Shown: positions 1 through 64,000 of the stretch, in pieces
Numbering within the stretch: the stretch's first letter is position 1
How the letters are laid out: every line of letters starts with the position of its first letter
Assembly (NCBI GenBank): GCA_963720265.1
Contig: CAVRET010000002.1
Coordinates: 264,704 to 328,703, forward strand
Direction of reading: 5' to 3'
DNA from: an uncultured bacterium
GTDB taxonomy: Bacteria > Patescibacteriota > Saccharimonadia > UBA4664
DNA: 64,000 nt
Notes under the pieces: generated by a model
What the model saw: the letters and a program-made list of their open reading frames with translations, nothing else
Told to the model about the DNA's origin: nothing
Database searches by the model: none
Made by a program: the position numbers and the translations under genes

Positions 1-360
1 AGCTCATGGTTATACTCGCACGCCTCACGCCGCAACATCTCATAGTGATGCCCAGTCGATACCCGCTCATCATGATTCAACCGGCCACTGTGGAGTTGCT
101 CGCGGTCTTCATCCAACTGCTGCTGCAAGAGTGCCTGCTCCCTCCCTCCCAGCACCACTCGGGCCAACCGCGCCAGTTCCGGCTGCTCCTCTTCGTCAAC
201 GTAATATTCTTCGGCCGTCCGAATCGCCTCGTTCAGGCCCCATTCTCGCCGCAATTCATCAACAAACGTCAAAATCTCGACGCTTCGGTGCGCAAACGCT
301 TCCGGCTGAAGCGGCTCGGTCGCCATGCGGCTGCGAACTTGCAGGCCGTCTATAGTCTTC
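1..360 (-). CDS. hypothetical protein, N-terminal part (ORF runs off the window start)
   Basis: Minus-strand ATG at 358-360 opens an acidic, Glu/Arg-rich reading frame (MKTIDGLQVRSRMATEPLQ...) that stays open to position 1. The overlapping plus-strand ORF 6..692 looks like a high-GC antisense artefact. Confidence 0.3.
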
Positions 361-481
361 ATAGCTCAAGCCTAGCATCAAACAAAAATAGAGGCCAATT
401 GCCTCTAAAAACATTCCGACCCCGGAAGCGCCATACTGGCGCCCCCGGGGTCATCGCCGCAGATAGAGCTTACGCCCGGTA

Positions 482-946
482 TCAATTGAGGCTCGAGACA
501 GCGAACCAGCCGAGCACTTCATATCCGGGTATGCCCAGGATCGCTGCCGGTCGCTGCTCCGGATCATGTCCGGTTACAGCAATGATCACAAGCATCCCGC
601 GGCCACTCTCGGCGTCATCCCGCTGCTGCGGCACCTTGAGTTCGGGAGCCTGCGGCTCAGCGCTGGAAACGCCGATCTCCAGGCGCTGCTGATGAGGGCC
701 GAGACGCAAGTCCGGCACAAGACGTACATGCACGACAGCCGTCCATGCTAGCGCCTCCGCGGATCCGTGTTGGACCACATTCGTGAGCAGCTCGGAAACG
801 ACCAGGATTGCATCGGGGCCGAAATCAGCCAGACCCCACCGCTGCAGAGTCTCGGAAACGGCTTGCCGACTCAACCTAATGGCCTCGGGTCGAGGCTGGA
901 ACCCGATCGAAAACTCCTGCATCGTCACCAACGGATTGCTGTTCAT
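482..946 (-). CDS. anti-sigma regulatory factor-like HATPase (RsbW/SpoIIAB-type Ser kinase fold)
   Basis: ILVVSELLTNVVQHG and GRGMLVIIA motifs are typical of the GHKL anti-sigma factor ATPase domain. Length 154 aa. Confidence 0.5.
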   Translation of the reverse strand: MNSNPLVTMQEFSIGFQPRPEAIRLSRQAVSETLQRWGLADFGPDAILVVSELLTNVVQHGSAEALAWTAVVHVRLVPDLRLGPHQQRLEIGVSSAEPQAPELKVPQQRDDAESGRGMLVIIAVTGHDPEQRPAAILGIPGYEVLGWFAVSSLN

Positions 947-1050
947 GACGCCCTCCCTTCACGAGGGTCTCGAATAGTTGCAACCACCAACGAAGTACAT
1001 AATACCATGTAAAACATCAAAAAGCAATAACTTGGCCAGAAAGCCGCTAC

Positions 1051-1081
1051 AAAAAACAGAGACCCGGCCGGGTCTCTGTTT
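1051..1081. terminator. intrinsic terminator downstream of groEL
   Basis: Perfect 10-bp stem acagagaccc/gggtctctgt with a ggcc loop, flanked by A5 on the plus side and T-run. On the minus strand it reads stem then TTTTT, 30 nt after the groEL stop. Confidence 0.6.
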
Positions 1082-1111
1082 CACCTGCACATTTATTTTT
1101 AGAACTGGGGC

Positions 1112-2767
1112 TTAGTAATCCATCCCCATGCCGCCAGGCATGCCGCCACCACCCGACGCCGGCTTGTCCTCCGGCAGCTCAACAATCAGCGAGCCCATGG
1201 TCATAGCCGTGCCCGCAATCGAGACCGCGTTCTGTACCGCCTCGCGCACTACCTTAGCCGGGTCCACAATACCCTTGGACTTCAGGTCAATAAGCGTACC
1301 CGCATCAGTCACGTCAAAGCCTTGGCCGCCTTTACCGGCCAATACCTGGGGCAGCTTTTCGTCCGGATTAAGTCCCGCGTTGCCCATCAGCTCGCGGAAC
1401 GGCTGCACCAGAGCACGTTTCAACACCAGGTGTCCGGCTTCCTCGCTCGAGCCAATCTTGGTCGGCTCCACGGACAATTTCTTGGAGAGATCAACGAGTG
1501 TCACGCCGCCACCAGGCACAATGCCCTCAGCCACCGCCGCCTTGGTCGCGTTCACGGCGTCATCCACGCGGAACTTCTTCTCCTCGATCTCGGTCTCAGT
1601 GGCGCCGCCAACCTTAATCACAGCCACCTTACCGGCCAGCGCCGCTAACCGCTTCTCCAGGTTCTCCTTGTCGTACTCGCTCGAGGCATTTTCAATCTGA
1701 GCACGAATTTCCTTAATCCGACTATCAATATCCTGGAACTTGCCGCGCCCTTCAATGATCGTGGTGTCATCCTTGCCCGCAATAACCTTACGAGCCTCAC
1801 CAAGTACCTCGAGCGTGGCGTTCTCAAAGCTAACGCCTTGCTCATCACTAATCACGGTAGCACCAGTCAACACTGCTATATCCTGCAGGATAGCCTTACG
1901 ACGATCACCAAACGCCGGCGCCTTAATTGCAAGCGTGTTAAACACACCTTTCAGGCGGTTCAGCACGAGCGTCGCCAGCGCTTCACCATCCACGTCCTCG
2001 GCAATAATCACGAGCTCCTTCTTGCCGCTCTGCGCAATTTTCTCAAGCAACGGTAAAATGTCCTGAATACTCGAGATTTTCTTGTCAGTGATCATGATCA
2101 GTGGCTTTTCGTAGCTCGCCTCCATACGGGCCGGGTCAGTCACCATATAGGCGCTCACATACCCGCGGTCGATCTTAAAGCCTTCAACAATTTCTTTCTC
2201 AAGACCCAAGCTCTGCGACTGCTCCACGGTCACCGTGCCGTCCTGGCCGACTGCTTCAATCACATCGGCTATCAGCTCGCCAATTTCCGGATCGCCGGCC
2301 GACACCGTCGCCACCTGGGCTACCTTCTGCCGGTTGCCAACGATCTTCTCAGTCACGCCCTCGACGCCGCCGAGCACGTTCGCCGCTGCCGCATCCAGGC
2401 CCTTCTTCAGGTCCATCGGATTGTGGCCGGCCGCAATCAGTTTGTTGGCCTCGTTCAAGATATGATAGGTCAACACCGTCGCAGTCGTCGTACCATCACC
2501 CACCGTGTCGTTAGTCTTCGAGGCCGCCTGCTTCACCAGCTCGGCGCCCACACCGCGCCCAAGCGTCTCGTCGTCACGCGCCGGAATCTCCACCGCCTTC
2601 GCCACCGTCACGCCGTCATGTGTTACGGTCGGACCGCCGTAGCTCTTACTCACCACCACGTTGCGGCCCTTCGGACCCATCGTTACCCGTACCGCCTCGT
2701 ACAGCTCCTTGGCGCCGGCGAGAACCCGAGCCCGGGCATCGTCATCGTAAAAAATCTTCTTTGCCAT
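1112..2767 (-). CDS. groEL: chaperonin GroEL (Hsp60)
   Basis: 551 aa. Starts AKKIFYDDDARARVLAGA, carries the ATP-binding and apical-domain motifs, and ends in a GGM-type tail (GGGGMPGGMGMDY). Confidence 0.97.
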   Translation of the reverse strand: MAKKIFYDDDARARVLAGAKELYEAVRVTMGPKGRNVVVSKSYGGPTVTHDGVTVAKAVEIPARDDETLGRGVGAELVKQAASKTNDTVGDGTTTATVLTYHILNEANKLIAAGHNPMDLKKGLDAAAANVLGGVEGVTEKIVGNRQKVAQVATVSAGDPEIGELIADVIEAVGQDGTVTVEQSQSLGLEKEIVEGFKIDRGYVSAYMVTDPARMEASYEKPLIMITDKKISSIQDILPLLEKIAQSGKKELVIIAEDVDGEALATLVLNRLKGVFNTLAIKAPAFGDRRKAILQDIAVLTGATVISDEQGVSFENATLEVLGEARKVIAGKDDTTIIEGRGKFQDIDSRIKEIRAQIENASSEYDKENLEKRLAALAGKVAVIKVGGATETEIEEKKFRVDDAVNATKAAVAEGIVPGGGVTLVDLSKKLSVEPTKIGSSEEAGHLVLKRALVQPFRELMGNAGLNPDEKLPQVLAGKGGQGFDVTDAGTLIDLKSKGIVDPAKVVREAVQNAVSIAGTAMTMGSLIVELPEDKPASGGGGMPGGMGMDY

Positions 2768-2769
2768 AA

Positions 2770-3033
2770 TTACCCTTTCACCACCGCGAGGACATCTTCC
2801 TCTTTAACAATCAGCAACTCTTCGCTGCCCTGCTTAAACCGGTTTGGGCCATACTCTGAGTGAACGATGTTATCGCCCACCTTCACTTCTTTTACGTCCT
2901 TGCCGACTGCCAACACCTCGGCCACCTGAGTCTTTTCCTTGGCCTGGTCGGGCAGCAGGATTCCGGCCGGACTCGTCGATTCCGCCTCCACCGGCTTGGC
3001 CACAATCCGATCGGCTAATGGTTGTAGTGCCAT
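2770..3033 (-). CDS. groES: co-chaperonin GroES (Hsp10)
   Basis: 87 aa (MALQPLADRIVAK...AGILLPD...), 2 nt upstream of groEL in one operon. Confidence 0.95.
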   Translation of the reverse strand: MALQPLADRIVAKPVEAESTSPAGILLPDQAKEKTQVAEVLAVGKDVKEVKVGDNIVHSEYGPNRFKQGSEELLIVKEEDVLAVVKG

Positions 3034-3090
3034 AGCGTTCTCCTCATTACTTCAACAACATGCCGCCATTACCCGCGGCTTTAGCTTATT

Positions 3091-3117
3091 TTAGCACTCA
3101 TTACTCATGAGTGCCAA
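3091..3117. promoter_or_regulatory. CIRCE (HrcA operator) inverted repeat upstream of groES
   Basis: TTAGCACTC-N9-GAGTGCCAA matches the CIRCE consensus TTAGCACTC-N9-GAGTGCTAA with one mismatch. It lies ~60 nt upstream of the groES start. Confidence 0.8.
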
Positions 3118-3261
3118 GTATCCCCCAACGGCAAGCGTAGCTTTATGGTTTTTCCCAGTCAAGAGCCAAGGCAGCGAATCGCCCGTTTCCTCAAGCTCCA
3201 AACTATGCTACAAATGCGAAACGCCTGAAGCATCACAGTCCCTAGAGGAAGGATACCTATA

Positions 3262-3642
3262 ATGTCGCCCGAATTGCCGGCAGATGTAATGGCAGTACTG
3301 GATACGGTCGTACGCGGAATGAGGGACCGCGGCGCGGTCATCGTTGACCTCAGCACCATCGACTCGGGCTTCTTTTCGGCCCACAACAGCACCATCTTCG
3401 GCTATCTGCAGGAGCGCCTGCGCGCCATAAGTAATAACGAACTGGAGCTGTGCTACGCCGAACCCAGATTGTTCGCTACAACAATACCGGGAGATGCGTT
3501 GTATCTCGCAGTTTGCCCGTCGTCATTCGCCATGCGTGCGCAAATCACGAAGCCGGACGAGGGTGTCACGCTCTACCTCGTCGGTCCCTATCGGGACGGT
3601 TGTCGGCTCAACGGAATCCGGCAACAACCGCCGCCCCGCTGA
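3262..3642 (+). CDS. hypothetical protein
   Basis: 126-aa ORF preceded by a GAGGAAGGA ribosome-binding site. No recognisable domain. Confidence 0.4.
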   Translation: MSPELPADVMAVLDTVVRGMRDRGAVIVDLSTIDSGFFSAHNSTIFGYLQERLRAISNNELELCYAEPRLFATTIPGDALYLAVCPSSFAMRAQITKPDEGVTLYLVGPYRDGCRLNGIRQQPPPR

Positions 3643-3776
3643 GCCGCTTTGGCCAGCGCCGTGAGCAAGGTCCGAGCCCAACCGCCGGACCTTGCTCGCT
3701 TGTCACGCCGGAGTCAGCATCGATGCCAAATTGTCGTATGTATCTGAAATTACGCCGATTTTCACCCTACACCACA

Positions 3777-5222
3777 CTACGACGGCGCATTATCGTCCGA
3801 CAGCACATGCACGTTAGCACTAATCTTCGAACGCCAGTCAACCTCATGGAAACCATGCAGCAGCTTCGACAGATAGTTCTTCAATTCGTCATATTCCGCC
3901 TGCGTCTTACCCTCGAGCTTAAGCCCCAGATACGGCCCGTTTTGAGAGTACCGGATCACAAACATCGACTCCGGCAAATCCAGCCGTACCCCGTCGCCGG
4001 CCCGCTCGTCGTCCACCACTTCGGCCTGCGGAAAATCACGGCGCACAATCTGGCCTAGCTTCTCTACCAGTGCCACCTTTTTATCATCCGCGCAGCTCAA
4101 TTTCACCTCCGGGCTCGAGATGTACTGCGGCAGCTCCGCCACCACCTGCGACAACGTCTTGTCCGTCTCCGCCAGATAGTGCAACAGCCGCATCGTCGAG
4201 TACAAACCGTCATCGTGGTTGTGGAAGTCTGCCGAAAAAAAGAAGTGGCCGGACAGCTCACCAATAAACGCTGCTTTCACCTCTTGATTCTTCTTTTTCA
4301 AAAACGAATGTCCGACGCGCCACATAAACGGTTTGCCACCGTGCGCCACAATTGTCTCCGGCACGGCCTTAGAGCAAAACACGTTATACATGATGGTCGC
4401 GCCCGGATGCTGGCTCAGTACATCAGCCGCAAAAATCGCCACCAGCACATCATTCCAAATAAGGCCGCCGCGCTCGTCCACGATCCCTATCCGGTCGCCG
4501 TCAGCGTCGTAGGTAAAGCCCACGTCGGCGCCTGTTTTCAGAACCTCAAGCCGCACCCGGTTAAGCACGTTCTCTTCGGTTGGGTCAGCAATCCCCAACG
4601 GAAAACTGGGATCCACCGTGGTGTTAAACTCAAACACTTCGCAACCCGCCTGTCGCAACAGGTCCGGTGCCAGCGCCCCGGCCGTTGTGCAGCTTGGGTC
4701 AACCACCACCTTGAGCTTGCGTGAAAGCTTCACCCTCCTGGTTAGGTCGTCAAAATAGGCCTGCCGAATATCCTGCTCACTGTGGCCCGCCGGCGTCTCT
4801 GCCAGATCATAGTCCTCGGTTTCCACCATGCGCCGCATTTCCTGGATCCCGTCGGTCACCAGCGTCTCCGAGTAATCATCAGCAAACTTGAAGCCGTTAA
4901 ACTCCGGGGGGTTGTGCGATGCGCTCACAAACACCCCACCCGGCCGCTTGAGATAATACTGCGACCAATAAAACGTCCCCACCAGCGTCATGCCAATGTC
5001 TACCACGTCCACGCCGGCCTCGCCCAAGCCAAGTATCAGCTCACGGCTATACTCAGGACTCGTCGCCCGCGAATCATGCCCTACCACGGCTTCGCGAATC
5101 CCTTTGCGTGTCAGATACGTTCCAAACGCCCTACCTAAATGCCTAGCCAGTTCTGGGCTGAGGTCTGCACCAACCAGCCCGCGTAGATCATAACCACGAA
5201 AAATTTGCGGATTAACCTTCAC
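3777..5222 (-). CDS. phosphomannomutase/phosphoglucomutase (alpha-D-phosphohexomutase family)
   Basis: Active-site loop VSASHNPPEFNGFKF and metal-binding DADGDR, typical of the PMM/PGM family. 481 aa. Confidence 0.9.
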   Translation of the reverse strand: MKVNPQIFRGYDLRGLVGADLSPELARHLGRAFGTYLTRKGIREAVVGHDSRATSPEYSRELILGLGEAGVDVVDIGMTLVGTFYWSQYYLKRPGGVFVSASHNPPEFNGFKFADDYSETLVTDGIQEMRRMVETEDYDLAETPAGHSEQDIRQAYFDDLTRRVKLSRKLKVVVDPSCTTAGALAPDLLRQAGCEVFEFNTTVDPSFPLGIADPTEENVLNRVRLEVLKTGADVGFTYDADGDRIGIVDERGGLIWNDVLVAIFAADVLSQHPGATIMYNVFCSKAVPETIVAHGGKPFMWRVGHSFLKKKNQEVKAAFIGELSGHFFFSADFHNHDDGLYSTMRLLHYLAETDKTLSQVVAELPQYISSPEVKLSCADDKKVALVEKLGQIVRRDFPQAEVVDDERAGDGVRLDLPESMFVIRYSQNGPYLGLKLEGKTQAEYDELKNYLSKLLHGFHEVDWRSKISANVHVLSDDNAPS

Positions 5223-5324
5223 TCCAGTCCTTCCGAAACTTACTTAGTTTTCAGTGTAGCATCACACACAGATCCCCCGGGGCCATGGCCCCGGGGGATC
5301 GGCTTTTCACGAGTTACGAAGCAC

Positions 5325-5720
5325 CTACGGCACAAGGTAGCCGGCACCCCGCAGCGCGTTCGCGAAGCGGTTGTACACTACCGCCGCCAGGTCTGGGTCG
5401 ATGCTCCGTTCCGTTGAACCCGAGGGAAGGTCACTTGCCGGACGGCGGATCACCATGGTTGTCGGCGCTACCCAGGCAGCCTCCAGGCCGTATTCACGCA
5501 GTACGCCAGACATAAGATTGAGGAAGCGCCGCCTGGTACGGCCAAGTTCCACATCACCTCCCTCGGGATATCGGTAGAGCCGCACGGTCACCCAGAAGGC
5601 TGAGGGGATTGGCTGCATCTGCCTATTAAGTGGACGCGCGGTCCTCAGCTCTACGCCGATCACTGGGGCGGCGTCCACTTGTTGCGGTCTACTCAAGGTT
5701 CCTCCAAGGTTGGTGAGCAA
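5325..5720 (-). CDS. hypothetical protein
   Basis: 131-aa ORF with no recognisable motif. The true start may be an internal Met. Confidence 0.3.
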   Translation of the reverse strand: MLTNLGGTLSRPQQVDAAPVIGVELRTARPLNRQMQPIPSAFWVTVRLYRYPEGGDVELGRTRRRFLNLMSGVLREYGLEAAWVAPTTMVIRRPASDLPSGSTERSIDPDLAAVVYNRFANALRGAGYLVP

Positions 5721-5794
5721 GTAGACTTCTGGGACTCGCGAAAACTACCAGGAAAGCGAATAAGAGTCAATTACGCATGGTACCATGACGCCAT

Positions 5795-6316
5795 ATGATC
5801 GAAATCATCTTCGTAGCCCATTCGCAAACCACCGACAACGCCGAGGGTATCGCGTCCGGCTGGAACGACCCTGACCTTACCCCGAAAGGTATCGCCGATG
5901 CACGGGCCGTCGGGCAACTCTTAGCTAAGAAACAAATTGACGCGGCTTTCGCTTCGAACCAGGTGCGCGCCGTCCACACCGCCCGGTACGCACTTGAGGG
6001 CCGCAATCTCGCGATCAAGCAGGATTCTCGGCTGCGTGACGTAAACTTTGGTAACCTTACCGGCCGCCCGCGTACAGAAATCCGCCCCATCAAGGCCGGC
6101 TTCATCAAACAGCCCTATCCAAACGGCGAGAGCTACCAGGATGTGCTGAATCGTTACCAGGCATTCCTAAACGAGCTGAGGCACTCTTACGCAGGCCAAA
6201 CTGTTCTCCTTTGTGCTAGCGGAGTCTTCCCCTTAGAGGCCCTCATCAACGGCCGCGGTCTGGCGGAGGTGCTGTCAGATAAAGTCCCCACCTACCGCAC
6301 CTTCCGCCTGCTATAA
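5795..6316 (+). CDS. histidine phosphatase (phosphoglycerate-mutase-like) family protein
   Basis: N-terminal IIFVAHSQTTDN...DPDLTPKG resembles the RHG-type catalytic loop of branch-1 histidine phosphatases. 173 aa. Confidence 0.5.
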   Translation: MIEIIFVAHSQTTDNAEGIASGWNDPDLTPKGIADARAVGQLLAKKQIDAAFASNQVRAVHTARYALEGRNLAIKQDSRLRDVNFGNLTGRPRTEIRPIKAGFIKQPYPNGESYQDVLNRYQAFLNELRHSYAGQTVLLCASGVFPLEALINGRGLAEVLSDKVPTYRTFRLL

Positions 6317-6325
6317 TCAAACCCT

Positions 6326-7267
6326 ATGGCCAAGTCGACTCCCGTATCACTCATTGGCGTGCCGCTCGACCTCGGCGCCAAAAACCTCGGCGTCGACATG
6401 GGTCCTGATGCCTTCCGCTACGCCGGCGTTATCGAAAAACTGGCCGGCGCCGGCCTCGACCTTCACGACCAAGGTACGATCGAGGTCGCCGACCGCTCAA
6501 GCCTCGAGCCCGGCAACCCGCACTTGCGTTACGCCAAAGAAATAATGCGCGTCTCAAATGAATCCGCTGAGTTCGCCGAAAAGCATATCCGGGCCGGCCG
6601 ACGCGTTGTTGGCCTCGGCGGCGACCACTCCATGACGCTCGGCCTTGTTTCCGGGATTTCGACTGCGTTAGCAGGCGACCTCGGCCTCATCTATCTCGAC
6701 GCCCACGGAGACATGAACACCGACATCACCACGCTGAGCGGAAATATTCACGGCATGCATCTCGCTTCACTCATTGGGTTTGGCACACCTGAGCTGGTGC
6801 AGGTTCATACCAAAAAAACCAAGATCGCGGGGCAAAATCTCCTTCACATCGGCGGCAGCGACTTCGACCCGGCAGAACTTGAGCTTATAAGTCGCGAGCA
6901 TCTCGCCGCCTTCACACTGATGGATTTGCTAAGATCCGGCCTGGCTCCACTGTTTGACCGCATTGACGAGCTCGCGGCCCGCGTCTCCAATTTCTACGTT
7001 TCACTCGACCTTGATGTTATCGACCAAATTTATGCCCCCGGCGCCGGTATGCCCAACGCCAAAGGCCTCACCTACCGCGAGATCGCTACCATCGCCGAGT
7101 ATATCGGTGCACGCTGCCACGTCGTGGGGGTCGACGTCGTCGAGTACAACCCGCTCCAAGACGACCACGGTAAAACTGCCGAGCTGGGCATTGAGCTCAT
7201 CGCCAAGTTCCTCGGCACCAATTATTCCTGGTACACCAACTACATGGCGCGCAACCAAGTCGGCTAA
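6326..7267 (+). CDS. arginase/agmatinase-family ureohydrolase (arginase-like)
   Basis: Mn-binding signatures GGDHSMTLG, DAHGD and SLDLDVID. 313 aa. Confidence 0.85.
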   Translation: MAKSTPVSLIGVPLDLGAKNLGVDMGPDAFRYAGVIEKLAGAGLDLHDQGTIEVADRSSLEPGNPHLRYAKEIMRVSNESAEFAEKHIRAGRRVVGLGGDHSMTLGLVSGISTALAGDLGLIYLDAHGDMNTDITTLSGNIHGMHLASLIGFGTPELVQVHTKKTKIAGQNLLHIGGSDFDPAELELISREHLAAFTLMDLLRSGLAPLFDRIDELAARVSNFYVSLDLDVIDQIYAPGAGMPNAKGLTYREIATIAEYIGARCHVVGVDVVEYNPLQDDHGKTAELGIELIAKFLGTNYSWYTNYMARNQVG

Positions 7268-7276
7268 AAAGCCACT

Positions 7277-8599
7277 TTAAGCTGTCCGCCCCTGCCTCTC
7301 CAACACCGCTGCCCTTGCTGTGCCCGGCTCGTCCCACGGTTCCTCGCCGCCAGCCTCGCGCTCAATCGTCTTCTCGTGCCCTTTACCCAAAAACAGTACC
7401 GCATCGCCTGCCTGCGCCAAGCTTACACCATACTTCATTGCCTCAGTCCGGTCATGAATGAGCCACAAATCCTTATTCCGGACCTTGCCGGCCCGCTCCG
7501 CCCCTTCGGCAATCTGTTCCATAATATGCTGGCCATCCTCGCCCCGATCGTCCTCTTCCGTCACCACCACAAGATCCGCATATTCGCCCGCCAGCTTTCC
7601 TTGCAACGGCCGCTTCGCCACGTCCCCGGTCCGCCCCTGCGAGCCGAAAACCACGATCAGCCGCCCCTTCACAGTCGGCTTCATATCCCTAAACAACTTC
7701 TCAAAGCTATCCGGCGAGTGCGCATAATCCACGATTGCGGCAAAATCCTGTCCCTCATCAATCCGTGTCATCCTACCTTCCACGTTCTTCAGTGCTGCAA
7801 TCCCGTGTTCAACCTGCTCATCCGTTAGCCCCAACACCAGCCCAACCCCGGCCGCCGCCAAGCTATTCTCGATATTAAAGCTCCCCGGCAACGCCGTAGA
7901 AACGTGTAGCCTCCGTTCGCCGTAGCGCAAGTCATAATCATTGCCGGCAGGTGTGCTCTGCACGTTGGTCGCCACCAGATCAACTTGATCCTGCTTGAGG
8001 CTGTACTGCACCGCTTTGGGCACTGCGGCCGCAAAGTACGGCGCACTCGGGTCATCGGCATTCACGACCCCGGTTCTCAGCCCACGCTGGTTAGCCGCCG
8101 CCAGTCGAAATAGCTTCACCTTGGCATCACGATACCGCTCAAATGTCCGGTGGTACTCCAGGTGCTCATGCGTCAAATTGGTCATCACGGCCACACTGTA
8201 CGGAATCCCCCATACCCGGTTTTGCGCCAACGCGTGGCTCGTCGTCTCAAGTATCAGCCACTCGATCCCGCTCTCCTTACGCATCTGCTTAATCCGTTCC
8301 AGCAACACTTTCGTGCCCGACGTCGTCATATGCGTCATTTGCTCATGCAAATGGTCACCCGCCCCATAGGCGACCGTACTCATCAGCCCCACCTTGTAAC
8401 CCGCCTCGCGCAGCATCGTGTAAATCATAAAGCTCGTAGTCGTCTTACCGTTCGTGCCGGTCACACCGATGACCTTGAGTCTCCGGGCCGGAAACCCAAA
8501 CCGCACCTGCCACATCACCGCCTCAAGCAAATGGCCGGTAGGTTCGATCGTCCGAAACAAATCCTGCGGAATCAGGGCCTTCACCAGCTTGCGAAACAT
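7277..8599 (-). CDS. Mur ligase family protein (MurE/MurT-like, lacking the usual N-terminal domain)
   Basis: P-loop VIGVTGTNGKTTTS ~45 aa from the N-terminus. A C-terminal VDYAHSPDSFEKL motif resembles the MurE DYAHTPDAL motif. 440 aa. Confidence 0.75.
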   Translation of the reverse strand: MFRKLVKALIPQDLFRTIEPTGHLLEAVMWQVRFGFPARRLKVIGVTGTNGKTTTSFMIYTMLREAGYKVGLMSTVAYGAGDHLHEQMTHMTTSGTKVLLERIKQMRKESGIEWLILETTSHALAQNRVWGIPYSVAVMTNLTHEHLEYHRTFERYRDAKVKLFRLAAANQRGLRTGVVNADDPSAPYFAAAVPKAVQYSLKQDQVDLVATNVQSTPAGNDYDLRYGERRLHVSTALPGSFNIENSLAAAGVGLVLGLTDEQVEHGIAALKNVEGRMTRIDEGQDFAAIVDYAHSPDSFEKLFRDMKPTVKGRLIVVFGSQGRTGDVAKRPLQGKLAGEYADLVVVTEEDDRGEDGQHIMEQIAEGAERAGKVRNKDLWLIHDRTEAMKYGVSLAQAGDAVLFLGKGHEKTIEREAGGEEPWDEPGTARAAVLERQGRTA

Positions 8600-8669
8600 C
8601 CGGGCTCCTCAGTTACCACTCAAGTATGCCACAACCAATCAGCGACTACGCCAGGGTCGGAAACTGAGA

Positions 8670-9338
8670 TTAAGCGGGTGGGCGTGTTTTCGGCCCCAGC
8701 CGCTCCGCTCGGCCGTAGCCACGCTCGGTCAAAAATTCATACGCCTCCCAGACCTCGGTGGGTATATCCTGTTCAATCTGAAATCCTTTCGCCGGGTACT
8801 CACGGATCCGCCACAAATCACCCACCAATGCGTTCTCAATGACCCGCCGTTCGGTGCCACCGTGTTCCATCCACTCTGCGATCTCAACCGGCGGCGACGT
8901 CATAATCAGTTCACGCTCCGGCCACCATTTCGCAAGCGTCGCAAACGCCCGCCGCTCCATGTAGGGCTGAGTTGCCACGATCACAGTCTTTGGATCCAAG
9001 CCCTGTTGCTTCCATAATTCACCCGCCAAATATGCGTTCTCACCGGTATTATTCGACCGGTCCTCAATCAGGATCTTGTCCACCGGCACACCGCGCCGCC
9101 TCATGATATCCGCGAACACTTGCGCTTCCGGCCGGTCCCAGTTGCCGGTCACATCGCTTTTGTCTCCGCCGCCGGACGCTGTAATGAGTGGCGCCCACCC
9201 GTCTAAAAATAACCCAGCCGCCCATTCCGGCACGCGTGTATCGTAACTGCCAAGTACCAAGAGCATATCGGCCGGTCTCAGTCCCTGGGCCATATGCATG
9301 TAAGTCCAAATCCGCTTAAACGCGCGCTCTTCGGTCAT
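8670..9338 (-). CDS. DUF218 (YdcF/ElyC/SanA-like) domain protein
   Basis: LVLGSYDTRVPEWAAGL...ITASGGG is a DUF218 core. 222 aa. Confidence 0.65.
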   Translation of the reverse strand: MTEERAFKRIWTYMHMAQGLRPADMLLVLGSYDTRVPEWAAGLFLDGWAPLITASGGGDKSDVTGNWDRPEAQVFADIMRRRGVPVDKILIEDRSNNTGENAYLAGELWKQQGLDPKTVIVATQPYMERRAFATLAKWWPERELIMTSPPVEIAEWMEHGGTERRVIENALVGDLWRIREYPAKGFQIEQDIPTEVWEAYEFLTERGYGRAERLGPKTRPPA

Positions 9339-10432
9339 CAGTACAAAAACTTCTCGGGCCGCCGGGCCGCCATCCGCGCGGCCACACGCTCACCCGCTTT
9401 CAGCCACAGTCTGTATCGCGCCGTCCCGTTAAGCGGTAAGTCCCAACACCCGATGAACTCCGTGATCTCCGGGTTAAACTTACGTTTAAATTCATAGAGC
9501 CCAGCGCGCGAGTTTGGCGTGTCAATCTCGTCGCGGTTCGGCGAGCCCACCAAATCGTACTTAACAATTCCGCGCGCCATTAGCCACCGCATCGTCTCCC
9601 ATTGCAAGAGGTATGAGGCCTGCAGCTCTCGCTTAATATCGAATGATCCGCCGTCTTTGTACCACGCCCGCCGGCCAAGCGATGTCACGAAGATCCCGGC
9701 GAGCACATCGCCCTCGTGGCTCGCAAACAACAATTCCGCCCGTCCTGCGTCCCACATCGACTTCCAGTAGTCAGCAAAATACGCTTCCGGCCTGAGGCCA
9801 TAATGCGCCCGCCCTTCCGTCGCACGCATCAGTTCGAACATTATGTGCAAATTTTCAGGTGTTGGATCAACCGGCGCCACCACGACTCCGGCCGCCTGAG
9901 CCTTGCGAATGTTCCGTCTCGCCGTCTGGTTAAAGCTTGCGAGCACCGCCTCTTCCCCTGGCGCCAAATCCACAAACACAGTCGACTTCGAGCCTGGATC
10001 ACGGTTCGCCCGCACCAGCCCGAGCGCCCGCAAACACGCTTTGTCCGGCACGTCGTCATCCAGCACCTCACTCTCAAATCGTGCCCACACGCCGCCAAGA
10101 AGTCCCGACTCGCGCGTTTGCTTCACAATCTCTTCAAAATCGGACAAGCTCGTTACACCTGGGCCCTTCGGGCAGTACCACAGCATCCCAAACCCCGCTA
10201 CGCGCCTTTTGAGCCACTGTACGGCCATGCTGCGACCGTCACCGGTCAAATACACATACCGCCTAGGTTCCCAGCCCCAGCGGGCCTTAAAATCGCCCCA
10301 GGCGCGTGTCTGCAGTGCCATCCCGCCGTCCGGGTTGGCTGCCACCAGCTCGTCCCACCGCGCTACTTCTTCGTCAGTCGCCGCTCGCATCGCCATTTGT
10401 GAGTCATTGTAACCCAATGACAGGTCAAACAT
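9338..10432 (-). CDS. FemAB/FemX-family peptidoglycan interpeptide-bridge aminoacyltransferase-like protein
   Basis: 364 aa. Trp-rich N-terminal motifs (ARWDELV...RAWGDFKARWGWEP) and a GNAT-like C-terminus. Clear paralog of 12697..13683. Confidence 0.7.
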   Translation of the reverse strand: MFDLSLGYNDSQMAMRAATDEEVARWDELVAANPDGGMALQTRAWGDFKARWGWEPRRYVYLTGDGRSMAVQWLKRRVAGFGMLWYCPKGPGVTSLSDFEEIVKQTRESGLLGGVWARFESEVLDDDVPDKACLRALGLVRANRDPGSKSTVFVDLAPGEEAVLASFNQTARRNIRKAQAAGVVVAPVDPTPENLHIMFELMRATEGRAHYGLRPEAYFADYWKSMWDAGRAELLFASHEGDVLAGIFVTSLGRRAWYKDGGSFDIKRELQASYLLQWETMRWLMARGIVKYDLVGSPNRDEIDTPNSRAGLYEFKRKFNPEITEFIGCWDLPLNGTARYRLWLKAGERVAARMAARRPEKFLY

Positions 10433-10506
10433 TATATGCCATTATAAGCATTCCCGTGGCTACGGTATCGATGTAACCACCAGAGTACCCGTAAGGAGGC
10501 GACAAG

Positions 10507-11043
10507 TTGGCAATCACAGTCGACCCGCTCGCCAAAACAACACCCGACCCCAGCGTTGTCTACAGCTCCGCGCAGCTCACGAAGAGCATCAATACAATGC
10601 TGGGTAGGGAAGTAATCGCGCTTGGCACAGAGCACTCGGAGCTCATGGCGATCGCGATCGTCGGTTCGCCGCTCAACCGGCGCAGCATAGCGAATGGGCT
10701 CGCAGCCGGCATCGCTGGCGTCACAAATCATCCCGCGATCCGATTGGCTGTCGCACAGCTCGTTGTCGGCCAGAGCGAGCTGTTCGCCGACGACGAATTC
10801 GAGGTTCTCATCCTGCTGGCCAACGAGTTCCTCAAGCGATTCAGAGGCATTGTCGATTGGTCTCTGGCCAAGACGGAGGGACTTACAAACCTCCTCAAAC
10901 GCCGCGGCCAAGACACTGGCGATACACATATCCTAGCCGCTTACGCCGTTCTCAGGAACGTCAGTTTCTACGGTAAAGCCCTCGTCGACGACGCCCTGAG
11001 CGTGCTCAAGCACTCTACCGATCCCCTGCCGGGCACGAGCTGA
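10507..11043 (+). CDS. hypothetical protein
   Basis: 178 aa with high GC3, followed by two GC-rich hairpins. The opposing ORF 10432..10929 is rich in Cys/Arg/Trp and rejected. Confidence 0.45.
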   Translation: MAITVDPLAKTTPDPSVVYSSAQLTKSINTMLGREVIALGTEHSELMAIAIVGSPLNRRSIANGLAAGIAGVTNHPAIRLAVAQLVVGQSELFADDEFEVLILLANEFLKRFRGIVDWSLAKTEGLTNLLKRRGQDTGDTHILAAYAVLRNVSFYGKALVDDALSVLKHSTDPLPGTS

Positions 11044-11054
11044 GTGCCCACGAA

Positions 11055-11138
11055 CGGGGCGGCCGCCGCACAGAGACGCGCCGCCCCAGATGTACGGAGC
11101 GCCCAACCGCATTTTGCAAACCGCGAAGTGCGGTTTTG
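11055..11138. repeat. paired GC-rich hairpins (member of the CAACCGC...GCGGTTTTG hairpin family) after ORF 10507..11043
   Basis: ggggcggc...gccgcccc inverted repeat, then CAACCGCATTTTGCAAACCGCGAAGTGCGGTTTTG. Confidence 0.5.
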
Positions 11139-11163
11139 TTGTTGGTAGCGTAAACTTGAGCTC

Positions 11164-11976
11164 ATGAAAGTCTACTCCTGGAACGTCAACGGCATCCGCG
11201 CCGTCATGCGCAAAGATCTATTCGCTCCCTTCATCGAAGCCAAGCAGCCGGACATTCTATGCCTTCAAGAAACCAAGGCTCAACCCGATGAAATCGATAC
11301 CGCCACCCCCAATTACCGCATCTATGTTAATTCGGCCGAAAAAAAAGGCTACTCCGGCACTGCAATTTTGAGCAAACCCGAACCCATAGGCATCACCAGC
11401 AACTTTCCGGCCGAGCTCAAAACCAAGTACGACATGACCGAGGATAAATACGGCGACCCCGACACCGAAGGCCGCATCCTCACGGCCGAATACGATAAGT
11501 TTCACCTCGTCACCGTCTACACGGTCAACGTCAAGGACGACCTCTCACGCGTCCCCCTGCGCCACGATCACTGGGATCCGGCCTTTCTCGAATACTGCAA
11601 AGGACTCGAAAGCGGCAAATACGGTTCAGCCAAACCGGTGGTCTTTTGCGGCGACCTAAACGTTGCCCACACTCCCGACGACCTTGCCCGCCCCAAGCCC
11701 AACGAAGGGAAACGTGGCTACACGACCGAGGAGCGCGAAGGTTTCCAAAATTTCATCAATGCCGGCTTTATCGACACCTTCCGCCTCTTCCACCAGGGCA
11801 ACGGCTATTACACCTGGTGGTCACACTTCGGCAACGCCCGCGACAACAACACCGGCTGGCGCATCGATTATTTCCTGGTTAGTGCCACCCTCAAAGATAA
11901 GGTCAAAGCCGCCGACATCCACCCATCCGTCATGGGTTCGGATCATTGCCCCATCAGTCTAGAATTGGACCTCTAA
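11164..11976 (+). CDS. xthA: exodeoxyribonuclease III (AP endonuclease)
   Basis: MKVYSWNVNGIRAV start and SDHCPI C-terminal motif; full-length ExoIII/APE1 family. 270 aa. Confidence 0.93.
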   Translation: MKVYSWNVNGIRAVMRKDLFAPFIEAKQPDILCLQETKAQPDEIDTATPNYRIYVNSAEKKGYSGTAILSKPEPIGITSNFPAELKTKYDMTEDKYGDPDTEGRILTAEYDKFHLVTVYTVNVKDDLSRVPLRHDHWDPAFLEYCKGLESGKYGSAKPVVFCGDLNVAHTPDDLARPKPNEGKRGYTTEEREGFQNFINAGFIDTFRLFHQGNGYYTWWSHFGNARDNNTGWRIDYFLVSATLKDKVKAADIHPSVMGSDHCPISLELDL

Positions 11977-12057
11977 CAAGCAGTTTGGGTGTATAGTATC
12001 CTTCATCGTTAAGCGTTTTACGTCATACGTAACAACACAACGAGTACCGGGAGAAAC

Positions 12058-12582
12058 GTGTCAACCTTGCCGCCGAACTCAACTCATCCGACACTAGCGT
12101 TCGACGTTCTAAGAAAATTGGTTGGGGATGCCCTTGAAGTCGAAATCGAAGCGAGCGTAACTACTGATCTCGGACTCGCCAGACGGCTACGAACTACGAG
12201 CGAGGGGGCGAGATGCGACAGAGAGAGAATGGATGAAGTGCTGGCCAGGGCCATTACCGGCCGCCTAGAGGGAGTCGACCGAATTGCGGGGCTGCACATT
12301 GCGTACTTCATAGTCAGCTCCCGACACAACTTCGACCGCTCTCCAGCGCTCGTCCAGTTGGCCCAAGCGATCGTGATGGTGATTGTGCCATTCGCGCTGC
12401 AGTCAATCAATGGCCAACCGGTCTGCATTCCTGAGTTCATGTTGGAAATCCCGGGAGCGGATGGACTCGGCGATTTGCTCGACGATCTGGAAGAGTGGGC
12501 CGAGGCCGCCCAAAAGTGGCTCCTCACCGCTCCGAGCGCTGGCCCCGCTCGTGGCACCAACGACCAACCAGAGGAGCAGTGA
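12058..12582 (+). CDS. hypothetical protein
   Basis: 174 aa, acidic C-terminus, followed by three GC-rich hairpins. Confidence 0.4.
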   Translation: MSTLPPNSTHPTLAFDVLRKLVGDALEVEIEASVTTDLGLARRLRTTSEGARCDRERMDEVLARAITGRLEGVDRIAGLHIAYFIVSSRHNFDRSPALVQLAQAIVMVIVPFALQSINGQPVCIPEFMLEIPGADGLGDLLDDLEEWAEAAQKWLLTAPSAGPARGTNDQPEEQ

Positions 12583-12600
12583 TGCCGCGCCGTGTGCTTT

Positions 12601-12690
12601 CATGGGGGCGGCACACTCCGCCGAGCCGCCCCCATGAGGCCTTGGGGCCTCACCAACCGCATTCCGCGCCGCGGAATGCGGTTTTGCTTT
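12601..12690. repeat. triple hairpin block after ORF 12058..12582 (family member)
   Basis: 12-bp perfect inverted repeat catgggggcggc/gccgcccccatg, palindrome gaggccttggggcctc, then CAACCGCATTCCGCG/CGCGGAATGCGGTTTTG. Confidence 0.55.
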
Positions 12691-12696
12691 TACGTT

Positions 12697-13683
12697 TTAG
12701 TGGCGCTTGCGCGTAGCCAGCCGCCGGCCGACTTTTTTCGTTACCGGCCAAGCCGTTTGCCAGACCGCATATAGCGCGCGATTCAGTGGCCGGTCCCACG
12801 TGCCGATCCAGTCCGTTTCCACTGGTCCAAATCCCTCTTTAAACCGCGCTACACCCTCGGTTACCCGACCGTTAAAATCGTAAACTCGCAGCCCAGCCGC
12901 TTTCATTTCACGTATCGCCTGCCACTTTAGCGCATAGTTCGCTTTCAATTCCTGGCCGTCTGCGCTCACACCGCCATAGAGCTCATAGGCCGTTCCGCCG
13001 GCCACCGCCAGCCACAAAAACGCCACCGGCCTACTGTCTGCTTTGGCATAGTACAAATAATTCCGCGCCCCGAGCTCCCGCAACAATTTCTCGTAGTACT
13101 CCGTCGGATGGATCCCGAATCCTGCCCGCTCCGCCGTTTCTGCATAAATCTTTGCCATTGGCCCAAGGTCACCCTTAATCTCGCGCGCAATCTCGATTCC
13201 ATCACGCTCGGCCTTACGCACATACTGGCGATGTTTGTGGCTCATGGCAGTCATAATATCGTCTTCGCTTAGTCTCAGGTCAATCGTATACGTGGCACTC
13301 ATCTGAATTTCGTCGCGGGCTTTGCTCCAGCCCTCGGGCAGTCTGGCTTCGAGCCAGGCCGGCTCAGTCCGCACATATAGCGCCTTTTGCTCGCGCGCCC
13401 AAGCCGTCACCTCGCCCAGCAATGCATTCACAGCCGCGCTCCCCGGCTCCCCCACTGGCCCGCGCGGCATATACGCAATCACTCGACCCAACTTGGGAAT
13501 CCGCCACAACAGCACCTGTGCGGCAGCCTCCCAGCTTTCACCATCAACCAAGGCCAGCCGGCGCGGTGTCCAACCCGGCCGCTTCGTCTCGCCCCAACCC
13601 CATAGCTGCAGTGGGTGTCCCCACTCGCTCGCGTCCACCCACGCGTCCCAGGCTTCACGATCCGCGATTTCCACAAGCTTCAT
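12697..13683 (-). CDS. FemAB/FemX-family protein (paralog of 9338..10432)
   Basis: Start taken at the Met of MKLVEIADREAWDAWVD, which aligns with the N-terminus of the first paralog (the track ORF extends to 13830). Shares the WGW/ETKRPGW block. Confidence 0.7.
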   Translation of the reverse strand: MKLVEIADREAWDAWVDASEWGHPLQLWGWGETKRPGWTPRRLALVDGESWEAAAQVLLWRIPKLGRVIAYMPRGPVGEPGSAAVNALLGEVTAWAREQKALYVRTEPAWLEARLPEGWSKARDEIQMSATYTIDLRLSEDDIMTAMSHKHRQYVRKAERDGIEIAREIKGDLGPMAKIYAETAERAGFGIHPTEYYEKLLRELGARNYLYYAKADSRPVAFLWLAVAGGTAYELYGGVSADGQELKANYALKWQAIREMKAAGLRVYDFNGRVTEGVARFKEGFGPVETDWIGTWDRPLNRALYAVWQTAWPVTKKVGRRLATRKRH

Positions 13684-13774
13684 ACCTGCATTGTACAACG
13701 ACACCATCATTGACAAATAAGCACAAGCAGTGTAAAATAATTGTATCCCAACCCCAACGTGAAAGGCCGATGCC

Positions 13775-14188
13775 TTGCAAGGTGAAGTGTTGGAAAACCC
13801 GTGTCCAGTACCCGACCTTCTGGACATCACATATCTGTTGCTCTACATGCAGCCCGACGTGTATGCACGATGCATCCGCACAGAGCTCATGTATGACCCC
13901 AGGAACACCCCGCACAAGTTCACCATGATGCATGGGGAACTCCCGGTCTCGCCAGTGTGGGACATACTGCGCGACGAGCTAGTGCTCGGACTTTTCGAGC
14001 CCATCACCGGCGAACACGCCTCAATAGCTCGAGAAGCAGAGCCGCTCGGCGACTGGATACGGATCACTCTGGACGGGGTGCCCTATTATGCACTCTGGAA
14101 CGACGTCGCGGGCTATGCGACCAGGTTGTTCCAGTTCGTAGAGCCACACGACGGCCCGCTGCAACAGCTGCTAGCACACGCCAACTGA
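13775..14188 (+). CDS. hypothetical protein
   Basis: 137-aa ORF followed by paired hairpins. No domain recognised. Confidence 0.4.
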   Translation: MQGEVLENPCPVPDLLDITYLLLYMQPDVYARCIRTELMYDPRNTPHKFTMMHGELPVSPVWDILRDELVLGLFEPITGEHASIAREAEPLGDWIRITLDGVPYYALWNDVAGYATRLFQFVEPHDGPLQQLLAHAN

Positions 14189-14207
14189 ATGCCCAACTGC
14201 GTTCAAC

Positions 14208-14318
14208 GCCCGGGCCCCGCAGTCTCAATGATGAGGCTACCCGATGGGGTCCGGGCAGAGACCCGAGGGATATATATGCCGCCGCTTTCGCAACCGCGCG
14301 AAGGGGCGGTTTTTCGCG
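14208..14318. repeat. paired hairpins after ORF 13775..14188 (family member)
   Basis: gcccgggcccc...ggggtccgggc, then CGCAACCGCGCGAAGGGGCGGTTTTTCG. Confidence 0.45.
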
Positions 14319-14396
14319 TCATAGAGACTTGTAACAGATAAGAATGCGATCTACAATCTCACCGCACCGAAGCCCGAGCCAACAGGAAGGACCGTA

Positions 14397-14711
14397 ATGT
14401 TCCAGAACGATAAAGAGCTGATGGTGGCTCTGCGGGCGGCAATCAATACATCGGCCATGACGGACGAGTTCAGGCTGGGCGCGACGCTCACCGTCATCCT
14501 GTTGCCAAACGCGACTCCGGAAACCATCGTGGAAACCTACGTCACGATCGGCGAGGTCCACATCGACGATCTGCTCAGGCGGCCGACCCTCTACGTGGCA
14601 CACGTCGCGAGGGCGCTCCTCAGGGTCCGCGCAGCGCTGTCCCCGGACACCGTACGGCTCGCCGAAGCTGCCGACGCCGCATTCCCGGCGAAGGAACCGC
14701 ACACCGGCTAG
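14397..14711 (+). CDS. hypothetical protein
   Basis: 104 aa with an AGGAAGGA ribosome-binding site 6 nt upstream, followed by a perfect 14-bp inverted repeat. Confidence 0.45.
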   Translation: MFQNDKELMVALRAAINTSAMTDEFRLGATLTVILLPNATPETIVETYVTIGEVHIDDLLRRPTLYVAHVARALLRVRAALSPDTVRLAEAADAAFPAKEPHTG

Positions 14712-14750
14712 ATGCCCAACCGGGCGCCACGACAGCCCCAGTCGCTCTGG

Positions 14751-14787
14751 CTCCCATCCCCGCGGCTAAAGAAGCGCGGGGATGGGA
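14751..14787. repeat. perfect 14-bp inverted repeat after ORF 14397..14711
   Basis: ctcccatccccgcg-gctaaagaa-gcgcggggatgggag. Confidence 0.55.
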
Positions 14788-14824
14788 GTTCGCATTTAAT
14801 GCATAATCAAGTACAATCAGCCCC

Positions 14825-15853
14825 ATGTTAATTCTCGGCATCGAAACTTCCTGCGACGAAACCGCCGCCGCGGTCGTGGAAGACGGCCGTCACGCGCACT
14901 CAAACGTCGTCGCATCCCAAATCGACATCCACAAAGAATACGGCGGGGTCGTGCCGGAAGTTGCTGCCCGCAGCCACATCGAAGTCATGCTACCGGTGGT
15001 CCATGAAGCGCTCGATAAAGCCGACGTCACCTGGGATCAGATCGACGGCATTGCTGTCACCTACGGACCCGGCCTGCTTGGCTCACTGCTCATTGGCACG
15101 CTCACAGCCCGCACCATTGCACTCGCCCGCGACAAGCCACTCTACGCCGTCAACCACGTTGTGGCCCACACGTTTGCAAATTTTCTCATTGAACCTGAGC
15201 CTCAATTTCCCATGCTTTCTCTCTCAGCCTCCGGAAAGCACTCCGACCTGCTCTTATTCGAATCTCCACTTGAGTACAAGCTGCTTGGCCAAACCCGCGA
15301 CGACGCCGCCGGCGAGGCCTTCGACAAAGTTGCCCGCATGCTCGGTCTCGAATACCCCGGCGGCCCCAAGATCGGCAAGCTGGCTCCTCAGGGCGACGAG
15401 CAAGCCTATCAGTTGCCTATCGCAAAACTCGGCCAGTCCTATGATTTCTCATTCTCCGGACTCAAAACCGCCGCCCTGCGCACCCTCCAATCTGAAGTTG
15501 GCGGCGATTTCAGCACCCCCAGCATCGAATTACCAGCCCGCCTCACTGACAGGCAAAAAGCCGATATGGCTGCCTCGTTTCAGCGTACGGTTTGCGAAAC
15601 CCTTACCGCAAAGCTCCTCCGAGCCTATCACGAATTCAAGCCCCAAACCGTCGTTATCGCCGGCGGCGTCGCCGCCAATGGACGCCTGCGCGAAGAAGTC
15701 ACGGGCCAAATCCCTATGGAAATGCACTATGCACCCATGCAGTACTGCACCGACAACGCCGCCATGGTCGGCGCCCTCGGCTATCATCTCGCCACAGCCG
15801 GCCGCACCACCGATCCGCTCACACTTCACGCCGAGCCCAGCCTCGAAGTCTAG
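14825..15853 (+). CDS. tsaD: tRNA N6-adenosine threonylcarbamoyltransferase TsaD (Kae1/Gcp)
   Basis: MLILGIETSCDETAAAVV start and HxxGH metal site (NHVVAH). 342 aa. Confidence 0.93.
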   Translation: MLILGIETSCDETAAAVVEDGRHAHSNVVASQIDIHKEYGGVVPEVAARSHIEVMLPVVHEALDKADVTWDQIDGIAVTYGPGLLGSLLIGTLTARTIALARDKPLYAVNHVVAHTFANFLIEPEPQFPMLSLSASGKHSDLLLFESPLEYKLLGQTRDDAAGEAFDKVARMLGLEYPGGPKIGKLAPQGDEQAYQLPIAKLGQSYDFSFSGLKTAALRTLQSEVGGDFSTPSIELPARLTDRQKADMAASFQRTVCETLTAKLLRAYHEFKPQTVVIAGGVAANGRLREEVTGQIPMEMHYAPMQYCTDNAAMVGALGYHLATAGRTTDPLTLHAEPSLEV

Positions 15854-16791
15854 GCGTTAGCCTCATCAATCAGCCGTGCAAACCCCTTACCCGACGCCGC
15901 TTGACCCGCCGCTCGCGGGATCACCCAAAAATGCAAGTGCCTCACCGTTTGCCCGGCTTGCTTGCCAATGTTAATCGATACGTTATAGTCACACGTCAGC
16001 CCGGGCACATGTCGCAAGACCGTCTTCAGATCACGCCACCACGTATCCGGCAATTCAGACAAACTTTCAATGTGAGTCTCGGGAACAATCAGGTAGCATT
16101 TGGGATTGCTTAGCGATTCTATGAGATAAGCACCATCTGAAGAGAATAGCACCTGTCCTTTCAATGCTCCGTTACTCCGACAAAACGGGCACTCCTTGCG
16201 GCTGGCGTGAATAAAATGTATTCCAGAACCACTAATTTCCACTGCCCCTTGGCGAATCACCTCTATTTCATCGTCGGCTATCCGGATGATCGTTGACGGT
16301 GCCCGGTCCACCAGCTCTCCCCCGTCTACGTAAAAATCAACTTGATCACCAAAGTAGTCGCGCGCCTCAGCTACGTTAATAGCAGGCGGTTCGCCCGGCT
16401 GGTTAGCGCTACTCGTTACGAGCGGTCCAGTCTGCTCTAATACTCCCTGAAATTCTGGGTCCTTCGGAATGCGTACCGGAAACGAGTCCAAATCCTGATG
16501 GATATAGCCCAACTCCGGTCCTGCCGGCAGAACCACACTCAGTGGATTCGGCCACAAGTGCGCGACTCTCCGCAACTGCTGCTCCGGCAAGCCCAGTTGG
16601 AGCAGCTGCTCCACGCTCGCCGCCACCACCGTTCCCGGTTTGTGCTCGCGGTTCTTCAGGATGTACAGCCGCTCAACTGCCCTCCGGTCGGTCGCCCGGG
16701 CAACTAAGCCATACACCGTATCGCTCGGAATTACTCCGACTGCATCGGGCACTAGCGCCGAGTTAAGCTGAGTCAAAGCTAAAATTTTCAC
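15850..16791 (-). CDS. tsaC: threonylcarbamoyl-AMP synthase TsaC/YrdC domain fused to a C-terminal HIT-family hydrolase domain
   Basis: N-terminus VIPSDTVYGLVARATD...KNREHKPGTVV is the YrdC fold. C-terminus carries the histidine-triad motif VRHLHFWVIP. 313 aa. Confidence 0.8.
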   Translation of the reverse strand: MKILALTQLNSALVPDAVGVIPSDTVYGLVARATDRRAVERLYILKNREHKPGTVVAASVEQLLQLGLPEQQLRRVAHLWPNPLSVVLPAGPELGYIHQDLDSFPVRIPKDPEFQGVLEQTGPLVTSSANQPGEPPAINVAEARDYFGDQVDFYVDGGELVDRAPSTIIRIADDEIEVIRQGAVEISGSGIHFIHASRKECPFCRSNGALKGQVLFSSDGAYLIESLSNPKCYLIVPETHIESLSELPDTWWRDLKTVLRHVPGLTCDYNVSINIGKQAGQTVRHLHFWVIPRAAGQAASGKGFARLIDEANA

Positions 16792-16886
16792 CGCTGGATC
16801 ATATCATAACTAATAATTCGGCCATCTTGACCACGGTCTGGGCAGTGTTCGCCGGTTCCATAGCGGAACCGGCGAACACCCGTCGG

Positions 16887-17495
16887 TCATGGCGTGCTTC
16901 GGCCGGTACTGATGCCCTTGAACGTCTCGGCGATTGCCACAAGTGCCGTCACCCGGCGATCACGAAGTTCCCGAGCGGCGCCCTGCTTACCAGCGTCATC
17001 GAGCTCTTGGATGGCGACCTGGGCCGCGGTCCCCCATGCCGCTAGCATGGCCCCGAGAACGACTTCCATCAACATCTCACGTCCTAGGGCAGTATAAAGT
17101 CGCCTCAGGGCATAAGCGTACTGGGCCTGACTGCTGAACAAGTAGCAGCACACTCTAAACTGCTCGCCATGCTCACAGAAGAGCTCATACGAATCGAGCA
17201 CATCGCTGCAGAGGCTGTCTACCACCTTGGGGCCGATCAGCTCAGCCAGGTTATCCATTTCCGATCGAATCAGATCAGAGGTAGGCGAGGACAGTCTGAG
17301 TGCCACCGGCTCGCCCTCGTACGTGAGGACACACCAGCCGCCCAACCGTGTCCCCTCGTTAAGCGTCGTATCGGCCGAAACCGAAACGAGCCTTAGAATT
17401 AGGTCGCTCGGCGCCCGGTGGTCACCTAGCATCTCATACCGCAGATCCCCCGGCAGCATGCACCCAGAAAGATCCGGGTTTCTGACACCTTTCAT
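16887..17495 (-). CDS. hypothetical protein
   Basis: 202-aa ORF divergent from valS. No domain recognised. Confidence 0.4.
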   Translation of the reverse strand: MKGVRNPDLSGCMLPGDLRYEMLGDHRAPSDLILRLVSVSADTTLNEGTRLGGWCVLTYEGEPVALRLSSPTSDLIRSEMDNLAELIGPKVVDSLCSDVLDSYELFCEHGEQFRVCCYLFSSQAQYAYALRRLYTALGREMLMEVVLGAMLAAWGTAAQVAIQELDDAGKQGAARELRDRRVTALVAIAETFKGISTGRSTP

Positions 17496-17696
17496 CTGTC
17501 CTCATCTCGCACCGGCCTAGCTTTCAGCCAGTAACAATCCGTCGTATGTGACAACATTGTGTTTATAATATTTTAGACAAAAAGTCGATATTATTCCACT
17601 TAACCTGTCCAAACCGGCCTCAACACGCTACACTAAGTCCAACAACAATTCGGCCTTTCGCCACATAACGACAACGTTCAGAAAGGAATTCTCTTC

Positions 17697-20258
17697 TTGA
17701 AGAAACAATTTGAGCTCGAAAAAGCCTACGACCCGAAGCAACACGAGGGCCGTATCTATAGGCAATGGGAAGATTCCGGCGCCTTCAAGCCCAATATGCA
17801 TGCGCCAAAGGACCCGTTCACCATCATCATGCCGCCACCCAACGCCAACGGCGACCTCCATCTGGGTCACGCTATGTATACGGTCGAGGACGTCATGATC
17901 CGCTATCATCGCATGGCCGGGTACAAAACCCTCTGGCTCCCCGGCGCCGACCACGCCGGCATTGAGACCCAGGTGGTCTACGAGCGTCTGCTCGCCGAAG
18001 AGGGCAAAACCCGCTTCGACCTCGGTCGCGAAGAATTCTACAAACAAGTGGACGCCTTCACCAAGAAAAACATGGCCACCATGATCAGCCAGGTCAAAAG
18101 TCTGGGCTTTTCCGTTGACTGGTCGCGCCTCAAGTACACACTTGACCCTGACATTGTTGAGATCGTCACTGACACGTTCAAGCGCCTCCATGACGCGGGC
18201 TACATTTACCGTGGTAACCGCATCGTCAACTGGTGCCCATACTGTCGCTCCGCTTTTGCTGATATCGAGGTCAAATACCGCGAACAAATCGATCCGCTGT
18301 ATTACATCAAGTACGGCCCGTTTGTGCTCGCTACCGTCCGCCCCGAAACCAAGTTCGGCGACACCGCCATCGCGGTCAACCCCAAAGACGAGCGCTACCA
18401 GAAATATATCGGTAAAACGATCGAAGCCGAAGACCTCAATGGACCCATCAAGCTCAAGGTCATCGCCGACGACTTTGTAAACCCGGAGTTCGGCACCGGC
18501 GTGGTAAAGGTCACGCCTGCCCATGACCCCAACGACTGGGAGATGGGCCTGCGCCACAATCTCGAAGTCAAACAAGCCATCGGCACCGACGGCCGCCTCA
18601 CCGAGCTCACCGGCAAATACGCCGGCATGCCTGTAGCCGAAGCCCGCCAGCAAGTGGCCCACGACCTCGAGGAACGCGGCCTCATGGACCACATCGATAT
18701 GAATTACACCCACTCGGTCGGCTACCACGACCGCTGCGGCACCCTCATTGAACCACTCGTGGTTGAGCAATGGTGGCTTAAGGTTGATGAGCTCAAAAAA
18801 CCGGCTATAAAAGCCTTCAAATCCGATGAAATCCAGATTGTACCGGCCCGCTTCAAGAAAGTTTGCATCGACTGGCTCGAAAACCTGCGCGACTGGAACA
18901 TCTCACGCCAAAACTGGTGGGGTATCCGCATCCCGGTCTACTACAATCTTGGCAGTCCCAAATCCAAGCAGCCCTACATCATTACCTCAGATGAAGCCGA
19001 GGCTATCAAAGAATTCGGCAAAGGGCACTACGAGGCCGAAACCGACAACTTCGACACCTGGTTTAGCTCCAGTCAGTGGCCGTTTGCCACGCTCATGGCT
19101 ACCGGCGACTTTGAGAAGGGCTTCTACCCTACTGCGGTCATGGAAACCGGCCGCGATATCCTGTTTCAATGGGTCACCCGCATGGTTATGCTCGGCATCT
19201 TCCGTACCGGCCAGATCCCATTCCGTACTGTTTATCTGCACGGCCTGGTCAATGACGAGCACGGCAAGAAAATGTCCAAATCCAAGGGCAACGTGCTTAA
19301 CCCGCTCGAGCTCACGGCCAAGTATGGCACCGACGCCGTTCGCCTCGCCCTCACTATCGGCATCACGCCCGGCAACGACGGCGCGCTATCTGAGCGCAAG
19401 ATTGAAGGCTACCGTAACTTCTGCAACAAGCTCTGGAATGTCGCTCGCTTCATCATCGCCACGCTTCCGGACGACTATGCACCCGGCCGACCGATACCCC
19501 AGACCCCAGCCGACGCCTGGATCCTCGCTCGCACGAATGACACCACGCGTGAAGTCACGAAGGCCATTGAGAGCTATCGTTTCTCCGAAGCCGGCCAGCT
19601 CATCTATGCCCTCCTCTGGGATGACTTCGCCAACTGGTACATCGAGGCGTCCAAGGTTAAACAAAATCCGAACATACTCTACAATACCCTGGTCACTATC
19701 CTCAAACTGACCCACCCTATTGCACCATTTGTAACCGAAGCTATTTGGGGTGCCCTGCCCGGTACCGACGGCCAACTCATGACCGCCACCTGGCCCGAAG
19801 CTGTTAAATCTCCCACCGAGCTACTTGCCCAGGCTGCCGCCTTTGAGTCCACCAAAGCCGTCATTCAAGCCAGTCGGACCCTTGCCGCCGAAGAACACCT
19901 TAATCAGCCAATTATCCTCACAACCGACCAGGCAGTCTCCGACAGCGCTGATCTTGTCACGCGTCTCGGGCGTACCAAAGCGGTTAAGCTCGTTGAGAAG
20001 GGGAGTGGGCTCTACCTCGGAACAGCCGCTCCAGCCTGGATCGAAGCTACGACGGACCAAGTTGCCGCTCGTGCCAGTCGTCTGCGCACACTCCGGACCG
20101 ACAAACAAGCCTACCTAGAATCGCTCGAAGCTCGCCTGGCCAACAACAACTACGTCAAATCCGCACCGCCGCAGGTTGTTCAGGAAACCCGCGACAAGCA
20201 CGCAGAAACCGTGCAGCTCCTGCAGAAACTCGACCAGCAACTCGAGGCGCTGGCTTAG
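17697..20258 (+). CDS. valS: valine--tRNA ligase
   Basis: TTG start. HIGH motif PPPNANGDLHLGHA, KMSKS motif KMSKSKGN, C-terminal coiled coil. 853 aa. Confidence 0.95.
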   Translation: MKKQFELEKAYDPKQHEGRIYRQWEDSGAFKPNMHAPKDPFTIIMPPPNANGDLHLGHAMYTVEDVMIRYHRMAGYKTLWLPGADHAGIETQVVYERLLAEEGKTRFDLGREEFYKQVDAFTKKNMATMISQVKSLGFSVDWSRLKYTLDPDIVEIVTDTFKRLHDAGYIYRGNRIVNWCPYCRSAFADIEVKYREQIDPLYYIKYGPFVLATVRPETKFGDTAIAVNPKDERYQKYIGKTIEAEDLNGPIKLKVIADDFVNPEFGTGVVKVTPAHDPNDWEMGLRHNLEVKQAIGTDGRLTELTGKYAGMPVAEARQQVAHDLEERGLMDHIDMNYTHSVGYHDRCGTLIEPLVVEQWWLKVDELKKPAIKAFKSDEIQIVPARFKKVCIDWLENLRDWNISRQNWWGIRIPVYYNLGSPKSKQPYIITSDEAEAIKEFGKGHYEAETDNFDTWFSSSQWPFATLMATGDFEKGFYPTAVMETGRDILFQWVTRMVMLGIFRTGQIPFRTVYLHGLVNDEHGKKMSKSKGNVLNPLELTAKYGTDAVRLALTIGITPGNDGALSERKIEGYRNFCNKLWNVARFIIATLPDDYAPGRPIPQTPADAWILARTNDTTREVTKAIESYRFSEAGQLIYALLWDDFANWYIEASKVKQNPNILYNTLVTILKLTHPIAPFVTEAIWGALPGTDGQLMTATWPEAVKSPTELLAQAAAFESTKAVIQASRTLAAEEHLNQPIILTTDQAVSDSADLVTRLGRTKAVKLVEKGSGLYLGTAAPAWIEATTDQVAARASRLRTLRTDKQAYLESLEARLANNNYVKSAPPQVVQETRDKHAETVQLLQKLDQQLEALA

Positions 20259-21601
20259 TCGCGCCGCCACAATTCGGCATCCTGCGCGCTAAGCACCAGC
20301 CGCCAGCCCGGCTGCCGGCTCAAATGTGCGCTCAATTTGGTGTCGTATTCGCTCAAAACCGCGCATTGCACGTTATATCGTGCAAATTCGGCGTCTGACA
20401 CCGCACCGCCTTGCAGCACCTCAAGGTAGCGGTCCAAATACGATCCCTGCGGACCACGCCAGCTCGGCATGCGTCCATCGATGTAATCGGGTACGCCCGG
20501 CAGCACCCAGATCATGAAGCCGCCGTAGTTGTAGTCGTTAAACACGTGCCCCCGGCACGGAGCAGCCTTAAGTGCGCGAAACACGGCCACCGGTTGGGCC
20601 AGCGACATACCGTTATTTACCGCAGGCGGCCACACCAGCACTGCGAAAGAAAACGCCACGCCCGCCAAGATCGCGGCCGTCGCACGAAACAGCCGGTTCT
20701 CCATACATGCCAATGCTCGTTCTATGGACTCGTTGATGAGCCCAAGCGTGCCTACAACTGCCAACGGCAACTGCCGACTGGCCCACAAGGCAGCTGCCAG
20801 GAGCACAACCCCGCGTACGCGCACAAATGTCCACCCGCGCGCTACGATGAGCACAACAACTAGCGTCACCACGTACGGCGCCACGGCATAGTTCACGGCC
20901 AGCGGCCCCCACTCCACAATCCGTGAGCCCAAGGCGCCGTCACTCATCGTGCGCCACAGTTCCACATACACACCGAAACCGTACGGGTTAACCAGGGTTG
21001 CAGCAGCCGCGGCCAATCCCCACAGCGCCAACCGCCGCGAGCGGTCCAGTATTGCTTTGAGCGCGACTAACCCCAGACCCAATGCAAACCCAGCGTGCAG
21101 ATTTGCCCACAATCCAAACAGCGGCACCAGCAGCCAGTATCGCGGCCGCTTAGCTTCAATGAGCCGAATCAGCAACGCCAGGCCCAGCGCCGTCCACACC
21201 TCAGGCCTCACGGCCAGATACGTCAGTAATGCTCCAAGCGCCAGCCCCACCGCAGCCCAACCGATCCGCCGCGGCCAGACCGCAAGCACCAGCGCCAATG
21301 TCCACAGCCCTGCCTCAAAAAGGCCCAATGCCGCATAGCCCAAGTGATGCGCTACCGCATACACAAACACATCGTTCAACCATTCGTGGTTAATCCACAC
21401 GAAACCCTTGGCCGTATACGTAAACACATCATGGTGTGGCACACCATGGGCCAAAATGTACTGGCCTGAGCGGAAATGCCAGCCGAAATCAGGATCAAGC
21501 CGGTGCGTACATAGGTAGGCAATATAAGCAAATGCCCATACGGACGGCCACCACCGGCTCCGGGCCAACTTGCACAGCCACAGCCACATGCCTACCATCA
21601 T
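20255..21601 (-). CDS. polytopic integral membrane protein (possible GT-C-like glycosyltransferase)
   Basis: More than 10 predicted TM helices and Trp/Arg-rich loops. Start is uncertain: 21628, or the second/third Met at 21601. Confidence 0.5.
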   Translation of the reverse strand: MMVGMWLWLCKLARSRWWPSVWAFAYIAYLCTHRLDPDFGWHFRSGQYILAHGVPHHDVFTYTAKGFVWINHEWLNDVFVYAVAHHLGYAALGLFEAGLWTLALVLAVWPRRIGWAAVGLALGALLTYLAVRPEVWTALGLALLIRLIEAKRPRYWLLVPLFGLWANLHAGFALGLGLVALKAILDRSRRLALWGLAAAAATLVNPYGFGVYVELWRTMSDGALGSRIVEWGPLAVNYAVAPYVVTLVVVLIVARGWTFVRVRGVVLLAAALWASRQLPLAVVGTLGLINESIERALACMENRLFRATAAILAGVAFSFAVLVWPPAVNNGMSLAQPVAVFRALKAAPCRGHVFNDYNYGGFMIWVLPGVPDYIDGRMPSWRGPQGSYLDRYLEVLQGGAVSDAEFARYNVQCAVLSEYDTKLSAHLSRQPGWRLVLSAQDAELWRRD

Positions 21602-21606
21602 ACATA

Positions 21607-22431
21607 ATGGATTCTCATCGTCAGTCAAACGTGAAATTCTGGGTTGCGAGCGTAATTGTGTTCGTCGTCTCGGCAGCCGCCCTGGCTGCGTTGTGGCCCA
21701 GCGCGCTGTCTGCTGCGCGCGCCACTTCCAGCCGGCTAGCCTCAGACGGCCAGGCGGATAGGGGAGTGACTACGGCCGATTATCAGCTAGCCGTCTGGTT
21801 GAACCCAGGTAATCAAACTGCTCGGCTCGGCCTAGCCGCAGCCCAAATTGAAGACGGCCAAGCGGCAGCCGCACTGGCTACGTTGGGACCGGCGGGGCAG
21901 GGGAGTGCAGTCGGTGCGTTGCGGGTGCGCGCATTCATTGAGGACAATCAGCCGGTTGCCGCAGCCGCCGCAGGCGGTGGACTCGTTACCCAAGCGCCCA
22001 CCGATACCAACATTGAGCTTGTGGCGCTGGCCGACGCTAGTGCCGGCCGCCCATTGACGCAGAACAGTTCGCTAATTTCACGTCTAACGTCATCAGAGGC
22101 CCTACAAGCTGTCAATCGCACCGATGCCGGGGAATTACCACTCGCCGCCGAATTGTACGCCACAGGGCTCCTACACAGCTCCAGGCGCATTCTGCTAACG
22201 CTCCCCCAAAGTTATGAGCGCAATCTGCTTCTCGCCAATGTTGATTACGATATCCACACGCAATCCACACTCACGCAGGCGTCGAGCGTACTATCGGCTG
22301 CAATTGCCATGAATCCAGCCGATATTTCAACTCGCCAGCTGCTCGTGCAAGTCTACCGTGCTCAAGGCAAGCCGGCCGAGGCATTTGATCAGACTACCGC
22401 CATCGCCAAGCTCCAGTCCGGCCGGCCGTAA
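21607..22431 (+). CDS. membrane-anchored TPR-like repeat protein
   Basis: Start taken at the Met that gives an N-terminal TM helix (FWVASVIVFVVSAAALAALW), followed by Ala-rich TPR-like helical repeats. The track ORF starts at 21436 and overlaps the neighbouring gene. Confidence 0.4.
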   Translation: MDSHRQSNVKFWVASVIVFVVSAAALAALWPSALSAARATSSRLASDGQADRGVTTADYQLAVWLNPGNQTARLGLAAAQIEDGQAAAALATLGPAGQGSAVGALRVRAFIEDNQPVAAAAAGGGLVTQAPTDTNIELVALADASAGRPLTQNSSLISRLTSSEALQAVNRTDAGELPLAAELYATGLLHSSRRILLTLPQSYERNLLLANVDYDIHTQSTLTQASSVLSAAIAMNPADISTRQLLVQVYRAQGKPAEAFDQTTAIAKLQSGRP

Positions 22432-22534
22432 AGCGTCGATAATGCATCCGTGCGAAAACACCAGGCGTTCGGAGGCACCGTCTGGTTGAGCTACGAACAT
22501 GCCTCAAGAAAGTTACGAGTGAAAAATTGCTTTT

Positions 22535-22828
22535 GCGCGACTTTTTGAAAATCGAAATTTCAATCTGGAATTTCTGCAGCAAATCGAGAGATAACAAAAA
22601 ACGGCTCCAAGTCGAGCCGAAGAATCATTTGGCGGAGAGGGTGGGATTCGAACCCACGGAAGCCTTGCGACCTCACCGCATTTCGAGTGCGGCGCACTAG
22701 TCCACTATGCGACCTCTCCAAAAAAATTTTATTCCGCTTATGTTTCCACGGAGAAGTCCGCGAAACTTGTTTTAGCGATTTTTCGAAGAATCGATTATTC
22801 GATCTGGAACTTGTCTACGGTAGCGCAA
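22535..22828. repeat. imperfect ~45-nt direct repeats flanking tRNA-Ser(CGA)
   Basis: GCGCGACTTTTTGAAAATCGAAATTTCAATCTGGAATTTCTGCAGC (22535-22580) versus TAGCGATTTTTCGAAGAATCGATTATTCGATCTGGAACTTGTCTACG (22773-22820), on either side of the tRNA. Confidence 0.45.
22630..22719 (-). tRNA. tRNA-Ser (anticodon CGA)
   Basis: Minus-strand cloverleaf GGAGAGG...CTCGAAA...GGTTCGAATCC...CCTCTCCGCCA with a long variable arm and encoded CCA. Confidence 0.8.
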
Positions 22829-23020
22829 AACCGCGTTCGGCTCAAGCGCCCACCATGATACATGATTGACAAACGATCAAATAACTGGCACATCTGCACA
22901 GTCAACTGCCCCGTTAGGGTTCGAGACGGCCACAGTTAAGGCAGCTTGCGGTTCCGGGTCGGCGTCAAGCCAATAGCATAGAAAGCACCTGAGCCACGTC
23001 TGAATGCAAGCCTAGCATTT

Positions 23021-24709
23021 TTGTGTAATAGTGTATCTATGCGTAGGCGATCAAAGAAAGACCGCGCCGAAGGCGCGGTTAAAACTATCGACGATTTTGG
23101 TCTGTTCAGTCGGCGGGCACTAAATATACTTGCCGCTTTTTCGTTTCTCGCAATTTTTGCGGCCGTCGGCATCTACATGACGCACAAATCGCAGGCCGCG
23201 AGCGGCGAGGTGGTGGTATCGCCGGTCGGCAATTACGGCTACTGCATGGACGACTTCCACTCGCAGACCGGATCAGCGGGAGCACCAAACAAGGTGGATA
23301 TCTGGGGATGCAATGGCTCAACTGCCCAAGATTGGACCTATAACTCCAACCATACAATTACTGACTTTGGACAGTGTCTGGATGTCTATCAGGGAGGCAA
23401 AACCTCCGGATCAAAGGTTGACTTGTTTCCATGTAACGGCGGCACGAACCAACTGTGGACCACAACCGCCCAAAACACACTGGTCAACACCGGTAGTGGC
23501 TTATGTTTGGACGATCCCAGTGCTAGCACCACCGATGGTACGCAACTACAAATTTGGACATGTAACGGCAACGTCCAGCAAATCTGGTACTGGTCAGCCC
23601 CCGCGACTCCTGTACCCACGCCGGCACCAACACCAAAGCCCACGGTTAATCCAACTCCGGCGCCAACTCCTGTGCCCACGCCGGCGCCCACGCCCAACCC
23701 GGGTGGCGGTGGGGGAGGCACTGGGGGAGGGACTGGTGGTGGTTCCGGCGGCTCGGGTGGCACAGGCGGAGGTACGGGTAGTGGGTCGGGTGGCAGCAGC
23801 GGAGGTACCGGCGGTGGAGGCGGCAGCTCCGACACGGGCGGAGGCAGCAGTGGAAGTGGTAGCAGCTCGAGCAGCGCCTCGGTACCTTCAACACCCGGCA
23901 ACTTCACGGCCACTGCCGACAGTACCAACGCGGTTATCACGTTATCTTGGACAGCCTCAAGCGATGCGGTTGGCATCATGGGCTATCAGGTCGAACGGTC
24001 AGTCGATGACGCCACCTGGTCGGTACTGTCAACCGACGCCACCGGCGATGGGTATGATGACACTTCGGTCAACTTCGGCGTGCACTATTATTACCGGATA
24101 AAGGCGATTGACAACAGCGGCAACGAATCCGGCTACGCAACCGCCGATGCTACAACGGCATCATTTGTAGGAACGGCCTCAGCCGGCTCGGGTTCGTCGT
24201 CCTACACGAGCGAAGATGGGCTCGCTACAGTAACATTACCCAGTGGCGCTGTAGCCGGTTCAGTAGATTGCAGCGTGGCCGTTGACACGGCTACCAACTT
24301 CGCGACCAAGTCACACAAAGTAGTGGCCGGTCCATATGAGCTCGTCTGCAAAGATGCAAACGGTAATGCTGTAACGTCATTCGCGCAAGCGTTATCGTGG
24401 TCAATCAGCCTCAAAAACAAGCTCAAGGGCGTATCAGGACCAACTGCCTACACAGCGACTGCAAGCAGCACACTGAGCGTCATCACGAATGCGAAATTTA
24501 ACACTTCGTCGCAGGTCATGACGTTTACCACTACGTCTGCCAACGACGTGCTCGTGCTGGCGACTATCAGCCACGGCATCTCCTGGAGCTTCGTGGTAAT
24601 CATTCTTGTGGTGCTAGGCATCGCCGGCGGTGTTGCAACGCTGATTCTCCGGCGGCAGCAGAAGTCAAACTACGATGACTACCTACGGACCAAGTACTAC
24701 AACCTTTAA
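23021..24709 (+). CDS. cell-surface protein: N-terminal TM anchor, ricin-B (beta-trefoil) lectin repeats, Pro/Thr and Gly-rich linkers, fibronectin type III domain, C-terminal TM helix
   Basis: QxW lectin repeats (QDW, QLW, QIW; GQCLD, GLCLDD). PTPAPTPKP and G/S/T low-complexity linkers. FN3 block YQVERSVDDATWSVL...YYYRIKAIDNSGNES. C-terminal helix WSFVVIILVVLGIAGGVATLILRRQQ. Confidence 0.8.
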   Translation: MCNSVSMRRRSKKDRAEGAVKTIDDFGLFSRRALNILAAFSFLAIFAAVGIYMTHKSQAASGEVVVSPVGNYGYCMDDFHSQTGSAGAPNKVDIWGCNGSTAQDWTYNSNHTITDFGQCLDVYQGGKTSGSKVDLFPCNGGTNQLWTTTAQNTLVNTGSGLCLDDPSASTTDGTQLQIWTCNGNVQQIWYWSAPATPVPTPAPTPKPTVNPTPAPTPVPTPAPTPNPGGGGGGTGGGTGGGSGGSGGTGGGTGSGSGGSSGGTGGGGGSSDTGGGSSGSGSSSSSASVPSTPGNFTATADSTNAVITLSWTASSDAVGIMGYQVERSVDDATWSVLSTDATGDGYDDTSVNFGVHYYYRIKAIDNSGNESGYATADATTASFVGTASAGSGSSSYTSEDGLATVTLPSGAVAGSVDCSVAVDTATNFATKSHKVVAGPYELVCKDANGNAVTSFAQALSWSISLKNKLKGVSGPTAYTATASSTLSVITNAKFNTSSQVMTFTTTSANDVLVLATISHGISWSFVVIILVVLGIAGGVATLILRRQQKSNYDDYLRTKYYNL

Positions 24710-24736
24710 ATGCTAAGCCGTCGCAACTGAGCCTAA

Positions 24737-25099
24737 CTAGCCGAGTAAGCGGGTCCGCTGCAACAAGCATTCCTCCGCCAAGACGCCACCGGTAACGACA
24801 ATTGGATATTTCTTTGACCACCGTGCAATCTCCTCGGCCGGGATCGGCAATGAGGCCGTCGGCTCGGTTTTTGCACCATAGTAGACGCGCGCGACTTTTG
24901 CTTTAATAATGCAGGTTATGCACGCCGGGCAAGGCTCTGAGGTAGTATAGAATACATGATCTCTCAGCGAGAGCGTAGTCAGTTTCTGACACAAGAACCG
25001 GATCGCGTTAACTTCGCCATGAGCGGCAGGATCAGTGTACTCATGCAAACGATCATGGTCCCGATGTACAACACTGCCTAACTGATCAGCACAACACAA
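24737..25099 (-). CDS. cytidine/deoxycytidylate-type (CDA-fold) zinc deaminase, TadA-like
   Basis: H(G)E motif HGEVNAI and PCxxC motif EPCPAC. 120 aa, short N-terminus. Confidence 0.65.
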   Translation of the reverse strand: MCCADQLGSVVHRDHDRLHEYTDPAAHGEVNAIRFLCQKLTTLSLRDHVFYTTSEPCPACITCIIKAKVARVYYGAKTEPTASLPIPAEEIARWSKKYPIVVTGGVLAEECLLQRTRLLG

Positions 25100-25193
25100 G
25101 CAAACGGCTCGTTGCCGTCTCGCACCGCCTGTTCCGCCTCCGCCAGCGCCAATTCATAACCCCTTCAGGCTGCATAATAATTCTGATAATTCC

Positions 25194-25269
25194 TGGCGCG
25201 CTTGGCAGGATTCGAACCTGCGACCCCCAGCACCGCAAGCTGATGCTCTATCCACTGAGCTACAAGCGC
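25194..25269 (-). tRNA. tRNA-Arg (anticodon GCG as read here)
   Basis: GCGCTTGTAGCTCAGTGGATAGAGCATCAGCTTGCGGTGCTGGGGGTCGCAGGTTCGAATCCTGCCAAGCGCGCCA. C35/G36 and an A-containing D-loop fit Arg identity. Confidence 0.75.
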
Positions 25270-25328
25270 ATGCGCCTAAGCACCACCCGACTTTACCATA
25301 TTCGGTCGCAAAAATAAAGTCAGTTGAA

Positions 25329-25928
25329 CTAAAACCGCAGATACTGGGTGACGCGTTCAATCATGTCTGGTTGGCGGTCAACTCGTGGCAAATACTGCTC
25401 GAGATGCGCCACAATAACATCCAAATCCTGCGGATCAAATAGCACTGCCATGCGCGGACGGAAGCGCCGTGTCGGTTCAAGGTCAATGGTGTGCCACTCA
25501 GCATCAGGCAAAACCCCAAACGAACGAAACTCCTTGAACGGAAGGGCATGGCCCTCAATCACAATGCCGGCCGCGGTCAGCTCGTACGTCAAAACTCGCG
25601 GCGGTTTGTGTGCGTATACGGCTATTGCGACGCCCATTGCCACAAACGCTCCCGCCACCAGCCAGTAGTGCAGCAGCAGCGCCGCACCTACCAAAATCGC
25701 TACTCCACCGACTAAGCCCGCATACCATCCTGTACCCTTATGGTTGTGGACATATTCAGAGGCTTGCCATTTAAATCCCGGCTCTTCAGGGAGTTCGTCG
25801 CCTTCACCCGCGTCGAATTGCCCGGCGTCTGCATTAGGGTCGGCGTCAGCCAACAACCCACCGGTCTGATCATCCGGCGTCGGTGCTTCGGGCAGCTGCG
25901 TATTCGGCTGTTGGTCGTCGTCTTGCAT
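25329..25928 (-). CDS. bPH_2/YdbS-like membrane protein (acidic N-terminal tail, 2 TM helices, PH-like domain)
   Basis: TM hairpin WYAGLVGGVAILVGAALLL...AGAFVAMGVAIAVYA followed by a ~90-aa soluble domain. Start at the Met of MQDDDQQ. Confidence 0.45.
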   Translation of the reverse strand: MQDDDQQPNTQLPEAPTPDDQTGGLLADADPNADAGQFDAGEGDELPEEPGFKWQASEYVHNHKGTGWYAGLVGGVAILVGAALLLHYWLVAGAFVAMGVAIAVYAHKPPRVLTYELTAAGIVIEGHALPFKEFRSFGVLPDAEWHTIDLEPTRRFRPRMAVLFDPQDLDVIVAHLEQYLPRVDRQPDMIERVTQYLRF

Positions 25929-25999
25929 CACACCTGCTTCACTGGCATTATGACGCAACCGCAGGCAAAACCACAAGCATGATCAATAATTCCAATACC

Positions 26000-26085
26000 T
26001 GGCGGAGGGGGTGGGATTCGAACCCACGAGGCGCTAGCCTGCCGGTTTTCAAGACCGGTGCCTTCAACCACTCGGCCACCCCTCC
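26000..26085 (-). tRNA. tRNA-Ser (anticodon TGA)
   Basis: GGAGGGGTGGCCGAGTGGTTGAAGGC...CTTGAAA...GGTTCGAATCCCACCCCCTCCGCCA with a long variable arm and CCA. Confidence 0.8.
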
Positions 26086-26113
26086 AGAAAAATATAAAGA
26101 ATCTAATAATACC

Positions 26114-26206
26114 TGGCGGAGAGGGAGAGATTCGAACTCTCGCGAGGGATTACTCCCCCCTACAGGTTTAGCAAACCCGCCCCTTCAGCCTCTTGGGTAC
26201 CTCTCC
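26114..26206 (-). tRNA. tRNA-Ser (anticodon GCT)
   Basis: GGAGAGGTACCCAAGAGGCTGAAGGG...TTGCTAA...GAGTTCGAATCTCTCCCTCTCCGCCA with a long variable arm and CCA. Confidence 0.75.
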
Positions 26207-26723
26207 ACGCTTGCTGAACTCGGCTATAATACCGCGAACTTTCGTTTGTCTCAATACATTGGGCGGGGTCGGCCCGCCAGAGTCCGGCTCAACGAGCCTC
26301 ACTCCACCACGACCTCGTTGAACAATAGGAGCAACAAAGTAGACGACGAGTCCGGCGTAAGTAGCTTCAGCTACCTCCAGAGAGAGGCGCCAGGGTACCC
26401 CGGTTGATCGCCGCCCCAACGAGCGCTTGTATCGGCTCAGAGTTAAACAGTGGGGAATTCCCGCAACCCTCGCTGCAAGTTGCTCGTCCTGCTTGCCTCT
26501 AAGCGACCTTAGGCTAAACACGGCCACGAGCCCTATTGCAAGCGCCAGGCAAGCCACTGCGGTCAAGCCGGGCTCCCATTGGTAACATTCGACCGCAATC
26601 AGCAGTGCCTTCGCGTCTACACCGCACACACGTTCCCGGAGCCATCATCTCGATAAAGCCAAAACCCTTTCTTGCCTTTCATTTGAATGTCTGACTATAA
26701 TGGGCAAAAGGAGATTTTTCCAG

Positions 26724-27155
26724 ATGCCGGGTAAGAAATCCTCACCTGCTGAACAAGAAAACGTGCTGCAAGACGACTTTCTCGACGCCGCTCCCGAGGG
26801 CGAAGAAGATTGGATGGCCGAGGCCGAGGGCCAGCTTGCGGTTGACGTCTATCAAACCAAAGAAAACGTCGTAATCAAGGCCCCCATCGCCGGTGTAAGT
26901 GTCGACGACATCGACATTGAAGTTGCCGAAGATGTTGTCACGATCCGCGGTGAGCGCAAGGAAGAGGCCGAAGTCGACCGCGAACACTACTACGTCCAAG
27001 AATGCTACTGGGGCTCATTCTCTAGGTCGGTGATCTTGCCCACCTCAACGGTGGCCGAAAAAGCCGCTGCCAGTCTCAAAGACGGCGTCCTCACCATCAC
27101 CATCCCTAAGGTCGCCCAAGACAAGGTCAAGAAGATCAAGGTCAAGCCAATCTAG
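26724..27155 (+). CDS. Hsp20/alpha-crystallin family small heat-shock protein
   Basis: A-crystallin domain (QLAVDVYQTKENVVIKAPIAGV...GVLTITIPK). AAAGGAG ribosome-binding site 8 nt upstream of the second Met. Confidence 0.85.
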   Translation: MPGKKSSPAEQENVLQDDFLDAAPEGEEDWMAEAEGQLAVDVYQTKENVVIKAPIAGVSVDDIDIEVAEDVVTIRGERKEEAEVDREHYYVQECYWGSFSRSVILPTSTVAEKAAASLKDGVLTITIPKVAQDKVKKIKVKPI

Positions 27156-27177
27156 TCCGCAGCCGTTTTTCCTACGT

Positions 27178-27211
27178 CAAAAAATAAGACCCGTCCGGGT
27201 CTTATTTTTAG
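27178..27211. terminator. bidirectional intrinsic terminator between Hsp20 and the pilin-like operon
   Basis: Perfect 10-bp stem aataagaccc/gggtcttatt with a 4-nt loop, flanked by A4 on the left and T5 on the right. Confidence 0.65.
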
Positions 27212-27224
27212 GCTACAACCGACT

Positions 27225-27665
27225 TTACGTTGATTTACTCAAGGTGGTGATCACAAACGACACCACCGCGAACGACACAATCGCGACCACAATACCTATG
27301 ATAGCGTACAAGATCGTGTCCTTGGCCGCTGACACGTTCTTCGGGTCGCCATTCGACACCACATACCGCAGACCACCGATAATCAGGAAGATCACGGCCA
27401 CGGCGCCGATGATAAACACTAAGGTGTCGGCAATGGTCTGAAACGCACCCCCCGGGGCAAACAGGTCGTTACTCGTCCCCGCCGCCTGACCGCAGCCGGC
27501 GCCATTTGCAAGCGGTGTAGTGGTAACGTCACTGCTGCAAGTGCCGGCCAAGGCCACCGGTGCCACCACTGTACTCACTGCCAAGCTCGCAATACCAAAA
27601 CCGGACGCTAAAATAAGTGCCTGTAACATAGGGAAGATCTTTTTGCCCAATTTCGCGATACGCAT
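27225..27665 (-). CDS. small secreted two-TM pilin-like protein (T4SS pilin / TrbC-VirB2-like), paralog 1
   Basis: Signal peptide MRIAKLGKKIFPMLQALILASGFGIASLA. Two Cys in the mature N-terminal segment. TM1-loop-TM2 with IIGGLRYVVSNGDPKNVSAAKDTILYAIIG. The track ORF extends to 27746. Confidence 0.6.
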   Translation of the reverse strand: MRIAKLGKKIFPMLQALILASGFGIASLAVSTVVAPVALAGTCSSDVTTTPLANGAGCGQAAGTSNDLFAPGGAFQTIADTLVFIIGAVAVIFLIIGGLRYVVSNGDPKNVSAAKDTILYAIIGIVVAIVSFAVVSFVITTLSKST

Positions 27666-27770
27666 CTGAAGTGAGTACTCCTTCATGTTCAATCTATTAT
27701 AACGCAACCTTACGTCGACCCTACCATAAGCACTTTCACTTGGCAAACAACAGGGCCGCCATTCCGGCTA

Positions 27771-28085
27771 CTATGTGATGCTGTTGATGACGAAGTTCAC
27801 AATCGCCCAGGATACAATCGCCACCACCACGCCGATCGCCGCATACAAGATCGTGTCCTTGGCCGAGCCGGTCGCCTTTGGATCACCGTTCGAGAGCACG
27901 TAACGCAACCCGCCGACGATAATCATAATGACCGAAATCGACCCAACCAGATACACCAATACATCAGCGATCAGTCCAAAGGTGTGCGGCAAATCCGTTT
28001 TGGTGTTGCAAACACTCCCGCAAGCCTGCGTGAGCCCGCTGGAGATGGCACTGGTGGCGTCTGCCATGAGATGGAAAGCTATCAT
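27771..28085 (-). CDS. pilin-like two-TM protein, paralog 2
   Basis: ACGSVC Cys pair, IVGGLRYVLSNGDPKATGSAKDTILYAAIG. Confidence 0.6.
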   Translation of the reverse strand: MIAFHLMADATSAISSGLTQACGSVCNTKTDLPHTFGLIADVLVYLVGSISVIMIIVGGLRYVLSNGDPKATGSAKDTILYAAIGVVVAIVSWAIVNFVINSIT

Positions 28086-28101
28086 TTTTGCCTCTCTTCC
28101 A

Positions 28102-28434
28102 TTAAATATTTCCGCTTGTGGCCCCCGCGATAAACGTCACAATCGCGTACCCGGCGATTGCAACGCCCAGACCCACACAGGCGTACAGGATCGTTTCTCT
28201 GGCCGTACTGGTCTTCTTGGGATCGCCACCCGATAGCACATATTGCAGTCCACCCACAATAATAAAGATGAGCGCCAGCCCGCCCATGAGCTCCATCATG
28301 AGTGCCACGCCGTTTGCCACTGCCTGGCCGAGGTTTGCCGTACTGCACGGTACCCCGATGTCGCTGGCCGTAATGTTATACGGATTGCTGCTTTGCGAGC
28401 CGCAGGCCGCAGCTGCCGCCAGTAACCAATGCAT
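28102..28434 (-). CDS. pilin-like two-TM protein, paralog 3
   Basis: Cys pair (ACGS...PCST), IVGGLQYVLSGGDPKKTSTARETILYACVG. Confidence 0.6.
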   Translation of the reverse strand: MHWLLAAAAACGSQSSNPYNITASDIGVPCSTANLGQAVANGVALMMELMGGLALIFIIVGGLQYVLSGGDPKKTSTARETILYACVGLGVAIAGYAIVTFIAGATSGNI

Positions 28435-28437
28435 GCT

Positions 28438-28791
28438 CTAAAACCCCTGCGCTATAAACGTTATGATCGCATATGCCAGGGTAATGAGCACCAGTCCGGT
28501 GGCCGTATACTGAATAATCTCCCGAGCGCGCTTGATTCGGTCCGGCGCTCCCATCGACGTAATGTAAAAAATTGCCGCCAACAAGATAGTAATAATCGCA
28601 ATCGACCCGGAAACCACAATCAAAATCCGGACCGCGTTGCCAATTATTACCAGCACGCCACTGACGGCGGTTAAGGTAATCTGGCCGTTCGTACAGGTCA
28701 GCCCCGGCCCGGGCTGGTATAGGCTCGGCGGAAACGCACTCGTTGGAGCGCAGGCGTCCGCCAACTTAAACAATCCCAGCATCGGCCCCAT
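28438..28791 (-). CDS. pilin-like two-TM protein, paralog 4 (divergent)
   Basis: Cys pair (ACAPT...TCTNG). Degenerate loop IFYITSMGAPDRIKRAREIIQYTATG between two TM helices. Confidence 0.5.
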   Translation of the reverse strand: MGPMLGLFKLADACAPTSAFPPSLYQPGPGLTCTNGQITLTAVSGVLVIIGNAVRILIVVSGSIAIITILLAAIFYITSMGAPDRIKRAREIIQYTATGLVLITLAYAIITFIAQGF

Positions 28792-29244
28792 CTATAGAAC
28801 CCCTCCCGGCACCAAATAGTTCAGAATCGCAAACATGCACAGGAACAACACCAGTGCGATCAGTGCGTTAGTTAGACGGTCTTTGGCTGCCTTAACCTGG
28901 CTCGGATTCGCACCCGAGGTAATATACTGCACGCCGGCAATAATAATCATGAGCAACACCACCGCCGCCACCGCGCTGCTAAGCAGCTGTAAGACGTACC
29001 TTAGATAGACAATTATTGCTCCGCCGGTCGCTGCATCATTAGGAACGCCGATCCCTCCGTCGTCCGCCTTGCAGGTTTGCATACCCGGCACTATCGGCAG
29101 CGAAATCTCCACACAATCCGGAGCCGTAATGCCGGTCTGCTGACTTAGCGCCGATGCTAGGCTAGTGCCCGGCAGCGCTACCGAACCCAAGAGCGCCAGA
29201 TATCCCGCAACCAGCGCGTAACGTAACCGCTTCATGATCTGCAT
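28792..29244 (-). CDS. pilin-like two-TM protein, paralog 5, first gene of the minus-strand operon
   Basis: Signal peptide MQIMKRLRYALVAGYLALLGSVALPGTSLASA. Cys pair (DCVE...TCKA). IAGVQYITSGANPSQVKAAKDRLTNALIA. Confidence 0.55.
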   Translation of the reverse strand: MQIMKRLRYALVAGYLALLGSVALPGTSLASALSQQTGITAPDCVEISLPIVPGMQTCKADDGGIGVPNDAATGGAIIVYLRYVLQLLSSAVAAVVLLMIIIAGVQYITSGANPSQVKAAKDRLTNALIALVLFLCMFAILNYLVPGGVL

Positions 29245-29269
29245 TGTACCGATCAGCTCAGGTAAAAGT

Positions 29270-29313
29270 CAAAATGCTTACGCTATCAAAAACGCTAATG
29301 GTATAATGCAGCC
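29270..29313. promoter_or_regulatory. candidate divergent promoter region; -35/-10 for the giant gene with a near-leaderless start
   Basis: TTACGC-N18-TATAAT, with the -10 box at 29303-29308 only 5 nt before the ATG at 29314. This implies a leaderless or very short-leader mRNA. Confidence 0.35.
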
Positions 29314-32300
29314 ATGTTCCGGAGGTGGTTCGCACTAGCACTCATGGCGTGGGCAACGCTGTCCACGGTCATTGGCTATGCTATCACTCCTACCACCGTT
29401 CTAGCTGCCACCGAAAGCTATGCCTACAACGGCAACGCTAACGATCCGGGTATCAATGCCACTGGCACGTTAAATGCCACCTTTATCCTTATCACGAATA
29501 CCCAATACACATATGACAGCTCTGGTAATTGTCCGGCCCACTACACGCTCAGCCTCAACACCGCCGGAGCCAGTTCCGGTGTCATCAGCACCACATCAAC
29601 CAATGGCAACTGCACTCCTAATCCGAATCTCAGTGGCAACGTGGCCATTACCGGTACGGCAGCAGGTGGTGGTGGCGCCGGTGGTGGCACCGCGGGCAAA
29701 GACACATACGCCTTCAACGCCAACGGTAACATCGCTGGTACAGGCGCGGTCAACGGCACCTTTACCACTAAAAATAACCTCAATTGGGATTACATCACCA
29801 CAAAGAACGGCTGTACCGTTGATTACGACATTTCAACCGTTACCACCAATGGCAATAACTCCAATGGTCAGATTGTCACAACCTGGAACCCAAATAAGGC
29901 CTCCTGTGCACCAGCCACCAGCCTCAACGGCACAATCACCATTTCCGGCCAAAAGTCCGGTGCAAACGGCGCCGCCACCGGCACCTACAATCTAGCCCAA
30001 GACGCCCAAAGCATCACCGCCTCGGGCTCCTATCCAACCTGCCTCGGTGCCGGCAACAACGGCAACGGCGCAAACCCCGTCTTTAATTACAGCTCGGCCG
30101 ACCAGCAATACGAATTTACCGTTCCCGCCAACCCGGCTGACCCCCAGACGCAGGATGTAACCGCCACCATTACCAACGTGTCCAAAATTGGCAGTACCAC
30201 GAATTATACCGGTACCCTCACTATTCCCGCACCTTGCAACTTCACCGGCAATATCACCATCAATGCCACGGCGAACACCGCCGCCGTGCCAAACACTTCG
30301 GGCGCCGGTAGCAATGCGCCGCCCTGCAACGCCGGAGACCTCAGCTGGCTCATTTGCAGCATCATCAACTTACTCGTCAATGGCATCGACGCGCTTGTCT
30401 CAAGCATTCTCATTCCGTTTATTCAGGTCCAACCACTGTCCACGACCGCCACGATCACCAATGCCGACGGCACTACCAGCGTTGTGGCCAGCCCCACCTA
30501 CAGCATCTGGGGCAAATTCCGCGATCTAGCCTCTGTGTTCTTCATATTGATATTCTTCATCATCATATTCGGCACGGCCATCGGGATGGATAATTATACG
30601 GTTAAAAAGATATTGCCACGCCTAGTCGCCGGCGCCATCCTCGTGCCGTTGTCGTGGTATATCTGCGCGGTCGGGATTGATATCGGCAATGTATTGGGCT
30701 TCGGTCTGCTTAAACTGTGCCAAGCAGTCATACCAAACCCAACTATTGATATTGGCACACCGCTGGCACAAATCTTCTTCGGGATCGGCGGCGCCATTGT
30801 CGTTACTCTGGCCACCGTCGCCATCACCACCATTGGCTTGGGCGTCTTGCTCACCATCGCTTTCGCCGTGCTGGCCGCCATTCTCACCCTCGTGCTGCGC
30901 AAAATTCTCATTATCTTGTTTGTGGTCTTAAGCCCATTTGCGCTCCTGGCCTGGATTTTGCCCAACACCGAAAAGCTCTACAAACAATGGTGGACCACGC
31001 TGACGCGCCTTATCCTGATGTTCCCGCTCATCATGCTGCTCATCGAGGCTGGGCGAATCTTTTCGCTCACAGCCGGCTCAGCGCTCGCCGGCGGCAACAT
31101 TGCTCTCTTCGGGGTCCACCTTCGACTGGCCGCCGCTCCGGGCACCGGGGCTCTGCAGCAGTCTGCGGTGCCGTTCTTGCAGCTCACTGGTCTTTTCTTG
31201 CCATTGGGCGCCGTTCCCTGGACCTTCAAGTGGGCCGGGGGTGCCATGGCCTTCGGCGCCGGTATGATTGCTCGCGGCCGCAAAGCCGCCGACAGCCGCT
31301 TTGGCCGCAGCTCCGACTTTGCCAAAGGCCGGGCCGAAGAGCGCCGCCGTAAAGCCGTTATTAACGCCAATGATCCCAATATCAATGGTGTCCGGCGCGC
31401 CTTTAACCGCGCCCGCAGCGAAACGGGTGGTGGCTTTGCCGGCATGGGGCGAGGAAATCGTATCCAGCAAGCGGCCGCCCAGGATGCCTTTGCCAAAGCC
31501 ACCAAGACCACGGCCACAGCCGACGCCGGAAGACGAGCTAGAGACGGCGCACTGCCGGGCGAGACGCCGCAGCAGCGCATCCAGGCCGAAACCCAAGCCG
31601 CACTCACTGGGATCGCCGACGAGCGTGCGGGCCGCCAGGGCATCCGCAATAACGTTGCCGCTGGTGCCGTCAGTGGCCGGCCGACCGACCTTGCGGCTGC
31701 CGGTAACGCCATCGCTGGTCAGCGTTACCTCGCCGGCGTTCAAACCGCTACACTCGGTGAGGCCAAGCGCATCGGCACCGACCGTGCGGTCATTCGCGGT
31801 GCCCAAGTACGTCCCATAGCACCCCAAGTCATGCAGGAACACGCCCAGTACGTTGAGGAGGGCAATCAGGCCCAACTCCGCGGCGAGATGCTGGGGTCAG
31901 TAAGCACCGTCAGACAAATTGATCAACGCAATGTCGCCACCGGTCGTGCCGCCAACCGGAATGAAGCCGCCGACCTGCGCGTTCGGGACCAGTCATTAGC
32001 CTCCTATGACAAAGCTCGCGAGGACGTGGCCGGCCTCTACGGCGCCGCCCTAGCCCGCAATGCCGTCACCCAGGCCGGCGGTGGTCGCGAATCTGTTGCC
32101 GATCTCACCGACGCGGGCATGCTTGCAGAACGCGAAAAACAAGCCCATGCCAAGGCCGAGCGCCAAGAACGTGTCAGCATCCGCAACACACCGGGCTACG
32201 CCGAAACTGCCGACGAGGTGCTCGAAGCCGAAACCGAGCACGCCAGAGAGTCGCTTGGCAAAGCAGCCAACACTCGTCGAGCCGCTCGCGAGGTCGGACG

Positions 32301-35300
32301 CCGCACCGGTGAAACCACCGAGCAGTTCCTAGCCAACGACTACGGCACAACCGAGCGCGCCACGTTTGACGCTGCTAATAAGCGCATCCAAACCGGTCAG
32401 GCTTCCCGCGAAGACGCCGACGAAAACTACCGAAAGACCATGGGCCCTACCGCCTACCGAGCGGCAATGGGCATTCCGGCAGGTGCACCTCTCAACCCTG
32501 CCCAAGAAGCCGCCGCACTTGCCATGACAGCTGAGGACATTTACCGGGCCAATAACGGTATGCTTCCAGGGACTCCTCTCACTCCAGCTCAGCAGGCTGC
32601 CGCCCAAGCTGCGGTTGCAGGCAATTACGACAATATGCAAATGGCCGCCTCACGCGAGGCTGCCCGCCGCACCGCCAACGCCGACGTCGGCAAATCGCTA
32701 TCCGTCCTCAACGACGAAGCCGGCAGCAACCTACCCGGCGGCACTACCAGTCAGCAATACCGGCAGCAATCCAACTATGAAGAAACCAAAAAGCTCGGTA
32801 CGGCATCCGGAAACGTTCAAGGCGTACTCGAGGCCCAAGCCGAAGAAGCCGCCCGCGACAATGCCGCTCCCGGCAGCTTCAATGCGCTCGCCGAAGCCGG
32901 GCTCCGCTCTTCCCGGGCCGGCCGTATTAATAGCAGCACCAAGGCTGCCGAAGCCTTTGGCACTGAGCAGGGAACCATCAACGCCAATGCCACCCGCACT
33001 GTCACCGCCGCCCAAGCTGCCGGCCAAGCTGAGCGCGCCACCGAGCAAAAGGCCTCGGCCGACAACGCCACGTCGCAAGAGAAGCTCGCCGAGTCACAGA
33101 TCGCCGAAGAGCAGCTCGCACGGCAGCTCTTTGGTGTTGCACCGGGTGTGGCAGTCACGCCGGTCCAGCTCGCCGCCGCCCGGGCCCAGATGCGCGAAAA
33201 CTCGGCTCGCAAGGCTGGCGCCGAGGCCAGAGATACACAGGCTTCTGAACTTGCCGGCACTGCTGCGGCAGTCCGAGGGCGCGAGCAGGCCATTGACCGC
33301 GAAATCAGGCGAGAGGCCGACGCCACCGGCCGGGTGCTAACAACACCCGAGGCTGAGCGCAATATCGTAAATAATGCCGCCGCCGTTGCCGCCGAAAAAG
33401 CCGAGAAAGAAGCCGCCGGCAAGGCCTCCGCCGACACCGGTACGCTCGGAGAACGCGAAAACGCCCTAAACGATGAAATTGCCAGGGTGTACAACGAGAC
33501 CGGCGCCTATCTCACCCGTGACCAAGCCGAGCAACGGCTCGCCAACGCTGCTGCCGAAAAATCCCGCCTCGATGCAGTTACAGCCGAGCGTAAAACTGTG
33601 GCCGAAGAGTTTGCCGCACAGGAGGGCCACCAGCAAGCAGTTGACGAAGAGATCGCCCGTGCCGCCGCCGCCGGTGCACCAATCCCGGCCGGAGCCACCC
33701 AACGCGCCCAAGCCGCCCGCAATATCAGCCGCAACATACGCGAAGACGTCCGCCACGAAGGCACAAGGTCTCAGCTCACAGCCGCCAGCGGGGCACGGGG
33801 CAAAGGCGAGGAGCGTGAGCGTGCAGTTCAAAAACAAATTGACGATGCTGCCGCTGCTGCCGCTGCCGGTACCGGCGTCGCTATTGACCGCGCGACCGCC
33901 CAGCGTAATCTGATTCATAATGCTTCCGAACAAGGCCGGATCGAGGCCGCGGATTCTGAGCGCAAGAAAATCGGTGATGCCGAAGGTGTTGCCGGCAGTG
34001 AGGCCACTGAGGCGGATGACGAAATAGACCACATGGGCCGCGAGGAAGTGCGCACCGAGCTCGCAAGAGCCGGCCTGGCCAACACGCTCGAAAACCGCCG
34101 CCGAGTTGCCCTCGAGCGGGTACGACGCCGCGGAGTTAGTGCCTCCTCTCGTCTCGCCGGCAACAAGCGCACCGGTCAAGCCGCTGAAGAGCGCGGCATC
34201 ATTGAGAATCGCGATCAATGGATACAGCGCGAAATCGATGAAGGACGCGTCCCAACCACCATTCTTGATCCCGCCAGCGGGCTGCGCCGCGCCACCAACG
34301 CCGCTGAAAAACAGGCCGCCGCCATCCGTAATCTCGAACGCCGCGCCGCCACTGCCGCCACCAAAAAAGCCGGCGATAACTACAACAAAGGTAACGCCGA
34401 AGAATTGGGCATCACCCAAGGCTATGATGCTGCCCTCAAAGAGCAAGCCGGCAACAACCGTCCGACTTCAGCTCAACTCCGCGCCGCTCGCCTCGCCCTG
34501 GCCGATCAGGAGATCAAAAAGACCGCCCGCGAAACGAGAGAGAACCTCTCGAGTAGCGTCGGCCAAACGAGAGAAGAAAATATCGCCGCAGACGCTGATG
34601 CGGCGGCCATAGAAGCCGACCTCAAAGCCCAGGCCGCAGCCGACGCCGCGGCTGCCAGGGCCGCAGGATTCGCAGGGGCGCGCGCTCGTCGCGTCACGAG
34701 ACAGCAAGTTCAATCTGAAATGCTGCGCCGCCAACGCCTAGCGGGCGCCGAAACCGGCGCCCGCGCGCAAGCTACCAAAAGCGGTCGCACTGAGGCGCTC
34801 GTGCAAGCCGCCCGCGTTGCCACTCCCGCCGTGCCCGCTACTACTACCACTCCCGCCGTGCCCACAGGGGCTCCGGGCTCCGGACGGCCGACTGCCGAGC
34901 AACGCCGCGACTCTGCCGTCCGAGAGCAGATCAAGGTAGCCGCTAATGAATCAGCATCGGTCACAGCTCACGATAATCCAGCCGTTCCAAAGATTGCGCC
35001 AACTCAACAATTCGCCGACTCTTTGCGCAACCGCCAAGAACGAGAAAACGAAAAAGTCATCGATGACGCTATGACTGACGCCGCCGCTGGACTGAGAATA
35101 GATGTGCCCGGTCGCGGCAGGATCCCACTCAAAGACGTCCAATACTCGAAGGAAGAAATGGACGCCGTCCAGAAGATTCTCGATGATGCCTTTACCACTG
35201 GTGACATTCCGACCGCCTTAGCGGCCATGGATCACCTTGCATCGGGTAGTGCTAGTGCACAAGCCCGGCTCGTAGATCGGTCCGACCCTAATAGTGTGGT

Positions 35301-35979
35301 GCGACGCTGGTTTGGCGGTGGAGATGACTCAAACGTCAGCTCTGATCCGAAGGTCTCAGAGCTAGCCAGGCTACACCCTGAATTAGTCGATCAAATGCAA
35401 ACACTCTGGAACCGGGCAGTCAAAGGCGGTAAAGACCCAGACCTCAAACTCCCCCCGTCTGTGAGTATGGACAAGATCGGCGCTGACCAGCTCCTAGCCG
35501 GTGGCGATCGATGGAAAGGCCGGCTCATCGGCCGTGCCACCGACAAGGCTCGTGACAAGAATAAAGAAAAACACGAGGACCAAATAGCGAACGGAATCGC
35601 AACCATCTTCAACAATCCAACCAAAGCCGGCAACGTTCGAAACCCCGACCGGGATGCCCTCTGGCGCTTCGTACTGCGTCGAGATGCCAATGGTGTTCTC
35701 CTTGATGACCGAGGAAACCGGATCAAGCGTATCGACCCGAAGACAGGCAATGATGTTGTTGACTCTCGCTACGGCGACGCGTTCCTAAGAGAGTATCGGC
35801 CAGGTGAAATGAGCGCCGAAGCAGATGCTAGTTTCGACGCCGCTAAGGCGGCCAAAGACAAAACGTACGCTGACCAATTCAGGCAATATCAGTTAATCCT
35901 AGGCCAGCAAAATGGTGCTGATATTATCAAGTGGCTCGAGGATGGACACAAGGCTGAGCGCACCAAGGGGAAGCCGTAA
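29314..35979 (+). CDS. giant secreted/polytopic T4SS-associated protein, VirB6/TrbL-like membrane core with a ~1600-aa charged coiled-coil-like C-terminal extension
   Basis: 2221 aa. Signal peptide MFRRWFALALMAWATLSTVIGYAITPTTVLAA. Residues ~33-330 form a Thr/Asn/Gly-rich low-complexity ectodomain. Residues ~335-600 contain at least 6 TM helices (e.g. ILVPLSWYICAVGIDIGNVLGF, VVTLATVAITTIGLGVLLTIAFAVLAAILTLVL). The rest is Ala/Arg/Glu/Gln-rich. Confidence 0.7.
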   Translation: MFRRWFALALMAWATLSTVIGYAITPTTVLAATESYAYNGNANDPGINATGTLNATFILITNTQYTYDSSGNCPAHYTLSLNTAGASSGVISTTSTNGNCTPNPNLSGNVAITGTAAGGGGAGGGTAGKDTYAFNANGNIAGTGAVNGTFTTKNNLNWDYITTKNGCTVDYDISTVTTNGNNSNGQIVTTWNPNKASCAPATSLNGTITISGQKSGANGAATGTYNLAQDAQSITASGSYPTCLGAGNNGNGANPVFNYSSADQQYEFTVPANPADPQTQDVTATITNVSKIGSTTNYTGTLTIPAPCNFTGNITINATANTAAVPNTSGAGSNAPPCNAGDLSWLICSIINLLVNGIDALVSSILIPFIQVQPLSTTATITNADGTTSVVASPTYSIWGKFRDLASVFFILIFFIIIFGTAIGMDNYTVKKILPRLVAGAILVPLSWYICAVGIDIGNVLGFGLLKLCQAVIPNPTIDIGTPLAQIFFGIGGAIVVTLATVAITTIGLGVLLTIAFAVLAAILTLVLRKILIILFVVLSPFALLAWILPNTEKLYKQWWTTLTRLILMFPLIMLLIEAGRIFSLTAGSALAGGNIALFGVHLRLAAAPGTGALQQSAVPFLQLTGLFLPLGAVPWTFKWAGGAMAFGAGMIARGRKAADSRFGRSSDFAKGRAEERRRKAVINANDPNINGVRRAFNRARSETGGGFAGMGRGNRIQQAAAQDAFAKATKTTATADAGRRARDGALPGETPQQRIQAETQAALTGIADERAGRQGIRNNVAAGAVSGRPTDLAAAGNAIAGQRYLAGVQTATLGEAKRIGTDRAVIRGAQVRPIAPQVMQEHAQYVEEGNQAQLRGEMLGSVSTVRQIDQRNVATGRAANRNEAADLRVRDQSLASYDKAREDVAGLYGAALARNAVTQAGGGRESVADLTDAGMLAEREKQAHAKAERQERVSIRNTPGYAETADEVLEAETEHARESLGKAANTRRAAREVGRRTGETTEQFLANDYGTTERATFDAANKRIQTGQASREDADENYRKTMGPTAYRAAMGIPAGAPLNPAQEAAALAMTAEDIYRANNGMLPGTPLTPAQQAAAQAAVAGNYDNMQMAASREAARRTANADVGKSLSVLNDEAGSNLPGGTTSQQYRQQSNYEETKKLGTASGNVQGVLEAQAEEAARDNAAPGSFNALAEAGLRSSRAGRINSSTKAAEAFGTEQGTINANATRTVTAAQAAGQAERATEQKASADNATSQEKLAESQIAEEQLARQLFGVAPGVAVTPVQLAAARAQMRENSARKAGAEARDTQASELAGTAAAVRGREQAIDREIRREADATGRVLTTPEAERNIVNNAAAVAAEKAEKEAAGKASADTGTLGERENALNDEIARVYNETGAYLTRDQAEQRLANAAAEKSRLDAVTAERKTVAEEFAAQEGHQQAVDEEIARAAAAGAPIPAGATQRAQAARNISRNIREDVRHEGTRSQLTAASGARGKGEERERAVQKQIDDAAAAAAAGTGVAIDRATAQRNLIHNASEQGRIEAADSERKKIGDAEGVAGSEATEADDEIDHMGREEVRTELARAGLANTLENRRRVALERVRRRGVSASSRLAGNKRTGQAAEERGIIENRDQWIQREIDEGRVPTTILDPASGLRRATNAAEKQAAAIRNLERRAATAATKKAGDNYNKGNAEELGITQGYDAALKEQAGNNRPTSAQLRAARLALADQEIKKTARETRENLSSSVGQTREENIAADADAAAIEADLKAQAAADAAAARAAGFAGARARRVTRQQVQSEMLRRQRLAGAETGARAQATKSGRTEALVQAARVATPAVPATTTTPAVPTGAPGSGRPTAEQRRDSAVREQIKVAANESASVTAHDNPAVPKIAPTQQFADSLRNRQERENEKVIDDAMTDAAAGLRIDVPGRGRIPLKDVQYSKEEMDAVQKILDDAFTTGDIPTALAAMDHLASGSASAQARLVDRSDPNSVVRRWFGGGDDSNVSSDPKVSELARLHPELVDQMQTLWNRAVKGGKDPDLKLPPSVSMDKIGADQLLAGGDRWKGRLIGRATDKARDKNKEKHEDQIANGIATIFNNPTKAGNVRNPDRDALWRFVLRRDANGVLLDDRGNRIKRIDPKTGNDVVDSRYGDAFLREYRPGEMSAEADASFDAAKAAKDKTYADQFRQYQLILGQQNGADIIKWLEDGHKAERTKGKP

Positions 35980-35998
35980 CAATGCGGGGCGCTAGCTT

Positions 35999-36775
35999 AT
36001 GAGCCAATACAAAGTACCCCAAAACGTCGAGGCCGAAGACCACATCCTCGGGCCGCTCACCTTCAAGCAGTTTATCTACGGCTGCATCGGGTTTGGTTGG
36101 GCCATCGTTTGCTTTGGGCTCTTTAAGGACATTCCCGCGCTCATGTTTGTGGTCGGGTTTCCGCCCACACTGCTGTTTCTGCTGCTCGCATTCTATACCC
36201 GCGACGGGCAAAACTTCGAGCAAATATTGCTGGCAATGGTTGGTTTCTTTGCCTCCGAGCGGCGTAGACTATGGGTTAAGGAAGCCGTGGCAGTCACATT
36301 TGAGGTCGAGCCGGCCAAAATTATCAGTGAAACTACCCAACGCAACCCCGCCGAAGTTCGCAGCCAGCTTGAGCGGCTCTCTAATCTCATAGACTCGCGC
36401 GGCTGGAACCTCGACCCACGATCCGACCATTCGGAAATGCAGCAGTTTCTGCCCACCACGAGCCACAGCGACCGTCTCGTTGCTCCACCACCGGCAGTAC
36501 CCCAGCCCGACGAACCCCGTGCCGACATGCTCGACCTAACAAATAGCCCGCTCGCGCAAAATCTTGCCCAACTCCTAGCCGATGCCGCCGGTGAAGCCAA
36601 ATCTCAAGCAATCGACAGCATCGGCGCCAACCCGCGCCGAGCTCGCGAGTTAAGCACAAGCGGCGTGACACCTGGAGCCCAGGCCGATATACTAAGACTA
36701 GCCACAGAAGGCGGCGACCTGACGGTCGCTAGACTCGCCGCCCAAGCTAATCGAGTGAACCGAGATGCCAGCTAA
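35999..36775 (+). CDS. PrgI-family / VirB3-like small T4SS membrane protein
   Basis: N-terminus MSQYKVPQNVEAEDHILGPLTFKQFIYGCIGFGWAIV matches the PrgI pattern (Y-V-P...G-L-T-x-x-Q-F) with a 2-TM hairpin. Sits directly upstream of VirB4, as in Gram-positive T4SS. Confidence 0.55.
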   Translation: MSQYKVPQNVEAEDHILGPLTFKQFIYGCIGFGWAIVCFGLFKDIPALMFVVGFPPTLLFLLLAFYTRDGQNFEQILLAMVGFFASERRRLWVKEAVAVTFEVEPAKIISETTQRNPAEVRSQLERLSNLIDSRGWNLDPRSDHSEMQQFLPTTSHSDRLVAPPPAVPQPDEPRADMLDLTNSPLAQNLAQLLADAAGEAKSQAIDSIGANPRRARELSTSGVTPGAQADILRLATEGGDLTVARLAAQANRVNRDAS

Positions 36776-37499
36776 TACCGAAGCCAAGGAAGGCAAAAGC
36801 ACCCAAAATACCCTCCTTATCTCCGAGGTCAAGGACGGGGTAGTTGTTATGCGCGACGGCAGTTTGCGCGGTGTGATTTTGGGCTCAGCCATTAATTTCG
36901 ACCTCATGAGCACAGAGGAGCAGGAAGCGACCGAATACGCCTACCAAGGCTTCATCAACTCGCTCCATTTCCCAGTCCAAATTTCCATCAAGAGCAAAAA
37001 AATCGACATCGCACCCTATGTCGAGAAGCTACAGGCACAGCGCTCCGAACTCTCTAATGAACTACTCGGCTCGCTCATGGACGACTACATCTTAAACATC
37101 AAGGCCTTAGTCGAGCAGGTTAACATCATGGACAAGCAGTTTTATATCACGGTGCCGTTCTTCCCTCCCATGGCCGTAAAGAAAAACACCAACCTGTTTG
37201 CCGAGCTCAAAGCCGCCTTTGAGCCAACACCGATCATCATCGTCTCAGAAGAAGACTTCCGCAATTACAAGCAAGAATTAACTGAGCGCATGCAGTTGGT
37301 CGAATCCGGCCTTACCCAAATGGGCATCCGCGCCTTGGCCCTCGGCACCCAGGAGCTGGTTGACCTGTATTATTCCTGGTACAACCCCGACGTCGCAGCC
37401 AACGAGAAACTCATTGAAGTCGGTCAAATCACCACGCCGGTTGTCACCAAAGGCGAAGGTTCCGCCCCGCGCGGCCCACTGCCAGGGGCTCCAATCTAA
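36765..37499 (+). CDS. VirB4/TraC-family N-terminal domain encoded as a separate ORF
   Basis: LISEVKDGVVVMRDGSLRGVILGSAINFDLMSTEEQEATEYAYQGFINSLHFPVQI resembles the conserved N-terminus of Gram-positive VirB4 homologs (PrgJ/TcpF/TrsE). The stop TAA overlaps the next ATG (TAATG at 37497-37501). Confidence 0.5.
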   Translation: MPANTEAKEGKSTQNTLLISEVKDGVVVMRDGSLRGVILGSAINFDLMSTEEQEATEYAYQGFINSLHFPVQISIKSKKIDIAPYVEKLQAQRSELSNELLGSLMDDYILNIKALVEQVNIMDKQFYITVPFFPPMAVKKNTNLFAELKAAFEPTPIIIVSEEDFRNYKQELTERMQLVESGLTQMGIRALALGTQELVDLYYSWYNPDVAANEKLIEVGQITTPVVTKGEGSAPRGPLPGAPI

Positions 37500-39397
37500 T
37501 GGCCTTTGGACGCAAACACGACGCCGGCTTCCAGGCCAACCAGCTCGAGGAAATGGCACGTCTCCAGGATCAGCACGAGGCCGAGCTCATCTATCGCCAG
37601 GGTATTGTTACCATGCGCGACCTCATCGCACCCCCTAGCCTTGAGATCGAGTCCGGCTACCTCAAACTCGGCAAGCGCTATTGCAAAACCGTCTACGTCT
37701 ACGGCTACCCACGTCAGGTCTTTACCGGCTGGCTGTCGCCGATCATTAACCTCGACGAAATTATCGATATATCACTCTTCATTTATCCGGTTGAAAGCCA
37801 GGTTGTTTTAAGCAACCTGAAGAAAAAAGTCGGCCAGATGGAAGCCAGCTACCAGATCAACGAAGAAAAGGGGAGGGTGCGTGACCCCGGTCTCGAAGCC
37901 GCAATCCAAGACGCTGAAGAACTCCGCGACAAACTGCAAGTGGGGGAGGAGCGCTTTTTCCGTTTCGGCCTCTATCTCACCATGTATGCCGACAACCTTG
38001 AAGACCTTACCCAAGTTTCGCGAAAAATCGAGGGCATTTTCGGCCAATCACTTGTCTATACCAAGCCTGCCACCATGCAAATGGAGCAAGGTTTCAACTC
38101 CTCAATTCCGCAGGCAACCGACCAGCTTCAGATTTATCGCAACATGAATACCGGCTCGCTCTCCACCAGTTTCCCGTTTACCTCAGCCGAGTTGTCTCGC
38201 AACGAAGGCATTCTCTACGGCCTCAACCGCCACAACAACGGCCTCGTGCTGTTTGACCGCTTCTCGCTCGAAAACGCCAACATGGTCGTATTTGCCAAGT
38301 CCGGCGCCGGTAAATCCTTTGCCATCAAACTTGAAGCCCTGCGCAGTCTCATGATGGGCGTTGAAATCATCGTTATCGACCCCGAAAACGAATATGAGCG
38401 ACTGTGTGAGGCCGTTGGCGGCACCTACTTGCGCCTCAGCCTGGCATCTGCCACCCGCATCAACCCATTTGATCTGCCCCGCGTGTTTGACCAGGACGAG
38501 GCTGATAACGCACTCCAAGCCAATATCATTTCGCTCCACGGTCTGCTCCGACTTATGATGGGCGGTGCCACCGTCAACAACACCACCGGCGCCACTACCT
38601 CAACCCCGCTGACGCCGGCTGAGGACGCCGATCTCGATCTCGCCATTATCAATACCTATGCTAGAGCCGGCATCACCAAAGACCCACTCACGCATGGCGC
38701 CACGCCGCCCACAATGAACGACCTCTATAACACTTTGGCCTCGATGTCGGGCAACGGTCCATCCCTCGCTGCCCGCTTGCGCCAATACACCACCGGCACC
38801 TTTTCCGGCATTTTCTCAGAACAGTCCAATGTTGAGATCAACAATCCGTTTTTGGTCTTCAACATCCGCGACCTCGAAGATGAACTCCGCCCAGTCGGCA
38901 TGTACATCGTCCTCAACTATATCTGGAACAAGGTCAAATCTGACCGCCGCCGCCGCCTTCTCATCGTGGACGAGGCCTGGCAGCTCATGAAGTACGACGA
39001 TTCCGCTAACTTCATGTTCTCACTCGCCAAACGCGCTCGCAAATACGCCCTCGGCCTTACGACGATCTCGCAGGACGTTGAAGACTTCTTGGCCAGCAAA
39101 ATGGGCCGCGCCGTGGTTGCCAACTCGTCACTACAGCTCCTGCTCAAGCAAGCACCGTCCGCCGTTGACATCGTCGCCGATACCTTCAAGCTCACCGATG
39201 AAGAGAAAAAACGCTTAAGCCAATTCCCGGTCGGGGAGGGCCTATTCTTCGCCGGCCTTAACCACGTCATCATGCGTGTTCTCGCTTCAGACAACGAGGC
39301 GCAGCTCATTTCCACCACCCCGGCAACTCCGCAGAACGCGTCCGCCGACTATCAATCCGAACCATCGCAAACAGACCAAGAACAGCCCGCATCATAA
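37499..39397 (+). CDS. virB4: VirB4-family T4SS ATPase, C-terminal (middle plus ATPase) portion
   Basis: Walker A VVFAKSGAGKSF, Walker B RLLIVDEAWQLM, and the TTISQDVEDF motif. 632 aa, 876 aa combined with the upstream ORF. Confidence 0.85.
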   Translation: MAFGRKHDAGFQANQLEEMARLQDQHEAELIYRQGIVTMRDLIAPPSLEIESGYLKLGKRYCKTVYVYGYPRQVFTGWLSPIINLDEIIDISLFIYPVESQVVLSNLKKKVGQMEASYQINEEKGRVRDPGLEAAIQDAEELRDKLQVGEERFFRFGLYLTMYADNLEDLTQVSRKIEGIFGQSLVYTKPATMQMEQGFNSSIPQATDQLQIYRNMNTGSLSTSFPFTSAELSRNEGILYGLNRHNNGLVLFDRFSLENANMVVFAKSGAGKSFAIKLEALRSLMMGVEIIVIDPENEYERLCEAVGGTYLRLSLASATRINPFDLPRVFDQDEADNALQANIISLHGLLRLMMGGATVNNTTGATTSTPLTPAEDADLDLAIINTYARAGITKDPLTHGATPPTMNDLYNTLASMSGNGPSLAARLRQYTTGTFSGIFSEQSNVEINNPFLVFNIRDLEDELRPVGMYIVLNYIWNKVKSDRRRRLLIVDEAWQLMKYDDSANFMFSLAKRARKYALGLTTISQDVEDFLASKMGRAVVANSSLQLLLKQAPSAVDIVADTFKLTDEEKKRLSQFPVGEGLFFAGLNHVIMRVLASDNEAQLISTTPATPQNASADYQSEPSQTDQEQPAS

Positions 39398-39487
39398 GCG
39401 TTTTGAATTCCTTCGGATAAGGCATTACAATTTTACTAACCGCTTTAGTGGTTACACCATGATGTGTGAGGTGAGGTTAGCGTAAGT

Positions 39488-42382
39488 ATGGCTGACACGA
39501 GGGATTCCGAACGACTCCGCCGCAGTTCCAGCCGTGGCGCCGGCTTCAATGGTCCGGGCGGTTCAACTCGCCCCGGCACCAGCGGGCCAGGTGATACCAC
39601 ACGTCCGGCCAACCGCAGTGGATTCTCCAGTTCAACTTCTTCCCGGCCCGTCGGTGGCGTAAAGGGTGGATTTGCGCGCCCGTCGGGCACCGGCGGAAGT
39701 CCGCTCGCGAGCACAAACGCCGGCAGTGGCACCAACCTTTCTGACCGCCAGGAAGAACGGTTCAAGCAACTCGACGCCGAAGCTAAGGCCAAACAAGCTA
39801 CTGAGGATGCCGCCCGTGTCGGCCGTAACGAGGAAAAAGACGCAGCTGAATCGGCCAGAAAAATGGCCGGCTCCAATTATGAAAACGCCAGCAATGGCAA
39901 TGCCAAGGCCGGCGAAGAAGCCCGCGACGCCGAAAAAGACGCCGCCTCCGCCCTCAAATCCGGCAGCAAAGCCACCGGAATCAACATGGGCCGCCCCTTA
40001 AGCGACCAGGACTGGGCGCGCCACAGCTCAAATGCTGAGCGCGCCGCCGCCGGCACGACCGGCCAGAATGGTCTCGCCATGAGAACCAACACCGGAGCCG
40101 GTGGTGGCTTCGACCGTGTGCGGGGATTTTTCCGAAGGCACCGTACCGGCACCGTAGTCGGCACCAGCGCCGGAGGCCTATTCCTAGCCGGAATCATGGC
40201 ATTCGCGCTCCTCATTCCGCTCCAGCTCCTCGACATGGCCAATATGATGCTCCACGCCGCCCAGCAAGACGTTGAGCATGAAGTTGATAAGGCCGGCCTC
40301 AAAATTCTCCAAAAAATGATCCAGTCACGGGAAAAAGATCCCGGCGGCACGTTGCAGCACACCGGCCATCCCATTGCCGATGCCATTCACAACGTCACGA
40401 TTAAAAAATTTAACGATGACCTGTACAAAGACGGCATCAAGATAACCTTCGATAAAAGTGGCCGCCTCACCGGCATCGAGTACCTCGACGACTCAAAAAA
40501 CATCGACCTCTCCGACGCCTCATTCACAGCCCGCCGCAGCGCCATCAAAGATTTGGTCTTTGAACGCATCTCGCCGTGGCGGCCGCTGGCTCGCATTCTC
40601 TATACTCGGCGCCTCCAAGCCTGGGCCAACGTATCTTGGCGATTTTGGCCCAAGGAGAAAGTTGCCAACATTGCAAAGCTGATGTGGGAAAAAGTCCGTC
40701 AGGGCGCAACCGTTAATGAAATACAGCAAGAAACCGGTGAATCCGAGCAACAGGCCGCTCAGGAGCAAGCTGCCGCTCAATCCAGTGGCGAAACCGACGC
40801 CACCGGCGATATTGGCGAACTGGAGCAAAAAGTAGATGGCGGTGAACCAAAAACACAGGCCATTAGAGACGTTGTCGCCTCAATTAAGAGTCATCCCGCC
40901 TTTGGGATTACGGGTATGGTTGCGCTCATCTGTATCGTTGAGCAAATCGCCAACAGAGCCGCCACCCATGGTTACGTCCAGCGCGCCGACCTCCTCATGC
41001 GGATGGGCAACTTGATACCAACCATGGCCTCTCAGCTCGTTACCGGCGACGGCATCCTGCAAACCTCTGCGGGTGGCTTCAACATCGACGAGCTCAACCA
41101 GGCCATGCAAGCGTTCCAGGGTGACCCCAAAGCCCCATCAGATTCTCTCGACCGCCTCAGCTGGGCCCAGTCCGCCTCAGCCAGACGCGACATGGGCCTG
41201 CCGGTCAACAGCAACCCCAAGAGCCCCAACTTCAATCCCGACTTTAATGAAGCCGCCAATCCCGACGGCAACGCGCTCGTCAACGTCATTGGCGAGTTCA
41301 CATCCGTATTTAATTCCATTCCAGGCGCCAGCTTCACCTGTAGTATTCTCACCGGCGTATTTGGCACCATTGTCCAGATTGGCCTGCAGATTGTTGAGTT
41401 TGCCGTCAACATTGTCGACGGCGAAACTGAGGAAATCCTTTCCAGCGCTGCCGACGTTGGCATTCAAACCGCGCTCTTTGGCTGGGTCTTACCCAAAGTA
41501 CTGGAGGCCGGCGCCGGTCTTGCGGTTACCGGCAATGAGAATCCCGTTGATATGTTCAACAACGGCCAAGCGGGCTTAAGCCTAGCTTCCGAGCAATTTA
41601 TGCGCTCCATGGGCGGCCGCGAGCTTACCAACACCGAAGAAGCCGATATCAACAATTCAGCCCAAGGCGACCAGTTTAACTACGCCGAATCTCAAGGCTG
41701 GCGCTACAATCTGTTTGCCATCTCCAACCCCAATTCCTTGCTCGCACGCACGGTCATCAATATTCCGGACACGCCCGGTCAGGCCCTAGCCGACATGATG
41801 AACGTCCCGAGTAGCGTCACGCACGGCATGGCCACCGTCTTTCTCGGTATCAGGCCGGCCAGTGCCGATGCCAACAATATAAACCCCTACGGTTGGCAAA
41901 TGTATGGCTTCACCGACGCCGAAATCGACAAATATGACCCCATTGCCAACGAGGATTTCCTGACCCAACCAGTCAAAAAACCGGACGGCACCTACACCAC
42001 CCGTCTCGCCATGCTGGGCGACCCATCGCACTATGTGCCAACCCAAACCGACGATCCCGACCAACAGGATCTCCTCCATTGTTTCGTTGATAAATACTCT
42101 GAGCAGCACAACGGCGACGGCTTTGCCAACCCGAATCCCGGAGATGTCTGCGACGGCCTCGGCCTTGCCACTACCCGCGACGGCAATGAGGTGTTCAATC
42201 CAACCGACCAGCAAATTGTTAACACCATCTACTGCCAGAACAACAATGTCTGCAATCTCCAGCCCAACGACGACTTCCTGCGCTACCGTCTCGAATTGCT
42301 CTACACCGACGTTGTGAGCTCAATGGACTGCGAAACCACAACCGTTGATTGTTTTACCGGAAACGACCCCTATGATGATTAA
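39488..42382 (+). CDS. large polytopic membrane protein of the T4SS-like locus (disordered G/S/R-rich N-terminus, ~4-5 TM helices, large soluble domains)
   Basis: 964 aa. N-terminal ~210 aa are low-complexity (RGAGFNGPGGSTRPGTSGPG...). TM helices at VVGTSAGGLFLAGIMAFALLIPLQLL, ITGMVALICIV, FGTIVQIGLQIVEFAVNIV, ALFGWVLPKVLEAGAGLAV. Confidence 0.5.
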   Translation: MADTRDSERLRRSSSRGAGFNGPGGSTRPGTSGPGDTTRPANRSGFSSSTSSRPVGGVKGGFARPSGTGGSPLASTNAGSGTNLSDRQEERFKQLDAEAKAKQATEDAARVGRNEEKDAAESARKMAGSNYENASNGNAKAGEEARDAEKDAASALKSGSKATGINMGRPLSDQDWARHSSNAERAAAGTTGQNGLAMRTNTGAGGGFDRVRGFFRRHRTGTVVGTSAGGLFLAGIMAFALLIPLQLLDMANMMLHAAQQDVEHEVDKAGLKILQKMIQSREKDPGGTLQHTGHPIADAIHNVTIKKFNDDLYKDGIKITFDKSGRLTGIEYLDDSKNIDLSDASFTARRSAIKDLVFERISPWRPLARILYTRRLQAWANVSWRFWPKEKVANIAKLMWEKVRQGATVNEIQQETGESEQQAAQEQAAAQSSGETDATGDIGELEQKVDGGEPKTQAIRDVVASIKSHPAFGITGMVALICIVEQIANRAATHGYVQRADLLMRMGNLIPTMASQLVTGDGILQTSAGGFNIDELNQAMQAFQGDPKAPSDSLDRLSWAQSASARRDMGLPVNSNPKSPNFNPDFNEAANPDGNALVNVIGEFTSVFNSIPGASFTCSILTGVFGTIVQIGLQIVEFAVNIVDGETEEILSSAADVGIQTALFGWVLPKVLEAGAGLAVTGNENPVDMFNNGQAGLSLASEQFMRSMGGRELTNTEEADINNSAQGDQFNYAESQGWRYNLFAISNPNSLLARTVINIPDTPGQALADMMNVPSSVTHGMATVFLGIRPASADANNINPYGWQMYGFTDAEIDKYDPIANEDFLTQPVKKPDGTYTTRLAMLGDPSHYVPTQTDDPDQQDLLHCFVDKYSEQHNGDGFANPNPGDVCDGLGLATTRDGNEVFNPTDQQIVNTIYCQNNNVCNLQPNDDFLRYRLELLYTDVVSSMDCETTTVDCFTGNDPYDD

Positions 42383-43763
42383 ACTTGCCAGACTGGCCGC
42401 CGTGCTCATACTTAGCATCGCAGGAATAGTGTTGCCCGCAGGCCAGGCGCTCGCTATTCTACCCGAAGACCAGCACTGCGCCCTCGACGGCTATGCCTGC
42501 ACATATTACCTGCAAGATAGTTGTGATTCTACCGACACACCGGATCCTACCGCCACTGGCTCTTCCGCATCCGCCAGCTGTTGCAACAGCTCCAGCCTCT
42601 CCACACAACAGTTCGGACCCGGCAACTTGCCCAGCTATATCAAGCAGCCCTACAACGGTATCTTTACCGCCGCCGGCCAGAAGTATAACGTTGACCCCGC
42701 TGTGCTTGTCGGCATTTTTTACGATGAACAGTATGGTTACCAAAACGCCGTCAGCGCGTTCAATCAGCATGAGATGCCCAATCCACCCCCGCCCTATGGA
42801 TCCGGCCCTGCATGGGCCACGAGCCCAACCGGCGCCCAAGGACCGTTCCAGTTTGAACCCGCAACTTGGGCGGAAGATGGCGTTGACGGTAACGGCGACG
42901 GCATCAAGGATCCCAACGATCTGACCGATGCCGCATTTGGTGCCGCCAACAAACTTGGTAGAGATGGCGCCACCATTCCCGAGACCCAGTCCAAGATTGA
43001 AAACGCCGCCACCGCCTACTCCGGCGGATACCCACAGTACTCCCAAAATGTCTGGACCATCTTCCAAAAGATAAAACAAGACGAAGGCGGCTCAGCCGTC
43101 ACCACGCCGGCCACTAGTGAGGTCCCAGCCCCGTCCGGCAGCACCTGCGGCACAACCACCACCGGCGCCAACATTTACCAAGATCCGTTCCATAACCAAT
43201 CCGGCGTCGGCGCCAGCCGGGTTGATTCCGGCGCCGACCTCTACGCCATCAGCGCCCCGGTTCCCGTCTACGCCATCGGCGATGGCAAAATTGACATCGC
43301 CACCGCTCACGGCACGTTTTATCCGCCAAATCCCGGCTGGATATCATACACGCTCACTGATCCGGCCGGCGCCGCCTACAACAAGGTCGTCTACGTTTCC
43401 GAAGGCTGTCCACCCCAGCCGGACATCATCCCCAGCCCCACCGATCCCCATCCGGCCGTTACGTCCAATACCTTGTTGTGCTACATGCAACCGTCCAGTA
43501 TCGAAATGGGCTGGGCCATGAACGACACCGAACAGCTCGCCATGGCCTACGGTACCTATGTTGAAAGCTACGCCACCATCTACGGTCAAAACTTCACCGA
43601 AATGCTCTACAGCCTCGGCCTGACGGTTAAGGAATGCTACGATCATCCTGGTTCCACCTACCGCTTCAACCCACCGCCACCTGCGCCGCCGGTACCTGCA
43701 AGCCTGCCGCCGGCCTGGATACCCAATCCCGATATCACCAAAGAAGGACCAAACGCATGTTAG
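42372..43763 (+). CDS. secreted cell-wall hydrolase, lytic transglycosylase (SLT-like) domain (VirB1/TcpG-like)
   Basis: Signal peptide MMIKLARLAAVLILSIAGIVLPAGQALA. SLT-like catalytic block GIFYDEQYGY...GAQGPFQFEPATWAE...DPNDLTDAAFGAANKL. A C-terminal ~200-aa domain is uncharacterised. Confidence 0.6.
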   Translation: MMIKLARLAAVLILSIAGIVLPAGQALAILPEDQHCALDGYACTYYLQDSCDSTDTPDPTATGSSASASCCNSSSLSTQQFGPGNLPSYIKQPYNGIFTAAGQKYNVDPAVLVGIFYDEQYGYQNAVSAFNQHEMPNPPPPYGSGPAWATSPTGAQGPFQFEPATWAEDGVDGNGDGIKDPNDLTDAAFGAANKLGRDGATIPETQSKIENAATAYSGGYPQYSQNVWTIFQKIKQDEGGSAVTTPATSEVPAPSGSTCGTTTTGANIYQDPFHNQSGVGASRVDSGADLYAISAPVPVYAIGDGKIDIATAHGTFYPPNPGWISYTLTDPAGAAYNKVVYVSEGCPPQPDIIPSPTDPHPAVTSNTLLCYMQPSSIEMGWAMNDTEQLAMAYGTYVESYATIYGQNFTEMLYSLGLTVKECYDHPGSTYRFNPPPPAPPVPASLPPAWIPNPDITKEGPNAC

Positions 43764-43782
43764 CATATCGGAGAGACCGAAA

Positions 43783-45222
43783 ATGAACCCAAACGCCACG
43801 CCTCAGACCTTAAACCTTCGTGCGCTCATGCTAGCAGTCGGCGGCGCCGTGCTGTTCTTGCTTATCATCTTCTTCGCCATCCGGTTCTTCACCATTGGCC
43901 AGCTCGACATCACAACCAATAGCAGCAACAATTCCATTACCGTTGCGCGCGCCAATGTGGAAAGCCAACCCAGCGGTTTCCCCAAGAAAGCCAAGGGAAA
44001 TCTCTCGCTCTCCCTAAACGCCGGCGAGTACATCGTTGATGTCCAGGGCAACTCCGTGGCCAGCTCGCAAGTCATTGCGGTCACGGCCCACAGTACAGCC
44101 TCCGTCAACATTAGCCCGCCAAATGCAACGGGAGTTGAGCCGGTCACATTCGACAATCCGGTCGACTTCAAAGCCAGTGCCACCCAATTGGTTTACCTCA
44201 ACTCAAACGACGCTAGCGTAAACGAAATCTCAGCGGGCAACGCTGCCACCAAGTTCGGCGCCAGCTATGGTTTCCAAACAGTCCAATGGGCCGACCCCAC
44301 GTTTGGCGTCGCCCAAGACGGCAACGGCAAGCTGTATCTTATCGACGACGGCACCATCAGCCCGCTGAACACCCCGGTCGAGGGCCAAGACGTTGTCTTT
44401 GCCGTCAGCTCCGACCGCACCATTTTTCTAGCCGATGACAACAATGTCTACAGCGGTCACGCCACCGGCGGCTTCAAGCAAATCTATAGCCGACGGCCCG
44501 AAGGCACATCGCTGGCCGCAGGTCCCGGCGGCAAGGTGGCTATTTTTGACGGCGGCGAAAATGAGGAGGACGAAGACACCGGCAATCACGACAAAACCTC
44601 CAGCGACGTTTCCGACGCCGGCCTCATCATAGTCGACAGTGAAGGTAATTCGGTTGAAAAAGACATCGATCCGGTCGACGTCGCTTGGTCGCCAAGCGGC
44701 AATTATCTAGCCGTCAGCACGCAGTCCGGCAGCACGGTACTAAACACCTCACTCGCCCAGATTGCCACCATCCCACAGGCCAACTTTGGCAGCGCCGTCT
44801 GGCTCGACGACAACGTGCTCTATTACAAGCTCCAAGATCAACTTTGGGCCTATAACATGAATGCCGAAGAAGCTCACATCATTGCCAATATGCCGCTTGG
44901 TGAAGCCATTCAGGATCTCAGCCTGTCGACCGACAACGCCTATATATACCTCAGTACCCAGGATGCCAGTGGCAACGTCGCGCTCCGCCGTGTGCCGTTG
45001 CACGGTCAGGGTACGTCAGAGGTGGTGTTCAATCTGCAAGACATCCTGCCGCAATCCGCCGGCGACTACAACTTGGGCCTCACGAACTTTAATGGAACCC
45101 CTACTGTTATAGTCACGCCAGTGGACGGAGTAGCCTCGCAAACGGCGTTGGCTGAAGCCACGCAACAACTTCAATCCGACGGCTTCAATCTAGGCCAGAT
45201 TAATGTCGCACTCAGTCCGTGA
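43783..45222 (+). CDS. single-pass membrane protein with extracytoplasmic beta-rich (PD40/TolB-like beta-propeller) domain
   Basis: N-terminal TM LMLAVGGAVLFLLIIFFAIRFF. PD40-like motif DVAWSPSGNYLAVSTQSG. 479 aa, GGAGAG ribosome-binding site upstream. Confidence 0.45.
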   Translation: MNPNATPQTLNLRALMLAVGGAVLFLLIIFFAIRFFTIGQLDITTNSSNNSITVARANVESQPSGFPKKAKGNLSLSLNAGEYIVDVQGNSVASSQVIAVTAHSTASVNISPPNATGVEPVTFDNPVDFKASATQLVYLNSNDASVNEISAGNAATKFGASYGFQTVQWADPTFGVAQDGNGKLYLIDDGTISPLNTPVEGQDVVFAVSSDRTIFLADDNNVYSGHATGGFKQIYSRRPEGTSLAAGPGGKVAIFDGGENEEDEDTGNHDKTSSDVSDAGLIIVDSEGNSVEKDIDPVDVAWSPSGNYLAVSTQSGSTVLNTSLAQIATIPQANFGSAVWLDDNVLYYKLQDQLWAYNMNAEEAHIIANMPLGEAIQDLSLSTDNAYIYLSTQDASGNVALRRVPLHGQGTSEVVFNLQDILPQSAGDYNLGLTNFNGTPTVIVTPVDGVASQTALAEATQQLQSDGFNLGQINVALSP

Positions 45223-45514
45223 GGCTCCCAATCCTGACCGCAAGTCGCGTGCCGTCCAACTGAGTAGCGGCCAGCAGTTCAAGTTGGCGCAATCTCAGCT
45301 CACTTGCCACGCTCGCATTCGGTGTCACCAGCTTGAGCACGCCCTGGTGCAAACTGCGCGCCCGCACCTGGCCTGGATACCGTGCCTCCAGCCACGCCTG
45401 CACGGTTGAGAGCACATCAGCCCGGTCGAACCCCAATTCACGGCGTTTGCGCTCAAAATAGTCGGCCTCAAGCATGTGACACCTCACTTGGCGGCATCGT
45501 ATGTCCAGTCTCAA
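45212..45514 (-). CDS. DUF721 domain protein (DciA-like helicase-loader family), in the recF-downstream position
   Basis: ~90-100 aa basic protein (LEADYFERKRRELGF...VLKLVTPNASVASELRL) in the conserved dnaA-dnaN-recF-DUF721 synteny. The true start is probably the internal Met at 45475. Confidence 0.5.
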   Translation of the reverse strand: MRLDIRCRQVRCHMLEADYFERKRRELGFDRADVLSTVQAWLEARYPGQVRARSLHQGVLKLVTPNASVASELRLRQLELLAATQLDGTRLAVRIGSLTD

Positions 45515-46559
45515 TCACACTATGCGGCCGCGGCCACGCCCGTGTTACGCTATCCGCATTAGTCGTGGTAATAAGCGTTTGGTGGTCATTGAGCCGCTCC
45601 AGCAAATACCCGCGCCGTCTGCCGTCGAGCTCGCTAAACACATCATCAAGCAACAGCACCGGCCGTACCCCGGTTTGCAGTTCGGCATACGCCAGTTCCG
45701 CCAATTTCATTGCCAGCACCACTGTCCGCACTTCACCGCGCGATGCTACGGCCATAATGTCGTTATTCTTGAACGCGACCTTAAAGTCCTCGCGATGCGG
45801 CCCAATGGTTGTAAATCCAGCCGCGAGGTCACGCGGCAAGTTGCGCGTGAGCGTCTCAGCAAACCCTTCAGCATAATCACCGCTCACGCTTGGCATATAG
45901 CTAAATACGACCGGCTCATGACCACCCGCCACATCGGCGTACAAATCCGGCACCATACGGTTTAGCGCCATAATCAGTTCCTGTCGCCGCCGGTAAATTT
46001 CGGTCGCAAGTTCCGCCAAACGCAAATCCCAAGTAAAAATCTGTTCCCGGATTTGCCCAACCTCAAAATTGCTAAGAAGTGCGTTCCGCTGCTTCAGCAC
46101 CCGCCGGTATTGCTGCAACGTAGTAAGGTATGTCCGGTCGGTCTGGCTCAGCAAAAAATCTAGGTACCGCCGCCGCCCCTCCGGCGGACCGGCCACCAGC
46201 TCCAGCTCGGTCGGCTCAAACAGCGTAATTTGCAACGTTCCGACATGCCCGGACAGCGGCCGAGTCACGCCGTCGTGTGTTACTTTCTTGGTCACCGCCC
46301 CGCCAGCCGTACTCATGCCCAATGCATATTCTACGTCGCCCACTCGCGCCACCAACCGAAAGTAGTCCTGCTCGTGCCGCACCAGGTCGCGGTCATGTGC
46401 CCGAAAGCTCTTGGTTACCGCGAGCACATACAGGCTCTCAAGCAAATTGGTTTTACCACTGGCATTTGGCCCGGCCACGATGGTCACATCGGGGTGCAAC
46501 GCAAACTCTGCCTGCTCGTACGAGCGGAAATTCGTTAATGCCAGACCCTCAACCCTCAT
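45468..46559 (-). CDS. recF: DNA replication and repair protein RecF
   Basis: MRVEGLALTNFRSY start, Walker A GPNASGKTN, C-terminal signature LLLDDVFSELD. Start trimmed to MRVEG; the track ORF extends to 46619. Confidence 0.92.
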   Translation of the reverse strand: MRVEGLALTNFRSYEQAEFALHPDVTIVAGPNASGKTNLLESLYVLAVTKSFRAHDRDLVRHEQDYFRLVARVGDVEYALGMSTAGGAVTKKVTHDGVTRPLSGHVGTLQITLFEPTELELVAGPPEGRRRYLDFLLSQTDRTYLTTLQQYRRVLKQRNALLSNFEVGQIREQIFTWDLRLAELATEIYRRRQELIMALNRMVPDLYADVAGGHEPVVFSYMPSVSGDYAEGFAETLTRNLPRDLAAGFTTIGPHREDFKVAFKNNDIMAVASRGEVRTVVLAMKLAELAYAELQTGVRPVLLLDDVFSELDGRRRGYLLERLNDHQTLITTTNADSVTRAWPRPHSVIETGHTMPPSEVSHA

Positions 46560-46842
46560 TGTTCTATTGTATCTGATTACAGGGCACAAAAAATTCCAGC
46601 CCGAGTAGCTGAAACGCACCTAAACAGCAGCGAGGCCCGGACGCGTGGATCACATGGATCGCACGCGCCGGGCACAACGTACAAGTGTATGCATCACGTG
46701 CTCCTTCCAGGAGCCTAGACATCCCTATATATAACCTTAAGCTTCGAGCGTTTGGGATTAAAAAACTCCCTCAACTCGCCATACATAATAGAACATTAAG
46801 ATAAAAAAGTCAATAAAGCTTAGCCTTACTTGAGCAAAAAAA

Positions 46843-47952
46843 TTAAGTCCGCAACGGCATCACAATGTGTAGGTAATCATCTTTCACATCGTCGCCGGTA
46901 GGGGAGAGTACACACGCGCTCAGCTTGCCACTAATTGCAAACCGCACCTCGGGCGACTTCATTACCGCCAGCGCATCAGTCAGGTAGCGCGCATTCAGCG
47001 AAATCTCACCATCATCACCACTCACGTCGCATTCTGCCGAGCTCGTATTGCCGCCCACCTCGGAATCACTCGTTACGATCTTAACCTCACCCTCAGCCCT
47101 AATCTCAAGCTTTATGCTTCCAGCGCTTTCCCGCGCAAACAAGCTAGCTACCTTGGTGATGCGCGCAAATTCCGCGGTATCAATATCAAATGAGCTCGTC
47201 ATCTTATTCGGAATAATCTGCCGGTAATTAGGAAAGCTGCCGTCAATCAGCCGGCTTACCAGCTCAACGTCACCGACCTTAAACATCACCTGGCCTTCAT
47301 CCAGATACACCTCAACCTCACCCTCGGCCTCGCCCAGCAGCCGCACCAGTTCCATCATGGTCTTTGCCGGGACAATCGCCGAAAGTGGGGCAGACGGCTC
47401 ATCCGTAAGCGTCAACTTCTTTTCCGCCAAGCGGTACGAATCCGTCGCTACAATGTAGAGCGTCTTATCCTCGGTGTACAAATACACGCCGGCCAGCACC
47501 GGCCGTGCCTCATCGGCCGACGCTGCCACAACCACTTGCGTCAGAGCCTCCTTGAGCGTCTCAGCATTCAAGGTCAGAACCGCATCGCTCGTAAGTGTTG
47601 GAATAAGGGGAAATTCGTCGGCTACAATACCGTTAATCTTCGACTCATAATGCGGACTCTTCACGGTTAGTACCGCCTCAGTAGCCGAAAGCTCAATGGT
47701 ACCCTTCGGCAGGCTCGACACAAACTCAGCAAACAGCCGCGCCGGTACCGTCAGTGAGCCCTGCTGCTCAACTTTTGAGCCAATCCAATAATTAATTCCG
47801 ATCTCTAGGTTGGTTGCCGACAGCCTCAGCCGGTTCCCATCGGTCACCAAGAGTACATTCGATAGCACCGGCAAACTAGTCCGGGTCGACACCACTCGGC
47901 CCACACTACTGAGCGCCCGTGCCAGATTTTCCTGGGTCAGACTTAAGCGCAC
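46843..47952 (-). CDS. dnaN: DNA polymerase III beta sliding clamp
   Basis: MRLSLTQENLARAL start, 369 aa, three-domain clamp. Confidence 0.93.
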   Translation of the reverse strand: MRLSLTQENLARALSSVGRVVSTRTSLPVLSNVLLVTDGNRLRLSATNLEIGINYWIGSKVEQQGSLTVPARLFAEFVSSLPKGTIELSATEAVLTVKSPHYESKINGIVADEFPLIPTLTSDAVLTLNAETLKEALTQVVVAASADEARPVLAGVYLYTEDKTLYIVATDSYRLAEKKLTLTDEPSAPLSAIVPAKTMMELVRLLGEAEGEVEVYLDEGQVMFKVGDVELVSRLIDGSFPNYRQIIPNKMTSSFDIDTAEFARITKVASLFARESAGSIKLEIRAEGEVKIVTSDSEVGGNTSSAECDVSGDDGEISLNARYLTDALAVMKSPEVRFAISGKLSACVLSPTGDDVKDDYLHIVMPLRT

Positions 47953-48298
47953 CTTTTCCCCTTATTAACACTTATTATTTATGACTATTATAGCTATATA
48001 TCTGTAAAACATCATCATAGTAATAGTAATAAGGCTTGTGTAATGTGGGTAAAACTCGCTTTTCCGCTTAAGCTGAGCAATAAAACGCTTATGCCAGTTC
48101 GGGGAAAACTGGTGTGTAACATCGTTGCACGCTGGGCAGAACACTGTGGGTATTCAATCTCGCGTCTGGCCAAGGTGTGCAAAATGCTTATGCACTCCAC
48201 GGTTCATCCCCCAAGTTTCCCCAGACTTCCCAGGATTTGAAATTCCCGGTACATATCGGGTAAGGTGCATGCACCCGGCTCCAGACAGGAGAAAGTGT
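47953..48298. promoter_or_regulatory. AT-rich dnaA-dnaN intergenic region, candidate DNA-unwinding element / second oriC module
   Basis: 47953-48060 is strongly AT-rich (ttattaacacttattatttatgactattatagctatatatctgtaaaac) in a ~60% GC genome. Degenerate DnaA-box-like 9-mers (TTATGCACT) nearby. Confidence 0.4.
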
Positions 48299-48742
48299 AT
48301 GTACGAGAAATATTCCGATGCCGCCCGACGCGTCGTTGTTCTGGCGCAGGAACAGTGTCTCGCGCTCGGACACCCCACAATTGGGACTGGGCATATCCTG
48401 CTCGGTCTGCTACTTGAAGAATACGGAGTGGCCGGCCGGGTGCTGAGGTCGCTTGGCATTACGGGTGATCAGGTTCGCAGGCATCTGGCTCCGGCCGGCG
48501 AGCCGGTACGGCCACGGTCGAGTGCAAAGGTCCCGTTCACATATACGGCCGAACGGCTCCTCAACATCTCGCCTGATGCGCTAATAACCGGCACCAGCGA
48601 AACTGGGACCGAGCATCTACTGCTCGGCATAATCAGGCTGGACGAGTGCGACGCCGCGCTGGCTCTGCTCCGGCTCGGGGTTTCGGACGATCAGCTCAGG
48701 CGCTGCATCAACGACGAGCGGGCCGTACCGCTTCCTGACTGA
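48299..48742 (+). CDS. stand-alone Clp N-terminal (Clp_N double repeat) domain protein
   Basis: Two Clp_N repeats (ARRVVVLAQEQCLALGHPTIGTGHILLGLLLEE and ERLLNISPDALITGTSETGTEHLLLGIIR). AGGAGA ribosome-binding site 7 nt upstream of the ATG at 48299. No AAA+ module follows. Confidence 0.6.
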   Translation: MYEKYSDAARRVVVLAQEQCLALGHPTIGTGHILLGLLLEEYGVAGRVLRSLGITGDQVRRHLAPAGEPVRPRSSAKVPFTYTAERLLNISPDALITGTSETGTEHLLLGIIRLDECDAALALLRLGVSDDQLRRCINDERAVPLPD

Positions 48743-48804
48743 AACCCATCCACCCGCACCCGGCGGTAGCGCTCACAGATGAAGCGCTACCGCCGGAGTT
48801 ACGT

Positions 48805-50217
48805 TTACACCTGCACCGTGCTCAGTCGCTCGCGCAAACTCTGCACGTCCGCGCGCAAATTTTCATCTGTCTCAATCTGTCGCTCCACCTTGCGTACCGA
48901 ATGAATGGCCGTGGTGTGGTCCCGCCCACCAACGGCCGCCGCAATCTTGGGGTAACTTAAGCTCATAATGTCGTGCATGAGAAACATTGCCACCTGCCTA
49001 GGCGCCACAATGTCTTTATCGCGCTTCGGCCCGCACAGATCCGGCACCGATACATCATAGTAGCCCGCCACTCGCTCCAAAATTGCCTTGGCCGTGGTCG
49101 GCCTGAGCTTCGGCCGCGCCGCCACCTCGCTCGCGAGCAATTGTTGAACCCGATGCAGGCTCGGCTCAGTGTGGTTATGTTCGCAATCGGCCAGGACCTT
49201 GGTGAGTGTACCCTCGAGCTCGCGAATGTTGCTTTGAGCGTGCCGGGCAATAAAGTCCACCACCTCAAGCGGAAACACCACGGCGCTCGCCTGTGATTTG
49301 GCCTGAATAATCGCCGCCCGCGTCTCTAGGTCCGGTGGCTGGATATCGACCGTAATCCCCATCGCAAACCGGCTCCGCAGTCGGTCCTCAATCTGCATCA
49401 ATTGCTGCGGCGGCTTATCACTTGAGATAATAATCTGCTTATTGGCCTGGTGTAGTGCGTTAAAGGTGTGGAAGAACTCGTCTTGCGTCTTCTCTTTGCC
49501 GGCCAAAAACTGCATGTCATCAATGATCAGCACATCCACATTGCGGTACTTATCGGTAAATGCCGAGTTCTTCTTTTTCTGAATCGCGTTAATAAACTCG
49601 TTCGTAAACGACTCAATGCTCACATATTCAATCCGTTTCGTCGCGTCGCGTTCCAAAATCGCGTTGCCCACGGCTTGCATGAGATGGGTCTTGCCCAAGC
49701 CCACGCCACCATAAATAAAGAGGGGATTGTACTTTGTGCCCGGGTTCTTGGCCACGGCCTGCGCCGCCGCATGCGCAAAGTCGTTCGACGAGCCGACCAC
49801 AAACGTATCAAACACATAACGCGGATTAAGGTTCGAATTGGCCACCGGTACAGCCTGCAAACTGGTTTGCGCTGGATTATGGTCCACTACCCGTCCGGCG
49901 CTGCGGGCACCACCCGGCTTCACTGCGGTCGCCGGAGCGGCGCCCTCGGCTTTACCCACCACCCGGTACTCCACCGTGTGAATCTGGCCGTCCAGCTTCG
50001 CCAAGGCTTCCTTAATCTGGCTGTGGTATTTATTCTCGAGCCACTGCTTGTTAAAAATATTGGGCACGCCCACCACCACCCGGCCGGCCTCATTGGAAAC
50101 GATGTACGTTGGCTTCAACCACGTCAGGTAATGTCCCCGGGTCACGCTGAGCTCCAGCTCACCAAGGACAGACCGCCACAACCCCTTCACATCTTGCACG
50201 TACTCACCACTCCTCAA
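48805..50217 (-). CDS. dnaA: chromosomal replication initiator DnaA
   Basis: AAA+ Walker A GGVGLGKTHL, box VII, C-terminal domain IV HTH. 470 aa. Confidence 0.95.
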   Translation of the reverse strand: MRSGEYVQDVKGLWRSVLGELELSVTRGHYLTWLKPTYIVSNEAGRVVVGVPNIFNKQWLENKYHSQIKEALAKLDGQIHTVEYRVVGKAEGAAPATAVKPGGARSAGRVVDHNPAQTSLQAVPVANSNLNPRYVFDTFVVGSSNDFAHAAAQAVAKNPGTKYNPLFIYGGVGLGKTHLMQAVGNAILERDATKRIEYVSIESFTNEFINAIQKKKNSAFTDKYRNVDVLIIDDMQFLAGKEKTQDEFFHTFNALHQANKQIIISSDKPPQQLMQIEDRLRSRFAMGITVDIQPPDLETRAAIIQAKSQASAVVFPLEVVDFIARHAQSNIRELEGTLTKVLADCEHNHTEPSLHRVQQLLASEVAARPKLRPTTAKAILERVAGYYDVSVPDLCGPKRDKDIVAPRQVAMFLMHDIMSLSYPKIAAAVGGRDHTTAIHSVRKVERQIETDENLRADVQSLRERLSTVQV

Positions 50218-50284
50218 ACGTTACCTTCGATCATAAAGAACCCAAGCTTTTTCCACAACGCTGACAACCCCTGGCATTTCGTGG

Positions 50285-50345
50285 TCTGACTTATCCACTA
50301 AAACCGAACGCTTACAGATAGAGAGCCGGTGGATAAACCGCAAGC
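50285..50345. promoter_or_regulatory. oriC candidate: paired DnaA boxes in the dnaA-rpmH intergenic region
   Basis: TTATCCACT at 50291-50299 and the inverse TTATCCACC (as ggtggataa, 50328-50336). An AT-rich patch at 50400-50440 lies downstream. Confidence 0.5.
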
Positions 50346-50850
50346 TGTTTGGGGACAAAAGCAGGGGATAGCCTGAGGAAACTAGACAGATAGGAGTATA
50401 AGGGTCATAATAATACAGTTCGATTGACAATCTGCCCGATACGAGGACAGTTTTTCATCCGCCACCGAGGGCTTACTCCATCAATGGAGCTCAAAATGCT
50501 CTGAACAGGAGGTGGCCCCAATGGCTTCCGACAACAGTACCAGGACCGTCGCCGGCTTCTTCGACATGAACACCGATGACGCCGTCTGGAACGACTGGGC
50601 GACAATCGAGAACATGTTGTAGGCGCTCAAGCAGCGCCTACATGAGGCGTGGTCGTACACGAATCCTGAGTTTCGCCACATCGTGCGCTGGCTCGCGCAT
50701 CTCCAGGGCGGAGTCATCTTCACCGCGCTGCCCGAGCACTCAAGTTATAATGCTTGAGCTTTCAGGTGACACCCGAGTGCGTGAGTACCGCAACCAAAGC
50801 GGTGCCACACCGTTGACGGATCCTCCCAGATACCGTAAACTAGCTCCGTT

Positions 50851-50988
50851 ATGTCAAAGCGAACATACCAACCCAAGAAACGCCGCCGTCAGCGCGTCCA
50901 CGGCTTCATGAGCCGCATGGCCACGCGTGCCGGACGGTTGGTATTAAAGCGCCGGCGCCTCAAGGGCCGGAACCGCGTCGCCATTTAG
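50851..50988 (+). CDS. rpmH: 50S ribosomal protein L34
   Basis: 45 aa [45 protein letters not shown]. Below the 60-aa track cutoff. Confidence 0.9.
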
Positions 50989-50999
50989 CCTCAGGAATT

Positions 51000-51344
51000 A
51001 TGCTTGCCAAACCCTATCGTCTCCGTTCCAGCGCTGATATTGCGCGGGTCTACAAACGTGGGCAGTATGGTGCAAGCCAAGGGGTGATTTCAGTTAAGGC
51101 GGCGGCGTCCGGCCGTAATTATTGTCGCGCGGTCATTGTGGTAAGCAAAAAAGTCGACAAGCGGGCCGTGGTTCGCAATCGTATTCGTCGCCGCCTTGCC
51201 AGTGAACTTGAGCGCCGCTGGGCGACACTGACGCCGGGTTACGATATAGTGGTAAGTGTCCATTCAGATATTAGTATGTTGCCCGCGCCCGAGCTTAAAG
51301 AGCATCTAACGCGGGCACTTACAAAGGTTGGTCTGAATACTTAA
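51000..51344 (+). CDS. rnpA: ribonuclease P protein component
   Basis: 114 aa, basic, VSKKVDKRAVVRNRIRRRL motif, directly after rpmH. Confidence 0.85.
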   Translation: MLAKPYRLRSSADIARVYKRGQYGASQGVISVKAAASGRNYCRAVIVVSKKVDKRAVVRNRIRRRLASELERRWATLTPGYDIVVSVHSDISMLPAPELKEHLTRALTKVGLNT

Positions 51345-51368
51345 AGGTTTGGAGCAAACGTTTCGCCC

Positions 51369-52184
51369 ATGTGGTTTACCGTCATCTTAATTCAGCCCAT
51401 TTTTAATCTGCTGGCGCTCATCTACGCGGTGGTACACGATTTTGGCCTGGCCATCATTATCCTCACCATTCTGATCCGCGGGCTGCTCTGGCCGCTTGTT
51501 AGCCGCCAACTCCATTCCCAGCGCGCACTCCAAGACCTCCAACCTGAACTCAAGAAAATTAAAGACCAGGCCAAAGGCGACCGTCAGCTCGAAGGCAAGC
51601 TCACTATGGAGCTCTACAAAGAGCGCGAGATCAACCCGTTTGCGTCATTTTTGCCCCTGCTCATCCAGTTACCCATCTTCTTCGCTCTGTTTGTCGTCCT
51701 GAAGGATGTTACCCATGTCCAGGACATTGAAAAGCTAGCCTACCCATTTGTGAAGCATCTGCCCGCCATCGCCGAGATTATTGATAAGAAGATCGCCTTC
51801 CATCCCACGTTTCTTGGGTTTATTAATCTGACCAAACCGTCGTGGGTGTTAGCCCTGCTGGCCGGTCTAGCGCAGTTTGTGCAAACCAAGCAAATTACAC
51901 CCAAGGCGCAGCCGGACGATCAACAGGCCCAAATGATGGCCGGCATGGTGTATATCTTTCCTGTGCTAACATTCTTCATTGGTCTGTCGCTGCCGTCCGC
52001 GCTGTCGTTGTATTGGACCACCGCGAGCCTCATGGCCATTTTGCAGCAATACCTCGTGCTGGGACGAGACGTCCAAGAGATGGAAGAGGCCATCGACGCT
52101 CTGCCCGCAGGGGCAGCTTCGAAGTCGGGGTCTGGGCGTTCCAAAGCGAAGAGTCAGGGTAAAAAGAAGGAGGCAAAAGCATGA
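51369..52184 (+). CDS. yidC: membrane protein insertase YidC/Oxa1 (short Gram-positive/CPR-type form)
   Basis: 271 aa, 5 TM helices, conserved LTILIRGLLWPL in the first helix, Lys-rich C-terminal tail. Confidence 0.85.
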   Translation: MWFTVILIQPIFNLLALIYAVVHDFGLAIIILTILIRGLLWPLVSRQLHSQRALQDLQPELKKIKDQAKGDRQLEGKLTMELYKEREINPFASFLPLLIQLPIFFALFVVLKDVTHVQDIEKLAYPFVKHLPAIAEIIDKKIAFHPTFLGFINLTKPSWVLALLAGLAQFVQTKQITPKAQPDDQQAQMMAGMVYIFPVLTFFIGLSLPSALSLYWTTASLMAILQQYLVLGRDVQEMEEAIDALPAGAASKSGSGRSKAKSQGKKKEAKA

Positions 52185-52639
52185 CTGACACGACCGAACT
52201 TGCCAAGCAGCGACTCGAGGAATTAGTCGCCTTCTTTGGCGCCAACGTCGAGGTCGAGGTAAAACTGACCGACGACGGCATTGAGCTCAATATTGACACT
52301 ACTCCGGCGAGCCCCAAGCTTATCGGTCATCGCGGTGACACCTTGCGCGCTCTCGAATTTCTGGTTGGCCAAATGGTTAAGCGTGAGGATCCATCCGCAC
52401 CCCGCATTCTCTTGGACATCGCCGGCTACAAGCAAGCCCGTCGCGATTCGCTAATGCAGCTCGCCGCTGACATCGCCGAGCGCGTCAAATCCACCCAGCA
52501 AGAGGAAGAACTCAAGCCCATGAACCCGGCCGAACGCCGCATCGTCCACATCGCCTTGCGCGAGATCGACGGCGTCGAAACCGAATCCCGCGGCATCGAC
52601 CGTGAGCGCCGCATTGTCATCAAGCCCATCACCACCTAA
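52181..52639 (+). CDS. jag: Jag/KhpB-like RNA-binding protein (KH plus R3H domains)
   Basis: R3H motif MNPAERRIVHIALREIDGVETES, 4-nt overlap with yidC. Confidence 0.8.
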   Translation: MTDTTELAKQRLEELVAFFGANVEVEVKLTDDGIELNIDTTPASPKLIGHRGDTLRALEFLVGQMVKREDPSAPRILLDIAGYKQARRDSLMQLAADIAERVKSTQQEEELKPMNPAERRIVHIALREIDGVETESRGIDRERRIVIKPITT

Positions 52640-52654
52640 TTAAACACGCGGCTG

Positions 52655-53794
52655 CTAGCGCCCGGCAGTACGGTAAACCTGAAGCGTGGTTTCGGCAACC
52701 GTGTCCCAGGAAAATTCGCCTACCCGTTTGCGGCCGCGTTGCGTAAGCAAAAGCCGTAGCTTGTCGGAGCTAAGCAGTGTTGTCATCTTGGCCGTCAGTT
52801 CAGTCGTGTTGCCGGGATCAAAATACTCGGCCGCATCGCCATATACTTCGGGCAGACACGATGCCCTGGCCGCCAGCACCGGCACACCCGCTGCCATGGC
52901 CTCGAGTCCCTGCAAGCCAAAGCCCTCGGATAACGACGGGTTCACATACAAGCTGGCAGCGGCATACAGCATGCGCAAATCCTCGTCGCTCACCGCACCA
53001 GTAAATATCACGCGCTGATCGAGCTTCAAGCCCGCCACCCGCTGTTTTAGCAATTCGCGGAAATAATCATTCCGACCCACCACCACCAGTTTTAGGCCGA
53101 CCCGAGCGCCCACCGCCCCTGCAAATGCATCTACCAGCCGGTCGACGTTCTTGTACGGGTAGCAATTACCCACATACAGTACATAATTGCCGCCCTCAAG
53201 ACCCAGCCGCTGCATGAGCGCGGCGGCAGCATTTTGGGAGACCTCATGCTGCGCCGGCTCATCCATGGCCTCGGGCGTAACGGTAATGCGCTTAGGCGGC
53301 AAATTATAGCGCTGCACCAGCTGTCGCTTCACATAATCGGTTGGGGTAAAAATTGTACGCGAATGCTTGACACCCCACCACAAAACGAAGCGAAATGGTA
53401 ATTTTTTAGCTTCGTGAAGCCATTTTTCGAACCCTTTACCTCGCGCCGTTGAATACAGCAGCAAGGTTAGGTCGTGTACGGTAGTGACCCGCCGTCTAAA
53501 GTACAGCAGGGGAGCGTTGGGTGCCGGAAAGTGCACTACATCCGGCCGCAGTGTGTACAATTTCCACGCCAGGCCCAACTGCTCGGCCAGAGAGTAGGGG
53601 AGGGCAGGGGCTAATACTTTGCGAAAGTTCTTACGCTCCGGCTCATAATCATTCCAGTTTTCGCGTCCCACTAGGACCACATATTCGTTTTCAGTATCGA
53701 GCCGTTCGAGCTCAGCCAACAAATGCTGCAAATAGCGCCCAATGCCGGTCCAACGCCGCGGCCCGTACATTCTGGCGTCGATCACAATTCTCAT
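52655..53794 (-). CDS. glycosyltransferase family 4 (GT-B, group 1)
   Basis: EX7E-type motif SLSEGFGLQGLEAMAAGVPVL. 379 aa. Confidence 0.8.
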   Translation of the reverse strand: MRIVIDARMYGPRRWTGIGRYLQHLLAELERLDTENEYVVLVGRENWNDYEPERKNFRKVLAPALPYSLAEQLGLAWKLYTLRPDVVHFPAPNAPLLYFRRRVTTVHDLTLLLYSTARGKGFEKWLHEAKKLPFRFVLWWGVKHSRTIFTPTDYVKRQLVQRYNLPPKRITVTPEAMDEPAQHEVSQNAAAALMQRLGLEGGNYVLYVGNCYPYKNVDRLVDAFAGAVGARVGLKLVVVGRNDYFRELLKQRVAGLKLDQRVIFTGAVSDEDLRMLYAAASLYVNPSLSEGFGLQGLEAMAAGVPVLAARASCLPEVYGDAAEYFDPGNTTELTAKMTTLLSSDKLRLLLTQRGRKRVGEFSWDTVAETTLQVYRTAGR

Positions 53795-54483
53795 ACGGGC
53801 GACCCGCCGCCCAGCCGTTTGCGCAGTTTCTTGGCCCGCTTCACCACCGCGGTGCCGGCGTGCACGAGCATATTGGCGCGGTTCGTTGCAAACTCCGCCG
53901 CGCGCAAATTCTTGGCAAATTCCTCAGCACTCGCAAACGGCTTGATCAGGCAGGTTGCATTACCATACTCAGTGGTCCAATGCGCATCGCTCACCACATA
54001 ACCGTGCAGCTTATTGCGCGCCACAAATTGTGCTGCAGCCTCATTATCAGCCGCAAACACGCACCGAGCGTTAAATACCTCCACAAAATCCACGTCGTGC
54101 TTGATCCGCTCCAGCACCGCACCGCCCATGGCCTCGTGCCTCAGTCGGTCAAACGGGTGGGGGACCATGGCCAGGCCGCCTTGGGCATGGATCTGCCTGA
54201 TCGTTTCTTCGACCGGCAGCCGCGGCTCAATCCGCTCTGTTAAAAACAATCCAATCAAGTCGCCGTCAGCCGTCGCAATCTCTTCGCCCACAATCACGCG
54301 TAAACCTTCCGGAGCCATCGCGCTCAATCTCACCGCGCCTGCGATTTCGTTGTGGTCGGTCAGTGCTACCACATCCACACCCGCTCGCCGGCACGCCTCA
54401 ACCAGCCGTGTGAGCTTCAAATTCGAGTCCTTTGAGTAATAACTGTGGCAGTGCAAATCCGCCCGTAAGCTATCCTGGCTCAC
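53791..54483 (-). CDS. PHP-domain metal-dependent phosphoesterase
   Basis: LRADLHCHSYYSKDSN...VVALTDHNEIAGA is the N-terminal His-rich PHP motif. 230 aa. Confidence 0.7.
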   Translation of the reverse strand: MSQDSLRADLHCHSYYSKDSNLKLTRLVEACRRAGVDVVALTDHNEIAGAVRLSAMAPEGLRVIVGEEIATADGDLIGLFLTERIEPRLPVEETIRQIHAQGGLAMVPHPFDRLRHEAMGGAVLERIKHDVDFVEVFNARCVFAADNEAAAQFVARNKLHGYVVSDAHWTTEYGNATCLIKPFASAEEFAKNLRAAEFATNRANMLVHAGTAVVKRAKKLRKRLGGGSPV

Positions 54484-54492
54484 ATAACCTCG

Positions 54493-55554
54493 CTAAAAAA
54501 CTTGCTTGGCCACGCCCAAAATACCCTGCTTCCACGGCACCCGGTGCGTCACGCCCGATTGGTGGGCAAATTTGTCATAATTGGCCAAATACCATTGGTA
54601 GTTACGCACCATCGCTTGCTTGTTCGAATACTTGGGAGCATAGCCCAGCACTGTTTGCGCCTTCTCAATCGATACAAACGAATCTTTCGATGCCGTTTCG
54701 TACACCCACTTATAAAGAGGGGAGATGTGCAGCGCTTCAAGTACCCGTAGGGTAAAAATCGCCGGTCCGGCCGGCAAACCAATGATGTGTTTGCCGTGGC
54801 CCGCCTCGTCCAGCACTGCTTGGTAATCTTCTCGCATGGTCGTAAATTCCTTCGCGCCGATGTTAAACACATCGTTGGCCGCATCGGCCGGCCTCGTCAT
54901 GCACAAGTAAATCGCTTCACACAAATCCTCAACATCAAGCAACTGGTAGCGGTTCTTGCCGTTGCCAAGAATAGGGAAGTTGTGCCCATCGCGTGCCCAG
55001 TCGTAAAACAGCGCAAACACCCCCAGTCGCTCCGGCCCCACAAACGATTTGGGTCGCACAATGGAAACCACCAGGCCCTTATCGCGAAAACTGGCCGCCA
55101 GTTTTTCGGCCTCAATCTTGGCCTTACCATACGGCCCCACGCCGACCATCGGGTCAGTCTCATACAACGGGTGGTGATCCGGTACGCCGTAAACTGCCGT
55201 TGATGAAATATAGACAACACGCTCCACCTTGTTGGCCAGCGCCGCCTCCATCACATTGCGCGTGCCGTCCACGTCGGTCGTGCGAATGTCGTGTTCGCTA
55301 TACAACGGCAACGCTGCTGCCGTATGCACCACAAAGTCGCTCCCAGCCATTGCTTTTACGAGGGCTTCCTTGTCCCGAATATCACCCGTCACCTCGGCAA
55401 TCTTATCCTTTTCTGGGTAATCGAACGGTAAGAGGTCATAAGACACCACCCTATACCCCTTGTCAAGCAAATGCCGAACCAAATTAATTCCTAGAAATCC
55501 AGCGCCGCCGGTAACAAAAACCGTCTTTTGCGGTTGCCCCATATCATCTCCCAT
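54493..55554 (-). CDS. NAD-dependent epimerase/dehydratase (extended SDR)
   Basis: Rossmann VFVTGGAGFLGINLV and catalytic YGKAK. 353 aa. Confidence 0.85.
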   Translation of the reverse strand: MGDDMGQPQKTVFVTGGAGFLGINLVRHLLDKGYRVVSYDLLPFDYPEKDKIAEVTGDIRDKEALVKAMAGSDFVVHTAAALPLYSEHDIRTTDVDGTRNVMEAALANKVERVVYISSTAVYGVPDHHPLYETDPMVGVGPYGKAKIEAEKLAASFRDKGLVVSIVRPKSFVGPERLGVFALFYDWARDGHNFPILGNGKNRYQLLDVEDLCEAIYLCMTRPADAANDVFNIGAKEFTTMREDYQAVLDEAGHGKHIIGLPAGPAIFTLRVLEALHISPLYKWVYETASKDSFVSIEKAQTVLGYAPKYSNKQAMVRNYQWYLANYDKFAHQSGVTHRVPWKQGILGVAKQVF

Positions 55555-55572
55555 TATGCTGATTAATCTTTA

Positions 55573-56571
55573 TTATACCTTAGGCGAATTCACCGCCGGC
55601 ACGACCCTACTAAACTTCGCTTCGCTCGCATTGTAACGACGCTCGGCCAGTACCAAGAATACTGCTCCCAGGCCGACGCCAAACCACAGCGTGGCCGCAC
55701 GGATAATAATCGCCGCCAGCGCCGCCGTCCCGGTCGAAATCCCGAGCACTTTGAGCAGTCCAGTTAAGGCGCCTTCAGTCGTGCCGAGTCCCCCGGGTAA
55801 GAGCGTCACGGCGCCCACAATCGTCGAAAACGCATACACAAACATCGCCACCCACCACATTTGGTGCAACCCCAGGCCTGCGAGTGTCAGGTAAAACCCA
55901 GTCCCCTCGCAGCCCCATGCCACCACCGCGAGCAATATCGGCACAGTCACCCGCCGCCAGTCAAGCAATGTGGCCGACGATTCATACAACTGCTCCGCAT
56001 GCTCCATTTTCCGACCAATGCCGGGGGCGTGCTCCAGGTGTCGGAGCACCCACCGGCCCAACGGCCGAATCGCCAGCACCGCAAACAACAATGCTACCCC
56101 GACGCTCACCGCCCACACAAACGTCTCACCGTAGTGGTAGCTAAATACCCCGATCGCGCACAACAGCACGAGCGCAACCAAATCACTCAAACGGTCGGCC
56201 ACCACAATCGGCGCCGATCGCGTCACCGGCACCTCAAACCCTTCTTTCAAAAAGTGCGACCGCACCACTTCCCCGAGTTTGCTCGGCGTCAGCGACAACC
56301 CCAACCCGCTCATAAAAATAGTGAACGAGTCGCGCTGCGGCAACTTAAGCTTAAGTGTCCGCAGATAGTACTGCCATTTCAAGAACCGCATCCCGTAGTT
56401 GCCCAGCGAAAACATCAAAATAACCGGCAGATAGTCCCACTTAAAGCTCGCCAACTCGTGCTTGCCGGAGAGCAGCCAGATCGACACTGCCACATACAGC
56501 AGTACCCCGATTGCAATCGGCCAAATCGCCTTTGAGATCAGTCCCTTAAGTGAATAGTCGATGGTTGCCAT
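55573..56571 (-). CDS. UPF0104 / lysyl-phosphatidylglycerol-synthase-TM-like 'flippase-like' membrane protein
   Basis: 332 aa with ~8 TM helices. This architecture commonly accompanies GT2 polyprenyl-phosphate sugar transferases. Confidence 0.45.
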   Translation of the reverse strand: MATIDYSLKGLISKAIWPIAIGVLLYVAVSIWLLSGKHELASFKWDYLPVILMFSLGNYGMRFLKWQYYLRTLKLKLPQRDSFTIFMSGLGLSLTPSKLGEVVRSHFLKEGFEVPVTRSAPIVVADRLSDLVALVLLCAIGVFSYHYGETFVWAVSVGVALLFAVLAIRPLGRWVLRHLEHAPGIGRKMEHAEQLYESSATLLDWRRVTVPILLAVVAWGCEGTGFYLTLAGLGLHQMWWVAMFVYAFSTIVGAVTLLPGGLGTTEGALTGLLKVLGISTGTAALAAIIIRAATLWFGVGLGAVFLVLAERRYNASEAKFSRVVPAVNSPKV

Positions 56572-57442
56572 ACAGATAGATAAACACTACACTACCGATC
56601 CACACGGCGAGGCACAAGATGAGTGGCCGGTCGCTCACCGCCAGTTGTACCGGATCGCCGCCCTCGTTGCGGTTATACAACAGGTAATAATACCTCAGTA
56701 CGCCAAACACTACTATTGGCGTCGTATACACGAGTCGCTGGGTACCAAACCGCTTCACCACCTCTGGGTCAATCGTATAAAACGCATAAAACACCACCGC
56801 GATCCCGGCCGACAGCGCCAGCATTTGGTCAATAAAGCGATCGGTGTATTCAGTCGCCGACTTACGGTGCTTTTGCTTCTCGTCGGCGGGCAATCCCATC
56901 TCATCTTTGCGCTTGCCAAAAGCGATAAACAAAGCTCCAAAGAACGTGCACAGCAATATCCAGTGCGACAGTGGTACCCGAATCGCATATGCCCCGGCCA
57001 TCACCCGGATCACAAATCCCAGCGCCACAATCATCACATCGAGAATCGGCACATGCTTGAGCCACATCGAATAGGCCAGGTTCATGACCGCATACACCAC
57101 GGCCACCGCCAGGACCTTCACTCCCACCAGCGCCGCCACACCGAGGCCCAACGCAAACAACCCCACTCCCACTGCAAGCGCTGCTTTCACGCTAATCTTG
57201 CCGGCCGCAATCGGCCGCAGCCGCTTCTTGGGGTGGTGCCGATCACTTTCGCGGTCGGCGATATCATTAATCACGTACACGGCCGAACTCAGCGCGCAAA
57301 ACGCTAGTATTGCCATGAGCAGCCGCACTAGATTCTCAAGCGTATAGGCAAACGCAAACACCATTGGCGCCGCTAGCAACAGATTCTTAATCCAATGCTT
57401 CGGCCGCAGCAGCTTAATCCAGTCCACAATCATTACTCTCAA
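56546..57442 (-). CDS. UbiA-family prenyltransferase, decaprenyl-phosphate phosphoribosyltransferase (DPPR synthase)-like
   Basis: LLRPKHWIKNLLL N-terminal motif and Asp-rich NDIADRESD motif. 298 aa with 8-9 TM helices. Confidence 0.7.
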   Translation of the reverse strand: MRVMIVDWIKLLRPKHWIKNLLLAAPMVFAFAYTLENLVRLLMAILAFCALSSAVYVINDIADRESDRHHPKKRLRPIAAGKISVKAALAVGVGLFALGLGVAALVGVKVLAVAVVYAVMNLAYSMWLKHVPILDVMIVALGFVIRVMAGAYAIRVPLSHWILLCTFFGALFIAFGKRKDEMGLPADEKQKHRKSATEYTDRFIDQMLALSAGIAVVFYAFYTIDPEVVKRFGTQRLVYTTPIVVFGVLRYYYLLYNRNEGGDPVQLAVSDRPLILCLAVWIGSVVFIYLYGNHRLFT

Positions 57443-57491
57443 GGTATCACAATCCGCACCGGCCTTGCCCCATCTGCCTGATCAAAGATGA

Positions 57492-59141
57492 TTGTTTGGG
57501 CACAAGCGCTTTGATATGCTCGAAACTACGATGCTCCACAGATCAATGCGCAAACTCCGCCACAGCGTCGCCCAGTATGGCTCATGGCCCTATCGCACTA
57601 TTACGCTGTTTATCGCCCCGATCCTAGCGCTAGCAGTCTTATTGCCCAACGCCTGGATTTCCGACGACGCCTATATTTCCCTTCGCGCCGCCAAAAATCT
57701 GCTACTTGGCTATGGTCCAACATTCAATATTTCAGAGCGCGTCCAGGTATTCACACATCCGCTGTGGATGGTACCGCTCACCCTGTCACAGGCGCTGTTC
57801 CCGCACCACACAGCGATCGCGGTCATGGGCTTTGGCATTGCCTTTACCCTTGCAGCCATGATTATCTTCTTGCGTGATATTAAGCCGATTTGGCTCATTG
57901 CGCTCACCACGTTGCTCATGCTCTCGTCCAAAGCCTTCATTGATTTTTCAACTTCCGGCCTGGAAAACCCCCTGCTCTATGTGCTCATTGTCTTATTTGC
58001 GCACGAATATCTGGGCAAACAACGCGTGTTTCGGCTCGCCCTGCTGGCGTCCCTGGCTGCCACCACGCGGGCTGATGCCGCGCTCCTCTTCGTTCCAGCC
58101 TTTTTTCCGCTCATTTGGGGACACTGGCGTGAGCGCGCGTTCTGGGTCGATTTGGCCAAGGGTATGCTGCCATTGATAATCTGGGAACTATTTTCAGCCA
58201 CCTATTTTGGCTACCTGTTACCAAATACGGTTTACGCCAAAGTAAACACCGGTTTCCCGCATTCGGTGCTGTATCTGCACGGCTGGTATTATCTGCAAAA
58301 CTCGTTTGATATCGACAAAGTCACGTTGCCCATTATTGTGCTGGGCATGCTTGCCGGCCTGGTTGAGCGAAATATGCGCAAGCTACTGCTATCGGCCGGG
58401 ATTATTCTTTACTTCATTGCGCTGTTCGGAGCCGGTGGCGACTACATGAGCGGCCGCTTTCTAGCCGTGCCGTTTGTGCTGTCGCTCTATCTCGTTGTGT
58501 CATGGTTTCAGGCCTGGCCGAAGCATCAGCGACGTCTCCTCATGCCGCTTGCCGCCATCTTAGCGCTCGTGGCAGTGTTCACCCCGGCTTCACCCATCGT
58601 GCACCCGCTCGCTAGCACCGTTAATCTAAGTCGCGACCACATCCAAGACAAACATCGGATTGCTGACGAAGGCCGGTTCTGGTGCCCCTGGAACTGCCTC
58701 TATGATCTCAAAAACCAATCAAGCAACCCGTACTATCAGGTCGGTGCTGAAGCTCAAAGTCAAAGCTTCACCGTGTTTCCGAGCATTGGACTGGTTGGCT
58801 ATATGGCGAACCCCAAAACCTTTATCGTTGACCCCTTGGCGCTGGCTGACCCGCTCCTCTCGCACCTGCCCGCGATTCCCGGCTCGCGCATCGGCCATTT
58901 TGAACGTACCATTCCTCAAGGCTACCTGGCCACGCTCCAGACCGGCCGCAACGTCATCGCGGATCCGTGCATCCGCCGGCTATATGATGACATCCACCCA
59001 GTGGTAACCGGCCCCCTGTTCACCGTCCAGCGCTTCAAAAAAATCGTGAAGGTTAACCTTGGCATCAGCGACCGCGAATACGCGCAATGTGAGCAGGCGG
59101 CCGCACGCAAGTCGGTCCCTCATGCCAAACCTTCGGCCTAA
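57492..59141 (+). CDS. polytopic membrane protein, GT-C-fold glycosyltransferase-like (arabinofuranosyl/mannosyl-transferase-like)
   Basis: 549 aa, ~12 TM helices in the N-terminal two-thirds, soluble C-terminal domain. Confidence 0.45.
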   Translation: MFGHKRFDMLETTMLHRSMRKLRHSVAQYGSWPYRTITLFIAPILALAVLLPNAWISDDAYISLRAAKNLLLGYGPTFNISERVQVFTHPLWMVPLTLSQALFPHHTAIAVMGFGIAFTLAAMIIFLRDIKPIWLIALTTLLMLSSKAFIDFSTSGLENPLLYVLIVLFAHEYLGKQRVFRLALLASLAATTRADAALLFVPAFFPLIWGHWRERAFWVDLAKGMLPLIIWELFSATYFGYLLPNTVYAKVNTGFPHSVLYLHGWYYLQNSFDIDKVTLPIIVLGMLAGLVERNMRKLLLSAGIILYFIALFGAGGDYMSGRFLAVPFVLSLYLVVSWFQAWPKHQRRLLMPLAAILALVAVFTPASPIVHPLASTVNLSRDHIQDKHRIADEGRFWCPWNCLYDLKNQSSNPYYQVGAEAQSQSFTVFPSIGLVGYMANPKTFIVDPLALADPLLSHLPAIPGSRIGHFERTIPQGYLATLQTGRNVIADPCIRRLYDDIHPVVTGPLFTVQRFKKIVKVNLGISDREYAQCEQAAARKSVPHAKPSA

Positions 59142-60094
59142 TCTTCGTCGCGAACCACGTATAACGGCCGATTTTGAGCCTCGGTATGAATGCTCTCAAT
59201 ATAGAGGGCCAACAAGCCCTGGCACACGAGCACGATACCTACCAGAAAACTTAGGAATACCGCCAGTGCGGCCGTTCCGGTAATTGCCAGATGCAGTGGA
59301 TCGTGCAGCAAGTATTTCTCCACCAGAATAAAAAGCCCCAATACGAGCGACACCGCTGTCACAATCGCGCCAATCACACCGCTGAATTGCAGCGGCTTGG
59401 TCGACTGCGACACAAACGTATGCAGCGCCAGCCGCACCAGCTTGTGGAAGTCATAGCCGGCCGGACCCTCGGCCCGGGCATTGGCATGAAATGGTATGTA
59501 GGCCCGCTCAAACCCAAGCCAATCAATCAATCCGCGCGTAATGCGCGTTCGCTCGGTTAGCTCATTAAATTTGTCTACCACCAGCCGGTCGATCAGCCGG
59601 AAATCAGTCTCGCCCCTCACCGCGCTGCCGTCAGTGAGTGGTCTGAGCAGCCAGTTAAACACCCTGGAGCCATAGCGCTTTACCCAGCCCTCGTCCCGGT
59701 TTGACTTGCGCACGCCGATCACCACATCCGCCCCGGCGCGCCATTTCTCCACAAACTGCTCAATCAGCTCCAGCGGAAACTGCCCGTCGGCGTCAAATAA
59801 CACTACCGCGTCACCGGTCGCCTTCTTAAGGCCCGCGCTGGTAGCCGCCTCTTTGCCAAAATTGCGAGAAAAAACCACAAACCGCACATGCTTGTCGGCC
59901 GCCGTCAACTCACGGATCACCGCCTCCGTCCCGTCTGTGCCGCCGTCGCTTACATACACGATCTCATACTGCCAACCATGACCGGCCAAAAACTCCGTTA
60001 TGTGCGGGTAAAAATGTTTAATATTAGCCGCCTCGTTAAACGCCGGAACGACCAGGCTGATTGTCGGCTTTTCAGGTCTTGGCACAAGTTTCAC
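59138..60094 (-). CDS. GT2 polyprenyl-phosphate glycosyltransferase (Dpm1/GtrB/ArnC-like) with two C-terminal TM helices
   Basis: LVVPAFNEAANI, DxD-type VSDGGTDGT / FDADGQ, C-terminal TM pair. 318 aa. Confidence 0.8.
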   Translation of the reverse strand: MKLVPRPEKPTISLVVPAFNEAANIKHFYPHITEFLAGHGWQYEIVYVSDGGTDGTEAVIRELTAADKHVRFVVFSRNFGKEAATSAGLKKATGDAVVLFDADGQFPLELIEQFVEKWRAGADVVIGVRKSNRDEGWVKRYGSRVFNWLLRPLTDGSAVRGETDFRLIDRLVVDKFNELTERTRITRGLIDWLGFERAYIPFHANARAEGPAGYDFHKLVRLALHTFVSQSTKPLQFSGVIGAIVTAVSLVLGLFILVEKYLLHDPLHLAITGTAALAVFLSFLVGIVLVCQGLLALYIESIHTEAQNRPLYVVRDED

Positions 60095-60150
60095 TTCACT
60101 TAGTTAACCTGATACTACCACGAGCGCCTTCATGGTAAAATTTTGACCAA

Positions 60151-62259
60151 ATGGTGGAAACCGCGCGCGAAATTCTGACTGCGACCCCTAGGCGCCGCAC
60201 GCTCACGTTGTTTATCGGCGTGAGCCTCTTGTTTGCTCTCATCACGTGGTACTACATGGGCTCGGCGCTAAATTCGTGCAACACACACATGCTTACCACG
60301 CTGCCGGGCGATGCCACTGCCGGCCTGACCTGGCTGACGTGGGTTGACAAATCAAGTCCCGTCCCCGGCTTCACCCATCTCACCAATGCACCGTTTGGCG
60401 AAAGCCTGCGCCAGCCATTCCAAATTACCTCGGTCTTCACCATCCCCACCATGTGGCTTCTGGCCAAACTCTCAACCCCCACCTGCGCTTGGAATCTCAT
60501 GGTGTTCCTCGGTTATATGAGCTCAGCGCTCATTGGCTTTGGCTTCATCCGTTGGCTCACGCGTAACTCCTGGGTGGCGCTCTTTGCCGGTTTTGCCGTC
60601 ACCTACACGCCGTATCACATCTTAAACGCCCTCGGCCACCTATCGTATATGTTCAGCGCGGTATTAATGCTCTTTATGTGGGCCTTTGTGGCCTTTTGGC
60701 AACGCCCCACCACGCTGCGCGCCGGCTTCATGGCTGTGGCAGCAGCAGCCTGCTTCTACCTCGACGGCTACTTTATTCTTCTCGGGAGCGTCCTAGCCGG
60801 CTCAGTGCTTGCAGCGGCACTCATTGGTGACACCGTTATATACAAACATCCCGCCGAATATGTCCTGCAGCGGCTGCGCGGATTGTTGCTCTACGGCGCA
60901 TTTCTGATCGTACTCCTGCTGCCGATCGCAGCCGTACAGCTCCACTACGCGCATACCATTAGCACAACTCTCGGCAGTCAGCGCAATGATATAGCTGATG
61001 AAAGCCGCACCTATTCGGCCCGGGTCCTCGACTACTTCCTGCCGGCCGCCAATGACCCCTTCCTGCCAGCATCGTTCGGCACTTTTAGGACTAATCCAAA
61101 AATCATTCACGGCTCAAACTTCACCGAAAGCACGATCTACATCGGGATTGTCGTGCTGGCGCTGGCAATATATCTGTGGGTCACGTTGATCCGGCGGCGC
61201 GTCAGCACTACCCTGCGCGGGCTGCCGATTACCTTTTTGGCCGGGGTAACAACCGTTGGGCTTGCTGCCGGATTCTTTATTAGCCTTCCGCCGCACCTAC
61301 TTTTGTTCGGCCATCTCGTTCCCATGCCGTCTGACGTAATCATTCACTTTTCGGCGCTCTGGCGAGTATTCGCAAGACTCTACCTGGTGGTTGAAACCTG
61401 TCTGGTCATCTTGGCTGCCCTCGGCTTTTTCCTGCTCATCCGCTACTGGTCGCCGCGACGGCAAATGATCGCCACCATCGTGCTTATACTGCTCGTGGCC
61501 TGCGACTACGCCACGGTGTCACGCGCCCGCACCTGGCAGTTTGCCTTCTCGCCCGCCGTCTACAGTTGGCTAAAGACGCAGCCGGGGATCCACACCATTG
61601 CCGAATATCCTCTCAGTGAGCCACCCTCTCAAGGTATCAGCGATTACCTGACCTATCAGCAAGTGAGCGGCAAAGCCATCATTAACACCCAAGACGCCTC
61701 CAGCCCAGAACGCCAGCTCCAATTAAGCATCGAGGGCCTCGCCGACCCTCAGACCCTGCCGGTTTTACGAGCACTCGGCGCGCAATTGGTGCTTGAGCAT
61801 CACGATAAAGCGCCGGTCATTCCCGGCCTCACCTTCCTGCGTTTCGATAAAGCCCGCTTCGATATCGGCGTCACCCTCTACGACCAGGTCTGGACCTACC
61901 GCATCGACCCCGGCCCGGTCGCGCAATATGCGGCTGTGGCGGCGCAGGGCTTTCACGATCCAGTCGTCGACGCGTCGTTACACAGTGTTACCGGCATGGG
62001 TGACCTGGGTGTAATTACGCTCCAGCAACTTGGCCATACCAAAGCCAACACCGTGCACGTGAGCTTTACCGCCGACTCAGTGCGCGGTGACAAGTTTGTG
62101 ACTGTGGCCCAGAACGGGGTTGTACGCTGGCAGGGTGAGGTCACCCAAGGAACCCAGGTCGCGTTCGACGCCGACTCCACGCTGCCCATCGACGTCATCC
62201 CGTACCACCCCTCTAGCTTTGAATCGTTACAAATCTATGATCTTGCAGCCACTCCATGA
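60151..62259 (+). CDS. large polytopic membrane protein with C-terminal extracytoplasmic domain (GT-C/YfhO-like)
   Basis: 702 aa, at least 12 TM helices in the first ~470 aa, then a soluble ~230-aa domain. Confidence 0.45.
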   Translation: MVETAREILTATPRRRTLTLFIGVSLLFALITWYYMGSALNSCNTHMLTTLPGDATAGLTWLTWVDKSSPVPGFTHLTNAPFGESLRQPFQITSVFTIPTMWLLAKLSTPTCAWNLMVFLGYMSSALIGFGFIRWLTRNSWVALFAGFAVTYTPYHILNALGHLSYMFSAVLMLFMWAFVAFWQRPTTLRAGFMAVAAAACFYLDGYFILLGSVLAGSVLAAALIGDTVIYKHPAEYVLQRLRGLLLYGAFLIVLLLPIAAVQLHYAHTISTTLGSQRNDIADESRTYSARVLDYFLPAANDPFLPASFGTFRTNPKIIHGSNFTESTIYIGIVVLALAIYLWVTLIRRRVSTTLRGLPITFLAGVTTVGLAAGFFISLPPHLLLFGHLVPMPSDVIIHFSALWRVFARLYLVVETCLVILAALGFFLLIRYWSPRRQMIATIVLILLVACDYATVSRARTWQFAFSPAVYSWLKTQPGIHTIAEYPLSEPPSQGISDYLTYQQVSGKAIINTQDASSPERQLQLSIEGLADPQTLPVLRALGAQLVLEHHDKAPVIPGLTFLRFDKARFDIGVTLYDQVWTYRIDPGPVAQYAAVAAQGFHDPVVDASLHSVTGMGDLGVITLQQLGHTKANTVHVSFTADSVRGDKFVTVAQNGVVRWQGEVTQGTQVAFDADSTLPIDVIPYHPSSFESLQIYDLAATP

Positions 62260-63368
62260 AAATCCTCTGGCTGACCTGGAAAGACCGCGAACACCCGCAG
62301 GCCGGCGGCGCCGAGGTCGTCAATGAACAGTTGGCCAAGCGTCTCGTAGCCGCCGGACACGAAGTTAAATTTGTGGTCGCTGGCTTTACCGGTGCAGCAT
62401 CCACAGGCACTCGCGACGGCTTCACCGTCGTCCGCCTCGGCAATCGCTACACTGTCTACTTTGCGGCCTGGCGCTACTACTGCAAGCAACTCAAAGCCTG
62501 GCCAGATCTCGTAATCGATGAAGTGAACACAGTACCATTCTTTGCCAGATTCTACGTTGGGCAGCCGGTCGTAACGTTCTTTCACATGCTCTGCCGCGAA
62601 ATCTGGTTTTACCAAATGATCTTCCCATTTAGCCTTATCGGATATCTAGCCGAGCCACTTTATCTGCGCTTCCTGCGCGGCCTTACCACGATCGCGATGT
62701 CGGGTAGTACCAAAAGTGATCTTGCCCGCCACGGCTTGCGCGGGCAAGACATCAGCGTGATCTCCGAAGGCATTGAACTGCGTCCGATAACCAACCCGGC
62801 AGCCGTTGCCAAAGCTGCCGAGCTAACGGTCCTAGCACTCGGGGCAATTAGGCCCATGAAGCGCACTTTGCATCAACTGAGGGCTTTTGAGCTCGCCAAA
62901 CGCGACCTGCCCGCACTCAAACTCATTATCGCCGGCGCGCCCGAGGGCCGTTACGGCCGGCGTGTTACCAAGGCCGTGGCTCGCAGTGCATTTCGCACCG
63001 ACATCACTATCCTCGGGCGCGTCAGCGAAGACGAGAAGATCGAACTACTGCAAACGTCTCATGCTATCCTCGTCACAGCCGTGAAAGAAGGCTGGGGCCT
63101 CACTGTTACCGAAGCCGCTAGCCAAGGCACGCCGGCCGTCGTTTACGATGTCGACGGCTTGCGTGACAGCGTGCGCGCCGGTATTACCGGCCTTATTACG
63201 CCGGCAAGCCCGGCCGACCTCGCCGCCGCCCTGGTAACATTGCTCCGTGACCCGGCTCATTATGCCGTTATCCGCACTGCCGCCTGGGAGTGGAGCCGCG
63301 CTATCACTTTCGACCAATGCTACAGTGGTTTTATGAAAGCCGTCGCCCATGTCGTCCAGCCGGGATAA
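62256..63368 (+). CDS. glycosyltransferase family 4
   Basis: MKILWLTWKDREHPQAGGAEV N-terminus and C-terminal GT-B EX7E region (VKEGWGLTVTEAASQGTPAVV). Confidence 0.8.
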   Translation: MKILWLTWKDREHPQAGGAEVVNEQLAKRLVAAGHEVKFVVAGFTGAASTGTRDGFTVVRLGNRYTVYFAAWRYYCKQLKAWPDLVIDEVNTVPFFARFYVGQPVVTFFHMLCREIWFYQMIFPFSLIGYLAEPLYLRFLRGLTTIAMSGSTKSDLARHGLRGQDISVISEGIELRPITNPAAVAKAAELTVLALGAIRPMKRTLHQLRAFELAKRDLPALKLIIAGAPEGRYGRRVTKAVARSAFRTDITILGRVSEDEKIELLQTSHAILVTAVKEGWGLTVTEAASQGTPAVVYDVDGLRDSVRAGITGLITPASPADLAAALVTLLRDPAHYAVIRTAAWEWSRAITFDQCYSGFMKAVAHVVQPG

Positions 63369-64000
63369 GCCACTCGTATCAGTCATTGTTCCCACACTCA
63401 ACGGCACCGCCGCCGGCCTCGCGCGGTGCTTGCAGTCCGTTAAGGATCAAACTTATCAGCCAATTGAGCTCATCGTCGTCGTGCACCCGCGCACCAAAGA
63501 CAACTCGGAGGCCGTTGCTCGCGAATTTACTGACAAGGTCTATATTCAAGGACCGGAGCGCTCGGCTCAGGTCAATTTCGGCGTCGCAAAGGCAACCGGT
63601 AAATACGTTTATAAAATTGATGACGACTTCACGCTTGCGCCCACGGTGGTGGCCGAATGCGTTGCCCAGGCCGAAGCCGGCGCCGATGCGGTGGTCGTTC
63701 ACAATACACCGGACGCCGGCGTCAGCTGGATCGCCCGGATTCGCAAGTTTGAGGTTGATATGTACAAATACGACCTCACCCACAGCTCGGCCCGGTTTGT
63801 AAGCAAAGCGGCCTACGAGGCTGTCGGCGGCTTTAATTCGGCCATCACCGCTGGCGAGGATTACGACTTTCAAAACAAACTGGTCCGCGCCGGCTATAAA
63901 ACCGCCTTCGTTGACGCCGAAGCCATTCACCACGGCGAACCCAAAAAGCTCTGGCCGCATCTGAAGAAGTTCTATTTATACGGCAAAAACTTTAATCACT
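63349..64000 (+). CDS. glycosyltransferase family 2, partial (runs off the window end)
   Basis: My translation from the ATG at 63349 gives MSSSRDKPLVSVIVPTLNGTAAGLARCLQSVKDQTYQPIELIVVVH...GEDYDF, a GT-A signature. No stop before 64000. Confidence 0.75.
   Translation, partial: MSSSRDKPLVSVIVPTLNGTAAGLARCLQSVKDQTYQPIELIVVVHPRTKDNSEAVAREFTDKVYIQGPERSAQVNFGVAKATGKYVYKIDDDFTLAPTVVAECVAQAEAGADAVVVHNTPDAGVSWIARIRKFEVDMYKYDLTHSSARFVSKAAYEAVGGFNSAITAGEDYDFQNKLVRAGYKTAFVDAEAIHHGEPKKLWPHLKKFYLYGKNFNH

Follow-up and report, generated by a model that had tools for sequence, protein, structure and literature searches.

The 18-kb block at positions 27225-45222 of the analysed 64-kb stretch of DNA (the window) very probably encodes the chromosomal, resident type IV secretion system (T4SS) of a bacterium of the Candidatus Saccharimonadia (Saccharibacteria/TM7, Patescibacteria), orthologous gene by gene to SEML1_0004-0019 of S. 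epibionticum. Saccharibacteria are ultrasmall bacteria with a life attached to other bacteria. The identity of the parts, the class-wide synteny and a window free of mobility genes were established directly, and the evidence supports reading the block as a T4SS-like machine of the monoderm type that resides in the chromosome, is inherited vertically and is not mobile, as opposed to an integrated conjugative element (ICE). The T4SS gene set is real but represents no novel type of system: the Saccharibacteria T4SS was described previously and is essential in a cultured relative.

Components of the secretion machine

The block encodes five VirB2-like pilins, an extended VirB6, a PrgI/VirB3 protein, a TrsD-like protein, VirB4, a 964-aa membrane protein, an SLT transglycosylase and a beta-propeller-like protein (Table 1), and all of these genes are intact and closely packed. 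The 2221-, 964-, 632- and 479-aa products were identical to proteins called on a 1,108,292-bp NCBI/ENA contig. An earlier, sequence-only reading had proposed a conjugation-like machine in a block of about 18 kb; every ORF it listed was recovered in place and Pfam and NCBIfam profiles matched T4SS families, the one omission being the overlooked 244-aa TrsD-like gene. The best 80 of 538 confirmed VirB4 relatives (65-89% identity) were nearly all Saccharimonadia/Saccharibacteria MAGs, and relatives of the 244-aa protein carry the name Candidatus Saccharimonadia. Related loci were sampled from 80 genomes picked by VirB4 similarity.

Table 1. Features of the T4SS locus and its flanks (window coordinates)
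Feature	Length (aa)	Position	Strand	Support
tRNA genes (left flank)		22630-26206		
Hsp20 (left flank)		26700-27155		
VirB2-like pilin paralogue 1	173	27225-27746	-	Pfam T4SS_pilin PF18895 E 2.3e-10, over gathering score; NCBIfam Mbov_0395 pilin-like 1.6e-7
VirB2-like pilin paralogue 2	104	27771-28085	-	PF18895 E 5.5e-11
VirB2-like pilin paralogue 3	110	28102-28434	-	PF18895 E 2.3e-7
VirB2-like pilin paralogue 4, divergent	117	28438-28791	-	PF18895 E 2.5e-4, under gathering score
VirB2-like pilin paralogue 5, first gene of array	150	28792-29244	-	PF18895 E 1.2e-9
Extended VirB6	2221	29314-35979	+	Family-profile match to TrwI/VirB6; orthologues match TrbL
PrgI/VirB3-like membrane protein	258	35999-36775	+	Pfam PrgI PF12666 E 3.3e-12
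TrsD-like protein	244	36765-37499	+	NCBIfam TrsD/TraD 1.5e-6, under cutoff; VirB4-like fold matches
VirB4 ATPase	632	37499-39397	+	NCBIfam conju_CD1110; PDB 4ag5; Pfam P-loop_TraG, AAA_10
Membrane protein	964	39488-42382	+	Positional orthologue of SEML1_0007
VirB1-like lytic transglycosylase	472	42345-43763	+	Pfam SLT_2 6.3e-7, over gathering score
Membrane-anchored beta-propeller-like protein, accessory	479	43783-45222	+	TM aa 15-33; weak WD40/beta-propeller matches
DciA-like/DUF721, recF, dnaN, dnaA (right flank)		45212-50217		

The pilin array consists of five tandem ORFs at 27225-29244 (minus strand). Four scored over the Pfam gathering score for PF18895 and the fifth, paralogue 4, reached 21.5 bits against a gathering score of 26.6 and shares the two-helix layout of the array in the alignment, in agreement with the five pilin-like proteins proposed before. 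In paralogue 1 two hydrophobic helices are connected by a GGLRYVxSxGDPK loop. Paralogues 2-5 are 23-51% identical to it, with 51% for paralogue 2. Such divergent PF18895 pilins adjoin the machine genes here as they do in the Patescibacteria T4SS. A promoter-like site was noted at 29272-29243 on the minus strand, ahead of paralogue 5.

The 2221-aa protein begins with a signal/anchor and a Thr/Asn/Gly-rich ectodomain of about 340 aa, followed by a polytopic region (about aa 349-584, from TM and composition analysis), an Ala/Arg/Glu/Gln-rich tail of about 1200 aa and a C-terminal region of about 320 aa whose composition is not low-complexity. The window copy gave no Pfam match by its own sequence. 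The profile of the polytopic region of its family matched R388 TrwI/VirB6 (7o3v_F, E 1.4e-6) and 22 of 40 orthologues matched Pfam TrbL PF04610 (TrbL/VirB6), which identifies it as a VirB6 homologue, as the sequence-only reading had supposed. Conservation in relatives is confined to about aa 300-780, and orthologues are mostly 850-1400 aa long as against 2221 aa in the window; the long tail is a lineage detail and nothing different in kind.

The PrgI/VirB3 and TrsD-like genes lie directly upstream of virB4, with PrgI at the same position in 68 of the 80 related loci and the TrsD-like ORF kept in 77. The 244-aa TrsD-like protein looks like a detached N-terminal domain of VirB4, an assignment that draws on sequence scores below threshold and on a fold match of moderate quality. 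The stop codon of its ORF overlaps the VirB4 start, the protein aligns with N-terminal positions of the NCBIfam VirB4 models, and the JGI label of its relatives is 'VirB4 component'. With an AF2 model of pLDDT 67, the top 14 hits of the PDB fold search were all TrwK/VirB4 (E 1e-4, TM 0.38), and profile-profile comparison of the 244-aa family with the Saccharimonadia VirB4 N-terminus gave no significant match. The 632-aa VirB4 itself lacks the canonical N-terminal 180-280 residues or so: it matched NCBIfam conju_CD1110 (VirB4-like) with 360.6 bits (cutoff 325) over model positions 182-730 of 752, matched the VirB4 structure 4ag5 with E 3e-47, and carries the Walker A motif AKSGAGKS at aa 266. 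Both profile and structure-sequence matches place it with the monoderm (MPF_FATA-related) type. PF12666, VirB4-type P-loop and SLT_2 matches confirmed the PrgI/VirB3-like, VirB4 and VirB1-like assignments made from the sequence.

Directly after VirB4, almost all related loci contain a large ORF, typically of 800-1500 aa. In the window it encodes the 964-aa protein, in which a poorly conserved N-terminal region of about 225 aa devoid of hydrophobic segments is followed by 3-4 TM segments and large loops. This protein had been described as a second polytopic protein; it is indeed a membrane protein, and the description needs the correction that its family often ends in a cell-wall peptidase. Among 51 positional orthologues, VanY was found in 11, Peptidase_M23 in 8 and CHAP in one, and the C-terminal end of the family profile matched DD-carboxypeptidase and M23 structures. 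In the window copy Pfam found no domain, including no cell-wall peptidase, and its AF2 model (pLDDT 32.5) was unusable for fold assignment. Besides this model, a VirB8-like NTF2-fold protein (PrgL/TraM type) was sought by sequence, and the locus gave neither a match nor a spare ORF. The 472-aa transglycosylase is anchored by an N-terminal TM segment (aa 12-30), scored slightly under the gathering score for Pfam SLT (3.4e-4, 20.6 bits; gathering score 21.3), matched NCBIfam MltB_2 weakly and showed no family match in its C-terminal half (aa 253-472). The 479-aa protein had been called PD40-like and anchored. The TM anchor was found. The beta-propeller matches of the protein were weak and generic and did not include Pfam PD40; the profile of its family (393 representative clusters) matched WD40/beta-propeller structures with E 1e-5 to 1e-2, and a gene of this type occupies the same slot ahead of recF in 12 of the 80 loci.

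Genomic setting and mobility

The locus lies between core genes, Hsp20 and tRNAs on one side and DUF721-recF-dnaN-dnaA on the other, exactly as first read. In the 80 related Saccharimonadia genomes the recurrent order was Hsp20, pilin array, VirB6, PrgI, TrsD-like, VirB4, a variable cell-wall module and recF-dnaN-dnaA. VirB6 was present in 54 of the 80 loci, dnaN in 54, recF in 51, dnaA in 49, pilins in 30-39 and Hsp20 in 25, many loci being broken off at contig ends. The position beside recF-dnaN-dnaA and Hsp20 is conserved in these loci and in the published gene table of S. epibionticum. The gene order and three DnaA-box-like sites suggest that the locus is situated at the replication origin, as had been proposed; GC skew does not add to this, showing no sign switch within the window and none at dnaA.

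GC, GC3 and codon use of the locus resemble those of the neighbouring core genes (GC3 0.62-0.72 against 0.59-0.72), with no sign of a foreign composition, and the locus occurs throughout the 80 related genomes, unlike the patchy distribution of an ICE. VirB4 was more conserved than DnaA (41 of 41 loci), DnaN (51 of 51) and RecF (49 of 49), the median identity being 20-29 points higher, a difference somewhat inflated because the loci were chosen by VirB4 similarity. The extracytoplasmic parts diverge fastest, which fits the expectation for a host interface.

No VirD4/TcpA, relaxase, integrase or transposase domain was detected in any sizeable ORF of the 64-kb window, VirB4 was the sole T4SS-type ATPase found, and no Walker A motif occurred in window ORFs lacking a Pfam match. 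Direct repeats flanking the locus were not found, and the border opposite the tRNA genes showed no att-like repeat matching a tRNA 3' end. Pfam and NCBIfam gave no match in the locus to the VirB7/VirB9/VirB10 outer-membrane core or the VirB11 ATPase of diderm MPF_T systems. The shared slot, the window without mobility genes, the native composition and the conserved VirB4 together sustain the earlier view of a host-encoded, non-mobile apparatus.

Judged by the window, the machine would perform no relaxase-dependent conjugation; a VirD4 homologue or relaxase could sit outside it, as T4CP homologues of Patescibacteria often lie far from virB4 (PMC12102498). A working conjugation or DNA-export apparatus, with relaxase, oriT and coupling protein encoded at another chromosomal site, is nevertheless very unlikely. 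Its VirB4 is nearest to MPF_FATA conjugative ATPases (NCBIfam match; PMC12102498) and the search covered 64 kb of a genome of about 1.1 Mb, but the window is free of relaxases, which occur in only 103 Patescibacteria genomes and near virB4 in only 15 cases (PMC12102498), the class-wide fixed place beside dnaA speaks against a transfer module, and the growth essentiality in S. epibionticum is not expected for conjugation.

Still more improbable is that the locus is the decayed remnant of an integrated conjugative element whose integrase, relaxase and coupling protein were lost. Typical ICE targets are tRNA genes, and such genes lie 1-4.6 kb left of the locus; the T4SS also has its ancestry in monoderm mobile elements (PMC12102498). 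This explanation is effectively refuted by the absent att repeats, base composition and codon preferences inside the core-gene range, intact and tightly packed genes, a slot and order common to dozens of species, a VirB4 slower-evolving than DnaA, and orthologues that are essential in S. epibionticum.

Relationship to described systems

The gene order of the window, compared with the published gene table and not with the sequences, mirrors SEML1_0001-0020 of Southlakia epibionticum ML1: dnaA, dnaN, recF, small exported proteins, a muramidase-type enzyme, a membrane protein of about 1000 aa, VirB4 (about 610-630 aa), its upstream partner of about 250-290 aa, PrgI, VirB6-like, pilin array, Hsp20 and tRNA-Ser, likewise without coupling protein or relaxase (PMC10633639). 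By Tn-seq, all of SEML1_0004-0019 except 0012 were essential for epibiotic growth (Wang 2023, Cell, PMC10633639). The window differs in having five pilins instead of six, one 2221-aa VirB6 instead of two VirB6-like genes of about 1000 aa with a non-essential NTF2-like gene between them, an SLT transglycosylase instead of phage-tail-lysozyme/glucosaminidase and Cys proteinase, a 964-aa protein without C-terminal DD-peptidase, and a beta-propeller-like protein where S. epibionticum has PEGA/prealbumin-like exported proteins. A Clp_N ORF between dnaN and dnaA was also observed in the window, unlike in S. epibionticum.

With the Patescibacteria T4SS clade (PMC12102498) the window shares a VirB4 sister to MPF_FATA, TrsD, PrgI/VirB3, VirB6, VirB1-like and VirB2-like arrays near virB4, no relaxase, no nearby T4CP, and dnaA/dnaN/rnpA/rpmH in the neighbourhood. 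For the Patescibacteria in general, published work already covers the lack of relaxase and T4CP, the arrays of VirB2-like pilins, TrsD with PrgI and the dnaA proximity (Quinonero-Coronel 2025, Microb Genom, PMC12102498), and these features have been reviewed (PMC12857230). The suggestion of an undescribed variant is therefore unsupported, while that of a non-mobile T4SS is supported.

The MPF_FATA monoderm systems (pCF10 Prg/Pcf, pIP501 Tra, pGO1 Trs, C. difficile CTn2) share the CD1110-type VirB4, PrgI, TrsD, VirB6 and membrane-anchored cell-wall hydrolases and have no outer-membrane core. Compared with them the window lacks T4CP, relaxase, oriT, a PrgB-type adhesin and a recognisable VirB8-like protein (PrgL/TraM), has VirB2-like pilins, which are absent from MPF_FATA, and is chromosomal and vertically inherited. 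The T4SSs of Rickettsiales, Bartonella and Anaplasma also add very large hydrophilic extensions to a VirB6 core (PMC12857230) and have divergent VirB2 paralogue arrays, thought to vary the host-facing surface (PMC12102498). They belong to the diderm MPF_T type and possess VirB7-11 and VirD4, and because the parts differ the likeness is presumably convergent. H. pylori ComB and Sulfolobales Ced need no relaxase (nor, in the case of ComB, VirD4) and carry nucleic acid into the cell (PMC12102498, PMC11665869). The window VirB4 shows a distant P-loop similarity to CedB (1.9e-12, far under cutoff) and these DNA-uptake systems no specific homology past the shared ATPase superfamily; import would here be hypothetical.

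Possible substrate and direction of transport

The arrangement of the parts suggests a mechanism in which the VirB4 ATPase, encoded as two pieces (a 244-aa TrsD-like N-domain and a 632-aa motor), would dock at the membrane via PrgI/VirB3 and the extended VirB6 and would drive extraction and polymerisation of the five divergent VirB2-like pilins into a putative tube or pilus. A path through peptidoglycan, that of the cell itself or of its host, may be opened and scaffolded by the SLT enzyme together with the 964-aa membrane protein and the beta-propeller protein. More likely than conjugation is that the machine forms a contact-dependent conduit between epibiont and host bacterium. The role of the Patescibacteria T4SS has been called 'completely unknown' (PMC11665869); as to direction, we prefer uptake of macromolecules from the host (nucleic acids or nucleotides), with effector export nearly as likely.

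In an effector-translocating T4SS, which is possible but doubtful, the epibiont would deliver proteins to the host bacterium, inside it or on its surface, and so subvert it; the substrates would reach the machine through a distant VirD4 homologue or pass the membrane via Sec, as in Bordetella Ptl. The anatomy fits equally well, effector delivery has been speculated on (PMC11665869, PMC10633639), many Patescibacteria genomes have T4CP homologues at other sites (PMC12102498), and Ptl and Brucella VirB are known T4CP-less exporters (PMC12102498, PMC12857230). Against this, neither the locus nor the 64-kb window contains a T4CP, candidate effector or chaperone gene, no member has a known effector, and in S. 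epibionticum the distant T4CP is non-essential whereas the T4SS is essential (PMC12102498).

Arguments for uptake come from the literature: comEC, unlike the T4SS, is dispensable, H. pylori ComB imports without a T4CP (PMC11665869), and a 2026 preprint describes host-RNA feeding and tubular structures, possibly T4SS pili. The preferred importer reading, itself a tentative one, holds that the VirB2-type tube of a T4SS without T4CP and relaxase may pull nucleic acids or other cytoplasmic contents of the host into the epibiont, with the VirB6 tail handling the substrate. Import would explain the essentiality of the system in organisms unable to make nucleotides. If it is true, the lineage-specific tail of about 1500 residues of a single VirB6, on either side of the membrane, would take over the substrate handling of the coupling protein.

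Gene content and setting of the locus

The ORF map revealed a compact block (27225-45222) in which five small ORFs on the - strand point away from a + strand series of eight (29314-45222), no gap exceeding 90 bp. The ORF map and Pfam bear out the T4SS-type gene set that the sequence-only reading had proposed for this block, and a chance-ORF reading was rejected. The gene calls are supported independently, since four large products are identical to proteins called on an NCBI/ENA contig. The flanks were also found as described earlier: Hsp20 and four tRNAs lie on the left, and the DciA-like DUF721 ORF, recF, dnaN, a Clp_N-only ORF and dnaA follow in this order on the right, with rpmH-rnpA-yidC beyond dnaA on the opposite strand.

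Features of the T4SS locus and its surroundings
Feature	Position	Strand	Evidence
457-aa and 331-aa ORFs, overlapping	20255-22431	-, +	457 aa: 5 TM, no family match; 331 aa: TPR
562-aa surface protein	23021-24709	+	Ricin-B lectin domain (E 1e-21)
T4SS_pilin (PF18895), five products	27225-29244	-	Pfam; four above gathering score
PrgI	35999-36775	+	Pfam
244-aa TrsD-like protein	36765-37499	+	Sub-threshold NCBIfam; fold search
VirB4-type P-loop ATPase	37499-39397	+	Pfam
Three genes 3' of VirB4	39488-45222	+	
SLT transglycosylase	42345-43763	+	Pfam SLT_2 above gathering score, SLT just under
479-aa protein	43783-45222	+	Pfam: weak beta-propeller signal, nothing else
DUF721 ORF, DciA-like	45212-45514	-	PF05258, 22.1 bits, just under gathering score 24
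205-aa ORF	48125-48742	+	Clp_N repeats alone (PF02861, E 2e-18)
Three one-mismatch DnaA boxes	50249-50336		

The DUF721 ORF is convergent with the 479-aa gene and overlaps its 3' end by 11 nt. The Clp_N ORF lies between dnaN and dnaA on the strand opposite to both and is a feature of the window, whereas the gene table of the cultured Saccharibacteria relative Southlakia epibionticum has no gene there. The 562-aa protein, encoded among the tRNAs some 2.5 kb away from the T4SS, consists from N to C terminus of an anchor, the Ricin-B domain, Pro/Thr and Gly/Ser linkers, an FN3-like segment and a TM anchor, and is a candidate host-binding adhesin. The 457-aa and 331-aa ORFs overlap by about 190 bp, and the start of one or the other has probably been miscalled.

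The locus had been said to abut the replication origin. The gene order, in which rpmH-rnpA-yidC and dnaA-dnaN-recF point away from each other, is compatible with an oriC region, as are the three DnaA boxes; window-wide, one-mismatch boxes are not above chance (12 observed vs 8.5 expected). However, GC skew is negative on the + strand throughout the 64 kb, and neither a sign change nor a cumulative-skew extremum was found in the window at dnaA/rpmH, especially at 45000-55000. The skew of the two closest metagenome relatives (loci L088 and L086) keeps one sign on either side of dnaA, whereas in distant relatives of lower GC a small step is seen at this point. Because the skew does not switch at dnaA, the position next to the origin is plausible, not more; the origin may sit elsewhere than the gene order implies, or the strand bias of this lineage may be unusual.

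Mobility functions and synteny

A Pfam scan of every sizeable ORF in the remainder of the 64-kb window returned housekeeping matches throughout (GroEL, phosphoglucomutase, a Mur ligase, two FemAB proteins, TsaD, Sua5, ValRS, glycosyltransferases, an epimerase and UbiA). No T4SS-DNA_transf/TraG-type coupling protein, relaxase, integrase or transposase was detected by Pfam in any sizeable ORF of the window, and the Walker A motif was absent from window ORFs without any Pfam match, which include two large 8- and 15-TM proteins. This agrees with the earlier claim that relaxase, coupling ATPase and integrase are missing in and around the locus. No direct repeats bracketing the block were found. In the composition comparison proposed by the sequence-only reading, the T4SS genes did not stand out from the core genes on either side, whose ranges of GC, GC3 and codon preference include theirs; a GC-rich stretch at 31-35 kb corresponds to the part of the gene for the 2221-aa extended VirB6 that encodes the Ala/Arg/Gly-rich tail.

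A VirB4 sequence scan with one genome per species yielded 538 confirmed relatives, the best 80 of which (65-89% identity) come nearly all from Candidatus Saccharimonadia/Saccharibacteria MAGs. Comparison of all window proteins with these 80 loci by tblastn revealed a shared order of Hsp20, pilin array (-), VirB6 (+), PrgI, the 244-aa protein, VirB4, 6-8 kb of variable genes, recF, dnaN and dnaA; the order from Hsp20 to dnaA is class-wide. Many loci end early at contig ends, and matches were obtained in 77/80 loci for the 244-aa protein, 68 for PrgI, 54 each for VirB6 and dnaN, 51 for recF, 49 for dnaA, 30-39 for the pilins and 25 for Hsp20. Thus a window without mobility genes or bracketing repeats, native composition and class-wide synteny uphold the proposal of a non-mobile, host-encoded T4SS. 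The ICE-remnant reading was rejected on the evidence set against a decayed ICE.

In every comparable locus VirB4 was more conserved than DnaA, DnaN and RecF, with a median gap of 20-29 identity points, the caveat being that these loci had been ranked by VirB4 similarity. Extracytoplasmic genes diverge far faster than VirB4, resulting in a steep conservation gradient from a cytoplasmic ATPase more conserved than DnaA down to extracytoplasmic parts beyond recognition. Directly 3' of VirB4 nearly every locus carries a large ORF, typically of 800-1500 aa, followed in most loci by an ORF of 400-500 aa. The three genes 3' of VirB4 diverge extremely fast: at 87% VirB4 identity they were tblastn-undetectable or 23% identical in the related loci L008 and L002, all three being undetectable in L008, the Hsp20 of which is 88% identical.

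Components of the apparatus

VirB4 passes the NCBIfam threshold of CD1110, a family of conjugative ATPases from monoderms, with a match spanning model positions 182-730 of 752 alone; among solved structures, the C-terminal domain of Thermoanaerobacter VirB4 is closest to it (E 3e-47). This 632-aa ATPase begins at about position 180-280 of VirB4 models. The stop of the 244-aa gene, which the earlier parts list had lacked, overlaps the VirB4 start by one shared base at 37499. In NCBIfam its product matched several VirB4 models over their N-terminal 200-280 positions, as well as TrsD/TraD, all below threshold. When it was modelled by AF2 with 61 homologues (pLDDT 67), the top 14 PDB fold matches were without exception TrwK/VirB4 (E 1e-4, TM 0.38). 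No significant similarity emerged when the 244-aa family was compared, profile to profile, with the N-terminus of Saccharimonadia VirB4, and PDB sequence searches returned nothing; the link to VirB4 comes from NCBIfam and the fold search alone. The 244-aa protein appears to be a detached VirB4 N-domain, with VirB4 split across 36765-39397 (+); TrsD is likewise treated as a detached VirB4 N-domain in the literature (PMC12102498).

The 2221-aa protein has no Pfam match and comprises a signal/anchor, a Thr/Asn/Gly-rich ectodomain, a single polytopic region (aa ~349-584) to which conservation is confined, a low-complexity tail of ~1200 aa and a last stretch of ~320 aa whose composition is not of low complexity. 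Its family profile matches R388 TrwI/VirB6 (E 1.4e-6), and 22/40 orthologues match TrbL. Orthologues are mostly 850-1400 aa long, vs 2221 aa in the window. Two tandem VirB6-like genes occur in 13/54 loci (L002, L003, L005, L035, L037, L058, L059, L062, L063 and others), and a single gene of about 2.1-2.2 thousand aa is present in the window and in L001, its nearest relative. A fusion of two VirB6-like paralogues was rejected because there is one polytopic region and the tail has neither TM segments nor similarity to relatives; the ~1500-aa tail had no detectable similarity in other loci except for a weak match in L004 (aa 1898-2124).

In NCBIfam the pilins matched NF045849, which represents the pilin-like protein Mbov_0395 from ICEs of Mycoplasma, below threshold at about 1e-7; VirB2-like proteins are therefore not wholly missing in wall-less/monoderm conjugative systems.

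The 964-aa protein downstream of VirB4 has 3-4 TM segments and no Pfam match, and belongs to a fast-evolving positional family. C-termini of this family carry VanY (11/51), Peptidase_M23 (8/51) or CHAP (1/51), and the window copy has none of these; from member to member the family exchanges its C-terminal modules for cell-wall hydrolysis (VanY, M23, CHAP or none). An AF2 model of the 964-aa core reached pLDDT 32.5, too low to be of use, with the four homologues that the word-indexed search gave, and widening the search with 51 aligned positional orthologues added no further sequences. Neither the 964-aa nor the 479-aa protein gave a match when searched directly by sequence against PDB. The 479-aa family (393 representative clusters) has profile matches of WD40/beta-propeller type and occupies the same last slot in 12/80 loci; the signal behind the PD40-like label given earlier is a weak one of general beta-propeller type.

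Relation to known systems and possible function

The T4SS region of S. epibionticum (Wang et al., 2023; PMC10633639) is a mirror image of the window's gene order. It comprises dnaA, dnaN and recF (SEML1_0001, 0002 and 0003), small exported proteins (0004-0005), a lysozyme-like enzyme (0006), a 1113-aa protein with a DD-peptidase at its end (0007), VirB4 (0008), a 293-aa protein (0009), PrgI (0010), a VirB6-like protein (0011), an NTF2-like protein (0012), TrbL/VirB6 (0013), six pilins (0014-0019), Hsp20 (0020) and tRNA-Ser (0022). SEML1_0004-0019, except 0012, were essential in Tn-seq, and the authors remarked on the pilins and on the missing coupling protein and relaxase (PMC10633639). Quinonero-Coronel et al. 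(2025; PMC12102498) described a Patescibacteria VirB4 clade sister to MPF_FATA, with TrsD, PrgI, VirB6, VirB1 and VirB2, pilin arrays of 2-11 genes, near-absent relaxases, T4CP genes away from virB4 and a T4SS close to dnaA, dnaN, rnpA and rpmH. A 2025 review called such systems newcomers to the T4SS superfamily (PMC12857230). The suggestion of an undescribed variant does not hold, as every odd feature is already published (PMC10633639, PMC12102498); the locus adds one more example to a system already known and is no new kind.

The analysis demonstrated the parts list, the conservation of the parts and a window free of mobility genes. Following established T4SS biology, the two-polypeptide VirB4 would dock to the membrane via VirB3/PrgI and VirB6 and power assembly of VirB2-type pilins, and the downstream hydrolase-type and scaffold proteins would open peptidoglycan. 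Substrate and direction of Patescibacteria T4SS are unknown in the field (PMC11665869). We lean to import of host material because the locus has no coupling protein, because in S. epibionticum the T4SS is essential and both the distant T4CP (PMC12102498) and comEC (PMC11665869, PMC12857230) are dispensable, and because of the precedents ComB (PMC11665869) and Ced (PMC12102498) and a 2026 preprint that reports feeding on host RNA and tubes that may belong to the T4SS. Export of effectors comes close to import in likelihood.

This class of system matters because no other T4SS is known to be essential for its own carrier, and it is near-universal in Saccharibacteria. The window adds a higher-GC (about 56%) example with lineage details, namely the single 2221-aa VirB6, the VirB4 N-domain apparently split off as its own gene, the beta-propeller accessory protein and the conservation gradient, the last of which is useful in comparative studies of host specificity.

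What the first reader, a model, noticed from the sequence alone, without database searches (positions are those of the whole stretch)
27225..29244. Tandem array of five paralogous pilin-like two-TM proteins with conserved Cys pair and GGL(R/Q)Y(V/I)xSxGDP loop
Five back-to-back minus-strand genes (104-150 aa), spaced 0-16 nt apart, share one architecture. Each has a signal peptide or N-terminal segment with exactly two Cys residues, then TM1, a short loop, then TM2. Three copies carry the near-identical loop IIGGLRYV(V/L)SNGDPK...AKDTILYA and two are divergent. This resembles VirB2/TrbC-type pilin topology. Multiplied paralogs with a conserved disulfide suggest a heteromeric or antigenically variable pilus/filament, or alternative subunits. 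The operon is divergent from the VirB6-like giant gene and ends at a strong bidirectional terminator.
Basis: seen in the sequence. Interest (0 to 1): 0.7.

Follow-up and report, generated by a model that had tools for sequence, protein, structure and literature searches.

The report
Saccharibacterial type IV secretion pilin array
These five small genes are the VirB2-like pilin array of the type IV secretion system found next to the replication origin in Saccharimonadia (CPR bacteria); the array is already described and was shown to be essential in a cultivated relative, so this is a real but ordinary new instance.

Summary
Five co-oriented minus-strand genes at 27225-29244 each encode a two-helix membrane hairpin. 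All five match Pfam T4SS_pilin (PF18895): four score above the curated cut-off, and g4 falls below it but gives hhalign probability 98.8% against the others.

The array sits divergently from a 2221-aa VirB6-like gene, which is followed by PrgI, TraC-like, VirB4 and lytic transglycosylase genes. It is convergent with HSP20 and lies about 20 kb from dnaA. The same layout is seen in Southlakia epibionticum (SEML1_0013-0022), whose six pilins were essential in Tn-seq. It recurs in most of 80 Saccharimonadia genome loci fetched here.

Arrays of this kind were reported in 2018, 2023 and 2025 (441 arrays of 2-11 genes).

My additions:
- The paralogues are ancient, position-specific orthologue classes, not recent duplicates (412/427 array proteins match another genome better than their own array).
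- The last gene has a signal peptide, its own conserved promoter-like element and a conserved Shine-Dalgarno (ribosome-binding) sequence, and is under strong purifying selection, so it is the likely major subunit.
- The three middle genes lack signal peptides in this clade.
- The Cys pair is not conserved in the g3 class.

This favours a heteromeric, non-redundant subunit set over antigenic variation. Verdict: new member of a known kind, low interest.

The parts
28792..29244 (-). g5, first gene of the array: 150-aa T4SS_pilin-domain protein with a Sec-type signal peptide, a short Cys-pair ecto-segment (C44, C58) and a two-TM hairpin. This is the 'first-position' class, whose ectodomain length varies widely between genomes. 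The functional start may be the second ATG at 29235 (MKR...).
   Evidence: PF18895 38.6 bits; hydropathy; 14/14 positional homologues best-match g5; first-position proteins range 112-469 aa; conserved MKR start.
28438..28791 (-). g4: 117-aa divergent pilin-like hairpin protein with no signal peptide, a Cys pair (14/33) and a conserved C-terminal ...GF. Its start abuts the g5 stop (0 nt).
   Evidence: PF18895 21.5 bits, below the 26.6 cut-off, and no precomputed Pfam hit. Clade HMM 64 bits, E=2e-19. hhalign g4 class vs g1 class 98.8%, vs g5 class 99.1%. 17/18 positional orthologues.
28102..28434 (-). g3: 110-aa pilin-like hairpin protein with no signal peptide. The window copy has Cys 11/30 plus Cys 86 in TM2. 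Most orthologues lack the N-terminal Cys pair.
   Evidence: PF18895 31.2 bits; alignment of orthologues; 16/18 positional orthologues.
27771..28085 (-). g2: 104-aa pilin-like hairpin protein with no signal peptide and a conserved C-x3-5-C motif (Cys 22/26) in the N-terminal tail. It is the closest paralogue of g1 (54% identity).
   Evidence: PF18895 42.8 bits.
27225..27665 (-). g1, last gene: 146-aa pilin with a Sec signal peptide (A-x-A site before Cys43), Cys 43/58, and a hairpin at 74-145. It is the most conserved class and the candidate major subunit.
   Evidence: PF18895 40.8 bits; public gene call P0001 is 146 aa; orthologues 54-70% identical with invariant Cys; AF2 hairpin pLDDT >90; dN/dS 0.03-0.07 against an 80%-identical orthologue; 18/18 positional orthologues.
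27666..27770 (-). g2-g1 intergenic region (105 nt) with a conserved promoter-like element and a conserved Shine-Dalgarno. Elements: TTGCCA 27746-27741, 17-nt spacer, TG-n-TAGGGT 27726-27718, a second TATAAT at 27701-27696, and AAGGAG 27683-27678. Inferred to be an internal promoter that boosts g1.
   Evidence: Read from the sequence. The same TTGC(C/T)A ... TATG(C/G)TAA(T/G)GT ... TAAGGAG arrangement is seen upstream of g1 orthologues in 19 loci. The gap before the last gene is typically 50-110 nt, against 30 nt or less elsewhere in the arrays. Function not tested.
29243..29272 (-). Promoter-like site for the array (TTGACT-18-TACAAT) in the 69-nt divergent intergenic region shared with the VirB6-like gene.
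   Evidence: Consensus scan, 10/12 matches. This is a consensus match only.
27180..27209 (.). Bidirectional intrinsic terminator: 13-bp perfect hairpin with a 4-nt loop, flanked by A- and T-runs, between g1 and the convergent HSP20 gene.
   Evidence: Sequence; RNA fold -26.6 kcal/mol, z = -2.9.
29314..35979 (+). Divergent 2221-aa extended VirB6/TrbL-like protein (context, same system).
   Evidence: Precomputed PF19590 TrbL_3, though my own hmmscan found no family. Homologue present divergently next to the array in 62/81 loci. The S. epibionticum counterpart SEML1_0013 was annotated TrbL/VirB6-like by structure.
35999..39397 (+). PrgI/VirB3-like gene (35999-36775), TraC-like 244-aa gene (36765-37499) and VirB4-like ATPase (37499-39397): the core T4SS machinery.
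   Evidence: PF12666 at 3.3e-12; PF19044, AAA_10 and DUF87; PF26593; conserved synteny.
39488..43763 (+). 964-aa protein with no Pfam hit, and a 472-aa lytic transglycosylase (SLT; VirB1-like).
   Evidence: The S. epibionticum genes SEML1_0007/0006 at the matching positions are DD-peptidase-like and lysozyme-like.
26700..27155 (+). Convergent HSP20 gene, a conserved neighbour of the array.
   Evidence: PF00011 at 6.9e-20; next to the array in 74/81 loci; SEML1_0020 Hsp20 is essential in S. epibionticum.

Best explanation
The five genes are the VirB2-like pilin array (Pfam T4SS_pilin, PF18895) of the chromosomal, origin-proximal type IV secretion system that is conserved across Saccharimonadia (Patescibacteria/CPR). 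The locus is the syntenic counterpart of SEML1_0014-0019 of Southlakia epibionticum.

Shown here:
- Each protein is a two-helix membrane hairpin.
- The five are homologous to one another and to T4SS pilins.
- They sit in a conserved T4SS locus.
- They fall into five ancient, position-specific orthologue classes.

Inferred topology: the basic loop (GGLRY-x-S-x-GDPK) faces the cytoplasm in the membrane, and would face the lumen in an assembled tube. The N-terminal segment is extracytoplasmic and is usually stapled by a disulfide.

Inferred mechanism:
- The proteins insert into the membrane. g5 and g1 use Sec with signal-peptide cleavage. g2-g4 use N-tail insertion without a leader.
- The VirB4 ATPase and VirB6 platform then extract them to build a wall-spanning tube or short pilus at the contact site with the host bacterium.
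- g1 is the abundant major subunit. It is the last gene, has its own conserved promoter-like element and strong Shine-Dalgarno, and is the most conserved class.
- g5 (variable Cys-rich ectodomain) and g2-g4 are low-copy, non-interchangeable minor subunits, for example for initiation, tip or base.

The transported cargo is unknown.
For: Family:
- PF18895 hits for all five, four above the cut-off.
- hhalign between the classes gives 98.1-99.9%.
- 120/120 homologues hit PF18895; 14 also hit TrbC/VirB2 and 19 hit CagC.

Topology:
- Two TM segments with K/R in the loop.
- AF2 hairpin H74-103/H108-145 at pLDDT >90.
- Even Cys counts (0, 2, 4, 6) dominate in the N-terminal segments.

Context:
- PrgI, VirB4 and SLT; TrbL_3 and TraC-like; dnaA, dnaN and recF 0.2-5 kb beyond the last gene of the cluster (45222), about 20 kb from the array.
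- The same architecture is seen in 62-74 of 81 loci.
- It matches S. epibionticum: SEML1_0013 VirB6-like, 0014-0019 pilins, 0020 Hsp20, 0022 tRNA-Ser. Each of the six pilins scored GD/ES/ES in Tn-seq, while the outlying pilin 0024 was non-essential (PMC10633639).

Non-redundant classes:
- 82/86 positional homologues in 18 close loci best-match the same window paralogue.
- In 74 arrays, 412/427 proteins match another genome better than any paralogue in their own array. First-to-first matches are 67/74 and last-to-last 71/74.

g1 as major subunit:
- Conserved promoter-like element and TAAGGAG in the g2-g1 gap in 19 loci.
- Highest cross-genome identity, 55-66%.
- dN/dS of 0.03-0.07.

Literature: 441 arrays of 2-11 pilin genes in Patescibacteria (PMC12102498); six VirB2-like pilins essential in Se (PMC12857230).
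Against: - No T4SS-type filament has been seen on any Saccharibacterium in the papers read. The filaments characterised so far are type IV pili and Pam pili (PMC11623550; bioRxiv 10.64898/2026.03.03.709456).
- Foldseek against the PDB gave no significant match (best E=1.9; an archaeal conjugation pilus at E=5.2), because a helical hairpin is too simple to discriminate. A profile search of PDB sequences found nothing.
- None of the five window proteins hits PF04956 TrbC directly at E<=1. NCBIfam Mbov_0395 hits are below the cut-off.
- The major/minor assignment rests on gene order, consensus promoter matches and conservation, not on abundance data.
- Tn-seq essentiality of upstream genes could partly reflect polar effects.
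- dS in the dN/dS estimate is saturated (pS about 0.7).
Confidence: 0.85

Rival explanations
1. Antigenic or host-range variation. The paralogues would be interchangeable alternative major pilins, as proposed for the tandem VirB2 copies of Bartonella and Anaplasma, diversified so that the surface filament can be varied or matched to different host strains. This is the suggestion made for Patescibacteria in PMC12102498.
For: Paralogues within the array are highly divergent (24-55% identity), in line with the 25% average reported in PMC12102498. Middle-position genes vary in number (arrays of 4-9), and 15/205 middle genes have their best match inside their own array, which indicates some recent duplication. 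The first-position ectodomain is very variable in length (112-469 aa).
Against: - Each position forms an orthologue class conserved across genomes, and 412/427 proteins match another genome better than a paralogue in their own array.
- There is no sign of gene conversion or homogenisation.
- The g1 ecto-segment is under purifying selection (dN/dS about 0.07) with invariant residues across 13 orthologues.
- g5-g2 are tightly packed or abutting, so they are probably co-transcribed rather than alternately expressed.
- All six S. epibionticum array pilins are individually essential in one host.
Confidence: 0.1
2. No extended pilus. The VirB2-like proteins would act only as membrane or cell-wall channel components of the T4SS (a short stalk or conduit on the VirB6 platform), or as insertion and assembly factors, without forming an extracellular filament.
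For: Monoderm (MPF-FATA-type) T4SSs normally lack pili (PMC12102498, PMC12857230). No T4SS pilus has been reported in Saccharibacteria imaging papers read here. g2-g4 lack signal peptides in this clade, which fits membrane-resident subunits.
Against: The family is homologous to pilus-forming VirB2, TrbC and CagC. The N-terminal Cys-paired ecto-segments and the large ectodomains on first-position proteins (up to 469 aa) point to exposure outside the membrane. Retaining 5-9 paralogues in 1-Mb genomes suggests a structural polymer with several parts.
Confidence: 0.25
3. Secreted effectors or unrelated small membrane proteins (holin, bacteriocin or immunity-like) that merely neighbour the T4SS. 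TM7x transcriptome work labelled the array genes 'putative effectors'.
For: The TM7x literature refers to six putative effector genes next to the T4SS (bioRxiv 10.1101/2022.03.25.485537). The proteins are small and hydrophobic.
Against: The specific profile matches are to T4SS_pilin, TrbC and CagC, and there is no holin, bacteriocin or toxin family hit. Two-TM hairpins are integral membrane proteins, not soluble effectors.
Confidence: 0.02

Closest known systems
Essential T4SS pilin array of Southlakia epibionticum ML1 (SEML1_0014-0019; Wang et al. 2023, PMC10633639) and the 'array of small VirB2-like proteins' of Nanosynbacter lyticus TM7x (McLean et al., bioRxiv 10.1101/258137)
   Same: Same Pfam family (PF18895). 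Same locus architecture: the VirB6-like gene is divergent, Hsp20 is convergent, tRNA-Ser lies beyond it, and PrgI, VirB4 and cell-wall hydrolases follow. The locus is near dnaA. The last gene is the one that annotation pipelines call 'pilin'.
   Different: Five genes here instead of six. There is no additional outlying pilin like the non-essential SEML1_0024. In this clade the three middle genes are shorter (about 100-117 aa) and lack signal peptides, whereas McLean et al. describe all array members as signal-peptide-bearing, and 152/226 middle genes in more distant loci have an SP-like segment. Nothing has been tested experimentally in this organism.
VirB2/TrbC/TraA conjugative pilins of Gram-negative T4SS (Pfam PF04956 and relatives)
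   Same: Small two-helix hairpin with a basic inter-helix loop, an N-terminal leader on g1 and g5, and genetic linkage to VirB4, VirB6 and VirB3. The sequence link goes through family members: 14/120 homologues also hit PF04956, best E 6.6e-8.
   Different: The window proteins themselves do not hit PF04956. The host is a monoderm with an MPF-FATA-like machine. There are five differentiated paralogues rather than one pilin plus VirB5. A Cys-paired N-terminal ecto-segment is present. No TraF-type cyclase or TraQ/TraX partner was identified. No pilus has been observed.
Tandem VirB2 paralogues of Bartonella, Anaplasma phagocytophilum and Rickettsia T4SS
   Same: Several virB2-like genes in tandem within a T4SS locus of a host-dependent bacterium.
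   Different: Those arrays are interpreted as antigenic or host-interaction variants (as cited in PMC12102498). Here the paralogues are ancient, position-specific orthologue classes under purifying selection.
Minor-pilin sets of type IV pili and type II secretion (FimU-PilVWX, GspHIJK). This is a functional analogy only.
   Same: One conserved, highly expressed major subunit plus a fixed set of about four divergent, individually required minor subunits encoded together.
   Different: There is no homology: the fold, the leader and the assembly ATPase all differ. The analogy is my inference and has not been tested.
NCBIfam NF045849 Mbov_0395 family pilin-like conjugal transfer protein (Mycoplasma ICE)
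   Same: A two-TM pilin-like protein in a monoderm conjugative T4SS. Weak hits to four of the five proteins (E from 8e-8 to 8e-5) and a marginal one to g4 (E 0.084).
   Different: All scores (12.6-31.9 bits) are below the curated cut-off of 40, so these proteins are not members.

Membership tests
Pfam PF18895 T4SS_pilin | Profile score at or above the gathering threshold (26.6 bits) | tested here: met
   g1 40.8, g2 42.8, g3 31.2 and g5 38.6 bits. g4 scores 21.5 bits, which is below threshold. g4 is tied to the family by hhalign at 98.8-99.1% and by a clade HMM at E=2e-19.
Pfam PF18895 T4SS_pilin | Two hydrophobic helices joined by a short polar/basic loop | tested here: met
   Kyte-Doolittle segments and charge positions; AF2 model of g1 with helices 74-103 and 108-145 at pLDDT >90.
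Pfam PF18895 T4SS_pilin | Encoded within a T4SS gene cluster (VirB4, VirB6, VirB3/PrgI) | tested here: met
   conserved in related loci.
Saccharimonadia chromosomal T4SS pilin array (SEML1_0014-0019 type) | Tandem array of two or more T4SS_pilin genes, divergent from the VirB6-like gene and convergent with Hsp20, near dnaA | tested here: met
   Window layout, compared with S. epibionticum Table S1/S2 and 80 genome loci.
Saccharimonadia chromosomal T4SS pilin array (SEML1_0014-0019 type) | Essential for epibiotic growth | not testable with these tools
   Known only for S. epibionticum Tn-seq (PMC10633639). The organism of this window is uncultured.
TrbC/VirB2 pilin (PF04956) | Direct profile match | tested here: not met
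   None of the five proteins has a PF04956 hit at E<=1. The link is only indirect: 14/120 homologues hit it.
TrbC/VirB2 pilin (PF04956) | Cleaved N-terminal leader on every subunit | tested here: inconclusive
   An SP-like segment is present in g5 and g1 only. This is my own hydropathy heuristic; SignalP was not available.
TrbC/VirB2 pilin (PF04956) | Polymerises into an extracellular conjugative pilus | not testable with these tools
   No multimer prediction or imaging was possible. No such filament is reported in the papers read.
Antigenically variable VirB2 arrays (Bartonella/Anaplasma type) | Paralogues more similar to each other than to orthologues, or diversifying selection on exposed parts | tested here: not met
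   412/427 proteins match another genome better than a paralogue in their own array. dN/dS on the g1 ecto-segment is about 0.07, with dS saturated.
NCBIfam NF045849 Mbov_0395 pilin-like conjugal transfer protein | Score at or above the curated cut-off (40 bits) | tested here: not met
   Best score is 31.9 bits.

The most novel reading that the evidence does not exclude
The array would encode a heteromeric T4SS filament with a dedicated minor-pilin set: one major VirB2-like subunit (g1, separately promoted) plus four ancient, non-interchangeable minor subunits. Of these, g5 is an ectodomain-bearing tip or initiator, and g2-g4 have become leaderless in this clade. This would be a division of labour analogous to type IV pilus or T2SS minor pilins, and it has not been described for any VirB2-type pilus. 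The published suggestion for these arrays is antigenic or host-range variation.
Probability: 0.35. Interest if true: 0.6.

Novelty: new member of a known kind. Interest (0 to 1): 0.25.

Why it matters
The Saccharimonadia T4SS is the only T4SS known to be essential to the bacterium that carries it, and its function is unknown. Ideas include nutrient or nucleotide uptake from the host and effector delivery (PMC11665869, PMC12857230). It is also the only monoderm-type T4SS with VirB2-like pilins.

This window adds no new kind of system. The comparative results do sharpen a testable model: position-specific orthologue classes, a separately promoted and strongly conserved last gene, leaderless middle genes in one clade, and a g4-class gene that Pfam-based surveys miss. 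The model is one major plus several minor subunits, rather than antigenic variation. It could guide tagging, stoichiometry and cryo-ET experiments in the cultivable species.

Tried and rejected
- Foldseek of the AF2 g1 model against the PDB gave no significant hit. A helical hairpin matches chemoreceptors, ATP-synthase c subunits and the like at E>1, so fold comparison cannot decide membership.
- A profile search of PDB sequences gave only a spurious cystinosin match at E=3.8.
- NCBIfam gave only sub-threshold Mbov_0395 hits.
- My own hmmscan of the 2221-aa protein, and of its TM-rich segment, did not reproduce the precomputed TrbL_3 hit. The VirB6-like label therefore rests on the precomputed annotation, synteny and the S. 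epibionticum structure-based annotation.
- Exact look-ups of three downstream T4SS proteins to get more annotated context found nothing. DNA for the closest g1 relative, P0008, was unavailable, so dN/dS used L082 only.
- I considered a lipoprotein reading for g3 (MHWLLAAAAAC) and g4 (..KLADAC). I rejected it because there is no basic n-region, the h-region is very short, residues at -1 to -3 are inconsistent among g4 orthologues, and most g3 orthologues lack the Cys.
- I considered a holin, bacteriocin or effector reading. I rejected it for lack of any profile support.
- The Pam pilus preprint (bioRxiv 10.64898/2026.03.03.709456) describes a different, Ig-fold, donor-strand-exchange system and is not related to these genes.
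Full report
**1. The observation**

The stretch 27225-29244 carries five consecutive minus-strand ORFs. In order of transcription they are:

| Gene | Coordinates | Length |
|---|---|---|
| g5 | 28792-29244 | 150 aa |
| g4 | 28438-28791 | 117 aa |
| g3 | 28102-28434 | 110 aa |
| g2 | 27771-28085 | 104 aa |
| g1 | 27225-27665 | 146 aa |

- The maximal g1 ORF starts at a TTG at 27746 (173 aa). The public gene call (P0001) and all orthologues start at the ATG of MRIAKL.
- Junctions are 0, 3 and 16 nt for g5/g4, g4/g3 and g3/g2. The g2-g1 junction is 105 nt.
- Every protein has two strongly hydrophobic segments joined by a short loop that holds most of the K/R residues.
- Each N-terminal segment contains exactly two Cys. 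g5 and g3 have a third Cys inside TM2.
- Only g5 and g1 have a signal-peptide-like N-terminus. g2-g4 cannot have one, because their ORFs begin 0-16 nt after the preceding stop.
- A 13-bp perfect hairpin flanked by A- and T-runs (27180-27209) separates g1 from the convergent HSP20 gene.

**2. What the genes are**

- All five proteins hit Pfam PF18895 (T4SS_pilin). Four exceed the gathering score. g4 reaches 21.5 bits against a cut-off of 26.6.
- Profile-profile comparison of orthologue alignments links every class to g1 or g5 with 98.1-99.9% probability.
- An HMM built from related loci finds exactly these five ORFs in the 64-kb window.
- Of 120 database homologues, all hit PF18895. Fourteen also hit PF04956 TrbC/VirB2 (best 6.6e-8) and nineteen hit the Helicobacter VirB2 homologue family CagC. 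This supports the VirB2 superfamily relationship, although the window proteins themselves do not hit PF04956.
- AlphaFold2 models g1 as a signal helix, a low-confidence ecto-segment and a confident helical hairpin (74-103 and 108-145, pLDDT >90).
- Fold and sequence searches of the PDB were uninformative.

**3. Context and origin**

- Divergently upstream lies a 2221-aa protein. A precomputed annotation calls it TrbL_3/VirB6-like, but my own hmmscan did not reproduce the hit.
- It is followed by PrgI/VirB3-like, TraC-like and VirB4-like ATPase genes, a 964-aa protein and an SLT lytic transglycosylase.
- recF, dnaN and dnaA lie at 45468-50217. The cluster is therefore origin-proximal, as reported for Patescibacterial T4SSs (PMC12102498).
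Their homologues are almost all from Saccharimonadia/Saccharibacteria MAGs.

**4. Comparison with relatives**

I fetched 80 genome loci encoding g1 relatives, called ORFs in them and searched with a family HMM.

- Arrays of mostly 5-6 and up to 9 pilin genes are the rule.
- The VirB6-like gene lies divergently upstream in 62 of 81 loci, and HSP20 lies next to the array in 74 of 81, mostly convergent as here.
- In the 18 closest loci the five-gene order g5-g4-g3-g2-g1 is preserved. In total 82/86 positional homologues best-match the window paralogue at the same position, at 46-58% median identity. Paralogues within the window share only 24-55%.
- Across 74 arrays, 412/427 proteins have a better match in another genome than within their own array. 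First-position proteins match first-position proteins in 67/74 cases, and last matches last in 71/74.
- The array is therefore an old set of differentiated genes, not a product of recent amplification or gene conversion. Only some middle-position genes (15/205) look recently duplicated.

**5. Class-specific features**

- **g1 class (last gene).** It has a Sec signal peptide with an A-x-A site just before the first of two invariant Cys. Orthologues are 54-70% identical.
- **g1 upstream gap.** The gap carries a conserved promoter-like TTGCCA-17/18-(TG)n-TAATGT/TAGGGT element and a conserved TAAGGAG Shine-Dalgarno in all 19 close loci. In the window these lie at 27746-27718 and 27683-27678. The gap before the last gene is 50-110 nt in nearly all arrays, against 30 nt or less elsewhere.
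- **g1 selection.** Against an 80%-identical orthologue (L082), dN/dS is 0.07 in the ecto-segment and 0.03 in the hairpin. dS is saturated, so this only shows that there is no excess of replacements.
- **g5 class (first gene).** It has a signal peptide and an ectodomain of very variable length (112-469 aa overall), mostly with even Cys counts.
- **g2 and g4 classes.** They keep a Cys pair. Most g3 orthologues have none.
- **Signal peptides in middle genes.** In this clade, middle genes lack any SP-like hydrophobic segment (1/53). In more distant Saccharimonadia, 152/226 middle genes have one.
- **Detection of the g4 class.** It carries no precomputed Pfam hit. Pfam-based surveys would therefore score this array as interrupted by a 'non-pilin' gene.

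**6. What is already known**

- McLean et al. (bioRxiv 10.1101/258137, 2018) described a syntenic array of 4-6 small VirB2-like proteins next to VirB4 and VirB6 in Saccharibacteria.
- Wang et al. [quoted passage not shown]
- Their supplementary tables list SEML1_0014-0019 as PF18895 proteins, each classed GD/ES/ES. These lie between the VirB6-like SEML1_0013 and Hsp20 SEML1_0020, with tRNA-Ser beyond. A seventh, outlying pilin (SEML1_0024) is non-essential.
- The window shows the same order in mirror image: VirB6-like, five pilins, HSP20, then two tRNA-Ser genes at 26000-26206.
- Quinonero-Coronel et al. (Microb Genom 2025, PMC12102498) counted 441 VirB2 arrays of 2-11 genes in 383 Patescibacterial assemblies. 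Mean identity was 25% and the maximum 54%. They suggested antigenic or host-range variation by analogy with Bartonella and Anaplasma.
- No T4SS filament has been reported in the imaging papers I read.

**7. Most likely mechanism**

Shown: family membership, hairpin topology, T4SS linkage, and deep positional orthology.

Inferred:
- The N-terminus and C-terminus are outside the membrane and the basic loop is inside, from the positive-inside rule and the even Cys counts.
- The proteins are membrane-inserted pilins that the VirB4/VirB6 machine extracts and polymerises into a wall-spanning tube or short pilus at the host contact site.
- g1 is the major subunit. g5 and g2-g4 are minor, non-redundant subunits.

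Rival readings:
- *Antigenic variation* is disfavoured by orthology, purifying selection, tight co-transcriptional packing and individual essentiality in S. epibionticum. The essentiality evidence carries a polarity caveat.
- *Channel-only role without an extended pilus* remains open.
- *Effector, holin or bacteriocin* has no support.

**8. Verdict**

This is a correct reading by the first stage of a real feature. It is a new instance of a system already described in several papers, so interest is low. The most novel reading that my evidence does not exclude is a VirB2-type filament with a dedicated minor-pilin set.

Noticed in passing
window 45468-50217 (recF, dnaN, dnaA, all minus strand) and yidC at 51369-52184: The T4SS cluster ends within about 0.3-5 kb of recF-dnaN-dnaA, so it lies close to the replication origin. 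This matches the origin-proximal placement reported for Patescibacterial T4SSs and the low locus-tag numbers of the S. epibionticum cluster.
   Followed up: partly
window 26700-27155 (+); related loci L002-L081: An HSP20 gene lies next to the pilin array in 74 of 81 loci, mostly convergent as here. Its S. epibionticum counterpart (SEML1_0020) is essential. The linkage is far more conserved than chance synteny would suggest, and it may point to a chaperone role for the hydrophobic pilins. No explanation was tested.
   Followed up: partly
window 29233-29272 (-): The -10 hexamer of the promoter-like site TTGACT-18-TACAAT overlaps the first ATG of g5. Orthologues conserve an 'MKR' start that corresponds to the second ATG at 29235. 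The g5 mRNA may therefore be leaderless or nearly so, and the protein 147 aa rather than 150.
   Followed up: no
window 29314-35979 (+): The VirB6-like protein is 2221 aa. After the N-terminal Thr/Asn/Gly-rich part and the TM-rich part (about residues 330-700) comes a C-terminal region of about 1400 aa rich in Ala, Arg, Glu and Gln, where GC rises to 0.63. Homologues vary from about 800 to over 2500 aa. The precomputed TrbL_3 hit was not reproduced by my hmmscan.
   Followed up: partly
related loci L039-L042, L046, L048, L053, L055, L067, L081: In ten more distant Saccharimonadia loci an extra g1-like pilin gene sits on the opposite strand, 1.5-4.3 kb beyond the array and past HSP20. It is the likely counterpart of the non-essential SEML1_0024. 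The window has no such sixth gene.
   Followed up: partly
L018 7477-8886 and other first-position genes: First-position (g5-class) proteins carry ectodomains from about 40 to about 350 aa. The L018 protein is 469 aa with many Cys. Their extreme C-terminus...L(V/I)PGG(I/V)L, is nearly invariant. The g4 class ends in a conserved ...(K/A/Q)GF. The meaning of these class-specific C-termini is unknown.
   Followed up: no
window 23021-24709 (+): A 562-aa protein with ricin-B lectin and fibronectin-III domains. It is a candidate surface glycan-binding adhesin of the kind found essential in S. epibionticum (PMC10633639).
   Followed up: no
window 22630-26206 (-): A cluster of three tRNA-Ser genes (CGA, TGA, GCT) and one tRNA-Arg (GCG) lies just beyond HSP20. 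A tRNA-Ser occupies the same relative position in S. epibionticum.
   Followed up: no
window 28400-28434 (g3 N-terminus): The window's g3 has an N-terminal 'AAAAACGSQSS' insertion and a second Cys (VPCST), where most orthologues read LAANPYNI...LPTST with no Cys. The Cys pair in this paralogue therefore appears to be a lineage-specific gain.
   Followed up: partly

Follow-up and report, generated by a model that had tools for sequence, protein, structure and literature searches.

The stretch of DNA analysed here, which we call the window (64,000 nucleotides), comes from the chromosome of a bacterium of the Saccharimonadia (Patescibacteria) and holds a type IV secretion locus with an intact and conserved motor module. 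The VirB4-type motor of this locus is very probably made from two polypeptides, a TrsD-like protein (ORF-A) and a short VirB4 ATPase (ORF-B), which are encoded by overlapping genes and presumably act together with PrgI. The split is real and old. The two-gene arrangement as such is the ordinary, already known, conserved and functional TrsD and short VirB4 of Saccharibacteria and related bacteria, and our small addition consists of explicit evidence for TrsD as the detached N-terminal part of VirB4 and for the conservation of the putatively coupled junction between the two genes.

Gene layout and context

The genes of the motor module follow each other in the order prgI, ORF-A, ORF-B (Table 1). 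The PrgI domain occupies residues 5-90 of the first protein, which extends beyond it for about 165 aa at the C-terminus, and prgI overlaps ORF-A by 11 nt. ORF-A and ORF-B, 876 aa in total, overlap by a single base, with TAA at 37497-37499 and ATG at 37499-37501, which places ORF-B in the -1 frame relative to ORF-A. The public gene calls for the source contig, which is 1,108,292 bp long, give exactly these two proteins, and the arrangement reported in the preliminary description, two ORFs with a 1-nt TAATG overlap after a PrgI/VirB3-like gene, is confirmed by the sequence, by the PF12666 match and by these gene calls.

Table 1. Features of the type IV secretion locus, with positions in the window.
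Feature	Position	Strand	Basis
Five tandem VirB2-like pilin genes, same T4SS locus	27225..29244	-	Pfam PF18895 T4SS_pilin, E 5.5e-11 to 2.5e-4
Polytopic membrane protein, 2221 aa, immediately upstream of prgI	29314..35979	+	ORF and translation
PrgI/VirB3-like membrane protein, 258 aa	35999..36775	+	Pfam PF12666, E 3.3e-12, 47.2 bits vs cutoff 27
ORF-A, TrsD-like, 244 aa, ATG start	36765..37499	+	ORF and translation
TAATG stop/start overlap of ORF-A and ORF-B, putative translational coupling junction	37497..37501	+	Read from sequence
ORF-B, short VirB4 ATPase, 632 aa, ATG start	37499..39397	+	ORF and translation
VirB1-like lytic transglycosylase, 472 aa, downstream	42345..43763	+	Pfam SLT_2 E 6.3e-7, SLT E 3.4e-4

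The locus is chromosomal and adjoins dnaA/dnaN/recF, with dnaA (48805-50217) some 9.4 kb beyond ORF-B. ORF-B is itself encoded beside the PrgI-type gene inside a cluster that contains the pilins, PrgI and an SLT-domain protein. Four of the five pilin ORFs exceed the gathering score (26.6 bits); the remaining one, fourth in the row (28438-28791), lies below it at 21.5 bits. No Pfam family was found in the 2221-aa membrane protein, which from its position only may have a VirB6-like role; it sits where SEML1_0011 does in Southlakia epibionticum, and the closest structural match of SEML1_0011 (Table S2) bears the name ‘Type IV secretion system protein’ in UniProt.

Conservation of the split and selection

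A search for the same split in related genomes found two separate genes in all 17 related Saccharimonadia loci, which represent independent assemblies with an ORF-A identity of 45-76%. The junction is TAATG in 13 of them and TAGTG in one, a 2-nt gap separates the genes in L016, and longer spacers of about 136-139 nt occur in L001 and L015, the former with a stop that blocks the ORF-B frame. TAATG is kept though synonymous sites are saturated (dS > 1.2). In 15 related loci a PrgI gene likewise precedes ORF-A, in most of them with an overlap. The split sizes are also kept in the best 120 homologue clusters of each protein (227-259 aa for ORF-A, 611-686 aa for ORF-B). Among the best 150 ORF-A representatives at 50% identity, 149 are between 122 and 478 aa long, and many ORF-A homologues carry variable low-complexity extensions at the N- or C-terminus. 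ORF-A evolves faster than ORF-B, with identities among the best matches of 67-83% against 79-89%, and dN/dS values of 0.10-0.17 for ORF-A and 0.08-0.11 for ORF-B show purifying selection on both.

One alternative, raised in part in the preliminary description, is that a single 876-aa virB4 was broken by a recent frameshift, as a pseudogene in the making, or by an indel from sequencing or assembly. The two ORFs are indeed adjacent and in different frames, their summed size is that of an intact VirB4, and one natural fused relative exists. Against this, the split is found in every related locus and in the best 120 clusters of each protein, as well as in S. epibionticum ML1 and on plasmids of Firmicutes and Actinomycetota, the long spacers of L001 and L015 and the stop in L001 do not agree with a broken frame, and dN/dS is around 0.1 for both genes. 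The GC-rich tract 5' of the junction, where a sequencing error had been suspected, codes for APRGPLPGAP, a conserved motif at the C-terminus of ORF-A that relatives have as well. We therefore reject both the pseudogene and the error, whose probability is vanishingly small, and a suspected assembly error or pseudogene can be removed from the list.

A programmed -1 ribosomal frameshift that yields a fused 876-aa VirB4, besides or instead of the two proteins, would agree with the -1 frame of ORF-B and the strongly conserved junction. It is nevertheless very improbable, as the last 100 nt of ORF-A contain no X_XXY_YYZ slippery heptamer, in nearly all loci ORF-B starts at the junction with an ATG of its own, and one shift cannot fuse the genes across the gap of L016 or the spacers of L001 and L015. 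The order of VirB3-like, ORF-A-like and short VirB4 genes is found also in Clostridioides pESW1602 and a Miltoncostaea plasmid, where the junction gaps are 17 and 66 nt, and the gap in pSK41 is 14 nt, distances that likewise speak against a frameshift.

The two genes seem instead to be translated as separate proteins, and the TAATG junction suggests that their translation is coupled. In a Shine-Dalgarno scan most related loci have AGGAG or GGAGG 8-10 nt upstream of ORF-B, and the window has a weak motif (AGGGG); since such motifs lie within conserved codons, and the one in the window is weak, they are not independent evidence.

ORF-B is a VirB4 without its first part

ORF-B has a Walker A motif (AKSGAGKS, residues 266-273, window 38294-38317) and a Walker B motif (LLIVDEAW, residues 487-494, window 38957-38980), and matches the NCBIfam model NF045971 for VirB4-like proteins of the CD1110 family with 360.6 bits (cutoff 325, E 1.6e-107, model 182-730 of 752). 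Pfam matches are P-loop_TraG, AAA_10 and DUF87. Residues 232-604 form the RecA-like ATPase C-terminal domain (CTD) and match the VirB4 CTD in PDB 4AG5 (E 3e-47), and the stretch before it, from residue 1 to about 230, makes up the second half of the N-terminal domain (NTD) of VirB4. The protein lacks a complete NTD, and its alignments start at position 182 of 752 in the CD1110 model, 280 of 894 in VirB4_plasma and 236 of 792 in TIGR00929. By BLASTP, residue 37 aligns to residue 222 of PrgJ from pCF10 (E 3e-39) and residue 41 to residue 36 of TrsE from pSK41 (E 1e-43). The earlier claim that ORF-B starts in the middle region of VirB4 and contains both Walker motifs thus holds, with the start at PrgJ 222. 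The split point is inside the NTD and not at the boundary between NTD and CTD, with about 230 residues preceding the ATPase domain in ORF-B, and a complete VirB4 NTD is reached only by ORF-A and ORF-B together.

The halves complement each other. At the join no position of the full-length VirB4 models is missing, as ORF-A covers positions 99-282 of the VirB4_plasma model and ORF-B positions 280-893. The concatenate aligns to the same model in a single stretch (residues 8-848 to model 99-893), with 275.9 bits compared to 255.4 for ORF-B alone, and TIGR00929 is likewise matched in a single stretch (model 18-729 by residues 22-822); the CD1110 model did not extend into ORF-A on the concatenate. 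P0243, a natural fusion of 898 aa, can be aligned with the concatenate over the full length of both at 43% identity; it occurs on 5 contigs, which come from at least 3 sequencing runs, and a PrgI gene directly precedes it.

ORF-A and the N-terminus of VirB4

Profile comparisons and a structural model support that ORF-A is a detached N-terminal subdomain of VirB4, and a profile alignment suggests that it is a homologue of TrsD of pSK41/pGO1. The NCBIfam model NF041427 (TrsD) matches ORF-A with 28.2 bits (E 1.5e-6) against a curated cutoff of 200, and judged from its sequence ORF-A appears as a distant relative of TrsD/TraD that is not a member by the NCBI subfamily definition. The TraD of a 2026 paper on the pELF plasmid is unrelated to this TrsD/TraD. 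A profile of 54 ORF-A sequences aligned by hhalign to pSK41 TrsD gave E 3.6e-5 and a probability of 71% over 177 columns, ORF-A 9-206 to TrsD 30-217. Similarity to VirB4 N-termini is weak in NCBIfam (VirB4_plasma, model 99-282; PRK13853 VirB4, model 17-205), with E values of 1e-4 to 8e-3 far under the curated cutoffs, and an hhalign comparison of the ORF-A profile with pCF10 PrgJ gave no significant match (E 0.13). The family PF26593, ‘TraC-like’, is given in the precomputed annotation of ORF-A (P0001) and all its listed homologues, and is so named on the fused P0243; hmmscan with our copy of Pfam-A gave no such match to ORF-A, and this copy presumably lacks the model.

ORF-A is folded over residues 13-213 and ends in a disordered tail (214-244). 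An AlphaFold2 model from a diverse alignment reached pLDDT 85.7 and pTM 0.74 and replaced an earlier one from a shallow alignment (67-83% identity, pLDDT 57.8), and for both models the top Foldseek matches were TrwK only. The top 14 PDB matches of the better model were without exception TrwK/VirB4 chains, at E values between 5e-4 and 1.8e-2 and probabilities of 0.99-1.0 over about 195 columns. Their TM-scores are modest, up to 0.48, query-normalised, and the next matches had E values of at least 0.07; the placement in the N-terminus of TrwK comes from the HMM coordinates and not from the Foldseek output. Neither ORF-A alone nor a profile of 42 ORF-A sequences found anything relevant among PDB sequences, TrwK included. 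A six-sequence profile of concatenated ORF-A and ORF-B found TrwK in the ATPase domain only (446-734), and the N-terminal relationship is therefore not demonstrable by sequence against TrwK. That ORF-A is the N-terminal part of VirB4 as a separate subunit, one of the readings in the preliminary description, is supported by the 17 loci, the VirB4 models and the TrwK matches. It needs the amendments that the cut falls within the NTD, that the piece already has a name (TrsD/TraD; PF26593) and that its association with virB4 has been published (PMC12102498).

A proposed motor in two pieces

We propose that the first ~200 residues of the NTD would come from ORF-A, and the remaining NTD and the ATPase domain with Walker A and B from ORF-B. 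A ribosome that terminates on ORF-A could restart on ORF-B at TAATG and give roughly equal amounts of the halves, which presumably assemble non-covalently with the VirB3-like PrgI to a VirB4-type hexameric motor at the membrane. In R388, VirB3 wraps the VirB4 NTD, and the NTD forms the dimer interface of VirB4 (PMC9259494). By analogy ORF-A may be in contact with PrgI, and ORF-A would physically reassemble with ORF-B.

It is also conceivable, if unlikely, that ORF-A descends from a VirB4 N-terminus and is now an independent accessory factor, such as an assembly chaperone, regulator or adaptor, rather than a stoichiometric structural half of the ATPase, and that ORF-B works alone as a VirB4 shortened at the N-terminus. 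In favour are the lack of an assigned function for TrsD (PMC12102498), the faster evolution of ORF-A compared with ORF-B, and the variable length of ORF-A homologues with their low-complexity extensions. ORF-A-type proteins can also be genetically uncoupled from VirB4, because the homologue in a Gracilibacteria locus (L018) is not beside a VirB4, and TrsD homologues of Gracilibacteria are reported not to be next to virB4 (PMC12102498). The tightly conserved 1-nt overlap, the seamless join in full-length VirB4 models, the natural fusion in the same order and the identical split point of TrsD and TrsE in pSK41 argue against it, and so does the VirB4 NTD of R388, the first half of which corresponds to ORF-A and which is integral to the protein and carries the VirB3 and dimer contacts.

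Returning to the two-piece motor, we find it fairly likely that TrsD-type proteins in general are the detached first half of the VirB4 NTD, reassembling with a short VirB4 and PrgI/VirB3, and that the split with TAATG is an ancient shared derived character that links the type IV secretion systems of Patescibacteria to the pGO1-type systems of monoderms. If so, it would be a natural two-piece VirB4, in which the module for VirB3 docking and dimerisation is separately manipulable in a system essential for epibiotic growth. For annotation, a 244-aa ‘hypothetical protein’ beside virB4 in Patescibacteria and in some elements of Firmicutes and Actinomycetota is best read as the TrsD-like N-terminal piece of VirB4, and a VirB4 of about 630 aa in such loci is not truncated by error. 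The biological weight is modest, namely a concrete and testable role for TrsD, whose gene is essential in the only Patescibacterium that is genetically tractable.

Comparison with known systems

Full-length VirB4 proteins such as TrwK of R388 (PDB 7O41/8RTB), PrgJ and Agrobacterium VirB4 have the length and domain order of ORF-A plus ORF-B, but they are single polypeptides, whereas in the window a gene of its own encodes the first ~200 residues. In pCF10 the PrgI gene directly precedes the 796-aa PrgJ.

A close known counterpart is the staphylococcal plasmid pSK41, where trsC (VirB3-like), TrsD of 227 aa and the short VirB4 TrsE of 672 aa have the gene order of the window. The split point is identical by the alignments of ORF-A with TrsD and ORF-B with TrsE, as the alignment of ORF-B with TrsE begins at an equivalent place near both N-termini. 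Identity is on the other hand very low, about 20% for ORF-A and TrsD and 24% for ORF-B and TrsE, and pSK41 has its gap where the window has a 1-nt overlap. Within the MPF-FATA class of type IV secretion, the staphylococcal pSK41/pGO1 systems belong to the pGO1 subclass, and pSK41 is a conjugative plasmid with relaxase and coupling protein, while the locus in the window is chromosomal and has five VirB2-like pilin genes.

In Patescibacteria, TrsD homologues are found adjacent to virB4 across the phylum and are essential in strain ML1 (Quinonero-Coronel et al. 2025, PMC12102498). ORF-A-like proteins are counted as TrsD homologues by that study's own HMM, and TrsD is described there as a remote homologue of the N-terminal portion of VirB4; in Guglielmini et al. 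2014, which is cited for this homology, TrsD does not occur in the main text. [quoted passage not shown] 2023, PMC10633639), and by Tn-seq so are all three of SEML1_0010 (PrgI), SEML1_0009 (a 293-aa hypothetical protein) and SEML1_0008 (a 612-aa ATPase), the last two being the ortholog pair of ORF-A and ORF-B, with genes that overlap by one base as in the window. Neither PMC12102498 nor PMC10633639 states that the adjacent VirB4 lacks exactly the TrsD portion, or describes the conserved overlap. The systems of these two studies share with the window the VirB2-like pilins, PrgI, the TrsD homologue, VirB4, a VirB1-like SLT transglycosylase and dnaA nearby, and with no material difference between them the locus in the window appears to be another member of the same group.

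The gene pair and its locus

Both the sequence and the ORF list bear out the preliminary description: behind a PrgI/VirB3-like gene, two adjoining ORFs share one base in a TAATG (ORF-A stop TAA at 37497-37499, ORF-B start ATG at 37499-37501), and ORF-B carries Walker A (AKSGAGKS, residues 266-273) and Walker B (LLIVDEAW, residues 487-494). Public gene calling on the source contig (1.1 Mb) arrived at the identical two proteins. ORF-B matches the NCBIfam CD1110-family equivalog at 360.6 bits (cutoff 325; model positions 182-730 of 752), with further Pfam matches to P-loop_TraG, AAA_10 and DUF87; the best named match of ORF-A is the NCBIfam TrsD/TraD family, far under the cutoff (E 1.5e-6).

Features of the window and of the locus with the fused gene
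Feature	Position	Strand	Remarks
tRNA-Ser(CGA), -Arg(GCG), -Ser(TGA), -Ser(GCT)	22630-26206	-	four genes
Ricin-B lectin + fn3 protein	23021-24709		562 aa; between tRNA-Ser(CGA) and tRNA-Arg
VirB2-like pilins, five in tandem	27225-29244	-	173, 104, 110, 117, 150 aa; T4SS_pilin, PF18895
Membrane protein	29314-35979	+	2221 aa
PrgI family protein	35999-36775	+	258 aa; PF12666, E 3.3e-12; 11-nt overlap with ORF-A
ORF-A, TrsD-like	36765-37499	+	244 aa
ORF-B, VirB4-type ATPase	37499-39397	+	632 aa
Protein, no family assigned	39488-42382		964 aa
SLT-domain VirB1-like protein	42345-43763
recF	45468-46619	-
dnaN	46843-47952	-
dnaA	48805-50217	-
yidC	51369-52184	+
Fused TrsD-VirB4 gene (P0243)	L023 5001-7697 (also L024, L025)		898 aa; after 139-aa PrgI

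The locus is chromosomal and its layout matches the published type IV secretion systems (T4SS) of Patescibacteria. Close downstream of the T4SS come the replication genes and yidC, yet GC skew is negative throughout the 64 kb of the window and does not change sign at dnaA. The pilin cluster is divergent from the T4SS operon, as in Southlakia, and its fourth ORF scores 21.5 bits against PF18895, under the 26.6-bit gathering score. The 2221-aa ORF has no Pfam match; its Thr/Asn/Gly-rich N-terminal region is followed by a polytopic membrane block, and this by some 1500 Ala/Glu/Arg/Gln-rich residues. It is twice as long as the 998-aa SEML1_0011 that holds its position in S. epibionticum and for which the closest structural match is given as the UniProt entry 'Type IV secretion system protein' (Table S2, PMC10633639). 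In the PrgI protein the domain covers residues 5-90 only and is followed by a C-terminal extension of about 165 residues, which is kept across the Saccharimonadia loci (50-59% identity over full length). It is missing from the shorter PrgI proteins (117-139 aa) of pCF10 and of L023, the locus with the fused VirB4.

Conservation of the split

A scan with one genome per species gave 18 loci with an ORF-A relative, one in Gracilibacteria and 17 in Saccharimonadia/Saccharibacteria, and in all 17 of the latter ORF-A (45-76% identical to that of the window) and ORF-B are separate genes. Thirteen of them have TAATG at the junction, L013 has TAGTG and L016 has TAGatATG, and in L001 and L015 the genes are separated by spacers of 136 and 139 nt, the former with a stop that blocks the ORF-B frame. 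The best 120 homologue clusters of ORF-A (227-259 aa) and the best 120 of ORF-B (611-686 aa) contain no fused protein. Compared with four closer relatives, ORF-A has a dN/dS of 0.10-0.17 and ORF-B one of 0.08-0.11, and dS exceeds 1.2, so that synonymous sites are saturated, but the junction pentamer is still kept. The final 100 nt of ORF-A contain no slippery heptamer.

Three readings had been offered at the outset, a genuinely split VirB4, a recent frameshift with pseudogenisation in progress, and a sequencing error in a GC-rich tract. The same split in 17 of 17 related loci speaks against the error, and together with purifying-range dN/dS in both genes against the frameshift. Given the conserved two-gene loci, the spacers, the dN/dS values and the lack of a heptamer, we reject both, and programmed frameshifting as well. 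The split VirB4 is supported by these loci and by the complementarity of the halves.

ORF-A as the probable N-terminal part of VirB4

On the VirB4_plasma model ORF-A falls at positions 99-282 and ORF-B at 280-893, and on PRK13853, an Agrobacterium-type VirB4, ORF-A falls at 17-205 and ORF-B from 232 onwards, the ORF-A matches to such models being weak (E 1e-4 to 8e-3). Joined into one 876-aa concatenate, the pair aligns without a break with both VirB4_plasma and TIGR00929. In the first, its residues 8-848 fall on model positions 99-893 with a score of 275.9 bits, where ORF-B alone has 255.4; in the second, residues 22-822 fall on positions 18-729 with 128.6 bits, where ORF-B alone has 118.2. 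The sizes are likewise complementary: residue 37 of ORF-B corresponds to residue 222 of the 796-aa PrgJ, the VirB4 of pCF10, which is also directly preceded by a PrgI gene. By sequence alone, ORF-A gave no significant match to PrgJ and none of relevance in the PDB.

A natural fusion exists. Among the best 150 representatives of ORF-A at 50% identity, 149 are 122-478 aa long and one, P0243, matches the two ORFs joined together along its entire length (43% identity). This fused protein occurs on five contigs, which stem from three or more independent sequencing runs, with a PrgI gene immediately 5', and its N-terminus carries Pfam PF26593 'TraC-like', a domain also precomputed for ORF-A. At the junction the two parts are connected by some 60 low-complexity, Pro/Ala-rich residues, a linker that points to re-fusion as a secondary event.

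In the AF2 model of ORF-A (diverse 54-sequence alignment; pLDDT 85.7, pTM 0.74), residues 13-213 form the folded part and the tail is disordered. When this model is compared with the PDB by Foldseek, TrwK/VirB4 chains from the R388 T4SS take all of the top 14 places, the best at E 5e-4 (probability 1.0, 195 columns, TMq 0.48; matched TrwK residues not printed in the table), and those below are unrelated (E >= 0.07); an earlier low-confidence model had the same outcome. Model coordinates, natural fusion, size complementarity and structure agree in pointing to ORF-A as the missing VirB4 N-terminus. The N-terminal domain of VirB4 comprises TrwK residues 15-400 (PMC9259494), and the split point falls within it; ORF-B retains about 230 residues ahead of the region matching the 4AG5 C-terminal domain, with a weak CagE_TrbE_VirB match among them.

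The tail of ORF-A, VTKGEGSAPRGPLPGAPI (window 37440-37496, residues ~226-244), is nearly invariant in close relatives despite its predicted disorder. Its codons double as an AGGAG/AGGGG Shine-Dalgarno-like block for ORF-B, and what is under constraint may be either the ribosome-binding site or a peptide motif.

Possible function of the split

The two genes are conserved, under selection and complementary, with a conserved stop/start overlap, and their orthologues are essential. Termination-reinitiation at the TAATG could yield matched amounts of the two halves, and the prgI/ORF-A overlap would carry the coupling on to three genes. ORF-A would be the first subdomain of the N-terminal domain, docking onto ORF-B. 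In R388 the N-terminal domain of VirB4 has VirB3 wrapped around it and also forms the VirB4 dimer interface (PMC9259494); by analogy, the contacts with PrgI and with adjacent VirB4 subunits may be made by ORF-A.

Among the competing readings, the chief one still standing is that ORF-A is now an independent accessory factor. It is faster-evolving, its homologues have variable extensions, and it is genetically uncoupled in Gracilibacteria, where no VirB4 homologue lies within 6 kb either side of the relative at L018 6001-6714 (38% identity). This is consistent with the published survey in which TrsD is the most abundant T4SS component in Patescibacteria and 1,664 of 2,272 homologues are virB4-associated, Gracilibacteria being the exception (Quinonero-Coronel et al. 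2025, PMC12102498). We consider an accessory role rather improbable and favour ORF-A as a part of VirB4.

Comparison with known systems

In S. epibionticum, the end of SEML1_0009 (12272-13153) overlaps SEML1_0008 (10434-12272) by a single base (Wang et al. 2023, PMC10633639, Table S1), and both, with the PrgI gene SEML1_0010, are classed as essential in that study. With this overlap and the TrsD-virB4 association, the two-gene arrangement is already described and ordinary for the lineage; what is new here is limited to the explicit evidence from complementarity and from the fusion, and to the finding that the putatively coupled junction is conserved. The same module of PrgI, ORF-A-like protein and short VirB4 occurs on a Clostridioides megaplasmid (gap 17 nt) and a Miltoncostaea plasmid (gap 66 nt). 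On the Haloplanus plasmid pCBA1112-02 (L021 3998-7899), a 526-aa haloarchaeal protein shows weak similarity to ORF-A at its start (25% identity, E 2e-3) and is followed, with a 4-nt overlap, by a 774-aa protein, which may point to a similar split in archaeal elements. The staphylococcal plasmid pSK41 has the order trsC (in the VirB3-like position), trsD (227 aa) and trsE (672 aa, DUF87), with a 14-nt gap; the ORF-A profile aligns with its TrsD over 177 columns (E 3.6e-5), and since the alignment of ORF-B with TrsE starts at the same N-terminal position, the split point is common to both pairs.
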